From an uncultured Acidimicrobiaceae bacterium (GTDB taxonomy: Bacteria; Actinomycetota; Acidimicrobiia; Acidimicrobiales; SZUA-35): 64,000 bases of DNA. A program made the translations under genes and the position numbers. The number at the start of each line of letters is the position of its first letter. Position 1 is the first letter of the stretch. The DNA lies in NCBI GenBank assembly GCA_964551835.1, contig CAZKEM010000094.1, positions 12,868 through 76,867 on the forward strand, in the 5' to 3' direction. The notes below the pieces were generated by a model that ran no database searches, was not told the origin of the DNA, and was given only the letters and a program-made list of their open reading frames with translations. Below, one piece after another: positions 1 to 64,000 of the stretch.

Positions 1-212
1 GTTGGTCAATGGAGTCGAAGCGCGTTGCCCGGCTCTTTGGGATGGGAAAGCGGGCGCCCGAGTAGCTGAAGCGGTAATCGGATTCTCAGTCGAAATTCAC
101 GACCTAACAGAGGAACTTGTTGCATGACAGTCGACAAAGCGGGCGAGAGGTCTTCCCCACACCGAAAAGGCTGCTGTGGAACTCTCTCAGGTGGAGAGAT
201 GGAACCTGAAGT

Positions 213-1955
213 ATGAGCGAGAATCTTAGGCTCTTAAAGCGTAGCTTCGAACTGATCGACCGGTCGCTTCAAATACGACTTGGAGCCTTGGCAGTTGTTG
301 CTTTAGTGATCTCGGGCCTCGACGCTCTCGGCGTGTTGCTTATGTTGCCACTGGCGAAAGTCGTTGGCAACGGCGAAGAATCGATCGACCTTCCCCTTTG
401 GGAGTCTGCAAGCCCAACTGCTTTGCTTGGGGCGAGCGTCGGATTGTTTATCGGAAAGTCCGTAGCTACGGCAGTGTTGCGTTGGTGGACTTTGGGTGTG
501 ACTCTTAGGTCGGGGAGTCGCGCCGCTACGAAAATGTTTGATCGCTATATGGCAGCGCCGGTTAGTTTTTATGACTCGCGGAATAGTGCAGACGCGGTTC
601 GAACAGTCATGGTTTCGGTCAGAAACTTTTTCCAACAAGGTGTTATTGGTGCGACTAACTTAATCGCCGAGTCTATTACTTTGGTCGTGTTGGTCATCGT
701 GTTACTCGTTCAGTCGCCAATCACAGGTTTGGTCGCTTTCGTATATTTTGGTTTAGCTATCATCTTTTTTGGTCGAGTAGTACAACGGAACACCACGCGT
801 CTTTCAACCGAGACTCAGAACTTGACTGCCGAGGGCATCCAGCTGGTTCAGGAAGGGCTCGGCGCGCTTACTGAGCTTCGGGTGAGGCAGACTACACGCT
901 ATGTGACTGGCCCGTTCGGTCAGAAGCAGGACGAGATCCAGAAGAGTAGACGTGTGGTCCTTTTCGCAGGAGAGCTAGCTCGCTATTATCTAGAAATTGT
1001 TTTTGTCGGTGCAGTGGGACTAGTCGCCGGCTCGGTGCTTCTCTTCTTCCCCTCGGACGAGTTTCTGCCAACCCTGGCTTTGTTTCTTGTGGTCGGCTTT
1101 CGGGCGTTGCCAAGCATTTCTCGTCTCTTGGTGGCGGCAAACAGTGTTCGTGTGGGGCGATCATCTCTTGGAATTGTCTGCGAAGACCTCGACGCAATGA
1201 AAGCCGCCGGTCGAGAAGAATCTTCGTTGGAGAAAGTGGCGGTTCCTGGTCCGGCTCGTCTCTTGGTAGACAATATAGATTTTGCTTATAGCAGTGAGCT
1301 GGTGCTAGATGGGATCTCAATCGATTTAGAACCGGGTGGTTCACTTGGTTTGCTTGGGTCTTCAGGGTCCGGGAAATCAACCCTGCTCGAAATAATTTGT
1401 GGTTTACGTAGTCCAAGTGGAGGAAAGGTTGACGTTAGGCCAGAAGGCGCACAAGAGTCTGAAACTGCCAGCATCGGATATGTTCCGCAGAGCGTGTTCA
1501 CCATCGATTGCACGGTCTTCGAGAACGTAACACTAGGCCGGGAAGCCACGGAAGAGCAAGTTTGGGAGGCTCTGGAGACTGCGTGTGCCGCCGACTTTGT
1601 TCGAGCTCTCCCCCAGGGTTTGTTGACTAACGTCGGGGAGTCGGGGACGCTGTTGTCCGGCGGGCAGCGTCAGAGACTGGGACTGGCACGGGCATGTTTA
1701 ACCAGACCTGGCCTTCTGATTCTGGATGAAGCAACTTCGGCGCTCGATTCTGAAACCGAGGCAAGCGTTGTGTGTTCGCTTAATCAGCTCCGTGAACATA
1801 CATCTTTGGTCGTGGTCACCCATCGTCCGTCTACGCTCAGATTTTGCGATTCAGTCCTTGAGATCTCTGACGGCAGAGCCCAAAAGGTAACAGCCGATGT
1901 CGAAACAATTGACCTTGAGGAAACCGAGGCTCGGAGGGAGGTCACCTCTCGGTGA
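213..1955 (+). CDS. ABC transporter, fused permease/ATPase (MsbA/PglK-type exporter)
   Basis: 580-aa ORF. The N-terminal ~300 aa are hydrophobic (about 6 TM). The C-terminal NBD has Walker A 'GSSGSGKST', signature 'LSGGQRQR', Walker B 'LLILDEATSALD' and H-loop 'VVVTHR'. Confidence 0.85.
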   Translation: MSENLRLLKRSFELIDRSLQIRLGALAVVALVISGLDALGVLLMLPLAKVVGNGEESIDLPLWESASPTALLGASVGLFIGKSVATAVLRWWTLGVTLRSGSRAATKMFDRYMAAPVSFYDSRNSADAVRTVMVSVRNFFQQGVIGATNLIAESITLVVLVIVLLVQSPITGLVAFVYFGLAIIFFGRVVQRNTTRLSTETQNLTAEGIQLVQEGLGALTELRVRQTTRYVTGPFGQKQDEIQKSRRVVLFAGELARYYLEIVFVGAVGLVAGSVLLFFPSDEFLPTLALFLVVGFRALPSISRLLVAANSVRVGRSSLGIVCEDLDAMKAAGREESSLEKVAVPGPARLLVDNIDFAYSSELVLDGISIDLEPGGSLGLLGSSGSGKSTLLEIICGLRSPSGGKVDVRPEGAQESETASIGYVPQSVFTIDCTVFENVTLGREATEEQVWEALETACAADFVRALPQGLLTNVGESGTLLSGGQRQRLGLARACLTRPGLLILDEATSALDSETEASVVCSLNQLREHTSLVVVTHRPSTLRFCDSVLEISDGRAQKVTADVETIDLEETEARREVTSR

Positions 1956-3232
1956 CTACGATACTGATAGTTGCCTCAGTGCTCGCTGGCGGTGTGCTGA
2001 TCTACGCCAGGAATGCACGAGCGTCGCTAATCGTACTTCTGATCGTAACGGCGCTTCTTTCAGGCTCGGAAAATGAGACTGTCAATTTTGTTGGGATACA
2101 GGTTCGACGGCTTTGTATAGTCTTTCTAGCCTTACTCGTCTTAAGGAACAAGAGTAGGCTGCCTAAGTCGGTAGTTTGCCTAATTGGTGCATCGCTAGTC
2201 GGTATCTCCGGTCTTCTGCAGGCCGACGCTCCGGAGTCTGGTCCCACGTTATTGGCTTCAACTTTTCTCTTGCATCTTCCTGCAGCGATCACGATCCGTA
2301 GTTGGGTAGTTGAGCCCGGAAACAAAGAGAAAATCGGAAGAATCTTCATCTTTGCAGCGTCGATTCATGGCTTGTTGACAGCGGTCTATCTGAGAGATTT
2401 TACCGGCGAAACTAGGTTCGCGGGGGCTGGGTCTAACGCTCCGTTATTCGCATTTGCGGGCGGCGCCTTGCTGTCGGCTCTCCTCTGGGGTTTGTTCTAC
2501 GAGAAGGGACAAACCAAGCTGGTGTGCATCCCGCTACTGCCAATCACGATTTTGCTCACCCTTCTTGGGGCCCAGCGTTCGGGTTTGCTTTCGCTAGGAG
2601 CGGCCGTGATTCCCTTCTTGGCGTTGGGCTTGATCCGTTACCCGATGAAGATGTTGAAGATAGTATCCGGATCTATTGTCACGGTTTGGCTAGTCGTTTC
2701 AAATTCGACGCTGTTCGATTTTGCGTTTGAACGTTTTTCTACGCTCGACTCGAACGGGCGAGACGAACGATGGAACTCAGCCTGGGAGCTGATCAGGCAA
2801 CGTCCGGTTTCAGGATGGGGCCCCGGGTCTAGGGAGGAAGTCGGGTTTGGTGTCCACAATTCCTTCGTTTCGATCTGGTTGGAGCTCGGGATAGTCGGTC
2901 TCATACTCTGGGTAGCTGCGATAGTGATTGCCTTAAACAGCTGTCTCAAGGTGTTGTCACGTTATAAGTCTGACGGTGAAGGAGTGGCCCTTCTATCGCT
3001 GAGTTGGTTATCGGTTTGTGTGGCCTTTGCCCAGGTAGAGGACAAGCTATATCGTCCGTCTAATCTTCCTGCAGTTGTCTTCCTCTTGGCTCTGCTTACC
3101 GCCTCAGTCGTAGCGGATCATAGAAACGTTGCGTTGGGGCGGCATCTGTCGCGTGTCGGAGGTGCATGGTCCAGCCGCCACCGAAATTGGGCTCTACCGG
3201 TCGGCCAGTTTCGGCAAGAAGCGAAGCAATGA
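1952..3232 (+). CDS. Wzy_C / O-antigen-ligase-like polytopic membrane protein (polymerase, ligase or O-oligosaccharyltransferase type)
   Basis: 426-aa ORF whose GTG start overlaps the upstream stop by 4 nt (GTGA). It has many hydrophobic segments. The loop 'RWNSAWELIRQRPVSGWGPGS...GVHNSFVSIWLELGIVGLILW' resembles the Wzy_C domain pattern. Confidence 0.7.
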   Translation: MTTILIVASVLAGGVLIYARNARASLIVLLIVTALLSGSENETVNFVGIQVRRLCIVFLALLVLRNKSRLPKSVVCLIGASLVGISGLLQADAPESGPTLLASTFLLHLPAAITIRSWVVEPGNKEKIGRIFIFAASIHGLLTAVYLRDFTGETRFAGAGSNAPLFAFAGGALLSALLWGLFYEKGQTKLVCIPLLPITILLTLLGAQRSGLLSLGAAVIPFLALGLIRYPMKMLKIVSGSIVTVWLVVSNSTLFDFAFERFSTLDSNGRDERWNSAWELIRQRPVSGWGPGSREEVGFGVHNSFVSIWLELGIVGLILWVAAIVIALNSCLKVLSRYKSDGEGVALLSLSWLSVCVAFAQVEDKLYRPSNLPAVVFLLALLTASVVADHRNVALGRHLSRVGGAWSSRHRNWALPVGQFRQEAKQ

Positions 3233-3289
3233 GGGCTTGTTTCGAAGATGCGATACATCTGTGTACGCGGAGCCTAGAAGTAACTGTCA

Positions 3290-4420
3290 GTGACTAAGCC
3301 GGCGATCGTCTTTGTAACGACCATCTTCGAGCCTGTTCGTAATGGCCCAGCTATCTATGTGCAGTACCTGTACGACCACTTTGCCGACTCTCCAGACTTC
3401 GACTTTCACGTCGTCACTTGTGGAGCGGTAAAAGCAAGGCCTAACTTGCATCGTGTCGAGCTCGGGCGAAATTCGTTGGAGACCTACCGGCGGCTGCAGC
3501 GCTCTGCCCTTGACCTGGCCGAGAAGCTTGGACCAGGCACGATTGTTCACGGCAATGTCGCACATACGATGTGGATGTTCAGGAAGTACTCGGGGCCGCT
3601 CGTCGTGCAGGTAAATGACTACGACAACGCTACGGCTCTGAGCAGATGGTTCTGGCATCTCAGGCAACGGCAGTTAAGACGTTTGTTGGTGATGGGCTGG
3701 CGGAAACGAAATGAACGCCGTGTTCTAACTGCTGCTGACGCGGTGATATATAACTCGAAACATACGGCGAGAGAGGTTATGAATCGGTACGGCTTGAAGG
3801 GGGACAAGCATCAAGTTATTTACAAGGCGGTAGATACCTCCCACTTTGCTCGACCTAAAGACAAGAAGTCCCCGGCCTACACGTCACCTCGTCTGGTGTT
3901 TGTTGGCAGCAACTGGCGAATCAAGGGCTTTGATTCTTTGGTACGTGCTCTTGCGATCTTAAAGAAGACGTTCCCAAATGTTGTCCTCGATGCTGTTGGG
4001 CTTGAGATGATCGATCTTTCGGATCAGTTAAAGCAAGAAATTGAAGAAATAGGCGTGTCTGACAATATTCAATTTTCTGGGGTCGTGGAGCGAGAGCAAT
4101 TGCCGCACCACTTTTGGAACGCTGATGTATCACTTCTTCCGAGCGTCAGTGAGGCACTGGGTGTTTCTGTTCTTGAGTCTTTAGCCGCTGGTACACCGGC
4201 CGTGGCTAGTCGAGTTGGTGGAATCCCAGAGATTATCGATGGAAGCGGATGCGGCGTCTTGGTCGAACCCAATTCGCCGAAGGCGTTGGCTGAAGGCATA
4301 TCTGGTGTGTTGAACGGTGACTTTAGAAGGGTCCGACATGATGGTCCCAACCGAGCAAAGGTATTCAGCTTGGACCGAATGGTATCTCAAGTGGCTGATG
4401 TCTATTCGAACTTGGGCTAG
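3290..4420 (+). CDS. glycosyltransferase family 4 (GT-B)
   Basis: 376-aa ORF with the C-terminal motif 'SVSEALGVSVLESLAAGTPAVASRVGGIPEIID' (E-x7-E type). Confidence 0.8.
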   Translation: MTKPAIVFVTTIFEPVRNGPAIYVQYLYDHFADSPDFDFHVVTCGAVKARPNLHRVELGRNSLETYRRLQRSALDLAEKLGPGTIVHGNVAHTMWMFRKYSGPLVVQVNDYDNATALSRWFWHLRQRQLRRLLVMGWRKRNERRVLTAADAVIYNSKHTAREVMNRYGLKGDKHQVIYKAVDTSHFARPKDKKSPAYTSPRLVFVGSNWRIKGFDSLVRALAILKKTFPNVVLDAVGLEMIDLSDQLKQEIEEIGVSDNIQFSGVVEREQLPHHFWNADVSLLPSVSEALGVSVLESLAAGTPAVASRVGGIPEIIDGSGCGVLVEPNSPKALAEGISGVLNGDFRRVRHDGPNRAKVFSLDRMVSQVADVYSNLG

Positions 4421-4487
4421 TCAGGCTATGGCGAACTCATTTTATCGAAGGCCCACACCGGGACAGGTCCAATAGCGGAGAGCAGCC

Positions 4488-5591
4488 CTAAGCTCGTATC
4501 TTGCTTAAAGGGCCACTTGAGAAGTCATCACCTTGCTCGCTTCCAATTGTCGTAGCCAGTCGTTCCGAAAGCGAGTCCACGGTCCACAGTTGGCCGATTC
4601 GTTTAGAGGCTTCGCTCATTGAATGCCTGAGTTCACTATCTTCGACAAGAGCTGCGAGGTAACGTCGCAGCTCTCCTTCATCGTCGAAGATGTAGCCGTT
4701 AGATTTGTTCTCCACTAGATTGTCTGCTCCTGCTCGTACGTGGCGGCTAACAACACATGGAAGACCTGCGATTACGGCGTGGTTGAGCGTTACGCCCCAC
4801 CCGTCGTAGTGCGACGGCATTGCGAAGATGTCTGCAGCAGCGTACTCGCTCGCCAACCGATCAGGACTACAGTTTCCTGGAAGGGTGAGTGAAACTCCGG
4901 CCGTCTTTGCGATAGATTCGAGCTCGTTACGTAGCGGTCCCGAACCACATATTCGCACCTCAACCTTCGTGCGTAGCTCTTCGTTGCTGCACGCCCGTAT
5001 GAGCGCCGCATGGTTCTTCCGACCGATTAGCTGGCCAACGGAAAGGATCCGCGCTCGGTCGCCGTCTGGCTTCGTCCCGTTGTCGATCTCTAAGTCCAAG
5101 GTTTTTTCCGCAAACCCGAACTTATGAATAGATGGCTTGGTGATTCCGGCTGTTCTGAAATCGTCGGCAGCTCCGTCGCCTATTGCGAGGAGTGTTACGG
5201 CTGATGAATTGTAGAATTTTGCAAGCAGCTTGAGCTGATGGCTCGGGTTGGACCGGAAGCCCTCGGATGCAAGCCAGATATGGCGCTTCGCTAGGCGTGC
5301 CATACGGTGACACAGGAGCATACGAATTCTTGGTGTTGCCATGCCAAGCTGGACGACAATTTCCGCCCGGCGGAGCTGGCTTGCCAGATGAAGCCATGCT
5401 TTAGCTGTTCGGTCGAGGCGGTGGACTCCCAACCCTTGCTGCCAACCGAGTTCTGTGCGCTGGGGCGGAAGTGAATCGAAGGCGTAAACGTCGCAAGTCG
5501 CATTCAACTTCTCGCACGAGCTGTGGATGACGTCAAGCAGGTGCGGGTTTGGGTATGGGCAGATTACAAGGACTTTGCTTTTTGTAGGCAC
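4488..5591 (-). CDS. glycosyltransferase family 4-like (GT-B)
   Basis: 367-aa ORF with the donor-binding region 'PSHYDGWGVTLNHAVIAGLPCVVSRHVRAGADNLV'. Convergent with 3290..4420. Confidence 0.7.
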   Translation of the reverse strand: MPTKSKVLVICPYPNPHLLDVIHSSCEKLNATCDVYAFDSLPPQRTELGWQQGLGVHRLDRTAKAWLHLASQLRRAEIVVQLGMATPRIRMLLCHRMARLAKRHIWLASEGFRSNPSHQLKLLAKFYNSSAVTLLAIGDGAADDFRTAGITKPSIHKFGFAEKTLDLEIDNGTKPDGDRARILSVGQLIGRKNHAALIRACSNEELRTKVEVRICGSGPLRNELESIAKTAGVSLTLPGNCSPDRLASEYAAADIFAMPSHYDGWGVTLNHAVIAGLPCVVSRHVRAGADNLVENKSNGYIFDDEGELRRYLAALVEDSELRHSMSEASKRIGQLWTVDSLSERLATTIGSEQGDDFSSGPLSKIRA

Positions 5592-5598
5592 GTCCAGC

Positions 5599-6135
5599 TC
5601 AGCGCTCTAGGTAGTGAGAGTGTGTTTCGCCCGCTTCTAGGTGGCTTAGGACTTGAGCGGGGACGCCAGCGATAACCGACCCATCGGGGAATGACTTCGT
5701 GACGACGGACCCGGCGCCTACGACGCAGTTGTCGCCGAGTTCGATGTCGCCAACTAAGACTGACCCCGCTCCGACAGCTACGTTGTTGCCGAGCCTAGGT
5801 ACGCCGGGTGATCCTGACTTGCGTCCCAACGTGACGTTCTGGGAAATAAGACAGCGGTCGCCTATGACGCTTTTGGAGTGAATTACGACGCCTAAACCCC
5901 AGTAGCCGAGAGTGAATTCCTTTCCGATCGTTGCGGTGCTCGGCAGGGCACATGAGAAGGCCAGCCGATTTATGATACTGATGATCTTAGGTAGGACGGG
6001 AACGCGAGAGCTATGAAGGGCGTGTCCCAAACGGTATAGCAAGACCGGAGGGGAGATAGACGGCCGGTTTGCCTTTCGTCTATCAGGGTTGTCCGAGAGG
6101 TCTATGTCAGGCGAACTGGCGGCGTTTGTTGTCAT
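5599..6135 (-). CDS. hexapeptide-repeat (left-handed beta-helix) O-acetyltransferase, serine-acetyltransferase-like
   Basis: 178-aa ORF with tandem hexapeptide repeats 'IGDRCLISQNVTLG...LGNNVAVGAGSVLVGDIELGDNCVVGAGSVVTKSF'. Confidence 0.75.
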   Translation of the reverse strand: MTTNAASSPDIDLSDNPDRRKANRPSISPPVLLYRLGHALHSSRVPVLPKIISIINRLAFSCALPSTATIGKEFTLGYWGLGVVIHSKSVIGDRCLISQNVTLGRKSGSPGVPRLGNNVAVGAGSVLVGDIELGDNCVVGAGSVVTKSFPDGSVIAGVPAQVLSHLEAGETHSHYLER

Positions 6136-6714
6136 CTTCTCCTCACAATTCCTAGCTCAACGTTGAACTGGTCTAGTAATAATCGGCTGTCTTTTACCTG
6201 TTCCGGTAAGACATGAACTTAGGCCCTAGGCGCAGGGACATGATCAATATCAGGTAGTGATTAAGTCGAACGTCTTTGTTCCCACTAGGCCTGATGCTTT
6301 CTCTGCAACAGCGACGTCGATACGATTATTGGCCACTATCGACATCTCCGAGTTGTCAGATTAGCAAACATCGAGCGCCTAAACTTCGAACCAAGAATAT
6401 TCGGCAAACGGGCCGTAGTGGTCGAAGCGTTCCTTCCGGAACTAGGGATGTAGAAGGCTCGACCCGACCCTCTTGTCCACCACCCGGGCACCGAGGTATC
6501 GGAGCTCTTTCGACAGTGCAGAGCTTCTTGAGCCATGAACGAAAAAGAACTGGTCTTTGGATGGTCGACTTCATACCCGAAGAGCCCCATGTGGTCCCTG
6601 GAAACATGTTGGGAGTGCGGTGTGTCGACCGACGTCAAGAACCGTGGGGACCGAAGATCACAGCATCTTGGTCGTTTGGTGTGCTGTGCCGGATCCTTGA
6701 AGCTCGGCAGTTCA

Positions 6715-7422
6715 TCAGTTCTTGACCAATGCTTCGATTTCATCGATTGACAAGTCTGACAAGACGGTCCTAAAGAACCGCTCGTTGGCTGTGACTTGTT
6801 CGTCTGGCCAATCCCACCACTTAGTCTTCAGCAGCCATTCCCGGATGTTCTCTGCGAACCTATGTTTGATTATCTTGGCTGGTACTCCGCCCACAATTGA
6901 ATAGGGTTCGACGTCTTTGACTACGACGGCGCCAGCAGCGATAATTGCCCCGTCTCCGATCGAGACACCCTTGAGGATTGTGCAGTTTCGTCCAATCCAG
7001 ACATCCGAACCGATCGATATTTCTTCGGTGGAAGAAGCATCGCCCCTGAAGATCGGTCCGAAATCCCCGAGGTTTGTCTGGTAGGTGGATGGGGTTTCAA
7101 TGGGGTGGTCAACTGCAAGGATTGTAAGTCCACCAGCAATTGAGCAGAAGCTTCCGATCTTAATCTTGGAGGGTCCAGATCTAATTACAGAAGGTCCGTT
7201 CACGAAGCTGGCCCGTCCAATCGTGACGTCGCCTGCGACAGCCACTCCGGCTCGTAAACTAGTCCCCTTTCCAAGCTTCACAGCATGTCCGACCCTGCAC
7301 TCGGGTGAGATTATGGAACTAGGGTAGCGTTTCTGAGTCTGTTCAAATGTAGATTGGCGATGAACAGAATCTGCGATCAAGGCTCTCAACCATCGGAAGC
7401 GTAACAAAGTCCTGGTGTTCAT
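6715..7422 (-). CDS. hexapeptide-repeat acetyltransferase, CatB/Vat (xenobiotic acetyltransferase)-like
   Basis: 235-aa ORF containing 'IGSDVWIGRNCTILKGVSIGDGAIIAAGAVVVKDVEPYSIVGGVPAKIIKHRF', followed by a C-terminal extension. Confidence 0.75.
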   Translation of the reverse strand: MNTRTLLRFRWLRALIADSVHRQSTFEQTQKRYPSSIISPECRVGHAVKLGKGTSLRAGVAVAGDVTIGRASFVNGPSVIRSGPSKIKIGSFCSIAGGLTILAVDHPIETPSTYQTNLGDFGPIFRGDASSTEEISIGSDVWIGRNCTILKGVSIGDGAIIAAGAVVVKDVEPYSIVGGVPAKIIKHRFAENIREWLLKTKWWDWPDEQVTANERFFRTVLSDLSIDEIEALVKN

Positions 7423-7438
7423 TGCGCAGACCCGCCCT

Positions 7439-8500
7439 TCATGTGAGCCATAGCCTCACTTCGGCGTATTGCTGTTTGGCCAGATACTGGTATTCTCTGA
7501 GATCAGTAGTTTCTATTTGAGTTGTCACTCTGCTAGCAGCCTTGGTCAGTTCGGCGACCGAAAAGTCGATATCGATGTAGCTCGAATTGCCGACTATCGC
7601 GCAGGCATCCGGAACCTTGGGGTGCACATTTATACCAAGGCTCGGTATGCCCGTAAGCCCCGCAACGTAGATCCCATGCATACGTGCTGAGACTACGAGA
7701 TTGTGCGTGCTGAAAAGATCGAAGACTTCAGTGGTCGTCATAGTATCCGGGTCCCACATACGAGTTTCAAGGCCCAGGGACCGATATATCTCCATAACCG
7801 GTTCATCATGAGACGACTGAAAACCAAAAACCAATATCTCTGAATCTGTCTCACTTCGGTGTTTGGCCCATTTCGCGACGCGCAGGTTGTATTCGTCCCC
7901 ACCAGAACCATGAGGAAACACTCTTGGGCATATCAGGATCTTGTTAGATGATTCGATCGAAGAGGCGCAAGGACGCAGGCCTCTCAATAGAGAAAGATCG
8001 CAACCCCGGAAGGGGGTCTTCCCGAAGGGCGGTTGGTTCATAAAAACAAACGATTCTTCGTCGCGAACTGCGAGGAGTGAAAAAGTAGATAGCCGATATC
8101 GAGCGACCAAGCGGGAGCGCCAGTTGGTGAACGGTCCAAGTCCGAGTCCGATGGCTCCAAACTTGACGCCCTTAACTTTCGGATGTCTGTAGTTGAGGCT
8201 GATTGAGACTAGTTGCCGTCCAAGTTGGCGAATGCCGAGTTCAGCGTAGTCGAAGAATACCCCGCCTCCGAAGTATAAAACGCGGTCAAATTCCTGGAAT
8301 AGAGAGCGGCCGATCTTCCGGCTAATCACGATCTCGGCTTCTGGGAACCAGCTCTTCAGATAGTCAGAGCCGGTGCCCTCAGCGTTGCTCCAAATTGTCA
8401 GTTCACAAGACGCACCCAGTTCTTCATACGCCTGCTCAAGTAGTAAGTCATCTCCGAAGTTTCTGTGGCCAGAATAGCCGACCAGTAGCACCCGCGTCAT
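7439..8500 (-). CDS. polysaccharide pyruvyl transferase (CsaB/WcaK family)
   Basis: 353-aa ORF. N-terminal 'VLLVGYSGHRNFGDDLLL' and C-terminal 'VVSARMHGIYVAGLTGIPSLGI' fit the PS_pyruv_trans pattern. Confidence 0.7.
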   Translation of the reverse strand: MTRVLLVGYSGHRNFGDDLLLEQAYEELGASCELTIWSNAEGTGSDYLKSWFPEAEIVISRKIGRSLFQEFDRVLYFGGGVFFDYAELGIRQLGRQLVSISLNYRHPKVKGVKFGAIGLGLGPFTNWRSRLVARYRLSTFSLLAVRDEESFVFMNQPPFGKTPFRGCDLSLLRGLRPCASSIESSNKILICPRVFPHGSGGDEYNLRVAKWAKHRSETDSEILVFGFQSSHDEPVMEIYRSLGLETRMWDPDTMTTTEVFDLFSTHNLVVSARMHGIYVAGLTGIPSLGINVHPKVPDACAIVGNSSYIDIDFSVAELTKAASRVTTQIETTDLREYQYLAKQQYAEVRLWLT

Positions 8501-9618
8501 TTGCTCTGACTTCCTGCTGTGGTGGACTGTGAGTCGTCTTCAGAATGCCGGAGGACCTCTTCGAATAGATGGATGAACTCAGTGGCTAGGCCTGTCCAAG
8601 TGTCGCGGAGTCGGATCTCTTCGATCGCCAGCAGCCGTTTTGTTCGTTGTTCTAGCCCGAACTCGAATGCTGGGTTTATCGCTTGATCCAGATGTCCAGG
8701 CTCGTAGATTATTGAGTTCCACGGAAGCGCTGCCTCCGGGAGGCCTCCTAGTCTCGGCATTAAAATTGGTAGACCGAAACTTTGCATCAATGCTACAGAG
8801 CTTGAGTTATTGGCAGTTAAAAACGGGGTGATTCCAACATCGGCGGCGTTCATGAATACTTGGACGTCGTCTTTTGGGATTCGTTCAAAGAACGTTCTCA
8901 GCCTCGCCGGATCTCGATCTGCCAAAGCTTGAATGCGGGCAGCTTCTTCTTGGTCAAATGGTGGCCCCACGATCATCAATATGGTGTCGTTCGCCGCTGT
9001 GTGGAGAAATTTCTCGGCTAGATGGGCGTAGCCCTTGTACGGTCTGATATTTCCGAAACAGATCGCAACTGAGGTTGACTGGTTGTCGATACCTAAACGT
9101 TGTCGAGCGGAAACTTGGTTGGTTGTGTTGTCGTATTCATCGATCACATTCCCCTCACGAGTAATGACGTTGGGAAGTTGTTCGATTGTTGGATGGCGCA
9201 AGTTCCAAGCGTGCCTTCCGGCTTCGGAGAAATGGATGAAGCCTGACATTCGGGCTACGAGCTTCTGTTCCGAAGACCAGTCGAGGAACCGCGACACCGG
9301 TGGTTCATGGGGGTCGATATTGTGGACAGTCCATACCATCGGAATCTTGATCTTGCGGAGATCATAGATCATCCGCAAATGCTTGGCCGTGGTTGCCGTG
9401 AGCGATCGCCCACGGTAGACGCCCGTCATCCAGTCGCAGCTGACTATGTCAAGGTGATCTAACGAAGTAAGAGCTTCAAGGCCACCGAGTCGACTCTTGC
9501 GTTCGATCAACGTGACCTCGCACCCTTGCTGATTAAGGTTCTCTCGGACAATTCGTTGATATGGATTTTCTTCGCCGCCGAAAGGGAAGATGCCGACGCG
9601 AATTGGGGACGATCTCAT
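8497..9618 (-). CDS. GT-B fold glycosyltransferase (GT4-like, divergent)
   Basis: 373-aa ORF with a 4-nt overlap with the downstream gene. 'FGNIRPYKG' and 'SSSVALMQSFGLPILMPRLGGLPE' occupy the positions of GT4 motifs, but the acidic residue is not conserved. Confidence 0.55.
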   Translation of the reverse strand: MRSSPIRVGIFPFGGEENPYQRIVRENLNQQGCEVTLIERKSRLGGLEALTSLDHLDIVSCDWMTGVYRGRSLTATTAKHLRMIYDLRKIKIPMVWTVHNIDPHEPPVSRFLDWSSEQKLVARMSGFIHFSEAGRHAWNLRHPTIEQLPNVITREGNVIDEYDNTTNQVSARQRLGIDNQSTSVAICFGNIRPYKGYAHLAEKFLHTAANDTILMIVGPPFDQEEAARIQALADRDPARLRTFFERIPKDDVQVFMNAADVGITPFLTANNSSSVALMQSFGLPILMPRLGGLPEAALPWNSIIYEPGHLDQAINPAFEFGLEQRTKRLLAIEEIRLRDTWTGLATEFIHLFEEVLRHSEDDSQSTTAGSQSK

Positions 9619-10205
9619 CTGAATCGCCCGCCAAACGAAAGTCGATACTCAAGTGCGTTGTCCCGTCTCCCGATGGTTTTAGCAGGAATTCCCGCGACAA
9701 TCTCGTTGTCGCCGACATCGCTTGTTACCACCGATCCTGAACCGACGACAGCGCCGCGTCCGATCGTGACACCAGGGAGAATCGTGGCTCTCGACGCGAT
9801 CCATACGTGATCCCGTATGACGACCGGTTTGCCTTTGACTCCATGTGATGGTGAGTTTGGATCGTGTTCGAGAGTCCAAATATGGCAGCCGGGTGCTATG
9901 TCTACATCGGATTCGATTGTTAGCCCGCTACGGCCATCCAGATAACAATCAGGTCCGATCACGGTTCTGTCACCTATTGCTATTCCCTGTGGCTCGAGCA
10001 ACCTTACTCTGAGACAAACTGAAGAAGAACTTCCCAGATTTCCGAGTATCCGCTTCAGCCATATCCGTCGAACTCGTCGGCTCGGTACGCTCGTTACGGC
10101 TACGTTAAAGAGGTCGCGGCCAGCCACCTTTTGGAGTCCAGTTCGGAGTCTGCTCAAGGCGTGGCTCCGGTCCATTGTTGGTTGGAGATATGATCTGGCT
10201 TCCAA
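9615..10205 (-). CDS. hexapeptide-repeat acetyltransferase (WcaF / maltose O-acetyltransferase-like)
   Basis: 196-aa ORF containing 'VWIASRATILPGVTIGRGAVVGSGSVVTSDVGDNEIVAGIPAKTIGRR'. The start is uncertain; an alternative ATG lies at 10175. Confidence 0.75.
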   Translation of the reverse strand: MEARSYLQPTMDRSHALSRLRTGLQKVAGRDLFNVAVTSVPSRRVRRIWLKRILGNLGSSSSVCLRVRLLEPQGIAIGDRTVIGPDCYLDGRSGLTIESDVDIAPGCHIWTLEHDPNSPSHGVKGKPVVIRDHVWIASRATILPGVTIGRGAVVGSGSVVTSDVGDNEIVAGIPAKTIGRRDNALEYRLSFGGRFR

Positions 10206-11620
10206 TCCATCAGGTCAGGTGGCGTTTTTATAGCGAGGGTTCGTAGGACCCGGTGAAGTTCTTCTTGATTTGTGACGCTCTTTTGGGAATACAACAGCTT
10301 CAAAAGCTGGACATTGGTCGGCTTCGATGTTAAAAATTCAGGCATTTTTAGCTGATACTGAAACATCATCATATAAAAATACTTGAGAGCTAGATCTGTA
10401 TTGACGACCGGGCGATCAATAGAAAGTGCCTCGTCCAGCTGAGAAAAGAAGAGATCCTTCGATATTGGGTCGATTGTGAACCCTTTTCCTCTGTAGTGGG
10501 TTTCGCCGACAACCAACGTGGGTCGTCCCAGAAGTGCCATTTCGAGCCCGACAGTTGAGGTGTTGACGATAGCTATGTCGGTTAGGTCGATAACCGTGAA
10601 AGAGTTCACCTCGGCCGAATGGTCGAGGACAGTCACATTATCTGGTAGTGAACCACCGAACTTTGAGATCAGCAGGTCTGCGTAGCGTTCGTCCGTACCT
10701 AGAATTTCTTCGGCTGGGTGTGTTCTGAGAAGAACGTGCACATCCTGCCGGGCGGCGAAGTGCTGCATTGTCTCATACACACAGTCGAGCATCGAGTCGA
10801 AAATGAGGTCTCGACTTGCATTCGCAGCATCCCAGATAAGGTTAGTGCAGATCGTTAGCAACTTTGCTTCAGACGGTATGCCCAATCGATCCCGGACGTT
10901 ATCGAGGTTGTTTTCTCGGCCAGTGGAGTTGTAAGAGTAATAGTCGCCCTTCTGGGTCTCTCGGTCCTTTAGGTAGTCGAGCGCTCTCTTTTGTTCGGCT
11001 GTGGTGAGTTCTCGTTCGTGATATCGTTCCCATGCGGCATCAAAACTCCAGTCTGGAGTGGGTTGGTTTGTATTGAACGTAAAGTGTCCCGCCGTCTTGG
11101 CACGCCCGTAGCAGGCAAAGTCGATTTCTTCTCTTCGGCAAAATTCCGCGACCGGTTCCCATGTCATGTAGATCCCATGCGAAAACATGACGAGGTCGTA
11201 GTCCTCTTTTGCGCATAGCCTCTGAATCTTTAGATAGTTGGTTAACGCTGTGGTTAGTACTCTTCGAGCAACATCAGTAACATTGGCATCATCCCGTTGC
11301 GTCGATTTGTAGTAGCGACAGAGAGCACCGAAAACTATAGATCCAAAGTCAACGTCGTCGAACTTGTAGTCGAGTAGTTGTTCGAGATCTCCGGCGCTGT
11401 TTGCCAATTTCTCAGCGTCTGGATCGCACGAAATGGTTTGGAAAGGAACTCTAGCGGCCTTGAGCATTTGGTTTTGGTTCTGCACGCTCCGTTGCCAGAA
11501 TTTGGGACCTTCAGCTAACTCGCGAGCTTGTGTGGTGGTTTCCGTAATCGGAATGCTTGAGTCGTATACGAGGTAGTCAACGCTGCAGCCCTCCCTGCGA
11601 AGTAGGTGGTACATCGTCAT
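10154..11620 (-). CDS. capsule polysaccharide biosynthesis family protein (KpsS/KpsC/LpsZ-like), candidate CMP-sugar transferase
   Basis: 488-aa ORF. 'VHVLLRTHPAEE' and 'IVNTSTVGLEMALLGRPTLVVGETHYRGKGFT' resemble conserved motifs of the Capsule_synth family. The call is from memory and has not been searched. Confidence 0.55.
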   Translation of the reverse strand: MTMYHLLRREGCSVDYLVYDSSIPITETTTQARELAEGPKFWQRSVQNQNQMLKAARVPFQTISCDPDAEKLANSAGDLEQLLDYKFDDVDFGSIVFGALCRYYKSTQRDDANVTDVARRVLTTALTNYLKIQRLCAKEDYDLVMFSHGIYMTWEPVAEFCRREEIDFACYGRAKTAGHFTFNTNQPTPDWSFDAAWERYHERELTTAEQKRALDYLKDRETQKGDYYSYNSTGRENNLDNVRDRLGIPSEAKLLTICTNLIWDAANASRDLIFDSMLDCVYETMQHFAARQDVHVLLRTHPAEEILGTDERYADLLISKFGGSLPDNVTVLDHSAEVNSFTVIDLTDIAIVNTSTVGLEMALLGRPTLVVGETHYRGKGFTIDPISKDLFFSQLDEALSIDRPVVNTDLALKYFYMMMFQYQLKMPEFLTSKPTNVQLLKLLYSQKSVTNQEELHRVLRTLAIKTPPDLMDWKPDHISNQQWTGATP

Positions 11621-11790
11621 CTCGAGCGGAGCGAGAGAAAGAGATCCTATTCCAACATATTGGAGTACCTTACGCCCAGAAATGTCCTTGGCGTCGCCCG
11701 AGAACTGTGAACGTACTAGTTTGCCAAGCAGTCGATTGTTGATAGCTCGACGAGCCTGAGATTGTTGGTTGCGGACTGTCTGTAAGAGGT

Positions 11791-12585
11791 TCAGGGTTGG
11801 GGCTCCAAACCTGCGACGCTTCGATGGCTACGTTGAACCACAGAACCATTGATCTGAGCGACTTCTGGATGTTCGTCCAGAAAGTCCAGAACCGGCGTCA
11901 TCTTTAGCTCATTTGACGAGGGGAACTCCTCATAGACCCTCGAGATAACTTCGTAGTCTTCAGCCGAGTCCAAGGTAAGCCGGTAGTGAGATCCGCGTAA
12001 AGCCGCTCCCAGCATCGGAACCCTCTCGATGTGGAACTGCTCCGGGTTGTCGTAAAGATAAGGCAACGCGTGCTCACGTTGGAACGGCTCTGTTGCCTGT
12101 TCCGAAGCTATAGCCAGAGCCGAAAATTTTGCTATCTCAACCTCGAAACCGAGAGGGCACATCCGGTCGCTTGGGTGGTTAGCCGAGATGTTCGCTGTGT
12201 AGTCCGCCGAGGTTCTAAGATGATGGGCCAATACTAGATCGACGGTTTCGGGGTCAACGACTGGCTTGTCTCCGGGAATGCGTATCACATGGTCGGCTTC
12301 TTTATATTTGGCAGCACCGACGTGCCTGTCTAACACGTCGTCCAGGGAACCTCGAAACAAGTCGATGTCAACCGATTGACAGTAGATCTCTATCGGGTCA
12401 TCAGAAGCAGCCGTTGATGTGGCGACGACGATGTCGTCAAGCCTCGGAGCCATTTGGAGTCTCGAAACGATTTGGCTCAGAACCGGCTTTCCTCCGAGGG
12501 GGAATAGTACTTTCCCTGGAAGTCGTGATGAACCCATTCGGGCCTGAACGACAGCTACGCAACGTTGGCCTACCACGCTGTCCAA
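11791..12585 (-). CDS. cytidylyltransferase, SpsF/NeuA-like (candidate CMP-nonulosonate synthetase)
   Basis: 264-aa ORF with the N-terminal nucleotidyltransferase motif 'VAVVQARMGSSRLPGKVL'. Confidence 0.7.
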   Translation of the reverse strand: MDSVVGQRCVAVVQARMGSSRLPGKVLFPLGGKPVLSQIVSRLQMAPRLDDIVVATSTAASDDPIEIYCQSVDIDLFRGSLDDVLDRHVGAAKYKEADHVIRIPGDKPVVDPETVDLVLAHHLRTSADYTANISANHPSDRMCPLGFEVEIAKFSALAIASEQATEPFQREHALPYLYDNPEQFHIERVPMLGAALRGSHYRLTLDSAEDYEVISRVYEEFPSSNELKMTPVLDFLDEHPEVAQINGSVVQRSHRSVAGLEPQP

Positions 12586-13355
12586 CCCCCGTCGACCACA
12601 AGGTTCGCACCGGTCATATATGCTGATGCTTCGGATGCAAGAAAGACCATCGCTCCCTGGTAGTCGTCCGGTTCAGCCATTCGGGCGAGGGGAGTTCGGC
12701 TCTCATACTCTTGGCGAAACTCGGGGCTTTGCCCCTCGTTCTTTACTCCGCCAGGCGAAAGTGTGTTGACACGCACACCCTTCGTCGCCCAATATGTAGC
12801 GAGGTACCGTGAGAAGTTTAGAACTGCTGCTTTGGTAGTTGCGTACCCGATTGGGCTATTGATGCCGGAGTCTCCGTAGATTTGGTGTTGAGCGCTGACC
12901 ATTCCGTACGTCGACGATGTATTGATGATCGAGCCGCTTCCTCGTTCGGCCAGCACTGTCCCGAAGACCTGACAGGAAAGGAAAAGGCCTGTGAGATTGA
13001 CATCGATAGTCGACTGCCAAATTTCGAGGGGATATTTTTCGAATGGAGCGAAAAAGTCGTGTCCGGGACGAAGATGGCGTGGGTCGCCTTTGTAATGTGC
13101 GTGGTTTGCCAGCACGTCGACTTGGCCATAAGTGTCAAGGACCTTGGCTAACGCATCGCTGACGCTCTCTGGGTTGAGAATGTCGGTAGGAACCGTAAGG
13201 AAGCGTTCGTCCACTCCATCTGTGACAAGGTCGACGACGGCCACTCGTGCACCCGCTTCGTCGTAGGCTTGAGCGGTTTGACGGCCTATCTGCCCTGCGC
13301 CGCCTACGACCACCGCGATTTTGCCTTCGAGCGAAAACCTGTCCATGATAGTCAT
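12570..13355 (-). CDS. short-chain dehydrogenase/reductase (classical SDR)
   Basis: 261-aa ORF with the glycine motif 'VVVGGAGQIGRQTA' and catalytic 'YATTKAA' (YxxxK). Confidence 0.8.
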   Translation of the reverse strand: MTIMDRFSLEGKIAVVVGGAGQIGRQTAQAYDEAGARVAVVDLVTDGVDERFLTVPTDILNPESVSDALAKVLDTYGQVDVLANHAHYKGDPRHLRPGHDFFAPFEKYPLEIWQSTIDVNLTGLFLSCQVFGTVLAERGSGSIINTSSTYGMVSAQHQIYGDSGINSPIGYATTKAAVLNFSRYLATYWATKGVRVNTLSPGGVKNEGQSPEFRQEYESRTPLARMAEPDDYQGAMVFLASEASAYMTGANLVVDGGWTAW

Positions 13356-14368
13356 CAGATGCTCCTGGGAAGTTTGATCATCGAATTAGTTTCGGCCGAC
13401 TCCAGAAGGGCTAGCGCTACGCGGGTCGTGCGTTCGCCTTCGGTAAGTGTTACGAGCGGGTCTTTTCTGTCTCTAACGGCGTCAGAGAAATCAGCCAACA
13501 TGCCGATGTAGTCATCTTCGAATGGATATGGCGAAGGGAAATCGCCATCCTCGGTGACGGCGCAATCGGCTGTGATCTCTAGGTTCGGTTCCTCGAAGTC
13601 CCATACGACACTTCCAAGTTCGCCGATGGCTCGTATTCGTCGTCGGTTCGGTTTCTGAAAAAAGTCGAGGTGGAGGAGTGTGGTGCATCCGCCTTCGTGG
13701 CTTAGAAGGCCGTCCATACATCCTTCGGCATCTAGTTGCAGGCTTTCTAACTTGCGTCGCTGGCCGAGCACTTCTTCGATTTTTCCGAACAGAAATTCTG
13801 CGGTGTTCAGCTCATGTGAACAAGTCAGGGTGACCCCTCCGCCCATATCTCGCCGCGCGGCGTATCCTGTGCGATAGTCTTCCCACGGATGCCAATCGGG
13901 TAAGTGTGTGCCCCATTCGACGTGGGCTGTTGTGACCTGGCCAATGGCACCGCTGTCTAACACTTCCTTCATTCGTAGAAGTCGTTTGTCGAAACGCATT
14001 TGGTGGGCCACCCCGACGATGGCGTTTTGTTCCCTGGCCAAAGAGTGCAGTTTTGATAGTCCAGCGACACTGTGGGAGAGAGGCTTCTCGATGAGAACAT
14101 CGAAACCCTGTTCCAGTGCCCAACGTGTTGTTTCGAGATGTAAGAACGTTGGATTCGCAACGATTACGGCATCTGGATTCAATGCGGCAACGTCAGCCCG
14201 GTCGAAAACGACCGGTATCTGCTTCTCCAGGCGGGGTCGGCCCTCAACAGCTTCTCCTGAGCGTAGAAAAAAGGCGTCAGAACCAAGGGACAATGCGTTG
14301 GCGGCGTGTCGCCGGCCAATAGATCCGTAGCCAACAACACAGAACCGCAAAGGTTCGGCTGAGGTCAT
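13355..14368 (-). CDS. Gfo/Idh/MocA family oxidoreductase
   Basis: 337-aa ORF with the Rossmann motif 'FCVVGYGSIGRRHA' and 'LIEKPL'. It shares a 1-nt TGATG overlap with the downstream SDR. Confidence 0.8.
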   Translation of the reverse strand: MTSAEPLRFCVVGYGSIGRRHAANALSLGSDAFFLRSGEAVEGRPRLEKQIPVVFDRADVAALNPDAVIVANPTFLHLETTRWALEQGFDVLIEKPLSHSVAGLSKLHSLAREQNAIVGVAHQMRFDKRLLRMKEVLDSGAIGQVTTAHVEWGTHLPDWHPWEDYRTGYAARRDMGGGVTLTCSHELNTAEFLFGKIEEVLGQRRKLESLQLDAEGCMDGLLSHEGGCTTLLHLDFFQKPNRRRIRAIGELGSVVWDFEEPNLEITADCAVTEDGDFPSPYPFEDDYIGMLADFSDAVRDRKDPLVTLTEGERTTRVALALLESAETNSMIKLPRSI

Positions 14369-15423
14369 TCTGTGAAGTCGTCCAAGGTTAAGAGCGTGTC
14401 AGCCTGGACAGAACGGACCGTGGTCTTACCTAGGAGGTCGTAGTACATGGCTGGAGGTAGGCCGGTGCCCGGTCGCTTGAGTGTAAGATGCTGCTCGGAG
14501 AGTATGGTTCCAGGTTCAATGTCTATCGCCGACACGACGCTCCGACGAGCGTTAGACCGCGTCAGCTGTTCACAATCGAGCGTCTTCTTAACGCCGTCAC
14601 CGAGAGATTTCTCAAGTGTCCTAACGTCTTCGACCATGGATTGGAGCTCTTCTTCGTTGAGGGATAGCCAATGGTCTGCACTGTCTGGGAGGGTCTTGTC
14701 GAATGTGTAGTGCTTCTCGATTACTCTTACTCCATATAGAACTGATGCTGCTGGAACGATTGTCCCAAGGGTGTGGTCGCTCAAGCCCAAGAGTTCGTTG
14801 GGGAATTCCTTGGCTATGTGATGAAGGGCCGTAAGGTTGGCATCGGCAGGATCGGTTGGGTAACAGAGTGTGCAGTGCATGATGCAGATGTCGTCGGTCC
14901 CTGCAGCGGTGATTTCGTCCACGGCTGTTCGGATCTCATCGATGGTCGCTGCTCCGGTAGATAGCAGCATTGGGAGGCCCTTGCTCGCCACGTGGCGAAG
15001 AAAGGGAATATTTGTGATGTCGCACGATGCCATCTTGAAGCCTTTCGCTCCGACGCTGACCAGCATGTCGGCTGCGTCGTTATCGAACGGAGTCGATAGG
15101 AACTCGACCTCGTATTTCTCACATAGAGAATAGAGGTCTCGATACTGGTCTTCTTCGAACGAGTCGAGGAGCGAGTAGGAGTCGAATTGGGAGCCTTCTG
15201 AATCGTGTTCGCCATCCCAGTCCCAGAAACGTGGGGCTGATTTAGTAGTGAGATTCTCCGCCTTGTAGGTCTGAAACTTGACTATGTCTGCACCAGCTCG
15301 GGCGGCTGTCTTTATTAGTTCTTCAGCGTAGTCCATTCGCCCGAGATGGTTAACGCCAGCTTCGGCGATAACCACCGTCTTATCGCTGGTGAAATTTACG
15401 TTACCTATCGTGAAGTGATACAT
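14365..15423 (-). CDS. NeuB/LegI/PseI-family nonulosonic acid (sialic-acid-like) synthase
   Basis: 352-aa ORF with 'VIAEAGVNHLG' and 'IVKFQTYK'. The C-terminal SAF-type domain contains 'IEPGTILSEQHLTLKRPGTGLPP'. Confidence 0.85.
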   Translation of the reverse strand: MYHFTIGNVNFTSDKTVVIAEAGVNHLGRMDYAEELIKTAARAGADIVKFQTYKAENLTTKSAPRFWDWDGEHDSEGSQFDSYSLLDSFEEDQYRDLYSLCEKYEVEFLSTPFDNDAADMLVSVGAKGFKMASCDITNIPFLRHVASKGLPMLLSTGAATIDEIRTAVDEITAAGTDDICIMHCTLCYPTDPADANLTALHHIAKEFPNELLGLSDHTLGTIVPAASVLYGVRVIEKHYTFDKTLPDSADHWLSLNEEELQSMVEDVRTLEKSLGDGVKKTLDCEQLTRSNARRSVVSAIDIEPGTILSEQHLTLKRPGTGLPPAMYYDLLGKTTVRSVQADTLLTLDDFTE

Positions 15424-16108
15424 ACTTCTTCTCCATTTCTATGATGGCGTCATTTCGGTCGTCCTGAAGTGTCAGGTTTAGGCCGTGTATGTGATACCTA
15501 TATAGAGCAATTGGAAGGTGGAAACCCCTACACCCATTCTGGATAAGCCGGCCAATTAAGTCGTAATCCTCGCACGTCCGGAGTGTCTCGTCGTAACCTC
15601 CAACCTCTTTCAGCGCAGAGGTTCGGAAGAGAACGCCGGCTCCATGTTCGAACAGTTTCTGTTGAGTTGAGAGAGGGACGCGGGACTGTTTGAAACCTAC
15701 TTCGTCGACCCGGTAGTGGTCACAGTACACGAAGTCGATGGCAGGGTTCTCGTCGAGAATTTGTGATGTATAGGTGATGGCAAGTTTGTTCAAGAAGTCG
15801 TCGGCGTCGACCCGCATAATGTACTTGCCTTTGGAAGCATTTATCCCGGCGTTGGATGCACCTCCAACGCCCCGGTTGGTCTCGAGTAGCACTGAAACTA
15901 CGTCTTGTTCATAGGTTTTGATGATCTGCGTCGAATTGTCGGTCGAAGCGTCATCGACGATTATCACCTCAAAGCTCCGCCTAAACACGATTTGATCCAG
16001 GCATGATCGAACCGCCCGGTCAAGAAATTTGCCGCGGTTGAAGTTGGTGATGATCATTGAAACATCAAGGGTTGTCACGAGATGAAATCTCCGAGATTCG
16101 GGTAACAC
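15401..16108 (-). CDS. glycosyltransferase family 2
   Basis: 235-aa ORF with 'VSMIITNFNRGKFLDRAVRSCLDQ', 'IIVDDASTDNS' and the DxD motif 'RVDADDF'. The true start may lie about 15 codons further in. Confidence 0.8.
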   Translation of the reverse strand: MLPESRRFHLVTTLDVSMIITNFNRGKFLDRAVRSCLDQIVFRRSFEVIIVDDASTDNSTQIIKTYEQDVVSVLLETNRGVGGASNAGINASKGKYIMRVDADDFLNKLAITYTSQILDENPAIDFVYCDHYRVDEVGFKQSRVPLSTQQKLFEHGAGVLFRTSALKEVGGYDETLRTCEDYDLIGRLIQNGCRGFHLPIALYRYHIHGLNLTLQDDRNDAIIEMEKKYVSLHDR

Positions 16109-16425
16109 TTCATAGTTAAAACACTGGGTCCATTAGCTCTTGTCGGGCGACCTTTGGAGCAGGAGTTCTTCCACTACTAGTACCTCTTGATACGCGAGGC
16201 CTTTGCTACGAGACCGCACCTTAGCACAGCGTAAAAACAAAAGTGGGTGAAGCCGCGACATTATTTAGGTCGACCATTATTGATACGAATAGCTTGTCTA
16301 ACAATCGACAATTAAGTTGATGTATGGACAGCTAGGGTAGGTTTGATTCGGTCTAATGAAGTTCTTTCGGTAGCCCAAATATGTTGAAGTGTCCGTCCAG
16401 TGGGTTGTTGGCGAAAGTTCGGTTT

Positions 16426-18279
16426 CTATCCTTGTCCGGTGATCGTCCATCGTCGCGCGTTTGCCGTGAAGTGGGTGACCTGGTCAACCTTGGGAGAAGG
16501 GTGCGGCGAGATCGTTTCAGACCGGTAGGAACAAGTACTCAACGTGTCACCAGCTTCGGTTTGTGAAGATGTTGCCCACTCCCAGAATGCAACATTTTTA
16601 GACAGGTCCTCAATCTCCCACCCGTTAGCGCTTGGAGTTACGGATCGTTCGAACTCCAACTCCTTGCCGTGGGCAGATACAGAGAAGTGATCGACTGTCG
16701 AAATAGATACCTTTGGCCAGTCTCCCCAGAGAAATCGGCCTAGTCGGGTCATTTGTTGTTCGCCGGGGATGTGGGGCATGTTGTGATGCTGGGTCTCTGA
16801 CAAATCAGGCTCGCCAGGTTTTGGCTTGTAGCTCCACGTACCTGGGTCGAACACGACCTGCTCGCCGTCGACCCACAGCTCGACATGGCCAAAATCGCAT
16901 TGAGGCGGACGAAACAGTTGATGCTCACCACCACGAATTAGCGCCCGATGTTTGCCATTCACAATGACCGAAAGTCCGGCATCGGGAAACACCTTCGTCT
17001 GCACCCCTTCCGGCTCAGGTTCGTTCGGGAGATACCGCTGAGGCCGACCCCAAAACCAGCAGACGGCTTCGATCGCCGGTCCGCCCCAATCGTAGGTCGA
17101 CCCCTCAATCAACTGAGCGGCCATCAGTAATGTCGGACGGACATCCAAATGGCGGGTCGACGTCAACGGCAAAATATGTGCCCCGTCGTTGTTGCCCCAA
17201 TTACCTGCCGCTCCGTCGCTCTTCTGCGTAATAGCTAAAAGGAACCGGTATGTGCGATCAAGCGCCGACTCCAACTCGTCCGGGACGGCTTTGCCGACGG
17301 ACCGAAACAGCCACATCGCCCAAATGAAGTTCTCCATAAACACTCGGTGGTAGTTCAACGAGTACTGCGATGTGCCGCCATCAGCAAACACGAGCTTCTC
17401 ACACGCCTGAACCAGTAACCGTTCACCCAACCTGCGGTATCGGGCGGCCCGCGCCAAGTCGGGGAACAGGAGCCCGACCGTTATCAGCCCAACGGCTTCG
17501 GAAACGATGTGGTTGTTGTCTTGGCTGCGGGCGTACCGCCAATGCGCCGAGATACGTTGCGCCGTCACGTCGGCAAACTTTGCCAACAGCGTCCTACGTC
17601 CGGGTGTCAGGTAGTCGGGGCCAAACGCTTGGACGGCGAACACGGCAGCCATGAGTCGCAGCGCCGACTCTTGGCCACATGTCCAGTTCACACCATCGTT
17701 CGGCTGATTAGCGTCGCACCAGTCTTCGAACAGCTGCCAGAACACGTCGGGAGCTGCCGTTTCGGGGTCGAAAGCGTGCAGTCTCGCCAGCTTGAATGCC
17801 CATCCAAAGCGAGACGGCTCCCAAATAAGTTTGAGATCGGCTTCGGGTAACTCCCGTACCTCCGACCAATGCTGCCCAATAGGGTACGAGGCCGGGGTGA
17901 TGGGCTCATGATGCCAAGAATCGATATCGCACATCGTTCCGAACACATCGAATTGGCGGTTCTTCAACTGATCAAGTGTGCGGCGAAGATCAGCCTCTGC
18001 CTCTGGCACTTCGTCTCGGAGAAACTGCCCTGCGTCGCTGTTATATAAGGTCAACCACCGAAACGCCTGTGACGGTCCGACATCGAGGTTTTGCCAAGTG
18101 CTCATGGGGGAACGGCGTTTATAGACACCCAACTTGTGTTCGGTCGTCAAAAACAGTCGAGTCGCAACCCAACGCCAACCAAGGGTTTCCAAAACCTTGA
18201 AGCCAAGGCGGACCTTGCCTAAACGCCCTCTGAACTGCGGCGCTAGAACAGAAGGTTCTTCGTTTGGTGCTGATGACAT
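16426..18279 (-). CDS. heparinase II/III-like (alginate-lyase-fold) protein
   Basis: The ORF runs 16426..18330; I moved the start to ATG 18279 ('MSSAPNEEP'). C-terminal 'CDFGHVELWVDGEQVVFDPGTWSY' fits the Hepar_II_III C-domain pattern. Confidence 0.65.
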   Translation of the reverse strand: MSSAPNEEPSVLAPQFRGRLGKVRLGFKVLETLGWRWVATRLFLTTEHKLGVYKRRSPMSTWQNLDVGPSQAFRWLTLYNSDAGQFLRDEVPEAEADLRRTLDQLKNRQFDVFGTMCDIDSWHHEPITPASYPIGQHWSEVRELPEADLKLIWEPSRFGWAFKLARLHAFDPETAAPDVFWQLFEDWCDANQPNDGVNWTCGQESALRLMAAVFAVQAFGPDYLTPGRRTLLAKFADVTAQRISAHWRYARSQDNNHIVSEAVGLITVGLLFPDLARAARYRRLGERLLVQACEKLVFADGGTSQYSLNYHRVFMENFIWAMWLFRSVGKAVPDELESALDRTYRFLLAITQKSDGAAGNWGNNDGAHILPLTSTRHLDVRPTLLMAAQLIEGSTYDWGGPAIEAVCWFWGRPQRYLPNEPEPEGVQTKVFPDAGLSVIVNGKHRALIRGGEHQLFRPPQCDFGHVELWVDGEQVVFDPGTWSYKPKPGEPDLSETQHHNMPHIPGEQQMTRLGRFLWGDWPKVSISTVDHFSVSAHGKELEFERSVTPSANGWEIEDLSKNVAFWEWATSSQTEAGDTLSTCSYRSETISPHPSPKVDQVTHFTANARRWTITGQG

Positions 18280-18310
18280 GTCGGCGCGTCTGGACAGTGC
18301 GGCGGGTGTG
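18168..18310. repeat. left copy of an imperfect ~143-bp direct repeat (5' end plus upstream leader of the heparinase-like gene)
   Basis: The core 18168..18219 matches 19199..19250 at 47 of 52 positions. The motif 'gcggcgggtgt' recurs at the same offset (18299 vs 19329). Confidence 0.8.
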
Positions 18311-18426
18311 TCCGCTTCGCACGTTAGCACAACCGATTTAGCGGTTCAGTTGAATTCCAACAAACTTCGACCTCACCACAGCTGTCGCGGCTGCGGCCTA
18401 ACGTTGAGCTGCAACTCCAAAGTATG

Positions 18427-18804
18427 CTAAACGGTCTGAAGTTGAAAGCCGTCGTACTCCGAAAACGCTCGATCTCTTGAGAACAGGGTAAGTTTGTGAT
18501 TCTGCGCCTGGGCGATGAGCATTCGGTCAAAAGGGTCTCGGTGACGGTTTGGCAACGTACCCGCCGTCCATGAGTCTTCCCAAGAAATTGGTAACTGTTC
18601 GAAACTGTCTTCGCTCAACAGGTCGAACATCTCAGTAGGGAAGCTGAGCTTGCCGATGCGTTCTTTGATCCGCATCTCCCAAGTTGAGACAGCACTTACT
18701 AAAACCAGGTTCTCGGGGTCGGCTATTTGAGCGATAGTTGTGTCGTCGAGTTCGATGCCCGCATACCACCAAATGAGGGCATGGGTGTCAAGAAGGATGC
18801 GCAT
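18427..18804 (-). CDS. vapC: type II toxin, PIN-domain ribonuclease VapC
   Basis: 'MRILLDTHALIWW', 'VSAVSTWEMRIK' and 'HRDPFDRMLIAQA' are the typical PIN acidic motif positions. The gene overlaps the upstream antitoxin gene. Confidence 0.85.
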   Translation of the reverse strand: MRILLDTHALIWWYAGIELDDTTIAQIADPENLVLVSAVSTWEMRIKERIGKLSFPTEMFDLLSEDSFEQLPISWEDSWTAGTLPNRHRDPFDRMLIAQAQNHKLTLFSRDRAFSEYDGFQLQTV

Positions 18805-19051
18805 CGTCACCGGTGGTCTCGGCTAGCCCTTCGAATGAACCCGCAACCCAGTCGGGGGTTTGATCGAAATCGTCAGCCATCGTGATAAGCCCGGCAAGGC
18901 GTCCAGGTTCACGAGGTTTTTGTTCTTCAAGATATGGCACGAGGCGCGCTAGAGGTTTGCCCGACTTTCCCAAAATGATGTTCTCACCGTTCGCGGCCCG
19001 GTCGATCAGTTTAGAAAGGTGTGTCTTAGCTTCGTAGACGTTGATAACCAT
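18788..19051 (-). CDS. type II antitoxin, Phd/YefM family
   Basis: 'MVINVYEAKTHLSKLIDRAANGENIILGKSGKPLARLVP' is a typical Phd/YefM N-terminus. The start is placed at ATG 19051; the ORF extends to 19072. Confidence 0.8.
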   Translation of the reverse strand: MVINVYEAKTHLSKLIDRAANGENIILGKSGKPLARLVPYLEEQKPREPGRLAGLITMADDFDQTPDWVAGSFEGLAETTGDDAHPS

Positions 19052-19198
19052 ATACTGACTGTACTTGGTCAAGTCTAGTCAAGTCAAACCTGCAAGATCT
19101 GGTTGCGAGTTGAGCTACAGCTCGTCGAGAAGGGTTTCCAGTTCGTCGACCAACGCCAGGCGCGACCGGTTTCGCGCATCCACCGTTTACCTGACTCG

Positions 19199-19340
19199 CC
19201 CAACGCCAACCAAGAGTCTCCACAACGTTGAAGCTAAGGCGGACCTTGCCGAGTCGACCTGGAATCGCGTCGGCCTTCGCGACTGTTTTTTTGTCTGTCT
19301 CGGTGGGCATGTACGTGCGGTGAATCGGGCGGCGGGTGTA
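19199..19340. repeat. right copy of the imperfect direct repeat flanking the toxin-antitoxin pair
   Basis: See the left copy (18168..18310). The two copies lie 1031 bp apart with the TA genes between them. Confidence 0.8.
19200..19310 (-). pseudogene. orphan 5' stub (ATG plus 37 codons) homologous to the start of the heparinase II/III-like gene
   Basis: '..GRLGKVRLSFNVVETLGWRW' aligns with 'GRLGKVRLGFKVLETLGWRW' of the intact gene. The motif starts at codon 18 in both copies. After codon 37 the frame runs into the antitoxin region. Confidence 0.6.
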
Positions 19341-19360
19341 TCTAGAACGCTAGCTACTTA

Positions 19361-20536
19361 CTACAGTCCGTCGAGAAGCGATTCTAACTTGGCGGCCAGC
19401 CTCGCACGAGACCGATTCTCTTGCATCCATTGTCTGCCGGCTTCGCCCTGCTTAGCCCGTACTGACCCGTGCAGAGCTTGAATTCTTCGCACGCCGTCGG
19501 CAATCTCAGTAGGCCCTACGGCTTCACCCGATTCGGCTTCGGTGACCATCGATGCAACCTCGCCCGGCGTGTTGGTGACGACTGGTAAACCAGCAGCCAT
19601 ATAGTCGTACAACTTGTTAGGGCTTACCCCGTGATGGAACAAGGGAACGTCGGCCAAACAATGTAGCCCGATGTCGGCGGCGGCGAACAGTTCGGGGATC
19701 TTCTCCTTACTTATCGGTTCTCGAAATTCGACGTTAGTCAGGCCTCGAGCCGACGCGTCAGCTACTAAGTCTCGTTTGGCTACCCCATCTCCAACGAAGA
19801 CAAACAAAGCATCGGTGTCAGCAAGCGATTCAGCTGCGTCGAGCGCCAGATCTAAACCGTTAGCGGGTCCGTGGGCACCGGCGTAGACAATGACAGTTCC
19901 GTCGAAGTTGAACTTTCTGCGCAGCTCCGACCTAGGTTCACCGACAGCGAAATCTTCGGGGTCGGCGCCGTTTGGGACGAAACGTACTTTCATGCCGTCG
20001 ATACCCTCAGCAACAATAGGGTTGGCCGAACCTTTAGCTAGGACAACGATCGTGTCTGCGTTGAGGTAAAGAAGACGTTCTAACCGCTTCAACGAACGAT
20101 AGACCGGCGATGATTCTTCCATCGTCCCAGCATCGATCAGTATCTGAGGCCACAAATCTCGTACCTCCAAAACGAACTTGGCCCGATGGGCTCGAGCAAT
20201 CAGAAGCCCGGCAAGCGCTGCGCCCAGATGTGGTGAAGACCCATACACGACGTCAACGGGTTTGCGAAAGGTTCCACGCAGAAGCGCCCCAGCAGAGTAG
20301 CTTGCCCAGTTGACTATTCGAGTAAAACCGTTGCCTTTATATGGCGTAACGGGAACGGTCTTTAATATCCCGGACGATTTGACCGGCGCCTGGTCGAGCA
20401 TCGACCGGTTGCCGACGATTATGGTTGGCTGCCAATTTTTGAGTTTGGCGAAAAGCTCGACATGGCGAGTTCCCCCGGGTGAGCTTCGGGGGAGCGCAAA
20501 TTGGTTGAGAACCAGCACGCGTTTCTTTCTACTCAT
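19361..20536 (-). CDS. glycosyltransferase family 4, WbuB-like
   Basis: 391-aa ORF with N-terminal 'PGGTRHVELFAKL' and a C-terminal GT-B region 'HGVSPNKLYDYMAAGLPVVTNTPGEVASMV'. Confidence 0.8.
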   Translation of the reverse strand: MSRKKRVLVLNQFALPRSSPGGTRHVELFAKLKNWQPTIIVGNRSMLDQAPVKSSGILKTVPVTPYKGNGFTRIVNWASYSAGALLRGTFRKPVDVVYGSSPHLGAALAGLLIARAHRAKFVLEVRDLWPQILIDAGTMEESSPVYRSLKRLERLLYLNADTIVVLAKGSANPIVAEGIDGMKVRFVPNGADPEDFAVGEPRSELRRKFNFDGTVIVYAGAHGPANGLDLALDAAESLADTDALFVFVGDGVAKRDLVADASARGLTNVEFREPISKEKIPELFAAADIGLHCLADVPLFHHGVSPNKLYDYMAAGLPVVTNTPGEVASMVTEAESGEAVGPTEIADGVRRIQALHGSVRAKQGEAGRQWMQENRSRARLAAKLESLLDGL

Positions 20537-21669
20537 GCTTTAAGTCCTTCGGCTAAGACGTGGGTCATTGCGTTGATCACGGTCTGGATAGATTCGTTGC
20601 TATGAGACGAGCCGCTCGGCAGGCACAGGCCTCGTCTAAACAACGTCTCTGAGGTTTCCCCGCCGATCGTTTCGTTTCGAGCGAAGACGGGCTGTAGGTG
20701 CATGGGTTTCCACGCGGGACGAGCCTCAATGTTTCTGTTCGCTAAGGCGTTACAAACCCTAGTCGGGTCGAAACCTTCGGGGAGCAGTCCAACCGATAGC
20801 CAATGGTTGGGTCGGCTGGTTGCACCAAACGGACACCACCCAAGTTGAGGCAGTTGCCTCCGGTACATTTCGCTAATTTGGCGTCGACGTTCAATCTTTG
20901 GTTCGAGCCCGGTCAACTGGGCCCGGCCTAACGCAGCCAAGACATTCGACATGCGGTAGTTGAACCCAACTTCGGTGTGTTCATAGTGCAATGCCGGCTG
21001 TTTCGCTTGTGTCGACAGATATCGGGCACGTTCGATGGTTTTGGCCGATCCAAGCAGAGCGCCTCCTCCGCTGGTCGTCATAATTTTGTTGCCGTTGAAA
21101 CTTAAGACCGCTGAATGTCCGAACGATCCAGCTGCACGGTCGTTGACCTGCGAACCCAGCGCTTCGGCTGCGTCTTCGATTAGCGGCACGTCGTGCTCCA
21201 TGCACACGACAGAAAGGCGTTCATAGTTAGCACAACTTCCGTAGAGGTCGACTGCCATCACGGCGGCAGGCAGCTTGTTGATAGAAGCTCGTTCTTTGAG
21301 AAATAGCTCCAATAGGTCTGGGTCTAGGCCCCACGTGTCAGGGTCCGAATCGCAGAACACCGGCTTTGCTCCTGTGTAGGTAACAGCAAAAGCGGTAGCC
21401 GCGAATGTTGCCGACTGGACGACTACTTCGTCACCGGGGCCAACGCCAGCGTCTAAAAGAGCCAAGTGGAGGGCACTTGTTCCAGATGCAACGGCGGCGC
21501 ATGCTTCGACGCCCGTGTACGCTGCGAGTTCTGTTTCGAATGCCGACAGTTCGGGTCCTACAGGGGCTATCCAATTGCTGTCAAACGCTCTCAGTAGCGC
21601 TTCTCGTTCGGGCGGCCCAACATCTGGAGGGCTCAGAAAAATGTATTCGGGCACTGCGGCGGTGTCCAT
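20533..21669 (-). CDS. DegT/DnrJ/EryC1/StrS-family sugar aminotransferase (PglE-like)
   Basis: 378-aa ORF with 'ASGTSALHLAL' and the PLP-lysine region 'LSFNGNKIMTTSGGGALL'. Confidence 0.85.
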   Translation of the reverse strand: MDTAAVPEYIFLSPPDVGPPEREALLRAFDSNWIAPVGPELSAFETELAAYTGVEACAAVASGTSALHLALLDAGVGPGDEVVVQSATFAATAFAVTYTGAKPVFCDSDPDTWGLDPDLLELFLKERASINKLPAAVMAVDLYGSCANYERLSVVCMEHDVPLIEDAAEALGSQVNDRAAGSFGHSAVLSFNGNKIMTTSGGGALLGSAKTIERARYLSTQAKQPALHYEHTEVGFNYRMSNVLAALGRAQLTGLEPKIERRRQISEMYRRQLPQLGWCPFGATSRPNHWLSVGLLPEGFDPTRVCNALANRNIEARPAWKPMHLQPVFARNETIGGETSETLFRRGLCLPSGSSHSNESIQTVINAMTHVLAEGLKA

Positions 21670-21812
21670 AGTTTCGAACCTCGGTTTCGTCGTCTACGAA
21701 ACGGGACCTTAGCATACGCAGTTCGGAATAGAGGACGTAGAGATATGCTTTGTTTGTCAAATGCAGTATTCGAACAAGATTGGTATTTAGGGTCTATGTA
21801 TAGATAGTGGAT

Positions 21813-22499
21813 CTAAGAATTGGGTATATAAGATTCCACATCATTGTCTAAAGTTGTAGCCTTCGTAGCTTCTTCTACTTCGCGTAGGTCTATCACGATG
21901 TCGTCTCCCTTCGAAGAGCCAACGAAGCGCGTTGTCGTCGATGTTCCCGCGGCGCTGATGTCCCTGCGTTTGATGACCGAGGCAGCCGTTAGGTACAGGA
22001 TCTTCAAGTCGAGGGCCAGGCTTTGGTTCTCGACATACCAGGCATCCAGCTCTAACTTGTCGTCCCAGGAAATAGCGTTGCGTCCATTGACCTGAGCCCA
22101 GCCAGTTAAGCCGGGTAGAACGTCATGGCGACTTGCCTGACGGCTGCTATAGAGCGGGAGGTAGTCTTCCAGAAGAGGTCGGGGGCCGACCAGGCTCATT
22201 TCACCGCGTAGCACATTAACCAGTTCTGGAAGCTCGTCCAAACTGGTCGAACGCAGAAAACGCCCGAATTTTGTCAGTCTGAGATCGTCGGAAATCGGAT
22301 GTCCGTCACCGTCGACTTCGTCGAGCATTGTCCGGAACTTCACAATTTCGAAAATGGCCCCATCGAGTCCTGGCCGTTTCTGGCGGAACAGGACTGGGCT
22401 TCCCAGGTTGACCTTTACTAAAAGCGCAGTTAAGAGAAGAAGTGGGCTAGCGACTAGCAGCATTAGGGCCGAAACAGCTACATCAAGGGTCCGCTTCAT
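21813..22499 (-). CDS. undecaprenyl-phosphate sugar phosphotransferase (small PglC/WbaP-C type)
   Basis: 228-aa ORF with one N-terminal hydrophobic helix and the motifs 'IVKFRTML' and 'MSLVGPRPLL'. Confidence 0.85.
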   Translation of the reverse strand: MKRTLDVAVSALMLLVASPLLLLTALLVKVNLGSPVLFRQKRPGLDGAIFEIVKFRTMLDEVDGDGHPISDDLRLTKFGRFLRSTSLDELPELVNVLRGEMSLVGPRPLLEDYLPLYSSRQASRHDVLPGLTGWAQVNGRNAISWDDKLELDAWYVENQSLALDLKILYLTAASVIKRRDISAAGTSTTTRFVGSSKGDDIVIDLREVEEATKATTLDNDVESYIPNS

Positions 22500-23194
22500 G
22501 GGCGGCTTTTCTTCAACGTTGCTGGAACCCCGGTCACCGTCTCACCAGGCGGAACGTGCTTCGTGACAACTGCGCCCGCACCGACGACTGCCTCATCCCC
22601 AATTGTCAAACCCTGAAGTACTGTTGCGTTAGCGCCAATGATGGCGTCGGACCCCACAGTCGCGTCGCCGGCTACAAACGCGCCTGGCATCAAACTTGTT
22701 CGGGCACCTACAGAGGCGTCGTGTCCGACTTTCGCCCCGTAGCCGACGTAACAGTCCTTCTTGATGGTCGCTAGCGCTGAGACATAAGCGAGCGCACCAA
22801 CCACTGTTCCGTCTTCGATAAGCGCTCCAGTGGCGAGCACCGCAGTCGGGTGAATGAGTGGGGCGGCCGGCTTTAGGCCAGCCGACGACGCCTGCTCAAC
22901 AAGCGTTTTGCGCGCTTTTGGGTACCCGACTCCTGATATATATCGTCGGCCGGGTAGTAGAGCGTCTTTGATGGGTGAGACGATTGATGTGTTTCGGTCG
23001 ACGAATCGGTCTTTGGTTGGCGAATCGTCAGCGACGAGGATTCGATACTCGTGATCCATGCCGAGCGACTCGATGACGCTCATGACATCGCTAGCGTGGC
23101 CGCTGCCGCCCAGAATTACAATGACTCTTGAGTCGCTCTCCGCTCCGGACGACGGTCTGTTAACGGCAGAAGTATGTTGTTCCATCGAGATCAA
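22496..23194 (-). CDS. NeuD/PglD/VioB-family amino-sugar N-acetyltransferase
   Basis: 232-aa ORF with an N-terminal 'VIVILGGSGHASDV' domain followed by hexapeptide repeats 'IIGANATVLQGLTIGDEAVVGAGAVVTKHV'. Confidence 0.75.
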   Translation of the reverse strand: MISMEQHTSAVNRPSSGAESDSRVIVILGGSGHASDVMSVIESLGMDHEYRILVADDSPTKDRFVDRNTSIVSPIKDALLPGRRYISGVGYPKARKTLVEQASSAGLKPAAPLIHPTAVLATGALIEDGTVVGALAYVSALATIKKDCYVGYGAKVGHDASVGARTSLMPGAFVAGDATVGSDAIIGANATVLQGLTIGDEAVVGAGAVVTKHVPPGETVTGVPATLKKSRP

Positions 23195-23828
23195 TTTGGT
23201 AGCAATTCGGACAGCTATTTAACGAAATTGCTTGGAACTTATCACTCTGATGACCGTAGAACTGGGATGGTCAGCTGGTAACTTTTGTGCCGGTCCGGCT
23301 GACTCTGATACGCCTCCTGTTCGATGGGTAGGCCGTCTCGCTGTGCAACCTTGACCGAATTTGGGCGCCGACGGATTGGAACTGGGGAATCGAACCTTCA
23401 TCGGCCACTCTGGAGGCATCCCTGGGCTATGCATCGATTGTGGCGACCGAACCTGCAACCGACGCTGTGTTTGTCATGGTCCTCAAGAACGGTAAATACT
23501 CACCCAGCCCAAATGGCCTCGAAGGCTCTACCGGTCGGCTGTAGCTAGCAATCGCCCTGCTGTGGCGTAGCGCTCTCGCCCAAAACGCATTCAGACTACG
23601 TTCTTACCTTCTATATAACAAAGAAGTTGACTCGACGCTACCGAGACCATTATTCGGCCTACTCGACGCATCAGTTACGGTCTCCTTCTAGCTGTGACCT
23701 GATAAGGCCACAAGGTTATAATTCCTAACATATGATTGTGTAGGAATCTACTTCTTTGGTTGGTAACATCGGATCACTCCGCCGACTTTGGGAAGTACTA
23801 CCCAAATTTATTCCGAAAGTTGAGTTAC

Positions 23829-24545
23829 GTGATTGGCGATACAAGAACGAAGAAGTCCGTCTATCTGGCTGTCCTTTTTGCTGCGAGCCTAGTATTGGCA
23901 GCCTGCTCGGGGTCTAGTGAGTCAACGTCGGGAGTTACTAGCCCGGTTGCGGTGAAGGCGACTCCGCCCACCGTGGACGTTGGTGCTGCCGTGTCCAGCA
24001 CGGCCGCAGCCACAGTTCCCACCGTGGCTGAGACGACGACAACTACGATTGAGACGACTACGACCACCGCAGCGAAGGCTGCTGTCCCGGCGGCCCCCGA
24101 TCGAAATGCGCCTGCGTCGGGTGGTAATGCTGCACCTGCGACCGCTGGTGGTAATACACCTACACCTGCACCAGCGTCTCCGATCGGCGATGCGAACGTG
24201 AAATTCCAACGAGAACTCGTTGATGAACTCAACGTACGGCGAGCAAGAATGAATCTTGAACCGGTCGAGTTTGACCAAACGATCGCCGACAGCGCTGCCA
24301 AGTGCTCAGTGCAAAATTTGCGGGCGACGGGCTTGAACCATTGTGGTCATGAAGTCCTTTTCCGGAGTAGCGGCAATATAGATAGTATTGCTGTCGAAAA
24401 CTTGCTCGAAGCCTGGTGGAATAGTCCACCTCACAAAAAGTCGCTCACCTACCCAGGGTCGACTAAAGCTGGCGGCGCCGTTGTCTATTTCGATGGACAA
24501 AGAGGTGTAGTGGCGGCGATAGAGATCAACTACGGTCAACGCTAA
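23829..24545 (+). CDS. secreted lipoprotein with a Thr/Ala/Pro-rich linker and a C-terminal CAP/SCP (YkwD-like) domain
   Basis: The ORF opens at 23736, but GTG 23829 gives the signal peptide 'KKSVYLAVLFAASLVLAAC' (lipobox LAAC). The CAP-like part contains 'LLEAWWNSPPHKKSL'. Confidence 0.7.
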   Translation: MIGDTRTKKSVYLAVLFAASLVLAACSGSSESTSGVTSPVAVKATPPTVDVGAAVSSTAAATVPTVAETTTTTIETTTTTAAKAAVPAAPDRNAPASGGNAAPATAGGNTPTPAPASPIGDANVKFQRELVDELNVRRARMNLEPVEFDQTIADSAAKCSVQNLRATGLNHCGHEVLFRSSGNIDSIAVENLLEAWWNSPPHKKSLTYPGSTKAGGAVVYFDGQRGVVAAIEINYGQR

Positions 24546-24594
24546 AGGGCTCGGCCCGTCGTAGACTCCACCCGTTGAACTAGCTCGAGGCCGG

Positions 24595-25275
24595 TCACGG
24601 TTTCTTAATAGGTTGAACGAGTTGAGGTCTATCGTTTCGGGCCGAGTTGACGTCGGTCGACACTAGGTGCGTGGTCAAAAGTTCGTTCGGTGCTGGTCCC
24701 AGCAACTTGGTGAGGTTAACGATCCTGGTTGTCGGGTTCAGCCATTGGCCCCAACTTGTCGGAGCGAGTATAACAGGCATCCGGTCGTGAATCGATTCCA
24801 TGGTTTGGTTAGGCGGGCACGTGATAATCGTGCACGTGTCGAGCGTGTTATCGGTTTTCGGTTCGTGCCAAGTCCGCCAGATTCCGGCGAACGCTAGCGG
24901 GTCGCCGTCTCGATGCATGATGTAGTGAGGTTGCTTTGACCCATCGTTTCCGTCGGTCGTCCATTCGTAAAACCCATCAGCCGGTATAAGGCACCGGCGT
25001 TGCTGAAATGATCTGGCGAACGACCGATTCGTGGCCAACGTTTCCGCTCTGGCGTTAAAAAGCGGTTTGCCGGCCTGGGACGTAGCCCAGTGCGGCAATA
25101 GACCCCAACGCATCGCTTCGATCGAACGGCGAACGTCAGCATCGCTAATGATCGTGTACACGTGGGCTGTTGGCGCGACGTTGTACCGCTCAGCCAAGTC
25201 GACATCCGGCAAGCCGGCATCGAAGAACTGCCCGAGCTGACCAGGAGTTGTAGCAGCCACAAATCGTCCACACAT
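24595..25275 (-). CDS. SOS-response-associated peptidase (SRAP / YedK family)
   Basis: The internal start ATG 25275 gives the N-terminus 'MCGRF' with Cys2 nucleophile, followed by 'YNVAPT' and 'FYEW'. The ORF extension upstream to 25476 is judged spurious. Confidence 0.85.
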   Translation of the reverse strand: MCGRFVAATTPGQLGQFFDAGLPDVDLAERYNVAPTAHVYTIISDADVRRSIEAMRWGLLPHWATSQAGKPLFNARAETLATNRSFARSFQQRRCLIPADGFYEWTTDGNDGSKQPHYIMHRDGDPLAFAGIWRTWHEPKTDNTLDTCTIITCPPNQTMESIHDRMPVILAPTSWGQWLNPTTRIVNLTKLLGPAPNELLTTHLVSTDVNSARNDRPQLVQPIKKP

Positions 25276-25342
25276 AACCACACGTAGTGTAGACCAAGTC
25301 AAAAAAACTTGAACCGTTTGACCCCTTGAACCGACCGACCCG

Positions 25343-26581
25343 TTATGCGACCCCAGCGGGGCTTTCCAGCCCGATTGCTTCGACGAAATTGGCGGTCGTC
25401 GTGTCGGCGCCGAAGAAACGTTCGGCGTATGCCCGGGCTCGTTTGCTGGCGAGAACCGCCGACTCTGGGTCCTCAACTATTTCGACGATAGCGTCGGTTA
25501 ACGCCGTGGCGTCCGAAACGACAGGTCCCGCTCCGGCGTCGAGAATAACTTCGCCAGATGGGCTGAATTCATCCATCAGCCCAACCACCGGGCGCCCAGC
25601 GCAAAGGTACGACAGAACGGTCTCCGACGCCGAACTTTCGACGCTCTCAGGGTCAAGGGTTGCTACCAGAATGTTCGCTGCGCCAAGTACCTGCGGATAA
25701 ACGTCCAGCGACTGAGGCCTCAGAAAATGAACCCGAGGAGAACGGGCCAGCGTTTCGTCGTACGCCAGCTCAACGTGGCCTTCGCCTTCCCCGGTGAAAA
25801 CAAATTCGAACTGATCATGTTCCAAGAGTTGTTTAACCGTGCGGCTTATATCGCCTATCCGGTGGTGTCCGTCGATCGGGCCGCAATAGACGACCCTGGT
25901 CCGGGATTCGTCCAACCCGGCCAGTTGGGCCCAAGGATTATTGCGTTCGCAGGTCGGGATCAAGTCGATCGGCGCCCATCGTGGCAGCGCTGTTGTTGGT
26001 CCGCTTCGCCCGAGTTTCGACACGTCCAGCGAGAACTCATGGGTTGAACACAAAACATGGTGGGCAGCGCAGATCTGAGACCGTTCGAATCGTGACGGCC
26101 GGTCGGCGGAACCTTTACTCGACCTGTTCGTTTGGTATTCTTGAACCCAGTTGGCGTATCGGCTTCTTCTGAGCCGGGTAGCGTTAAAGAGCGTCCAGTT
26201 GGTGACTAACGGAAGTTGGCATCCGACCACGGTTCCGGAAGACGCACACCGAGCCAACGCTATGCCAAGCCTAATCTGGGCTCGTCGAGACAACTGCCGA
26301 TCAGGCGTAATCCCCTCGAAACCGTCAGCCGGAACGTTCTTAACCTCGACCCCGGCTTGTTCAAGGCGCAGTATCTGCTCGGAGGATAACCCGCTCGACG
26401 GCACGCAGAAAAGATAGGTGACGTTGAAACCTCGTTCGGCCATGTCTCGGGCGAGCTCGGCGATGTATAGATGGGCGTTGTAGTCGACGATTGTTACGTC
26501 GTCGCCTTCGGGTGACGGTGGCGGCATTGGGCGGTGCGGCTTCTGTTGGGAACGTTGTAAGTCTACATTTCGTTTTACCAA
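25343..26581 (-). CDS. GT-B glycosyltransferase-like protein (GT4-like, weak)
   Basis: 412-aa ORF with the C-terminal region 'SASETVLSYLCAGRPVVGLMDEFSPSGEVI' at the GT4 motif position. The start is uncertain (alternative ATG at 26527). Confidence 0.5.
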   Translation of the reverse strand: MVKRNVDLQRSQQKPHRPMPPPSPEGDDVTIVDYNAHLYIAELARDMAERGFNVTYLFCVPSSGLSSEQILRLEQAGVEVKNVPADGFEGITPDRQLSRRAQIRLGIALARCASSGTVVGCQLPLVTNWTLFNATRLRRSRYANWVQEYQTNRSSKGSADRPSRFERSQICAAHHVLCSTHEFSLDVSKLGRSGPTTALPRWAPIDLIPTCERNNPWAQLAGLDESRTRVVYCGPIDGHHRIGDISRTVKQLLEHDQFEFVFTGEGEGHVELAYDETLARSPRVHFLRPQSLDVYPQVLGAANILVATLDPESVESSASETVLSYLCAGRPVVGLMDEFSPSGEVILDAGAGPVVSDATALTDAIVEIVEDPESAVLASKRARAYAERFFGADTTTANFVEAIGLESPAGVA

Positions 26582-26753
26582 GGACTTGGTTGTCTAAGCA
26601 AATATGGCTAGCCCGTATCTTCAAGTCGCATAACTTCAATAGACATCAATTTTGGCTACACGGCACGACGAAATTCGCCTAGCTGTGGGCAGTGAACGTA
26701 AAAGCGGCGCCGGGAAAGGAGGGCACTTCGCCATGTGTCATTTGACCCCTCAC

Positions 26754-26781
26754 TTGCCCTGCGGGGGAATCGGGGTATAAT
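26754..26781 (+). promoter_or_regulatory. candidate sigma-70-type promoter (TTGCCC-N16-TATAAT)
   Basis: A perfect -10 hexamer lies at 26776..26781. The -35-like 'ttgccc' lies at 26754..26759, 16 nt upstream. The element is about 75 nt upstream of the 26857 ORF and rplM. Confidence 0.35.
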
Positions 26782-26856
26782 TACCCAGCTAGCCGTTGGA
26801 GTCCTTTTGCGGCTCCATTGGAGCCTATTTCCTGGCACAAAGTGATGTGATTCCTA

Positions 26857-27699
26857 GTGAATTTCAAAGACCAAAACAATCCGAAACTGTTCTGGGTAGA
26901 AACTGCCGTCGAACGCAATTCAACCGGAGAGTTCCCTCCGCTAACCAGCGCGGATATGGCCAAGGCGTCAAGCGGTCAGCCAGCTGATGACCTTGAGCTA
27001 GCCACTCAAGTTGACAGCAGCCAACCGTCCGAAAAAGACTGGCTAAATACAGCTCTACTGTCGACGTCACGGGTCCAATCGGCGGCGCCGCGTGAAGACC
27101 TCACCTCAAAAATTGCGGCATCGACCGAACAAGGCGACCGACTTCCAACACGACCAGCGAAACGGCAGGCGCCTCTTCGCCTTGGGCCTCCACCTGCGTC
27201 GTCGCTAAGCGAACAGCTGCAATCGATTTCTCGTCCTCTCGTTGGAGCCGCTTTCGGCCTGCTTCTAGTCGGTGCAGCAATCGTATTTATCGTTTCCCAG
27301 GACGCTGGATCGACGACCGTCGCATCTCCGGACGGCACATCTACGCCCAGCGCCACAGGGAGCGAGAGCCCGCCGCTCGCACCGGAACTTAACTCCGATC
27401 AGCCAAGCTCGGGCTCGCTTGACGAAGACGAAGATACAACAACGTCGAAGTCGCCTACAACAACAAAAGTCCCGACCCGTGAAGCACAAAGTCCGAAAAA
27501 GAAGCCACCGGTAAAGGCTGACCCGATAACAACGGCAGCCCCCATGACTACAGCTGCTGAAACCACGGTGGCCGAGGAGACTACAACGGTTCCCACTACA
27601 GAAGCAACGACGACCGAAGCTCCAGATGAGGAACTCCCTGTCGAAGAAACCTCGATTGAAGAAGATTCGACAACCATGGTTATGGACCCAATCGGCTAA
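26857..27699 (+). CDS. single-pass membrane protein with a Thr/Pro/Glu-rich low-complexity ectodomain (unknown function)
   Basis: 280-aa ORF with a GTG start and one hydrophobic helix 'LVGAAFGLLLVGAAIVFIV'. The C-terminal half is low complexity ('TTAAETTVAEETTTVPTTEATTTEAP'). No family recognised. Confidence 0.45.
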   Translation: MNFKDQNNPKLFWVETAVERNSTGEFPPLTSADMAKASSGQPADDLELATQVDSSQPSEKDWLNTALLSTSRVQSAAPREDLTSKIAASTEQGDRLPTRPAKRQAPLRLGPPPASSLSEQLQSISRPLVGAAFGLLLVGAAIVFIVSQDAGSTTVASPDGTSTPSATGSESPPLAPELNSDQPSSGSLDEDEDTTTSKSPTTTKVPTREAQSPKKKPPVKADPITTAAPMTTAAETTVAEETTTVPTTEATTTEAPDEELPVEETSIEEDSTTMVMDPIG

Positions 27700-27832
27700 T
27701 CACCGGCACGTGACACTTGGATTGCGGCGTTTAACTAAGCGGTCACAAACAGTTGGTATAGGTACGTATCAGGCATATCATTACGAGTCGGCTTCAGTCG
27801 GGCCGAATCTCAATTTACCCTTAAAGGTTCCT

Positions 27833-28282
27833 GTGAAAACCTACGTACCAAAACCTGCAGAAATCGAGCGTCAATGGTTCATCGTTGACGCTGATGGCTT
27901 GACCCTCGGCCGAATGGCCACAGAAGTCGCCAGTGTCTTGCGTGGAAAGCATAAGCCGACCTTCGCTCAGCACACCGATACCGGTGACCACGTCATCGTA
28001 ATCAACGCTGAGAAAGTCGTGTTGACCGCTAACAAAGCGGAAAAGAAAATGGTTCACGACCACTCTGGCTACCCAGGCGGTCTACGATCCCGCACGTATG
28101 CTGCGGAGATGGCGAGCCAGCCAGCCGAAGCGGTACGCCGCTCAATCGGTGGCATGTTGCCAAAAACCAAACTCGGAAACCAGCAGCTAACTAAACTAAA
28201 AGTCTATGCAGGAGCCGAGCACCCACACGGGGCCCAAAATCCAACACCGCTCGAAATCGCCGGCGCACGTCGGGAAAGCTGA
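27833..28282 (+). CDS. rplM: 50S ribosomal protein L13
   Basis: GTG 27833 gives '[59 protein letters not shown]', the canonical L13 N-terminus. Confidence 0.95.
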
Positions 28283-28290
28283 AAATAAAC

Positions 28291-28677
28291 ATGTCTACGA
28301 TTCAAACAACCGGTCGACGTAAACAAGCCATCGCTCGTGTTCGGATGACTCCCGGAACCGGCAAGATTACCGCCAACGGGCGAGAGTTCGAAAACTACTT
28401 CCCGTCAGCCGTCCACCGCACCCTTATCACCGAGCCGCTCCGCATCACGGGCCGGGAAGAGGCCTTCGACATTGACGTCACCCTTAGCGGTGGCGGGCTA
28501 TCAGGCCAAGCTGGAGCGTTCCGTCTCGGCGTAACCCGAGCGTTAGTCGCTAGCGACCAAGAAGACCGACCAGCGGTTAAAGCCGCCGGGCTTCTCACCC
28601 GAGACCCTCGTAAGAAGGAATCGAAGAAGTACGGTCTCAAGAAAGCTCGTAAGGCGCCTCAGTACTCGAAGCGATAA
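28291..28677 (+). CDS. rpsI: 30S ribosomal protein S9
   Basis: 128 aa with '[23 protein letters not shown]' and the C-terminal '[12 protein letters not shown]'. Confidence 0.95.
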
Positions 28678-28682
28678 ACGCG

Positions 28683-30032
28683 GTGAATGCCCCTCAATTT
28701 GGCACAGATGGTGTGCGGGGAATCGCCAACAAAGAACTTACACCAGAGGTCGCGGTCGCTTTAGGTCGGGCCTCGGTGGAGGTTTTGGCCCAAGTTGGCC
28801 ACAAACACATCGTCGTCGGACGCGACACCCGCAAATCAGGATGGATGCTACAAGCAGGGTTGGTCGCCGGAGCAACAGCAGCCGGCGCGGACGTCGAACT
28901 TCTTGGTGTTGTCCCGACCCCGGCAGTCGCTTGGGCGTCAGCAGACCGCCAGGCAGCCGGCATCATGATCTCGGCATCTCACAACCCGTTCGGCGACAAC
29001 GGCGTCAAACTGTTCGCCCCAGGTGGATCCAAGCTAAACGACTCGGTAGAAGCTCACATTCAGAAACGGTACGTCGAACTGCTCGAACAGCCCGGCTCGG
29101 TCAACTCGGACGACGCTGCTACCGGTGACGCAGTCGGAACACTCATCGCCAGCAAAGGCGTACAAGGATGGGTTGACTCGATCATCGATTCGGTCGACAA
29201 CAAATTGGATACAACTGTCGTCGTCGACGGAGCCAACGGTTCGGCGTCAATGATCGGCCAAGAAATTCTGCGCCAACTAGGTGCCCGAGTTATCTCGATC
29301 GGCGACCGCCCCGACGGAGTCAACATCAACGACGGGTATGGTTCGACCAGCCCCGAACGCCTCCAAAAAGCGGTACTCGAACAAAAAGCCGACCTTGGTA
29401 TAGGTTTCGACGGCGACGCCGACCGGCTGATCGCCATCGACGCTAAAGGCGAAATTGTCAACGGTGATCGAGTCCTCGCGATCCTGGCCACGGACTGGAA
29501 ATCCCGCAACATGCTCAAGGGTGACACAGTCGTCGTCACCGTCATGACCAACCTCGGATTCCATCGGGCCATGAAAGACGCCGAAATCGAGGTCGTAACC
29601 ACCGGTGTCGGCGACCGATACGTCTTAGAAGCACTAGACGAAGGCGGCTTCTCGCTTGGTGGCGAACAATCGGGCCACATAATCTGTCGCGACCTAGCAT
29701 CCACGGGCGACGGCATACTTAGCGCGGTGCAGTTGATCGATGCGGTACGCAGATCAGGCCAACCATTGGACGTTCTCGCAGCTAAAGCCATGACATCGGT
29801 TCCTCAGGTTCTACGCAACGTCAAACTGCCCAGCCGATCTACCGACATCTCCGACCGACTTTCAAAACCGATCGCCGAAGTCGAAACAACTTTCGGAGAA
29901 GACGGCCGGGTGTTGGTTAGGCCGTCCGGCACCGAACCCCTTCTGCGAATTATGGTTGAACACGTCGACCCTCGAAAAGCAGACGAAGCGTGCGCCAGCC
30001 TAGTGAAGTTCGCCCAAGGATTAGTGAAATAA
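28683..30032 (+). CDS. glmM: phosphoglucosamine mutase
   Basis: 449 aa with 'FGTDGVRG', the phosphoserine loop 'SASHNPFGDNGVKLF', 'GFDGDADR' and 'GGEQSGH'. Confidence 0.95.
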   Translation: MNAPQFGTDGVRGIANKELTPEVAVALGRASVEVLAQVGHKHIVVGRDTRKSGWMLQAGLVAGATAAGADVELLGVVPTPAVAWASADRQAAGIMISASHNPFGDNGVKLFAPGGSKLNDSVEAHIQKRYVELLEQPGSVNSDDAATGDAVGTLIASKGVQGWVDSIIDSVDNKLDTTVVVDGANGSASMIGQEILRQLGARVISIGDRPDGVNINDGYGSTSPERLQKAVLEQKADLGIGFDGDADRLIAIDAKGEIVNGDRVLAILATDWKSRNMLKGDTVVVTVMTNLGFHRAMKDAEIEVVTTGVGDRYVLEALDEGGFSLGGEQSGHIICRDLASTGDGILSAVQLIDAVRRSGQPLDVLAAKAMTSVPQVLRNVKLPSRSTDISDRLSKPIAEVETTFGEDGRVLVRPSGTEPLLRIMVEHVDPRKADEACASLVKFAQGLVK

Positions 30033-30084
30033 AGTACCCAGGAGTTGAGCGCCCTAGACTGGTGATCGCTGAAAGGAATTTCCT

Positions 30085-33000
30085 ATGTGTGGAATCGTTG
30101 CAATTGTTCGCCGTCGGACCAGTCGGACCAAGCCAGATTCGGCCAAGCTGATCTCGATGGTTGACGCCGCCATCGACCGTTTCCCGGCGAGCAGCGAGAC
30201 CGATATAGCGTCGGTCCTGGCTCTTGTAGCATCCGATGTTGCATCGGTTAATGACGCGCTGAAAGGCGAAGCCGGCCTCCAGGCCATGTTGACCGACCCG
30301 GGACTAGTAAAAAGCCTCGAAACGGCGGTTAAAACACTAGACGAAAAAACTGCAAACATCGAACAACACCTCGAAACCCAAGGAGTGGCTGTTCCCGACC
30401 TCGAACAGGTCAACGCTGTTCTGGTCGAACTCAAAGACGCCACATGGGGGATAGGTCGAGATCGGCTCAGGGCCGCCAACGAAGTAGTCGACCTAGCCAA
30501 TTCTGGCCAACCCGAACTGGCATCTTCGCCAACAGCGGTAGCAATTTTGTTCAGTATTCAGCAAACGCTAAGTAACATCGACCGACTCGAAGTTCGGGGT
30601 CGCGACTCGGCGGGAATTCAAGTTCTCGTCCGGAACCACGGCCTCGACCTCGAATCGGCATCGGTCAAAGCGTTGATGGCCGATCGGCTAGATAACCCGC
30701 TCTTCGTTGACTGTTCGATCAATACTCCCGATGGCAATCTCAGCTTCGTCTACAAAGCAGCGGCCGAGATCGGTGAACTCGGTGACAACACCGAAGCGAT
30801 GCGAGTAGGGATACGATCCGATGCGTTACTTCACATGGCAATCTCAGGCGACGAAGCCGAAGCCACCGTCCTAGCCCACACCCGATGGGCGTCGGTCGGA
30901 AGTATCAGCGAACCAAACGCCCACCCAGTAAACAGCGACGAGCTTGACGGAATAGCCAGGCCATACGTCGCCGGCGTACTCAACGGCGACGTCGACAACT
31001 TTGCCGACCTGATCGCCAACGAAGGTTTGCAGATTCCGCCAGAGATAACCACCGACGCCAAAGTTATCCCGTCGCTAATCAGCCGAAGTCTAAGTACCGG
31101 GCTAGATATCGACGAAGCCGTCCGCTCCAGCGTTGCCCAATTTGAAGGATCGGTAGCGATAGGCGTAAGCAGCTCATCAAACCCGGCCGACCTACACCTT
31201 ACTCTTCGAGGCAGTGGACAAAGCGTCTACGTCGGTTTGGCCGAAGACGCCTTCATCGTCGCTTCAGAACCATACGGTGTCGTCGAAGACTCCGAAGCGT
31301 ACATCAGGATGGATGGAGAAACACCATCAGACCCGAACAATCCGTCGGCTAGTCAAGGTCAAATAATTCGACTCGATGGGGCGTTCGCCGGTATGCGGCA
31401 AGGCGCTTCGAGAATGTCCTACGACGGCACGTCGCTTCCGATCAGCGAAGACGAATGGAAAGTCCCCGAGGTCACAACCCGCGACATCGACCGCGGTAAT
31501 AACCCTCACTTCCTACTGAAAGAAATCAACGAATCGCCAACCTCGTTCCGAAAGACGTTGCGTGGACGACTCGTCGAAGAACAAGGCGAACTCAACGTAG
31601 AACTGCCAGAAAATACGATCCCGGCCGAGTTGCGTCAACGGATACAAGCGGGCGGAATACGAAACATCGAAATAACTGGCCAAGGCACAGCGGCCGTCGC
31701 CGGTCAAGCCATGGCGGCGTTGCTAGAAAACATGGTCGGGGAGTCAGCGGTTCGAGTACGAGCTATTACCGCAACCGAACTTTGCGGCTTCCAGTTACGC
31801 GACGACATGGAAAACACCCTGGTTGTTGCCATCAGCCAGTCCGGCACGACTACCGACACCAACCGAGCCGTTGACCTCGTCAGGTCACGCGGCGCAATTG
31901 TCGTAGCGATTGTCAACCGTCGAGGTAGCGACCTAACCGACAAAGCCGACGGAGTCCTATACACGTCCGACGGTCGAGACGTCGAAATGAGTGTCGCGTC
32001 AACCAAAGCGTTCTACGCACAAATAGCGGCAGGACAGCTTCTGTCCGAGAAACTCGTCGACCTCTTACCCGACGTTTCGGTCGACCCGACGGTTCGTCAG
32101 CAACGGCTTGTAGGGCTGCGGGACCTGCCCGAGGCTATGGACGCAACCTTGCTGAAACGCTCAGCGGTTGCGGACGCCGCGTCGCGTAACGCTCCGAGTA
32201 GGCGGTACTGGGCGATGGTCGGCAACGGGCTCAACCACATTGCGGCAAGAGAACTTCGGATCAAACTGTCCGAGCTGTGCTACAAATCAATCGCCTGCGA
32301 CATCACCGAAGACAAAAAACACATCGACCTCTCTTCCGAGCCGCTCATATTGATCTGCGCTGCGGGTCTCGTCGGTTCGACCGCCGACGACGTCGCCAAA
32401 GAAGTAGCGATCTTCGGTGCCCACAAAGCAACCCCGATCGTGATCGCGACCGAGGGAGAGAACCGGTTTAACGGCGCGACAGAAGTCATCACCGTACCCG
32501 ACGTTCACCCAAGCTTCGCCTTTGTTCTTTCCACCGTTATAGGACACCTGTTCGGATACGAAGCCGCACTAGCGATCGACAGCTCGGCACGACCACTTCG
32601 CGAGATTCGAGGTGTAATCGAAACCTACGTCGGTGCTGAAGACGAACAATGGTTCGCTAACTTTGGCGCCGAAATAAAACCACAAACCAAACAGTTCTTC
32701 GAAGGTCTCCGAGCCGGTCATTACAACGGACACCTCGAAGCAGGAACCTCGGTCCGGGTAGCCGCACTGCTGCGTTTCGCTACCGGATCTGTCCGCCTAG
32801 ACGCCTACCAAGTCGAATTCGGCAAAGTCGGTACCCCGGGTCAGATAGTCGAAGACCTAGCGGCAGGTCTGACCACCGCGATTGAAGAACTAACAAGGCC
32901 AATCGACGCGATTAAGCACCAGGCTAAAACCGTCACGGTCGGCATCAGCCGAACCGACGAAAGTTTGCTGCAGGCCGCTCTCATACAGTCCGTGCTGGAC

Positions 33001-33522
33001 ACAGGCTGCCCACGGGATCGTTTGAGCTACCGCAGCCTCAGAACGTTAGCAGCACTCACGCCTGCAGTCGACGAACTTGTTGGCTTCACCCGGTACATAA
33101 TCGACGGAGAAGACTTAGAGGAGGGCGGTCAAATCCGAGTTCGAGACAAGGGAGGAATTGCAGCGAACATCACTTCACGAGTTGACACCGACCCAACCCT
33201 TCGAGGTACAAAACACCGTGTAGCAGTTGAACAATTACCGTTTGTGACTGTAGGGTCCGACGGGCGAGTCGTTCTGATCGTGCCGGAAGTGAAGGCCAAA
33301 AAAACAACGGGCCTCACGTTGTGTCACCTCCGGCTTGAAGAATCGTTAGACGCCAAGACCGCACGCACCGTCCTTCAAGGCTACCGCAACCGGTATCGAC
33401 AACTTTCCGACTTCGTCACCGAGGTTAAGCCGTCGCTGCGAGAAGACCTGCTAGCAGAAGTGCCTACCGTCGAGCTGTTAACCGCTCCGATATCATCTGT
33501 CGGTTCGTACTGGGTCGAATAG
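30085..33522 (+). CDS. glmS: glutamine--fructose-6-phosphate aminotransferase homologue, atypically long (1145 aa)
   Basis: The Ntn nucleophile 'MCGIV' is present, with 'RGRDSAGIQV', 'HTRWASVGSISEPNAHP' and 'NPHFLLKEINESP'. SIS motifs 'ISQSGTTTDT' and 'VASTKAF' are also present. The canonical GlmS C-terminal-like 'AKTVTV' lies about 190 aa before the stop. Confidence 0.75.
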   Translation: MCGIVAIVRRRTSRTKPDSAKLISMVDAAIDRFPASSETDIASVLALVASDVASVNDALKGEAGLQAMLTDPGLVKSLETAVKTLDEKTANIEQHLETQGVAVPDLEQVNAVLVELKDATWGIGRDRLRAANEVVDLANSGQPELASSPTAVAILFSIQQTLSNIDRLEVRGRDSAGIQVLVRNHGLDLESASVKALMADRLDNPLFVDCSINTPDGNLSFVYKAAAEIGELGDNTEAMRVGIRSDALLHMAISGDEAEATVLAHTRWASVGSISEPNAHPVNSDELDGIARPYVAGVLNGDVDNFADLIANEGLQIPPEITTDAKVIPSLISRSLSTGLDIDEAVRSSVAQFEGSVAIGVSSSSNPADLHLTLRGSGQSVYVGLAEDAFIVASEPYGVVEDSEAYIRMDGETPSDPNNPSASQGQIIRLDGAFAGMRQGASRMSYDGTSLPISEDEWKVPEVTTRDIDRGNNPHFLLKEINESPTSFRKTLRGRLVEEQGELNVELPENTIPAELRQRIQAGGIRNIEITGQGTAAVAGQAMAALLENMVGESAVRVRAITATELCGFQLRDDMENTLVVAISQSGTTTDTNRAVDLVRSRGAIVVAIVNRRGSDLTDKADGVLYTSDGRDVEMSVASTKAFYAQIAAGQLLSEKLVDLLPDVSVDPTVRQQRLVGLRDLPEAMDATLLKRSAVADAASRNAPSRRYWAMVGNGLNHIAARELRIKLSELCYKSIACDITEDKKHIDLSSEPLILICAAGLVGSTADDVAKEVAIFGAHKATPIVIATEGENRFNGATEVITVPDVHPSFAFVLSTVIGHLFGYEAALAIDSSARPLREIRGVIETYVGAEDEQWFANFGAEIKPQTKQFFEGLRAGHYNGHLEAGTSVRVAALLRFATGSVRLDAYQVEFGKVGTPGQIVEDLAAGLTTAIEELTRPIDAIKHQAKTVTVGISRTDESLLQAALIQSVLDTGCPRDRLSYRSLRTLAALTPAVDELVGFTRYIIDGEDLEEGGQIRVRDKGGIAANITSRVDTDPTLRGTKHRVAVEQLPFVTVGSDGRVVLIVPEVKAKKTTGLTLCHLRLEESLDAKTARTVLQGYRNRYRQLSDFVTEVKPSLREDLLAEVPTVELLTAPISSVGSYWVE

Positions 33523-33959
33523 TGAACAGCCCGTCTGGAGCGTTCGACGCTGGGCTGCAACAGTTGCCGGGTCTGGTCGTGGTCGCTATCGGCGCCGACG
33601 TGATTGAGGTTGACCGGATCCGTCAGACAATACATCGACAACCCAACTTTGTTGACCGAGTCTTCACAGTCGGTGAAATCGAATACTGCCAAAACCACCG
33701 AGATCCAGCAGAACGGTTCGCTGTCCGGTTCGCAGCCAAAGAAGCCGTCCTTAAAGCATTAGGTGTCGGCCTCGGCGGCGCCGACCTGACCGATATTGAA
33801 GTAGTTCGAACCGGCAGTGGCAAACCAGAGCTAACCATCGCGGGCAGAGCCCAGCCCCTAGCGGATGAGCTAGCCATATCTGATTGGTTGATTACGCTTA
33901 GTCATGCGGACACTGTCGCCCAAGCCTTCGTCGCCGGTTTAGGACCTCAAGCAAACTAG
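33522..33959 (+). CDS. acpS: holo-[acyl-carrier-protein] synthase (4'-phosphopantetheinyl transferase)
   Basis: 'AIGADVIEVDRI', 'FTVGEIEYC', 'RFAAKEAVLKALG' and 'SHADTVAQAFV' are present. The start is uncertain: 33522 overlaps the glmS stop by 1 nt, and GTG 33579 is also possible. Confidence 0.8.
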   Translation: MNSPSGAFDAGLQQLPGLVVVAIGADVIEVDRIRQTIHRQPNFVDRVFTVGEIEYCQNHRDPAERFAVRFAAKEAVLKALGVGLGGADLTDIEVVRTGSGKPELTIAGRAQPLADELAISDWLITLSHADTVAQAFVAGLGPQAN

Positions 33960-34119
33960 CGCTAGCCTCGCCTTCTCGGGCGAGTGGAAGACAAACAGGC
34001 ATTCGCAATAGTGTCTCATGTCTCTATATGACGGTTGGATGATGGACGGAAGTACCGGGAACTTCTAGCGTTGGGTCGCCGTCTTAGGGGTCAAACTTGA
34101 CTCAATAAAGGAGATAGTT

Positions 34120-34245
34120 GTGAGCGACCGCGGGAACGCAGGCAAACGCCTATGGGGCATATTGGGATGGGGTCACCGATTCTTGGCGGTCATGATCGGA
34201 GCGATATTGTTCCTAGCTTGGGTTCGCTGCGGGCGACCCATGTAA
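34120..34245 (+). CDS. candidate 41-aa small membrane protein (absent from the ORF track)
   Basis: A GTG start follows 'aaggag' with a 5-nt spacer. The product 'VSDRGNAGKRLWGILGWGHRFLAVMIGAILFLAWVRCGRPM' has one hydrophobic helix. Confidence 0.4.
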   Translation: MSDRGNAGKRLWGILGWGHRFLAVMIGAILFLAWVRCGRPM

Positions 34246-34409
34246 TATGATCAACCCTCAACCCTCAAGCCTGTCGATCATAGTTGGAACACGATCCTAG
34301 GTTGCAGAACCCAGAAATAAATCTACTGAAAGAAGAGAACCTTGACCTATTCTACGCGTTGACTGTCGACGAAGCCTGTGAATTCGCTAGCGGAACGGAA
34401 AGCTACTAG

Positions 34410-34997
34410 CTAATTGCTGGCAATCACGTTACCTTCGGCGTCGGTGATAACAACTTCACCGTTCTCGCCTGCAGAGATGTTGGTACCGTCGTCGCCGACA
34501 ACTGAACTTCCGTCAGCGTCGACGATGACTTCGCCATTTCCATTTACTATTACGACGTTGCCGTTCTCATCGACCGTAGCCGTACCGGTAAAGCTGCCCT
34601 CACCGGACGTAATCGTGACGTTGCCGGCCTCGTCCACTGCGACGTCGGCAGCTCCGAGAACGTTACCGCCATCGTCGGTCAGGACAACAGAGCCATCTTC
34701 GCCGACAGCGATGTTGCCTCCGGCGACCTTGTTGCCGTCAACATCAGAAACAGTCACCTTGCCATCGGCTTCAACAGACACGCTGCCCTCGTCGCTGTCA
34801 ACGATAACGTTGCCGTTTTCGTCAACTTCGATCTTGCCTTCTGTCACGCTATCTGGCGTCGAAACGACAACATTTCCGTCTTCGTCAACCGAAATGTTGC
34901 CTTCTTCGCCATCTATTGCAACATCCACCCCGGCTGAACCGCAAGCCGTAAGGCCCAAAACAACGCACCCGACCAGTGCCGCGAACTTCTTATCCAT
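34410..34997 (-). CDS. lipoprotein built from Asp/Gly/Asn/Val short repeats (unknown function)
   Basis: The signal peptide 'MDKKFAALVGCVVLGLTAC' carries a lipobox. The mature part is made of iterated D-E-x-G-N-V-V-type units ('VDEDGNVVV', 'VDENGNVIV', 'VGEDGSVVL', 'VDEAGNVTI', 'VDENGNVVI'). Confidence 0.7.
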   Translation of the reverse strand: MDKKFAALVGCVVLGLTACGSAGVDVAIDGEEGNISVDEDGNVVVSTPDSVTEGKIEVDENGNVIVDSDEGSVSVEADGKVTVSDVDGNKVAGGNIAVGEDGSVVLTDDGGNVLGAADVAVDEAGNVTITSGEGSFTGTATVDENGNVVIVNGNGEVIVDADGSSVVGDDGTNISAGENGEVVITDAEGNVIASN

Positions 34998-35145
34998 AAA
35001 CTTCTCCCCGTCGTATTGATTCAGCCTGCGTCAATGCTGGGCGTAGGGCCCAAACACACATAGCCTCATACACTAGCTCGTCAATGTGCAGTTTTTGGTT
35101 CAGTAGACGGTTTAAACAGTTCAGACCCTTCTATAGTCAGCCTTC

Positions 35146-35739
35146 ATGGATGTTCCGAACAGGCCAGCGATAGATTTTCAACCTCTCTGGGACGCCTTCG
35201 GAACCGAATTTGGGCTCTTGCCAGAATTGGCGTTAGATGCCGTATTGGCCCGTTATCGGCAAGGCGAGCCGGCGTGCATCCCTCGAATCATCGAATTGGT
35301 ATGTTCCCGCTCGGTAACCGTGACCGAGTCGGCGGCGGCACTTCGGGTACTCGACCTAGAACCGTTGTCCTCAACTCAGCGGCGCATGGTTGAATCTGTA
35401 CTAGATCGCTGGTGGCTGTTGGCCCTGTCTGTCCCAAATGAAAATGGCGGAGTCACAGACACACTCGGCATTTTGGCTGGATTCGGAGCCTCGGTACAGC
35501 GTTGGCTCCATGTGTGGTTAGAAAACTTCGATGGCCTCGGGGCTTCGCTATTCGTCGAAGCTGTGCTTGGGTACAACGATGACCTGCCAGCCTCGGGAGC
35601 GTGGCTAGACAAACAAGACGAATGGACCCAGTTCCGTCAATGGTGCCGGTCAGAGCCCACGGTTATGGGATTCACACTACTAGGTGGATCTCACGTACGC
35701 GACAGCGAGATGACGGCCGTACTCGAGCTGATAGTCTAA
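35146..35739 (+). CDS. hypothetical protein
   Basis: 197-aa ORF with an ATG start, no recognisable motif, no signal peptide and a coding-like composition. Confidence 0.45.
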   Translation: MDVPNRPAIDFQPLWDAFGTEFGLLPELALDAVLARYRQGEPACIPRIIELVCSRSVTVTESAAALRVLDLEPLSSTQRRMVESVLDRWWLLALSVPNENGGVTDTLGILAGFGASVQRWLHVWLENFDGLGASLFVEAVLGYNDDLPASGAWLDKQDEWTQFRQWCRSEPTVMGFTLLGGSHVRDSEMTAVLELIV

Positions 35740-35783
35740 ACGCTCGCAACCTACCTGTCGCGGCTGGCTGGAGATTGCTCCGA

Positions 35784-37586
35784 CTATTTTTGGTCTTGTT
35801 CTTCTGAGAGGTTAAGCCACGTTTCTTCGGCGGTGGCTAATTGATCCGAAACATCGGCTAATTCTTCGCCTAGGGTCCGGAGTTCTTCGTGGTCGGTTCC
35901 GGCGTCGACCAGCTTCTCCTCGATAGCAGATTTGCGTTTCTCTAACTTGCGGATATTTTTTTCGTTGTCTCGGATCAAAACGCTTAAGGTCGCCGAAGAG
36001 CGACCCGACTTTTTCTTGGTTGGATTCTGCTGCGACTGTTTCACTGGCGAATTGCCGGGGGTTCCCTCTTTAGCTGCCAGAGCACCACGTTTGCCGCGTC
36101 GTTGATTTTTGCGGTGCTTGTCCCACTCATTGAACCCGCCTGGCCAGCGTTTCGCAGTACCTTTACCATCGATGACGATGGCGTCGCTGACGACCCGTTC
36201 GAGGAATGCCCGATCGTGGCTCACAACAATCACCGCTCCCGGCCAGTCGTACAAAAAGTCCTCCAACGCTCGCAGTGTTTCAAGGTCGAGATCGTTCGTA
36301 GGTTCGTCGAGCAGTAACACGTTCGGGCGCTCAGCAAGTACTTTGAGAAGTTGAAGCCGTCGACGTTCTCCCCCCGACAGCGTGTGGACCTCAGCCCATT
36401 GGGTATCGCGGTCAAACCAAAACGCTTCAAGAAGGCGAGCGTCGGTCCAGTCTGGGTCGCGGTGTGGGCCCGATACGATCTCTCGAGCCCGGGCGGTAGG
36501 GTCGAGGGTTTCGCCCAACTGGTCGTAGTAGCCAAGAGCGACTGTGGAACCGGTTGTGACCGTACCCGAGTCGGGTTGGCGTCGACCAGCGACGATATCG
36601 ATCAACGATGTCTTGCCAGCCCCGTTTGGCCCAACCACGCCCAAGCGTTCTCTTGGGTCGAGACGGAGGTCGATGTTCGAAAATAGCTGACGACCGTCTG
36701 GTGCGGTAAGAGAGACGCCTTCAAGTTCAACGACTACTTCACCGAGGCGAGGCGTCGGGAATTCCAGGTGAAGGTTCCCGGCTCTAGCCGGACCTTCGGG
36801 TTTGTTGTTGAGGATCTCTTTGGCCCGCTGAATGCGGGCTTTAGGTTTAGATGTCCGCGCTGGTGCGCCTCGACGAAGCCAAGCCAGTTCAGCTTTCGCT
36901 TGGTTCTTCCTAACCGCTTCTGCCGACGCAGCTGCAACCTCTCGCTGTTGTTTGTTTTCCAGGTAACTGGCGTAGCTTCCGTCATGCACATACCCGGTCC
37001 CACGGTCTAGTTCGAGCATCTTCGTCGTGAGCGAGTCGAGTAGATGGCGGTCGTGGCTTACAAGCAACAAGGCACCCCGATGCTCAAAGAGGCGAGCCTC
37101 TAACCATTCGATCGAATCTAGGTCAAGATGGTTGGTCGGTTCATCTAAGATTAGAACGTCTGCGGGCTGGACCAACGCTCGAGCTAACGCCACTCGCTTC
37201 TTTTCGCCGCCCGACATGTTGGCCGTTGATCGGCCGTGGTGGCCGCCCATGCCAAGCCGTTCCAAAACAGCTTCGGCTTCCCACTGTTGGCTGCCAGCTT
37301 GTCCCGCTTTTTTCCGAGCGGCTTCTTCGACGACGGACAGAGCGGTGCCCGCAGGGAGCGGGGCTTCCTGGTCAAGTACCGAAAAGGTGACCCCTCGGCC
37401 GTTGCGAACAACACCAGACTCGGGTGTTTGGTCACCGGCCAACACTCGAAGCAGCGTGGATTTGCCGGTACCGTTGATGCCGATAAGGCCTATTCGATCC
37501 CCGGTCGAAACGGTTACTGAGACGTCGCGGAAAAGGTCTCGGTCGGGGCGGCTGACAGTTAGTTTCTCTGCATCGAGTAATATCAC
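35784..37586 (-). CDS. ABC-F family ATPase (Uup/EttA-type, two NBDs, no TMD)
   Basis: 600 aa with Walker A 'GINGTGKSTLL' and 'GPNGAGKTSL' and signatures 'MSGGEKKRVALA' and 'LSGGERRRLQLL'. A basic linker and a C-terminal coiled-coil tail are present. Confidence 0.9.
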   Translation of the reverse strand: MILLDAEKLTVSRPDRDLFRDVSVTVSTGDRIGLIGINGTGKSTLLRVLAGDQTPESGVVRNGRGVTFSVLDQEAPLPAGTALSVVEEAARKKAGQAGSQQWEAEAVLERLGMGGHHGRSTANMSGGEKKRVALARALVQPADVLILDEPTNHLDLDSIEWLEARLFEHRGALLLVSHDRHLLDSLTTKMLELDRGTGYVHDGSYASYLENKQQREVAAASAEAVRKNQAKAELAWLRRGAPARTSKPKARIQRAKEILNNKPEGPARAGNLHLEFPTPRLGEVVVELEGVSLTAPDGRQLFSNIDLRLDPRERLGVVGPNGAGKTSLIDIVAGRRQPDSGTVTTGSTVALGYYDQLGETLDPTARAREIVSGPHRDPDWTDARLLEAFWFDRDTQWAEVHTLSGGERRRLQLLKVLAERPNVLLLDEPTNDLDLETLRALEDFLYDWPGAVIVVSHDRAFLERVVSDAIVIDGKGTAKRWPGGFNEWDKHRKNQRRGKRGALAAKEGTPGNSPVKQSQQNPTKKKSGRSSATLSVLIRDNEKNIRKLEKRKSAIEEKLVDAGTDHEELRTLGEELADVSDQLATAEETWLNLSEEQDQK

Positions 37587-37697
37587 AGCCCTATCACCCT
37601 AAAGGGGTTTGGTGATCGTTGCTGGCGGTCGGTAGGATCGATCCAATCGGCAGCTACCCATATTATGTCCGAGCTAGAGTTGCCGATTGGAAGTTGA

Positions 37698-47200: not shown

Positions 47201-47419
47201 CACCGAGCAACAAGACAGTTGCCCCTTCGAAATAGCCTCGGTGATTTTTTGTCGATGATGGAGGGATTTCAGTCAAATCGCTCGACGGTTCAGCGTGTCC
47301 TAACAAAACTACGTAGCTGACGATTGCTTGGCCCCTGTCCCCGCTTTGAAACCCTGGAACGACCCAGTCGTGTAATCGTCACGCTTGGTGGGCTGGGTTT
47401 GCCGTTATTCTTGAAACTT

Positions 47420-47923
47420 GTGTCCAAGCAGATAAATGCGGTAGTCCGAAACGCAACAGAAACCCAAGAACTGGCATCGGGGCTGGCCCAACTCGTCAGC
47501 GTCGGTGACCTCCTGGTTCTCTTAGGAGACCTTGGAGCTGGCAAGACGTGCTTCACCCAAGGACTTGCCCGCGGGCTCGACATAGCAGAAAGAGTGACCA
47601 GCCCGACCTTTACCTTGGCCAACCGCTATGAAGGCCGTCTAATCTTAAACCACCTAGACGTCTACCGGTTGAGCGGAGCGGCGGAAACCCTAGACCTAGA
47701 CCTATACGAAATGGCTGAGGAAGGCGTCACGGTAATCGAGTGGGGGCACAACATCAGTGGAGTGTTGGCCGAATCTCGACTCGAAATCGAGTTCACGTAT
47801 CTTGACGACACGTCTGAGACCGCCCAAGAATGCCGCCATATCAAATTGACTGTGGTTGGCGACGGTTGGGGCGAACGAACCGCCGACCTTGAATCGGTAC
47901 TCGAACCCTGGCGGCAGAAATGA
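47420..47923 (+). CDS. tsaE: tRNA t6A37 threonylcarbamoyl-transfer ATPase TsaE
   Basis: 'LLGDLGAGKTCFTQGL', 'SPTFTL' and 'HLDVYRL' are present. The ORF opens at 47324; GTG 47420 gives a typical ~167-aa length. Confidence 0.85.
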   Translation: MSKQINAVVRNATETQELASGLAQLVSVGDLLVLLGDLGAGKTCFTQGLARGLDIAERVTSPTFTLANRYEGRLILNHLDVYRLSGAAETLDLDLYEMAEEGVTVIEWGHNISGVLAESRLEIEFTYLDDTSETAQECRHIKLTVVGDGWGERTADLESVLEPWRQK

Positions 47924-48582
47924 TCAGTCTCGCAGTGACAACATCGACGGCGACCGTTGGGGTGGCCGTCGGCGACGAAGACCAGATACTTGGGTTCGAA
48001 CAGGAAGTCACCGATCGACGACATGCCGAAGAACTCACGCCCATGATTCGGCGAGTCTTGCAAACCGCGTCGGTGTCGATGTCTGAGATCTCCCGCTTTG
48101 TGGTCGATGTCGGGCCAGGACGGTTCACGGGGCTGCGGGTTGGGTTGGCTACGGTTCGCACACTAGCCTTCGCGCTCGACAAAAAGGTAGTGCCGTTGAC
48201 CAGTCTAGAAATCTTGGCGTTCGCCCAAGACGAAGCATCGGTTCTGGTATCGATAGACGCTCGTCGAGGCGAAGTCTTCCAACAACACTTTGTCGACAAC
48301 GTCGCTCAAGGTGACCCCAAGGTTGGCGCTCCGGAAAAGCTGGCACCGCCGTTGGATGGCAATGGACTGGTGGTGGTTGGAGATGGCGTTGACCGGTACC
48401 CAGAGATATACCGAGATTCGGGTTTGGCGGGCCGTCAGGTTCAGGCCGACGAGATGCTCCGGTTAGCTGGGAAACGAGTTGCCGTCTCAGGCGTCGAAAT
48501 AGAACCCATGTACCTGCGTGAACCTGACGCCAACCCCAACGTTAAGACCCGGCCTCGGGTACCGCAGTCAGAAATTACTTAA
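47920..48582 (+). CDS. tsaB: tRNA t6A37 biosynthesis protein TsaB (YeaZ)
   Basis: 4-nt overlap with tsaE and the motif 'VDVGPGRFTGLRVGLATVRTLA'. Confidence 0.85.
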   Translation: MISLAVTTSTATVGVAVGDEDQILGFEQEVTDRRHAEELTPMIRRVLQTASVSMSEISRFVVDVGPGRFTGLRVGLATVRTLAFALDKKVVPLTSLEILAFAQDEASVLVSIDARRGEVFQQHFVDNVAQGDPKVGAPEKLAPPLDGNGLVVVGDGVDRYPEIYRDSGLAGRQVQADEMLRLAGKRVAVSGVEIEPMYLREPDANPNVKTRPRVPQSEIT

Positions 48583-49291
48583 ACCAACTTCCCTCGGGCC
48601 AGAGTCGGGTGAAGAATTTGGTGTAGGTGGCAGGGTCGCTAATCACTTGGAGAAACTCTTCAGTGGGTGCGCTTGCGACAAACAACAGCACCGCTGTGCC
48701 ATAAAGGGCGGCAGTGCCTAACGGGTTCGATACGTCCCCCAGGGAAAGCGCCGATCCGAACGATTTCTTGATTTTCGCACCCAACAAATTGACGCTGTAT
48801 AACTCGTCCAAAACCAGATGGGTCAACACCCCGATTGCCAAGAAAGAGGCGTAAAACCATGATCGCAGAGGGTCGAGACCAAAACTGTGGTGCGTGATAA
48901 GCCCGGCGGTCAAACCGAAACAGGCGGTTGCTGGCAAGGAGTGAAAAAGGCCGCGGTGTGTGGTCAACCGCCCGAAAAGTTCAAACCCAACCTTGAACAC
49001 CGTGTAGGTTCCAACCGCGAGGAGAGTCAGTTCGACTACCGAGTACGTGGACGCAAAGTTCAATACGACAAGCAAGGTTCCCACCGTCGACAAAATTCGC
49101 TGCGCCACCCGAAGCGGGATAGAGGTCTCCGAATCGAGGTCAGGCAATAGCCCCCCAACGATGCCAGCTCCGAAATACCCGATCGTGTCGCCCGTTGTCG
49201 TTGCTGCCCCGGTGGTGGTCGTAGCCAAGGTGGTCGCGGCCGCTCCAGTGACGAGGGTTGCTCCGATCAAATGAGTCTTAAAGTCCGCCAT
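48575..49291 (-). CDS. membrane-bound metal-dependent hydrolase, YdjM/DUF457-like
   Basis: The start is moved to ATG 49291 ('MADFKTHLIG'). 'GGLLPDLDS', 'HRGLFHS' and 'HLVLDELYS' are present in a polytopic protein. Confidence 0.6.
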   Translation of the reverse strand: MADFKTHLIGATLVTGAAATTLATTTTGAATTTGDTIGYFGAGIVGGLLPDLDSETSIPLRVAQRILSTVGTLLVVLNFASTYSVVELTLLAVGTYTVFKVGFELFGRLTTHRGLFHSLPATACFGLTAGLITHHSFGLDPLRSWFYASFLAIGVLTHLVLDELYSVNLLGAKIKKSFGSALSLGDVSNPLGTAALYGTAVLLFVASAPTEEFLQVISDPATYTKFFTRLWPEGSWFK

Positions 49292-49440
49292 TTCGGCTCC
49301 TCCGGTAAGCGTGCCAGGACGTCCCGAATATAGCGGAACAATGACCGAGCTTGGCTTGAACACAGGGGGTTCAAATAAACAATCCATTAAACTCGAGGCG
49401 TTCGTGTCGAAGTGGCATTCGGCACGTGTTCACTGGGAGG

Positions 49441-50871
49441 ATGGTCCGAACTTCACTTGTAATCCTAGTACTGGTTAGTTTGATCGCTGCTGGCTGTTCC
49501 AGTTCGTCGCGTAATACCGCTGCATCGGGTGGCGACGGCGACTCACCCGACACTACAGCCGGCCCAAATCCTGCCGACGCTGTCGATCGATCTATCGAAC
49601 GGTTTGGCGCTGCGCCGGAAACGCCAGAAGGAGACCTCGCACCCGAAGTCAAAGCGGCGGCTGACGCGTTGTTTGCCCGGGTCGAAGGAGAAGATGTTTT
49701 TACCGACGAGGACGCAGCCAATCTGGAGATAATCTCAGTTTCGGGCGACCCACGGATGGCGTGGTTGTTGAGCGACATGCTTAGATTGACGCGCACCGCC
49801 GCCCTCATTGAAGACATATCTATCGGAGCCGAAAAATTGATCGGCATCGACATCACCAACGCTGACTCTCGCTGGGGTGAGTTGACCGACCACCTGATCG
49901 CTTGGGACACGCCAGCTCCACCGAGCTACCTTGAGTACAAACGAAATCTGTATATTCGGATCGTTCCTGAATGGGAACCACTTTTCGAAGATGGTCGCGA
50001 CATCGATTGGCGTCATCTTTCATGGGGAGGTGTCGGCATCGATGACACCCCGTACGACAAGACCGATGTTACTTGCGGGCAATGTATCCCAGCAGTCGAC
50101 AACCCGGACACTGTCGAAGTCGACGACGCCGACCACTTAGTTGACGAATCAATCGTGTTTGGGGTCGAAATAAACGGCGAAGCACGAGCCTATCCTCGTT
50201 CGATGATGGAAGTCAGAGAAATGGTCAACGACACCCTAGGAGGGCGTGATATCGGCATGCCATACTGCACGCTTTGTGGGTCGGCCCAAGTCTATTTCAC
50301 AGACAAAATGCCAGATGGTATCGAACGGCCTGTTCTGCGAACCTCTGGGCTTCTCATCCGATCTAACAAGGTTATGTACGACATTCAAAGCGGGTCTGTG
50401 TTCGACACGTTCCTCGGTTCGGCGGTTACCGGCCCGCTCGCCGACAAAGGTATCGTGCTTGAACAGCACACGGTTACGACGACAACATGGGGTGAGTGGA
50501 AAGCCGAGCATCCAGACACGACGGTTCTGGCCGCCAACGTAGGGTTCGGGCGCAATCCCAACTTTAGAAACACTCGGGACGCTGAAGGACCCATCTTTCC
50601 GATCGGTGACCTCGACCAACGCCTAGGTGTTCACGACGACGTTGTCGGCGTCATTACCGAAGCTGACACTCCGGTAGCCTTCCCTGTCGACGAAGCCCAG
50701 AAGACCTTAGAAGATGGTGGAACCGTCGTCTTTGAAGGAGTTGAACTTCGAGCCGAGGCGGGCGGCCTAGTGGCCTATGCAGAAGGCACCGATGACGTGA
50801 TCGTAAGCCATCAGGCCTTCTGGTTCGCATGGTCTCAGTTCTACGCCAACACCGAAGTATGGACTGGTTAG
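49441..50871 (+). CDS. DUF3179 family lipoprotein
   Basis: ATG 49441 is preceded by 'gggagg' and gives the signal peptide 'MVRTSLVILVLVSLIAAGC'. The DUF3179-type core is 'AYPRSMMEVREMVNDTLGGRDIGMPYCTLCGSAQVYF...TSGLLIRSNKVMYD'. Confidence 0.75.
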   Translation: MVRTSLVILVLVSLIAAGCSSSSRNTAASGGDGDSPDTTAGPNPADAVDRSIERFGAAPETPEGDLAPEVKAAADALFARVEGEDVFTDEDAANLEIISVSGDPRMAWLLSDMLRLTRTAALIEDISIGAEKLIGIDITNADSRWGELTDHLIAWDTPAPPSYLEYKRNLYIRIVPEWEPLFEDGRDIDWRHLSWGGVGIDDTPYDKTDVTCGQCIPAVDNPDTVEVDDADHLVDESIVFGVEINGEARAYPRSMMEVREMVNDTLGGRDIGMPYCTLCGSAQVYFTDKMPDGIERPVLRTSGLLIRSNKVMYDIQSGSVFDTFLGSAVTGPLADKGIVLEQHTVTTTTWGEWKAEHPDTTVLAANVGFGRNPNFRNTRDAEGPIFPIGDLDQRLGVHDDVVGVITEADTPVAFPVDEAQKTLEDGGTVVFEGVELRAEAGGLVAYAEGTDDVIVSHQAFWFAWSQFYANTEVWTG

Positions 50872-52880
50872 CTCTCGTAAAGCTTGTCGACTTTCACTCG
50901 GAATTCTTCGGAATTCGAGAACCCGATCATAATCTGGCCTCGAGTCCATCCCGCCTGTAGTTGAGCTATCCAATGGGCACGACCGCGGGCGTCGGGGGTG
51001 CGGTCAAGGACATTGTCGTAGACCAAATCTACGAACTGTTCGTCGCTGATCGATCCATACCGGGTCTTGAACTCCGGAGATTCGGCGAAGCCTTCGGCCA
51101 CTTCAGCCAACGGAATCTCCATATTTATCCAGTCGTGCAGGCCTTTGGTATCCGGCTTGCGAACAAAGAACGCTCGGTAAAGCCGACCGATATTGCTTTG
51201 TTCTTCGAACTCGAGAAGCTTCGATGCGGTTTTGGCTTGGAACTCGGCGGACTGAGAGAAGTGGGTCATCACTGTCCCGCGTGTCATGCCCTCGTTTAGA
51301 CTGGTAGTCCAGCCGGCTTTGCCTTGACTGTCGGGGGCTCGATCGAGAACGTTCCGGTAAATCAGGTCTACGAAGTCGCTGTTGTTGAGTGAACCGTAGG
51401 TGTCTTTAAATTCGGGCGACCCGGCAAAGAATGAAGCGATCGACGCAAGGTCTTGTCCAGATTTTCGGGCTTGGATCCAGCCGAGTTCGCCAGCTTCGTC
51501 TGGGCGACGGTTAAAGAAGGCTAGGTAGAGGCGCCCTATTTGACGTTTCAGGTCGACCATCGAAGTTGGCGATACCGGGGTAGGTGTGGGTTTGCCGGAA
51601 TCAACCGGGTTGTCGCCCGGAGCATTCAAAAAGCCGATGTCGCCGAATTCTTGCCCCAATATGGCGTTGCTATCTCCACCGAGCCAGGTGTTGACGACGT
51701 TGGAAACAACGTGCCTATGGTCGACGTGGACCTTCATATTCCCATGCTTGTCTAGGTCGGTAAGTGACGGTTGATGGCCGTATTGTCCACCTTTGACCGA
51801 GGATCCGATTGCGAACACCGTGTTTGCCGTTCCGTGGTCGGTCCCCGCACTGCCGTTTGCTTTGACCCGCCGCCCGAATTCGCTGACGCCGAGTAGAAGT
51901 GTTTGTTTCTCGCGTTCGGCCTGCAACGTCGAGTAGAACTCTTTCAAACCAGTTTCGATCTCGGTCATACGTGTGTTGTGCATCTCTGCTTGACCCGAGT
52001 GCGAATCGAAATCTCCGAAGACAATTGAGATGATCCGGATACCGAGGTTGGAATTTATCAGACGCGCCGCTAGTCGTAGTTTGGTGACAACGTCCGCTTC
52101 ATCCAACGGGCCTTCGACGAATGCCGAGAGTTGGCTTGACAAATCGACCGAACGTGACAGAACTTGGCCAGCGAGTTGTTGAACCGGACGGGATCCGCCA
52201 GCGAGCTGACCCATCTTTTGAAGAGCGTCGTACTGGAGTTGAGGATGAGCCGATCCCATATTTGGGTAAAGGCTGGAGTCTCTACGAGGAACCGCTATAG
52301 CGTTTTGACGTTCGCCCTTGACCACCAGCGGGACAGTCGTCCCGAGCGAAACGCTGTTGAACGGATCGCTTTGGCTAAGTTGGTCGACATAACGACCGGC
52401 CCAGCCACTTCTTAACGCAGAAGTGTGTCCCTGCATGACTCGCGCCATTGACGTGAAGTGGCTCAAGTCGTTGAGTCGAGTTTCCCCGACGCCGTCTATT
52501 AAGGCCACATCCCCAGCATCCCATTTGGATTTCATGAACCCGAGCCGACTATTGAAACCTCGATCGTTGGAGAATGGAAGCGTTTCTTCTGGACCGAAGG
52601 CTAACCCACCTCGGGCCGAACGGTAGGCTCCATCATTGAACGGGATAAACGTGTTGAGACCGTCGTTCCCGCCGCCCATGGTTAGAAGGACAAGGACGCC
52701 TTCACCTGGGGTCAAGGGACTCGCTGCTGCTTCGAACTTGCCCATCCACGCTGGCATCGACAGGACGCTAGCGCCAGCGGCGACTGCCATTAAGAACGAT
52801 CGGCGTTGTACCGTTAACGGGCTTTGGTCGGCCGGGCTTGACAATGTTTGTAGAACCTCGGATGTGCTCGGTTCATACAT
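50868..52880 (-). CDS. DUF1501 (sulfatase-fold) protein with a Tat signal and C-terminal DUF4214-like repeats
   Basis: 'QRRSFLMAVAAGASVL' is a twin-arginine signal and 'GTDHGTANTVFAIGSSVKGGQYG' is the DUF1501 motif. The C-terminal repeats are 'RLYLAFFNRRPDEAGELGW', 'DLIYRNVLDRAPDSQGKAGW', 'RLYRAFFVRKPDTKGLHDW' and 'DLVYDNVLDRTPDARGRAHW'. Confidence 0.75.
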   Translation of the reverse strand: MYEPSTSEVLQTLSSPADQSPLTVQRRSFLMAVAAGASVLSMPAWMGKFEAAASPLTPGEGVLVLLTMGGGNDGLNTFIPFNDGAYRSARGGLAFGPEETLPFSNDRGFNSRLGFMKSKWDAGDVALIDGVGETRLNDLSHFTSMARVMQGHTSALRSGWAGRYVDQLSQSDPFNSVSLGTTVPLVVKGERQNAIAVPRRDSSLYPNMGSAHPQLQYDALQKMGQLAGGSRPVQQLAGQVLSRSVDLSSQLSAFVEGPLDEADVVTKLRLAARLINSNLGIRIISIVFGDFDSHSGQAEMHNTRMTEIETGLKEFYSTLQAEREKQTLLLGVSEFGRRVKANGSAGTDHGTANTVFAIGSSVKGGQYGHQPSLTDLDKHGNMKVHVDHRHVVSNVVNTWLGGDSNAILGQEFGDIGFLNAPGDNPVDSGKPTPTPVSPTSMVDLKRQIGRLYLAFFNRRPDEAGELGWIQARKSGQDLASIASFFAGSPEFKDTYGSLNNSDFVDLIYRNVLDRAPDSQGKAGWTTSLNEGMTRGTVMTHFSQSAEFQAKTASKLLEFEEQSNIGRLYRAFFVRKPDTKGLHDWINMEIPLAEVAEGFAESPEFKTRYGSISDEQFVDLVYDNVLDRTPDARGRAHWIAQLQAGWTRGQIMIGFSNSEEFRVKVDKLYES

Positions 52881-54145
52881 TACGCCACCGCCATTTCAGG
52901 GGAGAGAAGAGTCAGGTAGATGATTCCTGATTTCTTGTGGTAGGGGTTGGATTCCGACTGGGCAAAGTCGGTCAGAATAGTTCGGAGTTCGTTGCTTATT
53001 TCACCAACGTCGAGATAGTTGAGGCAAGCGTTCACTACGGCTGCGTCCGACTGGCCATCCGTCGAAGGCGTATCGCCTCGGTCCATCACCTTCCACTTAA
53101 TATTGTTGACAAATCTGCCTTTGGCCCAGATCGCCGATTCTGTCAGCCAAGCTTCGTTCTGGTGCCAGCCCGAAACGTTTGGTGGAGCGTACGGTTCCTG
53201 GCCCATATCGTCGAGCATCCATAGCGGCCTCTGGACCGAAAACTGGAATTTGGCGTGTCTGAACGAAGCGACAGCGTACTCGATTGGACCTCGAACGATT
53301 CCTTGTTTTGCTTGAGGGGACAGAAATTCGGGGTGCATAAGAATGGCTCGAACCGCTTCTCGAATGTTCAAACCAGAACTTCGGTAGGTGGAAGCAATGT
53401 CGGACACGACTCGATCGCCCGGATTTGGATACGCGAAGAACGACCAAAGTTTCCTAGCGACGAATTTGCTATGCGCGTCGGCCGTCCGGCCATAGAGGAG
53501 TTCCTTGATGACGTCATGTCCTCGAAGGTTTCCTGTTCGACCAAGAAACGTTTTGCTGCCACCGTCGTGGAGCGAAGGCTTGAATACGTACTGATAGTCA
53601 GACGAGATAGTCTCTCCCGTCCACGCTCTGGCTGATTCCTTGACGTCCTCTTCGGAATACTGACCTACGCCAACGGTAAACAACTCCATTAGCTCGCGGG
53701 AGAAGTTCTCGTTCGGGCTACCAGCGTGGTTACGAAAGTTATCGAGGTAGACGAGCATTGCCGGATCGAGACTGACATCGACAATTAGGTCTTCGAATTT
53801 CCCGAGACCTTTCCGGCGAAGTATCTGGTTTTGGTCGAACATCGATTCGTGTCGACCGACTTTATACAGCGAACTGCAGAGGGTGCCGTGCCAGAAAAGA
53901 ACGATCTTCTCGCTCAACTGGTTTGGTCTCTCGCGGGCACGGTCGAGCCAATAGTTGGTCATGTCGTTATAGGCGTCCCAGGAATTGGGGATGCTTGGGT
54001 CGGGGGCTAGCGGCGTTGGGGTAGCATCAACGATGTCGTTGACAGCCTGCGGCCAGCTCTTTCCTTGAACAGCTTCGATTTCGGAGTGAGGTGCTCCGAA
54101 ACCTGTTCGCGAAAGTAGGTGTCTCGTATCTAGATAAGATGGCAT
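52880..54145 (-). CDS. DUF1800 family protein
   Basis: 421 aa with a 1-nt TAATG overlap with the downstream DUF1501 gene, the usual DUF1800/DUF1501 pairing. 'VLFWHGTLCSS' occupies the position of the family W-x-x-H motif. Confidence 0.65.
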   Translation of the reverse strand: MPSYLDTRHLLSRTGFGAPHSEIEAVQGKSWPQAVNDIVDATPTPLAPDPSIPNSWDAYNDMTNYWLDRARERPNQLSEKIVLFWHGTLCSSLYKVGRHESMFDQNQILRRKGLGKFEDLIVDVSLDPAMLVYLDNFRNHAGSPNENFSRELMELFTVGVGQYSEEDVKESARAWTGETISSDYQYVFKPSLHDGGSKTFLGRTGNLRGHDVIKELLYGRTADAHSKFVARKLWSFFAYPNPGDRVVSDIASTYRSSGLNIREAVRAILMHPEFLSPQAKQGIVRGPIEYAVASFRHAKFQFSVQRPLWMLDDMGQEPYAPPNVSGWHQNEAWLTESAIWAKGRFVNNIKWKVMDRGDTPSTDGQSDAAVVNACLNYLDVGEISNELRTILTDFAQSESNPYHKKSGIIYLTLLSPEMAVA

Positions 54146-54289
54146 GGTAATAAGGACATCGAACTGTTACATCAGATTCTTAAGGAACTTGGCGCCTCTG
54201 CCGACTAACCCCAGCTAGGACGCTTGTTCCAGAATCAACAAGAAGTGCCAAATGCAAGAAACTAGATCATGCCAAGAAGAAATTAGACA

Positions 54290-55483
54290 ATGTTTGAATC
54301 GTTAGATCGGCTGCCCCGTGACCCAATCCTTGGCCTTAGTCAAGCCTTCAGAGATGAACTCGCCCCCGAAAAGGTCGATCTAGGAGTCGGCGTTTATCGC
54401 GACGATACCGGCGGCAGCCCAATATTTTCTGCAGTTAAGGCAGCGGAGTCAGACCTATTGGCTGATCAAAAAACGAAGGCTTACGTATCGCAAGCCGGCG
54501 ACCCGGTGTTTCTTGAATCAATGGCCAAGCTCATCGTTGGTGATGAACTGTTTGGGTCGCACCGAGATCGACTAGTTTCGTTGACATCGGTCGGCGGGTC
54601 GGGGGCAATTCGTTTAGCTGCGGAAGTAGCGCTCGCAGCTAAACCGGACACCAAAGCCTGGGTTTGCAAACCAACGTGGGCTCACCATCTTCCGTTGCTG
54701 GCCGGTGCTGGAATGCAGGTTGAGGAATACGGCTACTACGACGACCGAGCAGGAACCGTCAACTTCGACAAGATGATGGCGGACTTGGCACACGCTAAGG
54801 CAGGCGACCTCGTTGTTCTTCAGGTGTCTTGTCATAACCCAACTGGAGCGGACCTGTCGCAGAGCCAGTGGAGCGAGGTTGTCGACCTTGCCGCAAGACG
54901 TGGATTTGTTCCTCTTCTTGACATTGCCTACCAAGGGTTCGGTGACTCGTTAGACGAGGACGCGTTTGCTATTCGGCTCGCCATTTCTCAACTACCTGAA
55001 CTGATCGTTGCCAATTCATGCGCCAAGAATTTTGGGCTCTACCGAGAACGGCCAGGCATGCTCCTGATTCAGGGTAGAACGGCCGACGAGGCCCAAGCCG
55101 CGGGTAGTCATGTTTTGACCAACGCACGTCGAACCTATAGCATGCCGGGGTACCACGGTCCCGCGATTGTCGGTCAGCTTCTAAGCGACGAAACGTTGCG
55201 GTCGACCTGGACGAGCGAACTGACGGCGGCTAGAACTCGGGTTTCGACGTTGCGTAAGATGTTCGCAACCGAGTTGAACAATGCCCAGAGCCGGACAGAC
55301 TACTCTTTCCTAGCCGACCAAAAAGGAATGTTCTCCCTCCTTGGGCTTGACAAGAGCCAGATCAAGCGCTTGCGAGAAGACCACAGTATTTACATGCTCG
55401 GGAACTCGCGCGCGAACATTGCAGGTCTGACCCCTGACAATATCGAGTACGTCGTTAGGTCAGTGGTCTCGGTCACGAGCTGA
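54290..55483 (+). CDS. aspC: aspartate/aromatic amino acid aminotransferase (class I, AspC/TyrB type)
   Basis: 'MFESLDRLPRDPILGLSQAFRDE', 'SCHNPTGADL' and the PLP-lysine motif 'SCAKNFGLYRERPG' are present. Confidence 0.9.
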   Translation: MFESLDRLPRDPILGLSQAFRDELAPEKVDLGVGVYRDDTGGSPIFSAVKAAESDLLADQKTKAYVSQAGDPVFLESMAKLIVGDELFGSHRDRLVSLTSVGGSGAIRLAAEVALAAKPDTKAWVCKPTWAHHLPLLAGAGMQVEEYGYYDDRAGTVNFDKMMADLAHAKAGDLVVLQVSCHNPTGADLSQSQWSEVVDLAARRGFVPLLDIAYQGFGDSLDEDAFAIRLAISQLPELIVANSCAKNFGLYRERPGMLLIQGRTADEAQAAGSHVLTNARRTYSMPGYHGPAIVGQLLSDETLRSTWTSELTAARTRVSTLRKMFATELNNAQSRTDYSFLADQKGMFSLLGLDKSQIKRLREDHSIYMLGNSRANIAGLTPDNIEYVVRSVVSVTS

Positions 55484-55906
55484 GGAAATACAGCCGACGC
55501 GTGACGCCGGGATACTTCTTATCTGGATCCAGGGACTTTTCGCCTGACGGTTTTCTTGTCTGCCTAGCCGTAGCCGAATACCAACTAGTGGCCCGCGGAC
55601 GCACCGCGTTACTAGATGGCATCGGACGGGGTATCAACGAAACGCCAGCAAGATTTCTCGTATGCGTCGACAAGCTCGCGATGGGGAGCAAGTGGTAAAC
55701 GAATACACCGATGAAGAACGTGAGGCGATGGAATAACCGCCCAGCTATGGGGTTTCGCTAGCAGTCGACGCATGCGATGAGGGAAAGCCCCGGTGTCGCT
55801 GCCGCCTGAGTTCTCACAGACAAACCGACTAGCTGTGAGGGGAGTGAAACCCAATGAACATGCTCTACGAACACGACGAAAATATCCGACTGGTTTAGTG
55901 GTAGGC

Positions 55907-58480
55907 ATGGTAAAGCCGTCGCTAGTAATCGTTGGTAATGGCATGGTTGGTCAACGCTTCGTTGACGAAGCAATCCAAAGAGGTCTCGAAAACTCGTGGG
56001 ACATTGTCGTCATAGGCGAAGAACAGCAGCCAGCGTATGATCGGGTCGCGCTTTCGAGCTGGTTCGACGACCAAGACGACTCTGCGCTAAGCCTGGTCGA
56101 GCGGAGCTTCGTTGACGACGGTCCAGTCGAATATCGGCTTGGGGTAAGAGTTGACTCCATCGATCGAGGCCAGCAGACCCTCCAGCTGAGCGACGACTCG
56201 GAACTCGCCTACGACCATTTGGTGTTAGCAACCGGCTCATATCCATTTGTGCCCCCGGTGCCGGGAAAGGATCTTCCCGGTGTCTTCGTCTACCGAACAC
56301 TTGAAGACCTCGCCAACATTCAGTCTTGGGTAACCGACCAAAAGTGCAGTACTGGTGTGATTATTGGCGGTGGCCTTCTTGGACTTGAAGCAGCGAACGC
56401 GTTACGGAACATGCAGGTCTCGGCGAACGTTGTTGAGATGGCGCCCCGGCTCATGCCGCAACAGCTCGAAGCCGGCGGCTCAGAGATGTTGTCGCGTTGG
56501 ATCGACGACCTCGGCGTTTCGCAGTATTGCGGTGTGCTAACCGAAGAGATTGTCGGCTCCGACCGAGGAGTTACCGGTCTGCGATTCGCCGAATCGGAAG
56601 CCCTAGCCGGTATGGACGGTATTGTCGGCAATACGTTAGCAACTGACATAGTTATCTTCTCGGCCGGAATTCGGGCGTCGGACTCGTTGGGTCGCGACGC
56701 TGGATTGGAAATAGGAGAACGGGGCGGAGTGGTGACCGACACCCAGATGGTTACCTCCGATCCGAACATTTCGGCCATCGGTGAAGTCGCCTGCGTCAAT
56801 AACATGCTCTACGGCCTTGTCGGACCCGGCTACGATATGGCGAAGGTTGCCGCTGACCGTCTGGCAAAGTCGCCAACTGAAAACGGTTTTGCGGGAGCCG
56901 ACCTGTCGGCCAAACTAAAACTCCTCGGCGTCGAAGTAGCGAGCTTCGGCGACAACAAAGGTAATGAGACCACCACCGATATCGTGTTCGTCGACCCGGT
57001 CAAGAAAGTTCATCGACGCCTGGTGCTGGACAACGAAAACCAAGTTGTTGGCGGCACCTTGGTCGGCGATGCGTCAGGGTACGACATTCTGGTCGCGATG
57101 GCTCGAGGTCAGATGGTGACGCCAGATGAGCCTCAATCATTTGTGTTGCCGGATTACGTTGGCGCTAACGCATCTTCCGACGTCGAACTCCCCGACTCCG
57201 CTCAAATCTGCTCTTGTAACGACGTCACCAAAGGGGATTTGAAGGAAGCGATTGGTAATGGTTGCCAAACCGTCGGGTCGCTGAAATCCGAGACGCTCTG
57301 CGGTACGAGCTGTGGTGGCTGTGTCCCGGCGATGGAAACGTTACTCAAAGTCGAGCTCGCAAATGCAGGCATTGAGGTCAAAGTCGACCTGTGCGAACAT
57401 TTCGCGTACAGCCGCCAACAGCTTTTCGACCTCGTTCGTTTCCACGGTCATTCTTCATGGGCCGAGGTTATTTCGGCTCATGGCTCCGGTCGAGGCTGCG
57501 CAATCTGCCGCCCAGCTGTCGCCTCTATCCTGGCTTCGCTCAGCAACGGGTACGTGCTAGATGAAAGTCAGGCCAGTCTTCAAGACACTAACGATCGTTC
57601 GCTCGCAAACATGCAGCGTAACGGAACGTACTCGATAATTCCGAGAGTCCCGGGAGGCGAAATCACTCCCGACCAGTTGATCGAACTTGGCCAGATCGCT
57701 AAAGACTTCGACTTGTACACAAAAATTACCGGCGGTCAACGTATCGACTTGTTGGGTGCTGAGCTGTCGGAGTTGCCTGCGATTTGGCAACGAGTTTTAG
57801 ATGCAGGACTCGAATCTGGACACGCGTACGGCAAAGCGCTTCGTACCGTAAAGTCTTGTGTCGGCTCAACGTGGTGTCGCTACGGGGTCCAGGACTCGGT
57901 AACGATGGCTATCAACGTCGAGCTCCGGTACCGGGGTTTGCGTTCTCCTCACAAACTCAAGTCGGCTGTTTCTGGGTGTACCCGAGAATGTGCCGAGGCT
58001 CAAAGTAAAGATTTTGGGATCATAGCAACCGAGACCGGCTGGAATCTTTACGTCGGTGGCAATGGTGGACGTCAGCCACGCCACGCCGACCTGATCGGAA
58101 CCGACCTCGACGACGCGACCCTGATCAGGACCATCGACCGATTCTTGATGTTCTACATTCGCACAGCTGACAAACTTCAGCGGACGTCGCTTTGGCTCGA
58201 GTCGCTTGAGGGCGGCATCGACTATTTGAAAGAGGTCATCTTCGAAGACAGCCTGGGAATTTGTGATGAGCTGGACGCAGATATGGCAAAACACGTCGAC
58301 ACATATAAGTGTGAATGGCAGGAAACACTCGAATCGCCAGAACGTCTCGGTCAGTTCGTCGAATTTGTGAACGCCCCCGAAGAAACATCAACCCCGGTGT
58401 GGATACGTGAACGCGGGCAAAAAGCGCCGGCGCCGGCTCCGGGGGAGACCGAAGAGCTCGTCATTGCCGGAGGGTCGTAA
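55907..58480 (+). CDS. nirB: NAD(P)H-dependent nitrite reductase large subunit
   Basis: The start is moved to ATG 55907 ('MVKPSLVIVGNGMVGQRF'). A BFD-like 'CSCNDVTKGDL...CGGCVP' region is present, with the siroheme/4Fe-4S cysteines 'SCVGSTWCRYG' and 'SGCTRECAEAQ'. Confidence 0.9.
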   Translation: MVKPSLVIVGNGMVGQRFVDEAIQRGLENSWDIVVIGEEQQPAYDRVALSSWFDDQDDSALSLVERSFVDDGPVEYRLGVRVDSIDRGQQTLQLSDDSELAYDHLVLATGSYPFVPPVPGKDLPGVFVYRTLEDLANIQSWVTDQKCSTGVIIGGGLLGLEAANALRNMQVSANVVEMAPRLMPQQLEAGGSEMLSRWIDDLGVSQYCGVLTEEIVGSDRGVTGLRFAESEALAGMDGIVGNTLATDIVIFSAGIRASDSLGRDAGLEIGERGGVVTDTQMVTSDPNISAIGEVACVNNMLYGLVGPGYDMAKVAADRLAKSPTENGFAGADLSAKLKLLGVEVASFGDNKGNETTTDIVFVDPVKKVHRRLVLDNENQVVGGTLVGDASGYDILVAMARGQMVTPDEPQSFVLPDYVGANASSDVELPDSAQICSCNDVTKGDLKEAIGNGCQTVGSLKSETLCGTSCGGCVPAMETLLKVELANAGIEVKVDLCEHFAYSRQQLFDLVRFHGHSSWAEVISAHGSGRGCAICRPAVASILASLSNGYVLDESQASLQDTNDRSLANMQRNGTYSIIPRVPGGEITPDQLIELGQIAKDFDLYTKITGGQRIDLLGAELSELPAIWQRVLDAGLESGHAYGKALRTVKSCVGSTWCRYGVQDSVTMAINVELRYRGLRSPHKLKSAVSGCTRECAEAQSKDFGIIATETGWNLYVGGNGGRQPRHADLIGTDLDDATLIRTIDRFLMFYIRTADKLQRTSLWLESLEGGIDYLKEVIFEDSLGICDELDADMAKHVDTYKCEWQETLESPERLGQFVEFVNAPEETSTPVWIRERGQKAPAPAPGETEELVIAGGS

Positions 58481-58483
58481 CTC

Positions 58484-58861
58484 ATGGACGACGTAATCGA
58501 CCTAGCTGACGCCTCCTTCACACCGATTTGCCCAGTCGACCAAATCTTACTCGATACCGGGGTCGGGGCCCTCGTTGACGGTCAACGGGTGGCGGTATTT
58601 CGGTTGTCCTCAATCAATGCCGACGAGGTAGACGAGATTTACGCTATTGACGGAACCGACCCGTTTTCGGGGGTACCGGTACTGTCGAGAGGACTCGTAG
58701 GGTCGGTTGGCGACGAGCCCATCGTCGCGTCCCCGCTACACAAACAGCGGTTTAACTTACAGACCGGCCAATGTCTGGACGACGAATCCGTACGGCTCAC
58801 AACCTATGTAACCGAAGTAGTCGACGGCGTGGTTTTCGTCAGTTCTGAAGTTGCGGGATGA
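58484..58861 (+). CDS. nirD: nitrite reductase small subunit (Rieske-fold NirD)
   Basis: 125 aa starting 3 nt after nirB, containing 'VAVFRL...IYAIDGTDPFSGVPVLSRGLVG...VASPLHKQRFNLQTGQC'. Confidence 0.85.
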   Translation: MDDVIDLADASFTPICPVDQILLDTGVGALVDGQRVAVFRLSSINADEVDEIYAIDGTDPFSGVPVLSRGLVGSVGDEPIVASPLHKQRFNLQTGQCLDDESVRLTTYVTEVVDGVVFVSSEVAG

Positions 58862-58928
58862 ACGACATTCTGCATCCGTTGTTGGTTACGAAACATGGCC
58901 GAAACCTAGCGCAGCGAAACTTGTACAT

Positions 58929-60047
58929 ATGACTAAGGCTCCACTAGGTGGTTTTGTAGTTGGCGTCACCGCCGACCGCAAAGCCGCCGAACAGCTGTCG
59001 ATGCTGGAACGCTGTGGCGCCCAGTGTGTCCTCGGGCCTGTCATGAGACGCAGGTCTGGCCGCGACGACGATGAACTTCTCAGGGTTACGCAAGAACTCG
59101 TTACCAATCCTCCCGACTATGTGGTCCTGACCACCGGCGCCGGGCTGACCGACTGGTTTGATTTGGCCGATTCGGGTGAGATGCTGCCCGAGTTGCACGA
59201 GGCCATATCCGAAGCGAAGGTTGTCGTCCGGGGTCGTAAAGTTCACGGCGCAGCAGTTACGCTTGGGCTCGACGTCGCCTGGGTTGCACCTAACGGCCAA
59301 TTCGACGAACTCATTCGACACTTGACCAGAAGAGGTATCCAGCGGAAGAAAATCGCAGTCCAGTTCGACGGCAACCCATCACCGGAGTCGCTAATCAAAC
59401 TACGCGGCCTTGGCGCTGATATCGTCCAAGTTCACCCCTACGAATGGTCGGAGCCAGAGAACCGGAGCGCAAGCGAACGCCTGGTCCGCCTCGTCGCGGA
59501 ATCGTCTATTGATGCTGTCACGTTCACCTCTCGGGCCGCCGTGCACAACTTTATGGCCGTCGCCGAGAGCTTAGACGTAACTCGCGAGGTTGTGGACGCG
59601 TTCAATTCGAAAGTGATGCCAGCCTGTATTGGCCCAACGTGTGCCGACGCGACGCACCAACACGGCATCGAACGAAGCACTATGCCCGACCATGCACGAC
59701 TGGGTTCGTTAGTCCGAATGTTAGCGCACCACTTTGATGGCCGAACCACGCCGCTAACCCTCAATGGCATCACGGTTGAAATGCGTGGACATCAACTGAC
59801 GGTCGAGGGTGCTGAGCCGCTGTTGGCCACTGGGCGAGAGCGGCAAGTGTTGACCGTTCTTGCGGAACGCCCTGGCGTCGTCTACTCAAAAAAGAAGCTA
59901 CTCAAACTTGTTTGGAGCGGGTCGTCTTCGGACGAACACGTCGTTGAGGTGACGATTGGTCGCCTGCGACGACGACTCGGTAGAGCCGGAGCTGGCATAG
60001 AAACGGTGCGGCGCCGAGGTTATCGGCTCCGTTCGGAACCGATCTAG
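58929..60047 (+). CDS. uroporphyrinogen-III synthase (HemD)-like domain fused to an OmpR/PhoB-type winged-helix DNA-binding domain
   Basis: The start is placed at ATG 58929 ('MTKAPLGGFVVGVTADR'). The C-terminus is 'RERQVLTVLAERPGVVYSKKKLLKLVW...VVEVTIGRLRRRLG...IETVRRRGYRL'. Confidence 0.75.
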   Translation: MTKAPLGGFVVGVTADRKAAEQLSMLERCGAQCVLGPVMRRRSGRDDDELLRVTQELVTNPPDYVVLTTGAGLTDWFDLADSGEMLPELHEAISEAKVVVRGRKVHGAAVTLGLDVAWVAPNGQFDELIRHLTRRGIQRKKIAVQFDGNPSPESLIKLRGLGADIVQVHPYEWSEPENRSASERLVRLVAESSIDAVTFTSRAAVHNFMAVAESLDVTREVVDAFNSKVMPACIGPTCADATHQHGIERSTMPDHARLGSLVRMLAHHFDGRTTPLTLNGITVEMRGHQLTVEGAEPLLATGRERQVLTVLAERPGVVYSKKKLLKLVWSGSSSDEHVVEVTIGRLRRRLGRAGAGIETVRRRGYRLRSEPI

Positions 60048-60049
60048 GT

Positions 60050-61729
60050 ATGGGCTCTGCGGCCGATGGTTCGACGACCGAACAGGTCTTGACCCCGATC
60101 GACGAGTACTTGGCCGAACAGGCCGATATGAGTTCGGTCGACAGGTTCTCCAGGGTGGAGGTTACCGGGCGTACAGGTAAGTGGACCGACCTGATCCCAC
60201 TATCGAAGCCATCTGAAGGGGAGCAGTTTCGGTTCGACGTCGACCTTGATCTATGCACGGGATGTAAGGCATGTGTTACGGCGTGTCACAGCCTAAACGG
60301 TTTAGATGAATCGGAATCGTTCCGATCCGTTGGCTTACTAGTTGCTGCCGAGACCTCATCTGAGGTTACGACCGTCGACGCTACGTTCGTCGATTTGGTT
60401 TCGTTGTCGGTTGGTTCGTCGCCGATGCCGCAACCGGTGAACCAGGTCGTAACCACGGCGTGTCACCACTGTGTCGACCCGGGGTGTCTCAACGGCTGCC
60501 CTGCGAAGGCTTACGAGAAAGATCCGGAAACCGGCATTGTCAAACATCTCGACGATGCATGTATTGGCTGTGAATACTGCACTATGACGTGCCCGTACGA
60601 CGTGCCGGTATATAACAAGCGGCTTGGCATCGTACGCAAATGCGACATGTGTTCGGATCGGCTAGCAGAAGGAGAAGCCCCTGCTTGTGTTCAGGGATGC
60701 CCTAACGAGGCGATTAGTATCTCAATCGTTTCGAAAGCCAGCCTCGGGCAGCAGCCGAAGATAATGTCAACCGACGAAGGTCGGCTTGTGCCAGGAGCCG
60801 CGGAATCTTCGTTGACGTCACCGACGACGCTATACCGTCGGCAACAGCCCTTGCCTGAAACGGCCCGACCCGTGGACGACAACACGGTAGAACCAGGTCA
60901 CGCCCACACGCCACTAGCGGGGATGCTTGTATTGAGCCAGGTCGCCGTGGGCTTGCACCTTGCACGCATCGCTGGGTATGCCGAGCTCGCACGTGATCAA
61001 AACCAGTTGGCGGCTCTTTTGGTGCTGGCAGTTACCGCAGCTGCAATTGCCATATCGGCACTACATTTGGGCCAGCCGCTTAAAGCCTGGCGGGTACTTC
61101 TCGGGTTCAAACATTCGTGGCTTAGTCGCGAGGCCGTGGCCTTGAGCGCCTTCTTCGGGTTAGCGGCAGCTGCCTTTGTCGGAACCTTGACCGATTGGCA
61201 GGTTCGTTCGCTGCCAGATGGCGCGACTGGGATCGCAGGCGTTGTAACGGTGGGCTGTTCGGCAATGGTGTATGGTGTGACCGGTCGCCGGTGGTGGCGT
61301 CCAACACTCGTAATCGCAAAGTTTGGGCTGACCACGTTCGCTGCCGGTTCAGCATTGTTGTTAGCTTCGGCGGGGCTATTGGGTGCCGTCCCGACTTCGT
61401 TGGTTGTTGGCTTGACCCTGGTCTTGGTCGTGTCTACAGCAGTGAAGTTGGTTCTTGAGGTTTCGGTTCGCGCTGCCGACGACCCTGAGCAGCGTCGAAC
61501 GGCTGAACTATTGGCGAGGCGGCTAGCTAATCAACAAAACGCTCGCCTTACGCTCGGTGTCCTAGGGGGAATCTTGTGCCCGGTTCTTGCGATTGCGTTA
61601 GGTCCCGATGGGTGGACTGCAGTCGTGCTAGTTGTCGGAACCTGCTCTCTAGTTGCAGGTGAACTGTTGGAACGTGGGTTGTTTTTCAAAGCTTCGTCTT
61701 CGCCCACTATGCCGGGGAGTATGGCATGA
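60050..61729 (+). CDS. 4x[4Fe-4S] ferredoxin domain (DmsB/NrfC-like) fused to a DmsC-like polytopic membrane anchor
   Basis: The Cys clusters are '[16 protein letters not shown]', '[14 protein letters not shown]', '[12 protein letters not shown]' and '[21 protein letters not shown]'. The C-terminal ~270 aa are hydrophobic with multiple TM segments. Confidence 0.8.
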
Positions 61730-63927
61730 TTCGAAACCCAATCGTCTCGGCCATATTTAAGCCGCGTCACCCGTCGAAGGAACTCGACCGGGTGACCAGC
61801 CCAATTGGGTTGGGTCAAGTTCCGGCATCGAAAGAAGCTGACTCTGTAGTCCGTTCGATATGTGGCTTCTGCTCGACTGGGTGTTCTCTCGACCTCCATA
61901 TCAGAGACGGAGAAGCAGTTAATCTAACGCCGTCGGCGACCTACCCGGTCAACACAGGTTCGGCCTGCCCAAAAGGGTGGGAGGCGCTCGCTCCGCTCGA
62001 CGCCGAAGACCGAGCTACCACTCCGTTGCTGCGAGATGAATCCGGGTCGCTTCAACCTGTTCCATGGAGTGTTGCTATCGAAGAGTTCGTGAGCCGCGCC
62101 AAAGCCGTCCAGGCTGAGCATGGCCCGGAATCAATGGCGTTTCTTTCTACCGGGCAGATCCCAACTGAAGAAATGGCTTTGCTCGGATCTTTGGCCAAAT
62201 TCGGCATGGGAATTAGACACGGCGACGGTAATACGAGGCAATGTATGGCGACGTCTGTCGTGGCGTACAAGCAGAGTTTCGGTTTCGACGCACCGCCTTA
62301 TACCTACGCTGACTTCGATGAGTCCGACGTCATCGTGTTGATCGGCTCGAATCTTGCCATCGCTCATCCGATCATGTGGGAACGCGTTCTGAAAAACCGT
62401 CACCACCCGGAAATCGTGGTTATTGATCCGAGGCATACCGAAACGGCGGCCGCGTCGACCCAGTACCTCGGGTTGGCGCCCGACAGCGACCTAGATTTGC
62501 TGTACGGCCTCGCTCAGCTCCTTATTGAACGAGGCGCCGTCGATCAAAACTATGTAGAGGAGAACACCGAGGGTTTCGGCGCCTTTAAAACCTATGTCAA
62601 ACATTTCCCGTTAGAACATGTGGTCGAACGAACTGGCCTCTCAGATGTGCAGCTGACTAAACTCGCAGACACTATCGCAGGTGGAAAGCGGGTTTCGTTT
62701 TGGTGGACCATGGGAGTCAACCAAAGCCATCAAGGGGTCCGAACCGCTCAGGCGATAATCAACCTGGCGTTGATGACGGGCAACATCGGCCGACCCGGAA
62801 CCGGAGCGAATTCGGTAACCGGGCAATGCAATGCGATGGGAAGCCGGTTGTTTTCAAACACAACTGGACTTCTGGGCGGCTACGACTTCGCCGACGTTGA
62901 AGCCCGGAACCATGTCGCCGATACGTTGGCGATTGGTGTCGAAACTATTCCCGACGAACCGTCGTGGCCATACGACAAAATCATGTCCGGCATCGGCACC
63001 GGAGAAATCAAAGGTCTGTGGGTCATAGCGACTAACACCGCTCATTCGTGGATCGACCAAATGGACTGCCACGGCCTGCTAGACGAACTCGACTTCCTGG
63101 TTGTCCAAGACATGTACCACTCGACCGAGACGGCGGTTCTGGCCGACCTCGTGTTACCGGCGGCGGGTTGGGGAGAAAAAGAAGGCACCTTCATCAACTC
63201 CGAACGGCGGATCGGTCATATCGCTAAGGCGAAGACGGCCCCCGGCGAGGCATTGGCTGATTTCTGGATCTTCAAGGCGATAGCGGAAGCCTGGGGTTGT
63301 TCTGAAATGTTTGATCGGTGGCGAACGCCTGAAGACGTATTCAAAATTCTGCGGGAGTTGTCTAGCGAACAGCCCTGTGACTTCACGGGGGTCGATGATT
63401 ACGAGATGCTCGACGACCTGGGTGGCGTTCAATGGCCGTTCCCGTCGGGCCAGGTTCCTTCAGCCGAAACTGCGGAACGACGGCTTTTCACCGACAGGAA
63501 GTTTTTCACCGAAAGTGGGCGAGCGAAGTTTATCTACGAAGCCCCAGCGTTAGCTCCTGAAGTCGCCTCGGACGACTACCCCTTCACCTTGCTGACCGGG
63601 CGAGGGTCGGTAGCTGACTGGCATACCAGAACTCGGACAGAGAAGTCGACGGTTCTGGCATCTATGACGGCGAAAGAAACGTATGCGGAGCTACACCCAG
63701 ACGATGCCGAAACTCTCGGCGTGCATACCCACGACGAAATTCTGGTTGAATCGCGCCGTGGTCAACTCGTTGCCCGGGTCGTTACGACAACCGGAGTTCA
63801 GCCCGGGCAGATATTTATACCAATGCATTTCCCGGAGCTGAATCGGTTGACGTTCCCCGCCTTCGACCCCTATTCTCGTCAACCCGCCTACAAACACTGT
63901 GCGGTCGCAGTCACTGTGCAGAAGTAA
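61726..63927 (+). CDS. bis-MGD molybdopterin oxidoreductase, assimilatory nitrate reductase-like catalytic subunit (NasA/NarB type)
   Basis: ATGA overlap with the upstream gene and an N-terminal 4Fe-4S motif '[10 protein letters not shown]'. No twin-arginine signal is present, 'TGQCNAMG' is present, and the 733-aa length is typical of NasA/NarB. Confidence 0.75.
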
Positions 63928-64000
63928 ATACTGTGCGGTGATGGCCGGGCTTCGACCGTCGACTTGCTTTGACGATTTCTTCGACAATGAGCGCCCACCT

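Follow-up and report, generated by a model that had tools for sequence, protein, structure and literature searches.

A sugar-chain assembly gene cluster with a PglK/MsbA-like ABC exporter and a single Wzy_C protein in an uncultured actinobacterium

Known systems and the present locus

In the O-antigen pathway of Helicobacter pylori (Wzk/WaaL; Hug et al. 2010, PMC2841628), a PglK-type ABC half-transporter, and not Wzx or Wzm/Wzt, moves the polyprenyl-PP-linked glycan, a Wzy_C-family enzyme acts next on the outside, and there is no Wzy/Wzz pair. The locus described here, a cluster of about 27 kb for sugar-chain assembly in an uncultured actinobacterium, appears alike in that it encodes a PglK/MsbA-like ABC exporter and a single Wzy_C protein, with no usual Wzx. 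However, H. pylori is a diderm with a lipid A-core acceptor, scattered genes and WecA priming, whereas the present locus belongs to a monoderm actinobacterium and has translationally coupled genes and PglC-type priming. The Pgl pathway for N-glycosylation in Campylobacter jejuni shares with this locus a membrane PglF-type dehydratase, a DegT aminotransferase, a PglD-type acetyltransferase, a small PglC and an ABC flippase of PglK architecture. Unlike that system, the locus has the Wzy_C protein in place of the PglB (STT3) oligosaccharyltransferase and adds nonulosonic-acid, ManNAcA, pyruvyl and acetyl genes, and its exporter falls far under the equivalog cut-offs (187 vs 1000 for PglK, and 214 vs 602 for MsbA).

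Neisseria PglL and Pseudomonas TfpO/PilO also combine diNAcBac-type reducing-end priming with a Wzy_C-domain enzyme, but they depend on a Wzx-type flippase, and the glycan cluster usually does not include their OTase genes; moreover, PglL has additional PglL_A and Wzy_C_2 regions which the present protein lacks. Gram-positive slg clusters (PMC2943079) resemble the locus in their monoderm hosts and in encoding exporter (of the ABC kind) and Wzy_C enzyme together in one glycan cluster. However, they use a two-component ABC-2 exporter (Wzm/Wzt), have an S-layer gene nearby, and encode OTases with a TPR motif (WsfB) or a TPR-containing neighbour (WsaA beside WsaB), none of which is seen here. Acidic heteropolysaccharides made by Wzx/Wzy-dependent routes, among them pyruvylated wall polymers and the teichulosonic/teichuronic acids of actinobacteria, are similar in their block-wise polyprenyl-PP assembly by a phosphoglycosyl transferase and several glycosyltransferases, in containing nonulosonic acid, uronic acid, pyruvate and O-acetyl groups, and in having a Wzy_C-domain polymerase candidate within the cluster. 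In contrast to these systems, the present locus lacks Wzx, Wzz/PCP and LCP, and has an ABC half-transporter in the Wzx position. Legionaminic-acid loci (LegI, PtmF, PtmA, LegF, LegH and LegC; e.g. Plesiomonas, PMC4481668) provide a further parallel, with a synthase, a GFO-type oxidoreductase, an SDR, a CMP-transferase, a NeuD-type acetyltransferase and a LegC-family aminotransferase of matching sizes, although a LegG/NeuC hydrolysing 2-epimerase and a PtmE nucleotidyltransferase are lacking here, and the dehydratase is of the membrane PglF type, not LegB.

Gene content and setting of the island

The glycan island consists of two convergent operons, which occupy positions 1-23194 of the window (the whole 64-kb stretch of DNA analysed) and about 4.1 kb upstream of it. 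The island sits between truA and rplM in the order rpoA-rplQ-truA-(island)-rplM-rpsI-glmM-glmS...alr-tsaE-tsaB. This gene order agrees with a PDB search of RpsI, whose top solved matches are ribosomes that we take to be those of Mycobacterium and Cutibacterium; both support an actinobacterial host, as judged from sequence. The upstream genes were read from a 99.97%-identical scaffold (L005, position 8050 of which is window position 1), where the dehydratase is followed by a wecC-like dehydrogenase and then by wecB. Neighbouring genes in both operons overlap tightly, by 1-23 nt. The genes are as follows.

L005 3892-5784 (upstream of the window, same operon): PglF/CapD-type 4,6-dehydratase, membrane PglF type
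1..127, + strand: 3' end of wecB, non-hydrolysing UDP-GlcNAc 2-epimerase (L005 7058-8176 maps up to window position 127)
213..1955, + strand: ABC half-transporter, type IV (ABCB-like), candidate flippase for a lipid-linked glycan (ABC_membrane and ABC_tran, Pfam)
1952..3232, + strand: Wzy_C-family polytopic membrane protein, 426 aa, polymerase or ligase/O-OTase (PF04932, 55.9 bits)
3290..4420, + strand: GT4 glycosyltransferase GT4a, co-conserved with Wzy_C (Pfam)
4488..5591, - strand: GT4 glycosyltransferase
5599..6135, - strand: hexapeptide acyltransferase, CysE/EpsC/WcaB-like
6715..7422, - strand: hexapeptide acyltransferase, Vat/CatB-like
7439..8500, - strand: generic polysaccharide pyruvyl transferase (PS_pyruv_trans, PF04230, 65.9 bits)
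8497..9618, - strand: divergent GT4-like glycosyltransferase (weak Pfam matches, no NCBIfam match)
9615..10205, - strand: hexapeptide O-acetyltransferase, WcaF/Maa-like
10154..11620, - strand: candidate CMP-ulosonic-acid (nonulosonic acid) glycosyltransferase, 488 aa (weak matches converging on residues 275-384)
11791..12585, - strand: CMP-ulosonic acid synthetase, LegF/NeuA/KdsB class (CTP_transf_3)
12570..13355, - strand: SDR oxidoreductase, of the enzyme class and similar size of PtmA of legionaminic-acid loci
13355..14368, - strand: GFO/IDH/MocA oxidoreductase, of the enzyme class and similar size of PtmF of the same loci
14365..15423, - strand: NeuB-family nonulosonic acid synthase (PF03102, 253.8 bits; TIGR03569, 338.9, below the cut-off of 399.65; PseI, 253)
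15401..16108, - strand: GT2 glycosyltransferase
16426..18330, - strand: heparinase II/III-like protein, possibly a uronate epimerase or lyase-type tailoring enzyme
18427..19072, - strand: VapC(PIN)/Phd-YefM toxin-antitoxin cassette, inserted in the operon
19361..20536, - strand: GT4 glycosyltransferase, WcaI-like
20533..21669, - strand: DegT aminotransferase, LegC/PglE type (top NCBIfam model LegC family, 339.8 bits against a cut-off of 420)
21813..22499, - strand: small monotopic polyprenyl-phosphate glycosyl-1-phosphate transferase, PglC type (Bac_transf, 211 bits; one N-terminal hydrophobic helix)
22496..23194, - strand: NeuD/PglD-type N-acetyltransferase (160.7 bits against a cut-off of 160.8)

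All the genes named in the initial annotation were recovered in place by ORF and domain searches. The pgl-like toolkit that it described is real, and the UDP-GlcNAc 4,6-dehydratase, which is indeed absent from the window, is not missing, since a gene of the PglF/CapD type lies just upstream in the same operon and completes the set. The wecB product exceeds the cut-off of its family (TIGR00236, 302.6 against 210), whereas NeuC gives merely 58.9. For the pyruvyl transferase the CsaB equivalog was rejected (TIGR03609, 94.9 bits against a cut-off of 213.1). The contiguous nonulosonic-acid block at 11791-15423, comprising NeuB, the GFO/IDH/MocA oxidoreductase, the SDR and the CTP_transf_3 cytidylyltransferase, was not listed in the initial annotation; the PtmA parallel comes from comparing size and gene content with Table 5 of PMC4481668. 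No hydrolysing 2-epimerase for this pathway was found in the locus. The 488-aa protein has an HP motif at residue 301 and weakly matches Capsule_synth (21.7 bits), the BFO_1060 family (23.7 bits), and WbbB 5FA0 and KpsC 6MGD (E about 1), the BFO_1060 family being the Pse/Leg transferase family of T. forsythia (PMC5420450).

The proposed absence of a Wzx flippase, Wzz or Wzm/Wzt from the window was borne out by a Pfam scan that covered practically all non-shadow ORFs of 150 aa or longer and, as a second test for missing transporters, by a hydropathy scan of the whole window. Just four window proteins have at least four TM-like segments, namely the ABC exporter, the Wzy_C protein, a MacB/FtsX permease and a DmsC fusion, and the first two are the only polytopic proteins of the glycan locus. 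Genes for Wzx, Wzz, Wzm/Wzt, LCP and SLH proteins were found neither in the 64-kb window nor in the 8 kb upstream, so that the upstream flank holds no Wzx or Wzz just outside the window, a case the initial annotation had raised against its own reading. Likewise, neither the island nor the remaining 40 kb of the window nor any of the related loci seen holds a Wzz/PCP co-polymerase or an LCP ligase. A Thr/Pro-rich membrane protein is encoded 3.6 kb away.

The ABC/Wzy_C pair and its conserved core

The ABC and Wzy_C genes overlap as first described, with the GTG start at 1952 lying over the TGA stop at 1953-1955, and GGAGGGAGG stands 11-18 nt upstream of this GTG. The half-transporter has 6 TM-like segments, and PglK (5C73) is the top-scoring half-transporter among the PDB matches listed for it. 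The label PglK-like rests on architecture and the NBD, because the transmembrane half searched alone has no PDB match. Among its homologues with 40-54% identity, all six contexts examined are glycan loci. The exporter is the sole candidate flippase in the locus, and it probably flips the lipid-linked glycan.

The Wzy_C protein has about 12 TM-like segments, and PF04932 is its only domain. PglL_A, Wzy_C_2 and TPR were detected neither in this protein, even at E<=5, nor in any of 75 relatives, and the compact protein has no extra extracytoplasmic domain; the PglL-type identity suggested earlier is thus not supported. R209, R270, G290 and H302 are invariant across the 75 relatives. WaaL likewise has conserved Arg/Arg/His residues. 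The sole PDB match of an AF2 model is WaaL 7TPG (TM-score 0.50), the only member of the Wzy_C fold returned by the search, and such a match is expected for any Wzy_C-fold protein. The protein itself matches no ligase model, and its relatives weakly match TfpM (18 of 75), RfaL (15), PEP_O_lig_1 (13) and the polymerase model (4). The clade is very small and divergent: a word-indexed search across 5.8 billion clusters gave 3 relatives and an exhaustive search gave 20 at E<1e-30, a pattern typical of repeat-unit polymerases.

WecC, WecB, the ABC exporter, GT4a and Wzy_C form a conserved core, which is a new finding. All five are present in a second locus (L006; WecC 74% and WecB 69% identical), which has sulfotransferases where the nonulosonic-acid genes would be. 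The ABC/Wzy_C pair occurs again in L006, there with the same GT4, and in a third locus (L011), at 40-49% identity across loci with differing tailoring genes. GT4a adjoins Wzy_C in every locus seen, with copies 45-54% identical in L006 and L003 and 31-33% identical in L011 and L004.

Candidate products and a proposed pathway

Several explanations can be weighed for the product. We tentatively favour, at a probability of roughly 45%, a polyprenyl-PP-linked acidic repeat unit that the ABC exporter would flip and the Wzy_C protein would polymerise into a wall or capsular polymer. A polymerase is suggested by the compact Wzy_C-only architecture, by the small divergent clade, by the position of the gene inside the biosynthetic cluster beside a co-evolving glycosyltransferase, and by uronic acid, nonulosonic acid, pyruvate and O-acetyl groups, which are typical constituents of anionic repeat units. 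PglK can reportedly substitute for Wzx in a Wzy-dependent system of E. coli. Teichulosonic acids, which are wall polymers with nonulosonic acid, are on record from Actinobacteria (PMC11481543), and this also counts for a polymerase. Against it stand the absence of Wzz/PCP and LCP, the more frequent weak matches of the relatives to ligase/O-OTase models, and the modelled fold match to a ligase; the lack of a hydrolysing 2-epimerase and of a PDB match for the transmembrane half of the exporter weighs against the explanation as a whole. General protein O-glycosylation, in which one finished diNAcBac-ended oligosaccharide would be flipped by the exporter and moved en bloc by Wzy_C to Ser/Thr of secreted or envelope proteins, is possible but rather doubtful. 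It would combine the Campylobacter (PglK) and Neisseria (PglL) logics. The complete PglF/E/D/C-type toolkit, the absence of both Wzz/PCP and Wzx, the TfpM matches, the resemblance of the candidate nonulosonic-acid transferase to a family capping a T. forsythia protein O-glycan, and the nearby Thr/Pro-rich protein are in its favour, as is the coupling of exporter and Wzy_C, comparable to Wzm/Wzt with WsaB/WsfB in S-layer glycosylation clusters (PMC2943079). The retention of the pair while tailoring differs (sulfotransferases vs nonulosonic acid and pyruvate) is equally compatible with a transferase of relaxed specificity and with a polymerase. However, PglL_A, Wzy_C_2 and TPR are absent from the protein and its relatives, and neither a TPR partner gene nor an acceptor or S-layer gene was identified. 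The protein is also far shorter than PglL (about 600 aa) and than the slg OTases, which are roughly twice its length (WsaB/WsfB, about 780 aa), and to our knowledge no Wzy_C-type O-OTase is known in Actinobacteria.

For ligation of a finished, exported lipid-PP-linked chain by Wzy_C to a non-protein acceptor (glycolipid, lipoglycan or other wall polymer), the nearest experimental precedent of a PglK homologue working with a Wzy_C enzyme is H. pylori Wzk and WaaL (PMC2841628); the WaaL fold match, the invariant Arg/Arg/His and the RfaL matches also speak for such ligation. Yet it seems unlikely, since a monoderm actinobacterium has no lipid A-core, the window offers no candidate pathway for an acceptor, the protein matches no ligase model and a WaaL match is expected of its fold. 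Quite improbable is a CsaB-pyruvylated secondary cell-wall polymer serving as the ligand of SLH-domain or S-layer proteins, as the initial annotation had suggested from the pyruvyl transferase. That gene is present and WecB supplies ManNAc-type sugars, but the CsaB cut-off is missed widely, none of the window ORFs scanned has an SLH domain, and WecB is paired with a dehydrogenase, which points to ManNAcA and not to the pyruvylated ManNAc of known SLH ligands. It is still less probable that the ABC protein exports drugs or peptides, has no link to the glycan and sits in the locus by chance, with flipping by a Wzx encoded elsewhere. Its transmembrane half resembles no solved transporter and it misses every equivalog cut-off, but it is translationally coupled to Wzy_C, syntenic with wecC/wecB, GT4 and Wzy_C in L006 and with GT4 and Wzy_C in L011, and surrounded by glycan genes in six of six homologue contexts.

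Under the favoured repeat-unit explanation, UDP-GlcNAc would be converted to a diNAcBac-type sugar by the upstream PglF-like dehydratase, the LegC/PglE-like aminotransferase and the NeuD/PglD-like acetyltransferase, and the small PglC-type transferase would place this sugar on polyprenyl phosphate. WecB and the WecC-like dehydrogenase would supply UDP-ManNAcA. A CMP-nonulosonic acid, with the legionaminic type as the most likely one, would come from NeuB, the cytidylyltransferase and the PtmF-like and PtmA-like enzymes. A unit of about 6-7 sugars may then be built by one GT2, four GT4s and the 488-aa ulosonic-acid-transferase-like protein, and this unit would be pyruvylated and O-acetylated in the cytoplasm. 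The type-IV exporter, as a homodimer in Wzx's place, would flip the lipid-PP-linked unit, and the translationally coupled Wzy_C protein would then take over on the outer side; its sequence and gene context suggest a Wzy-type polymerase as its most likely role. The product may thus be an acidic wall-associated or capsular heteropolysaccharide, the attachment enzymes of which would be encoded elsewhere.

Gene content and setting of the glycan locus

The glycan locus at 213-23194 is tightly packed, its genes lying in two operons that converge at 4420/4488. Pfam and NCBIfam confirmed all the genes named in the initial annotation, which are listed here with the others discussed below.

Principal features of the glycan locus (window positions, strand)
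213-1955 (+), ABC half-transporter
1952-3232 (+), Wzy_C protein
3290-4420 (+), GT4a, a glycosyltransferase co-conserved with Wzy_C
7439-8500 (-), PS_pyruv_trans protein
10154-11620 (-), 488-aa protein, candidate CMP-ulosonic-acid glycosyltransferase
11791-15423, contiguous nonulosonic-acid block: NeuB, GFO/IDH/MocA oxidoreductase, SDR and CTP_transf_3 cytidylyltransferase
20533-21669 (-), DegT aminotransferase (best model, LegC family)
21813-22499 (-), small Bac_transf phosphoglycosyl transferase
22496-23194 (-), NeuD/PglD acetyltransferase

The locus also holds genes that the initial annotation did not list, namely four GT4 and one GT2 glycosyltransferases, three hexapeptide acyltransferases, a heparinase II/III-like protein, and an inserted VapC/Phd toxin-antitoxin pair. 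NCBIfam returned generic matches for the GT4 proteins, with no assignment at the level of PglA, PglJ or PglH. The proposed translational coupling of the exporter and Wzy_C genes holds: the GTG start of the latter overlaps the TGA stop of the former as GTGA (1952-1955), with a Shine-Dalgarno-like GGAGGGAGG upstream of the start. At the convergent junction, a promoter and terminator scan did no better than shuffled sequences.

Two irregularities were seen within the locus. A 580-bp gap at 6135-6715 interrupts the otherwise tightly packed operon; its only ORFs (6276-6725, + strand, and 6336-6743, - strand) have no Pfam match, and the gap may be what is left of a decayed gene, or a spacer with a regulatory role. 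The VapC(PIN)/Phd-YefM cassette (18427-19072, - strand) lies inside the glycan operon and is bracketed by 62-nt direct repeats, 85% identical (18168-18229 and 19199-19260), which copy the 5'-terminal coding sequence of the heparinase II/III-like gene, and a remnant ORF (19026-19310) repeats the N-terminal peptide of that gene. The region 18168-19310 has the appearance of an inserted cassette accompanied by duplication of part of the gene.

A metagenomic scaffold (L005, in which position 8050 corresponds to window position 1) carries the Wzy_C protein, is 99.97% identical to window positions 1-13232, and reaches 8 kb further upstream, where it encodes, in order, rpoA, rplQ, truA, two unrelated genes, a dehydratase, a nucleotide-sugar dehydrogenase, and WecB. 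The dehydratase, a 630-aa Polysacc_synt_2 protein, belongs to the membrane-bound PglF/CapD class (Pfam/NCBIfam: CoA_binding_3 and an N-terminal EPS_sugtrans-type region). The dehydrogenase is nearest to UDP-ManNAc dehydrogenases, and WecB, the last 127 nt of whose gene open the window, scores 302.6 bits against an equivalog cut-off of 210. Hence the PglF/CapD dehydratase that the initial annotation did not see in the window does lie outside it, in one operon with the ABC and Wzy_C genes.

Downstream, the window contains rplM, rpsI, glmM, a glmS-like gene, alr, tsaE and tsaB, which is the actinobacterial gene order, and the best solved-structure matches of RpsI are the Mycobacterium and Cutibacterium ribosomes. 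Gene order and RpsI matches together support an actinobacterial host, which is apparently monoderm. The glycan island fills the truA-rplM slot of the ribosomal-protein/rpoA region (L005 1-8049; window 27626-30032), a slot that is variable in Actinobacteria and holds ESX-4 in mycobacteria.

Several other genes in the window deserve mention. A 412-aa WcaI-like GT4 (25343-26581, 52.6 bits) lies past the CAP-domain and SRAP genes, beyond the glycan locus as initially annotated, and, as called, overlaps the SRAP ORF by ~130 nt; it may or may not be a member of the glycan system. At 26857-27699, 3.6 kb from the glycan locus, is a membrane protein that spans the bilayer once, has a long mucin-like extracellular tail rich in Thr, Pro, Ser and Glu, and gives no Pfam match; for it, a role as O-glycosylation acceptor is conceivable, as pure speculation. 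The GlmS-like ORF (30085-33522) is 1145 aa long, about twice the usual length, and starts with MCGIVA; Pfam gives one GATase_6 and one SIS domain in it, and no intein domain. Two translationally coupled ORFs at 43323-47200 (964 and 328 aa) match no Pfam family, even with the threshold relaxed to E<=5, and in a DUF1800/DUF1501 gene pair (50868-54145) the DUF1501 protein has two C-terminal DUF4214 repeats and a faint match to RsaA_NTD, an S-layer anchoring domain.

Predicted sugar constituents

The PglF, PglE and PglD enzyme classes of the UDP-diNAcBac pathway are all encoded in the locus, the PglF type upstream of the window. The phosphoglycosyl transferase is of PglC type, with Bac_transf at 211 bits over residues 2-177 of 228 and one hydrophobic segment (9-27), and the acetyltransferase scores 160.7 against a cut-off of 160.8 for the NeuD/PglB/VioB family. 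From these PglF-like, PglE/LegC-like, PglD-like and PglC-like enzymes, we infer a complete diNAcBac-type priming route. UDP-ManNAcA would be supplied by WecB and the adjoining dehydrogenase.

The NeuB, GFO oxidoreductase, SDR and cytidylyltransferase of the nonulosonic-acid block match, in class and with similar size, LegI, PtmF, PtmA and LegF of legionaminic-acid loci (PMC4481668). Candidates are present for five of the six steps to CMP-legionaminic acid, the hydrolysing 2-epimerase (NeuC/LegG) being the one not found; the sole Epimerase_2 protein is the WecB equivalog, which scores 58.9 against 235.9 for NeuC. A Kdn-type pathway would explain the epimerase gap, but it ranks lower because LegC-family, NeuD-type, PtmF-like and PtmA-like genes are all there. 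Judged from these enzyme families, the nonulosonic acid would most likely be of legionaminic type. The 488-aa protein shows three weak convergent matches at residues 275-384, all to CMP-ulosonic-acid transferases (Capsule_synth; BFO_1060, the T. forsythia Pse/Leg transferase family; and WbbB with KpsC), and has an HP motif at residue 301; its single-sequence AF2 model (pLDDT 39) is unusable for comparison with the WbbB/KpsC fold. The pyruvyl transferase, previously assigned to the CsaB type, matches the generic PF04230 but is no CsaB equivalog, scoring 94.9 bits against the TIGR03609 cut-off of 213.1.

The exporter and the Wzy_C protein

The ABC exporter is a type-IV TMD-NBD half-transporter with ABC_membrane and ABC_tran domains and 6 TM-like segments. 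It falls below the cut-off of every equivalog, including PglK (NF050066, 186.8 bits vs 1000) and MsbA (TIGR02203, 214 vs 602). Among the solved-structure matches listed, PglK is the best-scoring half-transporter (5C73, exporter residues 104-556, 171 bits); the TMD alone has no PDB match and is too divergent for reliable residue-level alignment of the cavity arginines and external helix. Six exporter homologues (40-54% identity) all lie amid GT4s, epimerases, sulfotransferases or PglF-like genes, a context that supports a glycan role. In one locus (L008), a more distant, 40%-identical homologue is accompanied by a different 8-TM protein of 455 aa (L008 7743-9110), with no match to Pfam or to the Wzy_C clade HMM; this exporter lineage may therefore also work with polymerases or ligases of another family.

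The reported absence of Wzx, Wzz and Wzm/Wzt from the window was borne out by both domain and hydropathy scans. Polysacc_synt/MOP, Wzz, ABC2_membrane, LytR_cpsA_psr and SLH domains were not found in the window ORFs scanned. The hydropathy scan took in all stop-to-stop ORFs of 200 aa or more across the 64 kb, and just four show 4 or more TM-like segments: the exporter, Wzy_C, a permease of MacB/FtsX type and a DmsC fusion. A hidden Wzx is rejected, as no other polytopic ORF occurs in the window or in the 8 kb upstream. No MOP-family Wzx flippase is encoded in the window or 8 kb upstream, and no Wzz/PCP chain-length regulator in the window, the upstream flank or the related loci; a Wzx or Wzz just outside the window, which would have spoken against the initial annotation, is thus not present on the upstream L005 side. 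The window has no separate ABC2_membrane permease for a Wzm/Wzt pathway, and its other ABC systems are one of MacB/FtsX type and one ABC-F protein.

The Wzy_C protein belongs to the Wzy_C superfamily by PF04932 (55.9 bits; gathering score 31.7) and ~12 TM-like segments. The PglL-type O-oligosaccharyltransferases, among the enzymes to which the initial annotation had related it, have a signature that it lacks: at E<=5 it matches PF04932 alone, with no PglL_A (PF15864), Wzy_C_2 (PF11846) or TPR, and 0 of 75 relatives have PglL-specific domains. Its one NCBIfam match is to the uncharacterised EpaQ family (23.6 bits), with none to RfaL. Weak model matches among the relatives are scattered over TfpM (18), RfaL (15), PEP_O_lig_1 (13), EpaQ (8) and repeat-unit polymerase (4). 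Residues R209, R270, G290 and H302 are invariant across the 75 relatives; two Arg and one His are the general signature of the superfamily. The AF2 model (pLDDT 68.8, pTM 0.72) has a single PDB fold match, the WaaL ligase 7TPG (TM-score 0.50, E 5e-4), and since WaaL is the sole member of the fold returned from the PDB, this match confirms fold and not activity. The family profile has no match among PDB sequences.

The Wzy_C protein is an evolutionary outlier: a word-indexed search of 5.8 billion clusters returned three relatives (43-45% identity), and in an exhaustive HMMER search 20 passed E<1e-30 and 100 passed E<1e-10. The 20-sequence alignment is too divergent for a locus scan; scans recovered one locus from genome contigs and none from metagenome contigs.

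A conserved core and the step at the outer face

A second locus (L006) has the order WecC (74% identical), WecB (69%), ADH/GFO fusion, ABC exporter (49%), sulfotransferase, GT4-like gene, GT4a (45%) and Wzy_C (45%). A third (L011) contains, within 8.5 kb, the ABC exporter (40%), the same ADH/GFO fusion, a sulfotransferase, Wzy_C (40%) and a 31%-identical relative of GT4a, and in two further loci (L003 and L004) a GT4a homologue lies directly 5' of the Wzy_C gene. Neither L006 nor L011 has equivalents of the nonulosonic-acid, pyruvyl and acetyl genes. Thus, the island consists of a conserved assembly core, comprising UDP-ManNAcA supply, ABC exporter, one GT4 and Wzy_C, and a variable tailoring part. 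L011 (JAHDDY010000117.1 1-8513, GC 64%) is labelled "MAG: Rhodobacteraceae bacterium", which points to wrong binning of an actinobacterial contig or to horizontal transfer to a diderm.

Gene content supports the pathway well as far as flipping; what happens at the outer face can be read in several ways. We rank first, with a probability of about 0.45, that the Wzy_C protein is a polymerase, because it is a compact Wzy_C-only protein from a tiny divergent clade, its gene is inside the cluster and adjoins a co-evolving glycosyltransferase, the constituents are typical of anionic repeat units, and Actinobacteria are known to have wall polymers containing nonulosonic acid (PMC11481543). However, neither Wzz/PCP nor LCP is present in any locus seen, and the ABC/Wzy_C pair persists across loci with differing tailoring genes. 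Both of these observations fit an en bloc transferase. En bloc transfer to protein (O-glycosylation), with a precedent in Gram-positive slg clusters (PMC2943079), is a tentative second choice. A further reading of similarly limited likelihood is that the WecC-WecB-ABC-GT4-Wzy_C core could be the first actinobacterial Wzy_C-type oligosaccharyltransferase (en bloc ligation) system. Here, an oligosaccharide primed with diNAcBac, capped with nonulosonic acid and pyruvylated would pass from a PglK-like flippase to a Wzy_C transferase of minimal size (426 aa), which would glycosylate proteins of the envelope or some other acceptor that is not LPS.

Ligation to a non-protein acceptor, for which the H. 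pylori Wzk/WaaL route offers a counterpart (PMC2841628), seems improbable. Both readings of the initial annotation, O-glycosylation and wall polymer, survive. The version of the latter in which a CsaB-type enzyme makes SLH ligands is weak: that argument is rejected on the unreached CsaB cut-off (94.9 vs 213.1), and no SLH domain occurs in the window ORFs scanned.

In summary, the locus first described is real and correctly described, apart from the upstream dehydratase, the nonulosonic-acid block and the non-CsaB pyruvyl transferase. A putative type-IV ABC flippase with a Wzy_C enzyme, without Wzx or Wzz, is a conserved module of uncultured Actinobacteria and a variation on the known logic of glycan assembly. 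If Wzy_C is simply a polymerase, this would be an ordinary polysaccharide locus, though unusually composed; if en bloc ligation takes place, it would be a monoderm system that naturally combines the Campylobacter, Neisseria and Helicobacter pathways. If the ABC exporter replaces Wzx ahead of Wzy_C, these loci would represent a natural equivalent, in a monoderm, of the H. pylori Wzk/WaaL route. They would then form a compact three-gene module (ABC exporter, GT4 and Wzy_C) that accompanies widely differing glycans, which are sulfated in some loci and carry nonulosonic acid and pyruvate here. Such a module would interest glycoengineers, as a promiscuous flippase paired with a small transferase or polymerase, and it would also be relevant to the surface chemistry of Actinobacteria that are uncultured.

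Follow-up and report, generated by a model that had tools for sequence, protein, structure and literature searches.

How does a toxin-antitoxin (TA) pair come to lie inside a glycan operon, bracketed by two copies of the start of one and the same gene? This arrangement is found in the window, a stretch of 64,000 nucleotides from an uncultured Acidimicrobiaceae bacterium, where the pair stands between a GT4 glycosyltransferase gene and a heparinase II/III-like gene (hereafter hep). A sequence-only reading had attributed it to recombination with a diverged allele that carried the TA pair. All genes of the region are on the minus strand, and all data used here are metagenome assemblies.

The intact hep gene (16426..18279, minus strand) encodes 617 aa, with a start that is called identically in public assemblies. 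Its Hepar_II_III_N and Hepar_II_III_C domains were found with Pfam E values of 1.4e-14 and 4e-9, and each passes its gathering score; the NCBIfam HepC equivalogs scored far under their cut-offs, so the product is not a heparin-sulfate lyase equivalog. The earlier reading had described a duplication of about 143 bp covering the leader and the first 37 codons of this gene, and the pairwise alignment it called for confirms the duplication far above chance. Leader and codons 1-37 are present twice in a local alignment of 146 columns (z=29), which scores 50 against 9.4 +/- 1.4 in dinucleotide shuffles (0 of 1000 reach 50) and which begins at the leader motif ACACCCGCCGC, takes in the ATG and ends at codon 37, the W of ..ETLGWRW. 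A repeat search gave 85% over 62 nt for 18168-18229 versus 19199-19260; these sequences agree with the identity of 47/52 reported for the core and with a peptide motif that begins at codon 18 in both copies. The leader motif does occur in both copies (18299-18312 and 19329-19342), as had been stated; its spacing is 1030 and that of the core 1031, which implies one 1-nt indel between motif and core.

Codons 1-37 of the intact gene (18169-18279) form copy 2 of this 5' repeat. Copy 1 is a stub (19200..19310, minus strand) consisting of the ATG and 37 codons, MPTETDKKTVAKADAIPGRLGKVRLSFNVVETLGWRW, the remnant of a second heparinase II/III-like gene. It retains the invariant G34 and W37 of the family and the nearly invariant V29, T32 and L33, and over codons 18-37 it differs from the intact gene with pS=0.34 and pN=0.09. 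No hep homologue among 120 gave the stub a better match than the intact gene of the window itself (score 98 versus 92 and 91). The ATG at 19310 lies, as described before, 50 nt beyond the GT4 stop at 19361, and the 50 nt in between (19311..19360, minus strand) are leader/spacer copy 1, which contains ACACCCGCCGC and is homologous to 18280-18334; the similarity score of the two leader copies was reached by 15 of 2000 shuffles. Leader copy 2 (18280-18334) belongs to the 147-nt spacer between VapC and hep (18280..18426, minus strand), of which only these last ~50 nt are homologous to the resident spacer. No homology of the 147-nt spacer to relatives was found.

The hep 5' end had been taken as the only duplicated part, which proved wrong. 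Directly after the stub lies a GT4' 3' fragment (19115..19198, minus strand), the last 28 codons and TAG of a second GT4 gene, so that the whole GT4/hep junction is present twice. The resident GT4 gene (19361..20536, minus strand) is an ORF of 391 aa with Pfam Glyco_trans_4_4/Glycos_transf_1 matches, is 62-82% identical in amino acids to the GT4 genes upstream of hep in relatives, and provides copy 1 of the tail repeat with its last 28 codons and stop (19361-19447). The GT4' fragment carries one frameshift, caused by the loss of 1 nt from a run of A (about 19170-19172), and reads GESGKRWMRE, the 1-nt deletion, then NRSRLALVDELETLLDEL and a stop; the resident tail reads GEAGRQWMQENRSRARLAAKLESLLDGL and a stop. 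The repeat search gave 74% over 38 nt for the two tails, and their similarity was reached by 0 of 1000 shuffles (z=13.5). At the protein level the GT4' tail shares 16/27 residues with the resident tail versus 18/27 with the GT4 of another locus, L086, and it differs from the resident tail with pS=0.69-0.73 and pN=0.22-0.23.

The layout of the region is GT4 - spacer - hep(1-37) :: GT4'(tail) - Phd/VapC - spacer - hep. The illegitimate junction in its middle (19199..19201) is a 3-nt microhomology, GGG, common to hep (..CGTTGGG) and GT4 (..CAGGGC), at which both the sequence and the alignments place the end of hep homology and the beginning of GT4-tail homology. One illegitimate join at this GGG microhomology fused codon 37 of hep to codon ~363 of the GT4' of another module. 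For annotation, this means that the 94-aa ORF at 19026-19310 is a chimeric remnant and not a gene. We consider it highly improbable that the join is a metagenome assembly chimera of two co-occurring strains. The gene order does recur in at least one related lineage of the sample (locus L172), but the ENA scaffold, an independent Logan assembly of SRR7595258 and the window have an identical structure, base for base across the junction. The Logan assembly is 100% identical over window positions 11670-19516, the Logan contig is reported from 2 samples, and a mis-join in the k-mer graph is unlikely because the junction shares just 3 nt.

Divergence between the copies was then used to characterize the two remnants. 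Values of pS are 0.55 for hep codons 1-37 and 0.69-0.73 for the GT4 tail, and 0.70 for the whole GT4 gene of the window versus L172; the copies are thus as far apart as orthologues of different lineages within the sample. For fragment versus intact copy, pN/pS is 0.21-0.34, compared with 0.15-0.29 for functional orthologues, and the remnants contain one frameshift and zero stop codons in 195 nt. Since pS is high and pN/pS is that of working orthologues, the stub and the GT4' tail come from functional genes that diverged long ago and were truncated only recently. Copies that are 65-85% identical, with pS of 0.55-0.7, do not represent a target-site or other fresh duplication, and the contention of the earlier reading that no fresh target-site duplication had taken place is borne out. 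The same values bear on a scheme in which a junction of ~250 nt was duplicated locally in tandem, the TA pair inserted into the second copy and the copies diverged in situ. Formally, a layout with the unit of tail, spacer and 5' end present twice is that of a tandem duplication. One copy of each pair would, however, be a neutral pseudogene, yet pN/pS (0.2-0.3) is as in functional orthologues and conserved residues are kept. Such pS with a single frameshift and no stop is implausible in neutral DNA, and the GT4' tail is no nearer to the resident tail than to L172 or L086. We therefore give this scheme hardly any credence.

The TA cassette itself is unremarkable. The toxin gene (18427..18804, minus strand) encodes an apparently intact VapC of 125 aa with a PIN domain (Pfam PF01850, E=1.5e-17, profile positions 1-118/120); across 17 aligned sequences, its acidic residues D6, E43, D93 and D111 do not vary. 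Immediately upstream and co-directional is the gene for a Phd/YefM-type antitoxin of 87 aa (18788..19051, minus strand; PF02604, PhdYeFM_antitox, E=4e-8; TIGR01552 phd_fam above the cut-off). Just upstream of the antitoxin ATG is a sigma-70-like promoter match, TTGACT-18-TACAGT (19058..19087, minus strand), which is a consensus match only and the single one in 18000-19600 versus 0.5 expected. Like type II VapBC systems with a Phd/YefM antitoxin, the small antitoxin gene overlaps the downstream PIN gene (by 17 nt), and the conserved PIN acidic residues and the promoter-like site upstream, both predicted from the sequence, are as in such systems. Unlike in known type II VapBC, the nearest of more than 7900 VapC homologues other than the protein itself is only 57% identical. 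The pair gave neither a PADLOC match nor a sequence-level match to solved structures, and Rfam and tRNA searches returned nothing relevant. It looks intact and ordinary, and is presumably a self-contained addiction-type module, probably autoregulated.

Several kinds of mobile unit were considered for the cassette. The features of a transposon or IS target-site duplication are absent, the repeats being 111+ nt and 84 nt long and only 65-85% identical, without a transposase ORF or terminal inverted repeats. Nor is the mark of an integron gene cassette seen, as the 141 nt after VapC show no attC-like fold and are no more structured than shuffles (z=-0.18). More generally, the TA cassette could be a mobile element, the flanking repeat being the target-site duplication or att site produced when it inserted. 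The cassette does lie between the copies of a 15-nt imperfect direct repeat (13/15), the left one at 18403..18417 and the right one at 19109-19123, over the GT4' stop codon; the spacing is 706, and a 13/15 match may be chance. The large repeats are not only diverged but asymmetric, with the hep 5' end on both sides and the GT4 tail on one. No transposase or integrase was found between or beside the repeats in the ORF list or with Pfam, nor were terminal inverted repeats, and no TA cassette with the same 15-nt ends was found in unrelated contexts. A mobile cassette is thus a very unlikely source of the duplication. Two diverged versions of the GT4-hep module once existed and, because the GT4' tail and the intact hep gene flank the TA pair in canonical gene order, one of them had Phd/VapC between GT4' and hep already before the join. 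The pair was thus in place before the stub arose, and insertion of the TA pair did not produce the duplication as a by-product.

Comparison with relatives placed the pair against the norm of the family. GT4 directly adjoins hep in 18 relatives, mostly with an ATGA overlap and no spacer, which supports the view that the TA pair is an insertion. The empty-site comparison proposed from the sequence was made with L172, from the same metagenome sample and the closest GT4 relative (82% aa), which has GT4, a spacer of 56/77 nt and the hep 5' end without a TA pair. The leader motif common to both window copies is absent from L172. What follows the GT4' stop (CTTGCAGGTTT) marginally resembles the spacer of L172 (21 of 2000 shuffles reach the score), an observation we do not rely on. 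Exact-sequence look-ups of GT4, hep and VapC returned only copies of the same contig; a scan of genome contigs placed Acidimicrobiales MAGs nearest, at 65-67%, and one of metagenome contigs gave nothing nearer than 54%. No donor or parental allele was found in the databases, and the window's own genes match the stub and the GT4' tail best.

These relatives are also central to the main alternative, the collapse of tandem modules GT4a-hepA-GT4b-TA-hepB, in which one microhomology-mediated deletion or progressive decay by deletion removed hepA from codon 38 to the end and GT4b codons 1-362. This would give exactly the observed junction, and deletional decay leaves remnants hugging functional neighbours. 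The leaders share the motif that L172 lacks, which fits paralogues of the same genome as well as closely related alleles, and composition is without sign of foreign DNA. None of the 18 relatives, however, has a TA pair or a second module, and across ~170 loci neither a doubled module nor a doubled N-terminal motif was seen. As the copies are as diverged as separate lineages (pS about 0.6-0.7), a tandem duplication would have to be old, yet both remnants are nearly undamaged. A single random deletion with both breakpoints within 111 nt and 84 nt of the gene ends has, from gene lengths, P of about 0.004. We consider tandem collapse doubtful, though a serious contender, and the same holds for the alternative that had been offered from the sequence, decay of a second paralogue, given that no relative has two modules.

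The explanation of the scar that we favour, with moderate confidence, is that diverged alleles of the surface-glycan locus were exchanged illegitimately, in the manner of homology-facilitated illegitimate recombination (HFIR). HFIR joins DNA at microhomologies of 3-10 bp, as described in PMC6382021 (citing de Vries & Wackernagel 2002; Prudhomme 2002; Meier & Wackernagel 2003). As in HFIR, the join to a diverged homologous segment is at a microhomology of this size, near the homologous position, and results in a short duplication/insertion, and GGG at 19199-19201 is an illegitimate junction of this kind between diverged homologous DNA. Here only the product is seen; an anchor, RecA dependence, natural transformation and a foreign origin are putative. 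In terms of a foreign segment, divergence is at the inter-lineage level, with no donor, discordance or compositional signal, relatives being about equidistant. Pairwise identity matrices of 15 loci revealed no phylogenetic discordance between GT4 and hep, a comparison without power since the window is about equally distant from all relatives. Base composition showed no clear foreign block or boundary, hep being slightly richer in G+C. When the intergenic regions 16109-16425 and 21670-21812 were compared with the window and all loci by tblastx and blastn, no remnants of a right-hand junction came to light.

Under HFIR-like exchange, the alleles would come from related lineages, the event would be anchored in conserved flanking genes and the free end would be joined near the homologous position. 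The stub and the GT4' tail would now be non-functional remnants, and the TA pair would split genes that appear to be translationally coupled in relatives. With the pair between GT4 and hep, expression of hep presumably relies on read-through, either from the operon or from the TA promoter. The original proposal of recombination with a diverged, TA-bearing allele thus holds for the diverged homologous origin, which is best supported, and needs correction in that the TA pair was in the spacer of its module before the stub was made.

At O-antigen and capsule loci of E. coli, Klebsiella and S. pneumoniae, gene remnants are left at recombination junctions after replacement of serotype clusters. The glycan loci examined here similarly have a conserved 5' block (initiating transferase, acetyltransferase, aminotransferase, GT4) and a variable 3' block, with truncated ends of diverged alleles at the boundary. 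They differ in that the join is an illegitimate 3-nt microhomology and not a homologous crossover in a flanking gene, that the host is an uncultured Acidimicrobiales-like actinobacterium and that a TA pair lies inside the boundary. The scar is an ordinary, known kind of genome feature, and neither a new mechanism nor a new kind of system. Its value is as a base-resolved example, from an uncultured actinobacterial lineage, of how a surface-polysaccharide locus that already had a TA pair at the boundary was remodelled, and as one more case for work on exchange between glycan loci and on hitch-hiking TA pairs.

Two independent hep stubs were seen, one in the window and one in locus L174. It is conceivable, though we think it unlikely, that the initial ~30-40 codons of hep, next to GT4, are a recurrent breakpoint at which Acidimicrobiales exchange the variable half of surface-glycan clusters, and that TA addiction at this boundary may stabilise or help to fix a newly gained glycan cassette. 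L174 is a second scar of the same class, in which a microhomology links a 29-codon hep stub with the 3' end of a Hexapep gene. Its flanks are mosaic, with 87% and 99% identity to locus L173, as is also seen at O-antigen and capsule junctions.

Every gene in this part of the window lies on the minus strand, and the domain assignments were all confirmed with Pfam. In the direction of transcription, the GT4 glycosyltransferase gene (19361-20536) is followed by a 50-nt spacer (19311-19360) and a stub of a heparinase II/III-like gene, hep, comprising the ATG and 37 codons (19200-19310). Then come the last 28 codons and stop of a second GT4 gene, GT4' (19115-19198), 63 nt with a promoter-like site (19052-19114), the Phd/YefM antitoxin gene (18788-19051), the PIN/VapC toxin gene (18427-18804), a 147-nt spacer (18280-18426) and the intact hep (16426-18279). 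The region is part of a surface-glycan locus with genes for a PglD-like hexapeptide acetyltransferase, a Bac_transf initiating transferase, a DegT aminotransferase, GT4, hep, GT2, NeuB, CTP_transf_3 and further proteins. At ~317 nt, the stretch between hep and GT2 (16109-16425) is unusually long; its G+C is low (0.46-0.48), and no homology to it could be detected in relatives or elsewhere in the window.

The sequence-only reading had described the 5' end of hep as duplicated on either side of the toxin-antitoxin (TA) pair, and this repeat is real. Positions 18168-18229 and 19199-19260 share 85% identity across 62 nt, with 47 of 52 positions matching in the core. The local alignment spans 146 columns, beginning at the leader motif ACACCCGCCGC, crossing the ATG and ending at codon 37; its score of 50 is far above chance (dinucleotide shuffles 9.4 +/- 1.4, z=29, 0/1000 reaching 50). 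The extent of the duplication had been underestimated, however, since the GT4' tail was missed. This remnant matches the resident GT4 tail at 74% over 38 nt (z=13.5, 0/1000 shuffles), a significance independent of the hep repeat. It translates as GESGKRWMRE and, after a 1-nt deletion in an A run, NRSRLALVDELETLLDEL and stop; the resident tail reads GEAGRQWMQENRSRARLAAKLESLLDGL and stop. Homology to hep stops and homology to GT4 starts at a common point, the GGG at 19199-19201. The structure is GT4 tail, spacer and hep 5' end, then GT4' tail, TA, spacer and hep 5' end, and the unit duplicated is the entire GT4-to-hep junction. Here the sequence is the same to the base in the window, in the ENA scaffold and in an independent Logan assembly, so an assembly artefact is unlikely.

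The intact hep contains a terminator-like hairpin with a T run (18156-18173, minus strand), just past codon 37 and at exactly the position homologous to the stub breakpoint; the number of such hairpins in the region does not exceed that in shuffles (2 vs 1.8). A 94-aa ORF (19026-19310, minus strand) opens with the stub ATG and runs 23 nt into the antitoxin gene before it stops. It is a chimera of the stub and the out-of-frame GT4' tail and should be left out of gene annotation; if it were translated, ribosomes would cross the TA promoter region.

The duplication had also been tied to insertion of the TA pair, and this part of the interpretation has to be corrected. With the GT4' tail upstream of it and intact hep downstream, the pair stands within the canonical gene order and therefore already lay in the spacer of its GT4-hep module before stub and tail were joined; the duplication is no consequence of TA insertion. 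The toxin retains the PIN acidic residues (D6, E43, D93 and D111). The VapC family is very large (>7900 matches), and its closest non-self member, at 57% identity, is too remote for the origin of this VapC to be traced. The cassette is bracketed by an imperfect 15-nt direct repeat (13/15), with copies at 18403-18417 (GTTGAGCTGCAACTC) and at 19109-19123 (GTTGAGCTACAGCTC), the latter taking in the GT4' stop codon; the repeat may have been left when the cassette entered the spacer, or may be chance.

The stub and intact hep differ at pS=0.55 and pN=0.29 (0.34 and 0.09 over conserved codons 18-37), and the GT4' and resident tails at pS=0.69-0.73 and pN=0.22-0.23. These values match those of true orthologues, as seen for GT4 of the window and of L172, a contig from the same metagenome sample (whole gene pS 0.70, pN/pS 0.15; tail pN/pS 0.29). 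The GT4' tail is equally similar to the GT4 of other genomes, with 18/27 matches to that of relative L086 vs 16/27 to the resident gene. The stub keeps all the N-terminal motif residues conserved in the family, and 195 nt of fragments contain a single frameshift and zero stop codons. Orthologue-like divergence with so little damage therefore marks the fragments as recent leftovers of genes that had diverged while still working. A target-site duplication, which the sequence-only reading had likewise argued against, is thereby ruled out, and a local tandem duplication followed by drift in place is very unlikely.

The nearest genomes are Acidimicrobiales MAGs. In 18 distinct relatives (L003, L004/L006, L005, L007, L008, L010, L011, L034, L086, L087, L089, L092, L093, L166-L169 and L173) GT4 directly precedes hep, without TA or a second module, and most have a 4-nt ATGA overlap between the genes. 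Among ~170 loci, only that of the window carries the N-terminal motif in two copies. L172, a 4.5-kb contig bearing the closest GT4 relative (P0242, 82% aa), is an empty site: it has the upstream gene order of the window, a 56/77-nt spacer and the hep start, without TA, at 72% overall DNA identity. This lineage (L172:4200-4557) and the window each have a spacer between GT4 and hep, unlike more distant relatives with their ATGA overlap; the contig stops ~45-51 codons into hep.

In the window, diverged homologous DNA is joined at a 3-nt microhomology and the two breakpoints lie near the homologous position, both of which homology-facilitated illegitimate recombination produces. Illegitimate joins at 3-10 bp are documented in a passage of PMC6382021 citing de Vries and Wackernagel 2002. 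Such an event is also plausible in this setting, where the 5' block is conserved, the 3' block varies and related lineages occur together in the sample. On this junction anatomy and setting we favour allele exchange between lineages, which would have joined diverged modules at the GGG. The main rival, deletion between two tandem paralogous modules, would leave the same product. It draws support from the motif shared by both window leaders and lacking in L172, and from the failure to find phylogenetic discordance or base-composition signals at the window locus; it is opposed by the lack of two modules in any relative, and by copies that have diverged like separate lineages yet hardly decayed.

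A second stub occurs in L174 (1453-1560), a low-coverage long-read contig (3.8x) from another sample, where 29 codons of hep follow GT4 and run, through a microhomology join, into the final 7 codons of a hexapeptide-transferase gene plus a DUF218 segment. Its flanks are mosaic when compared with L173 from the same sample (4037-4825 and 5196-6446): that segment is 99.2% identical, GT4 with the stub only 87%. L174 is an independent scar of the same class, to be read with caution given its coverage. The two cases, one in a 3.8x assembly, hint that the boundary just inside hep is struck repeatedly and do not establish a hotspot.

The earlier interpretation is thus partly supported, its observation being confirmed and extended: the feature is a well-resolved, ordinary recombination scar adjoining an ordinary VapBC-type module, both of kinds already known. 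GT4 and hep are probably translationally coupled in relatives; in the window they are ~1.08 kb apart, and hep is presumably transcribed by operon read-through and/or from the TA promoter-like site (19087-19058). In L169 (4411-6267), a stromatolite-metagenome relative, the GT4 gene call spans 618 aa, with a hexapeptide acetyltransferase fused at the N-terminal end, and a DDE transposase fragment lies at the cluster end. Elsewhere in the window, 7 of the 12 SNPs relative to the ENA scaffold (L001) fall within 100 nt (28030-28129) in the ribosomal protein L13 gene region; recombination at strain level or a difference between assembly consensus sequences may account for this cluster.
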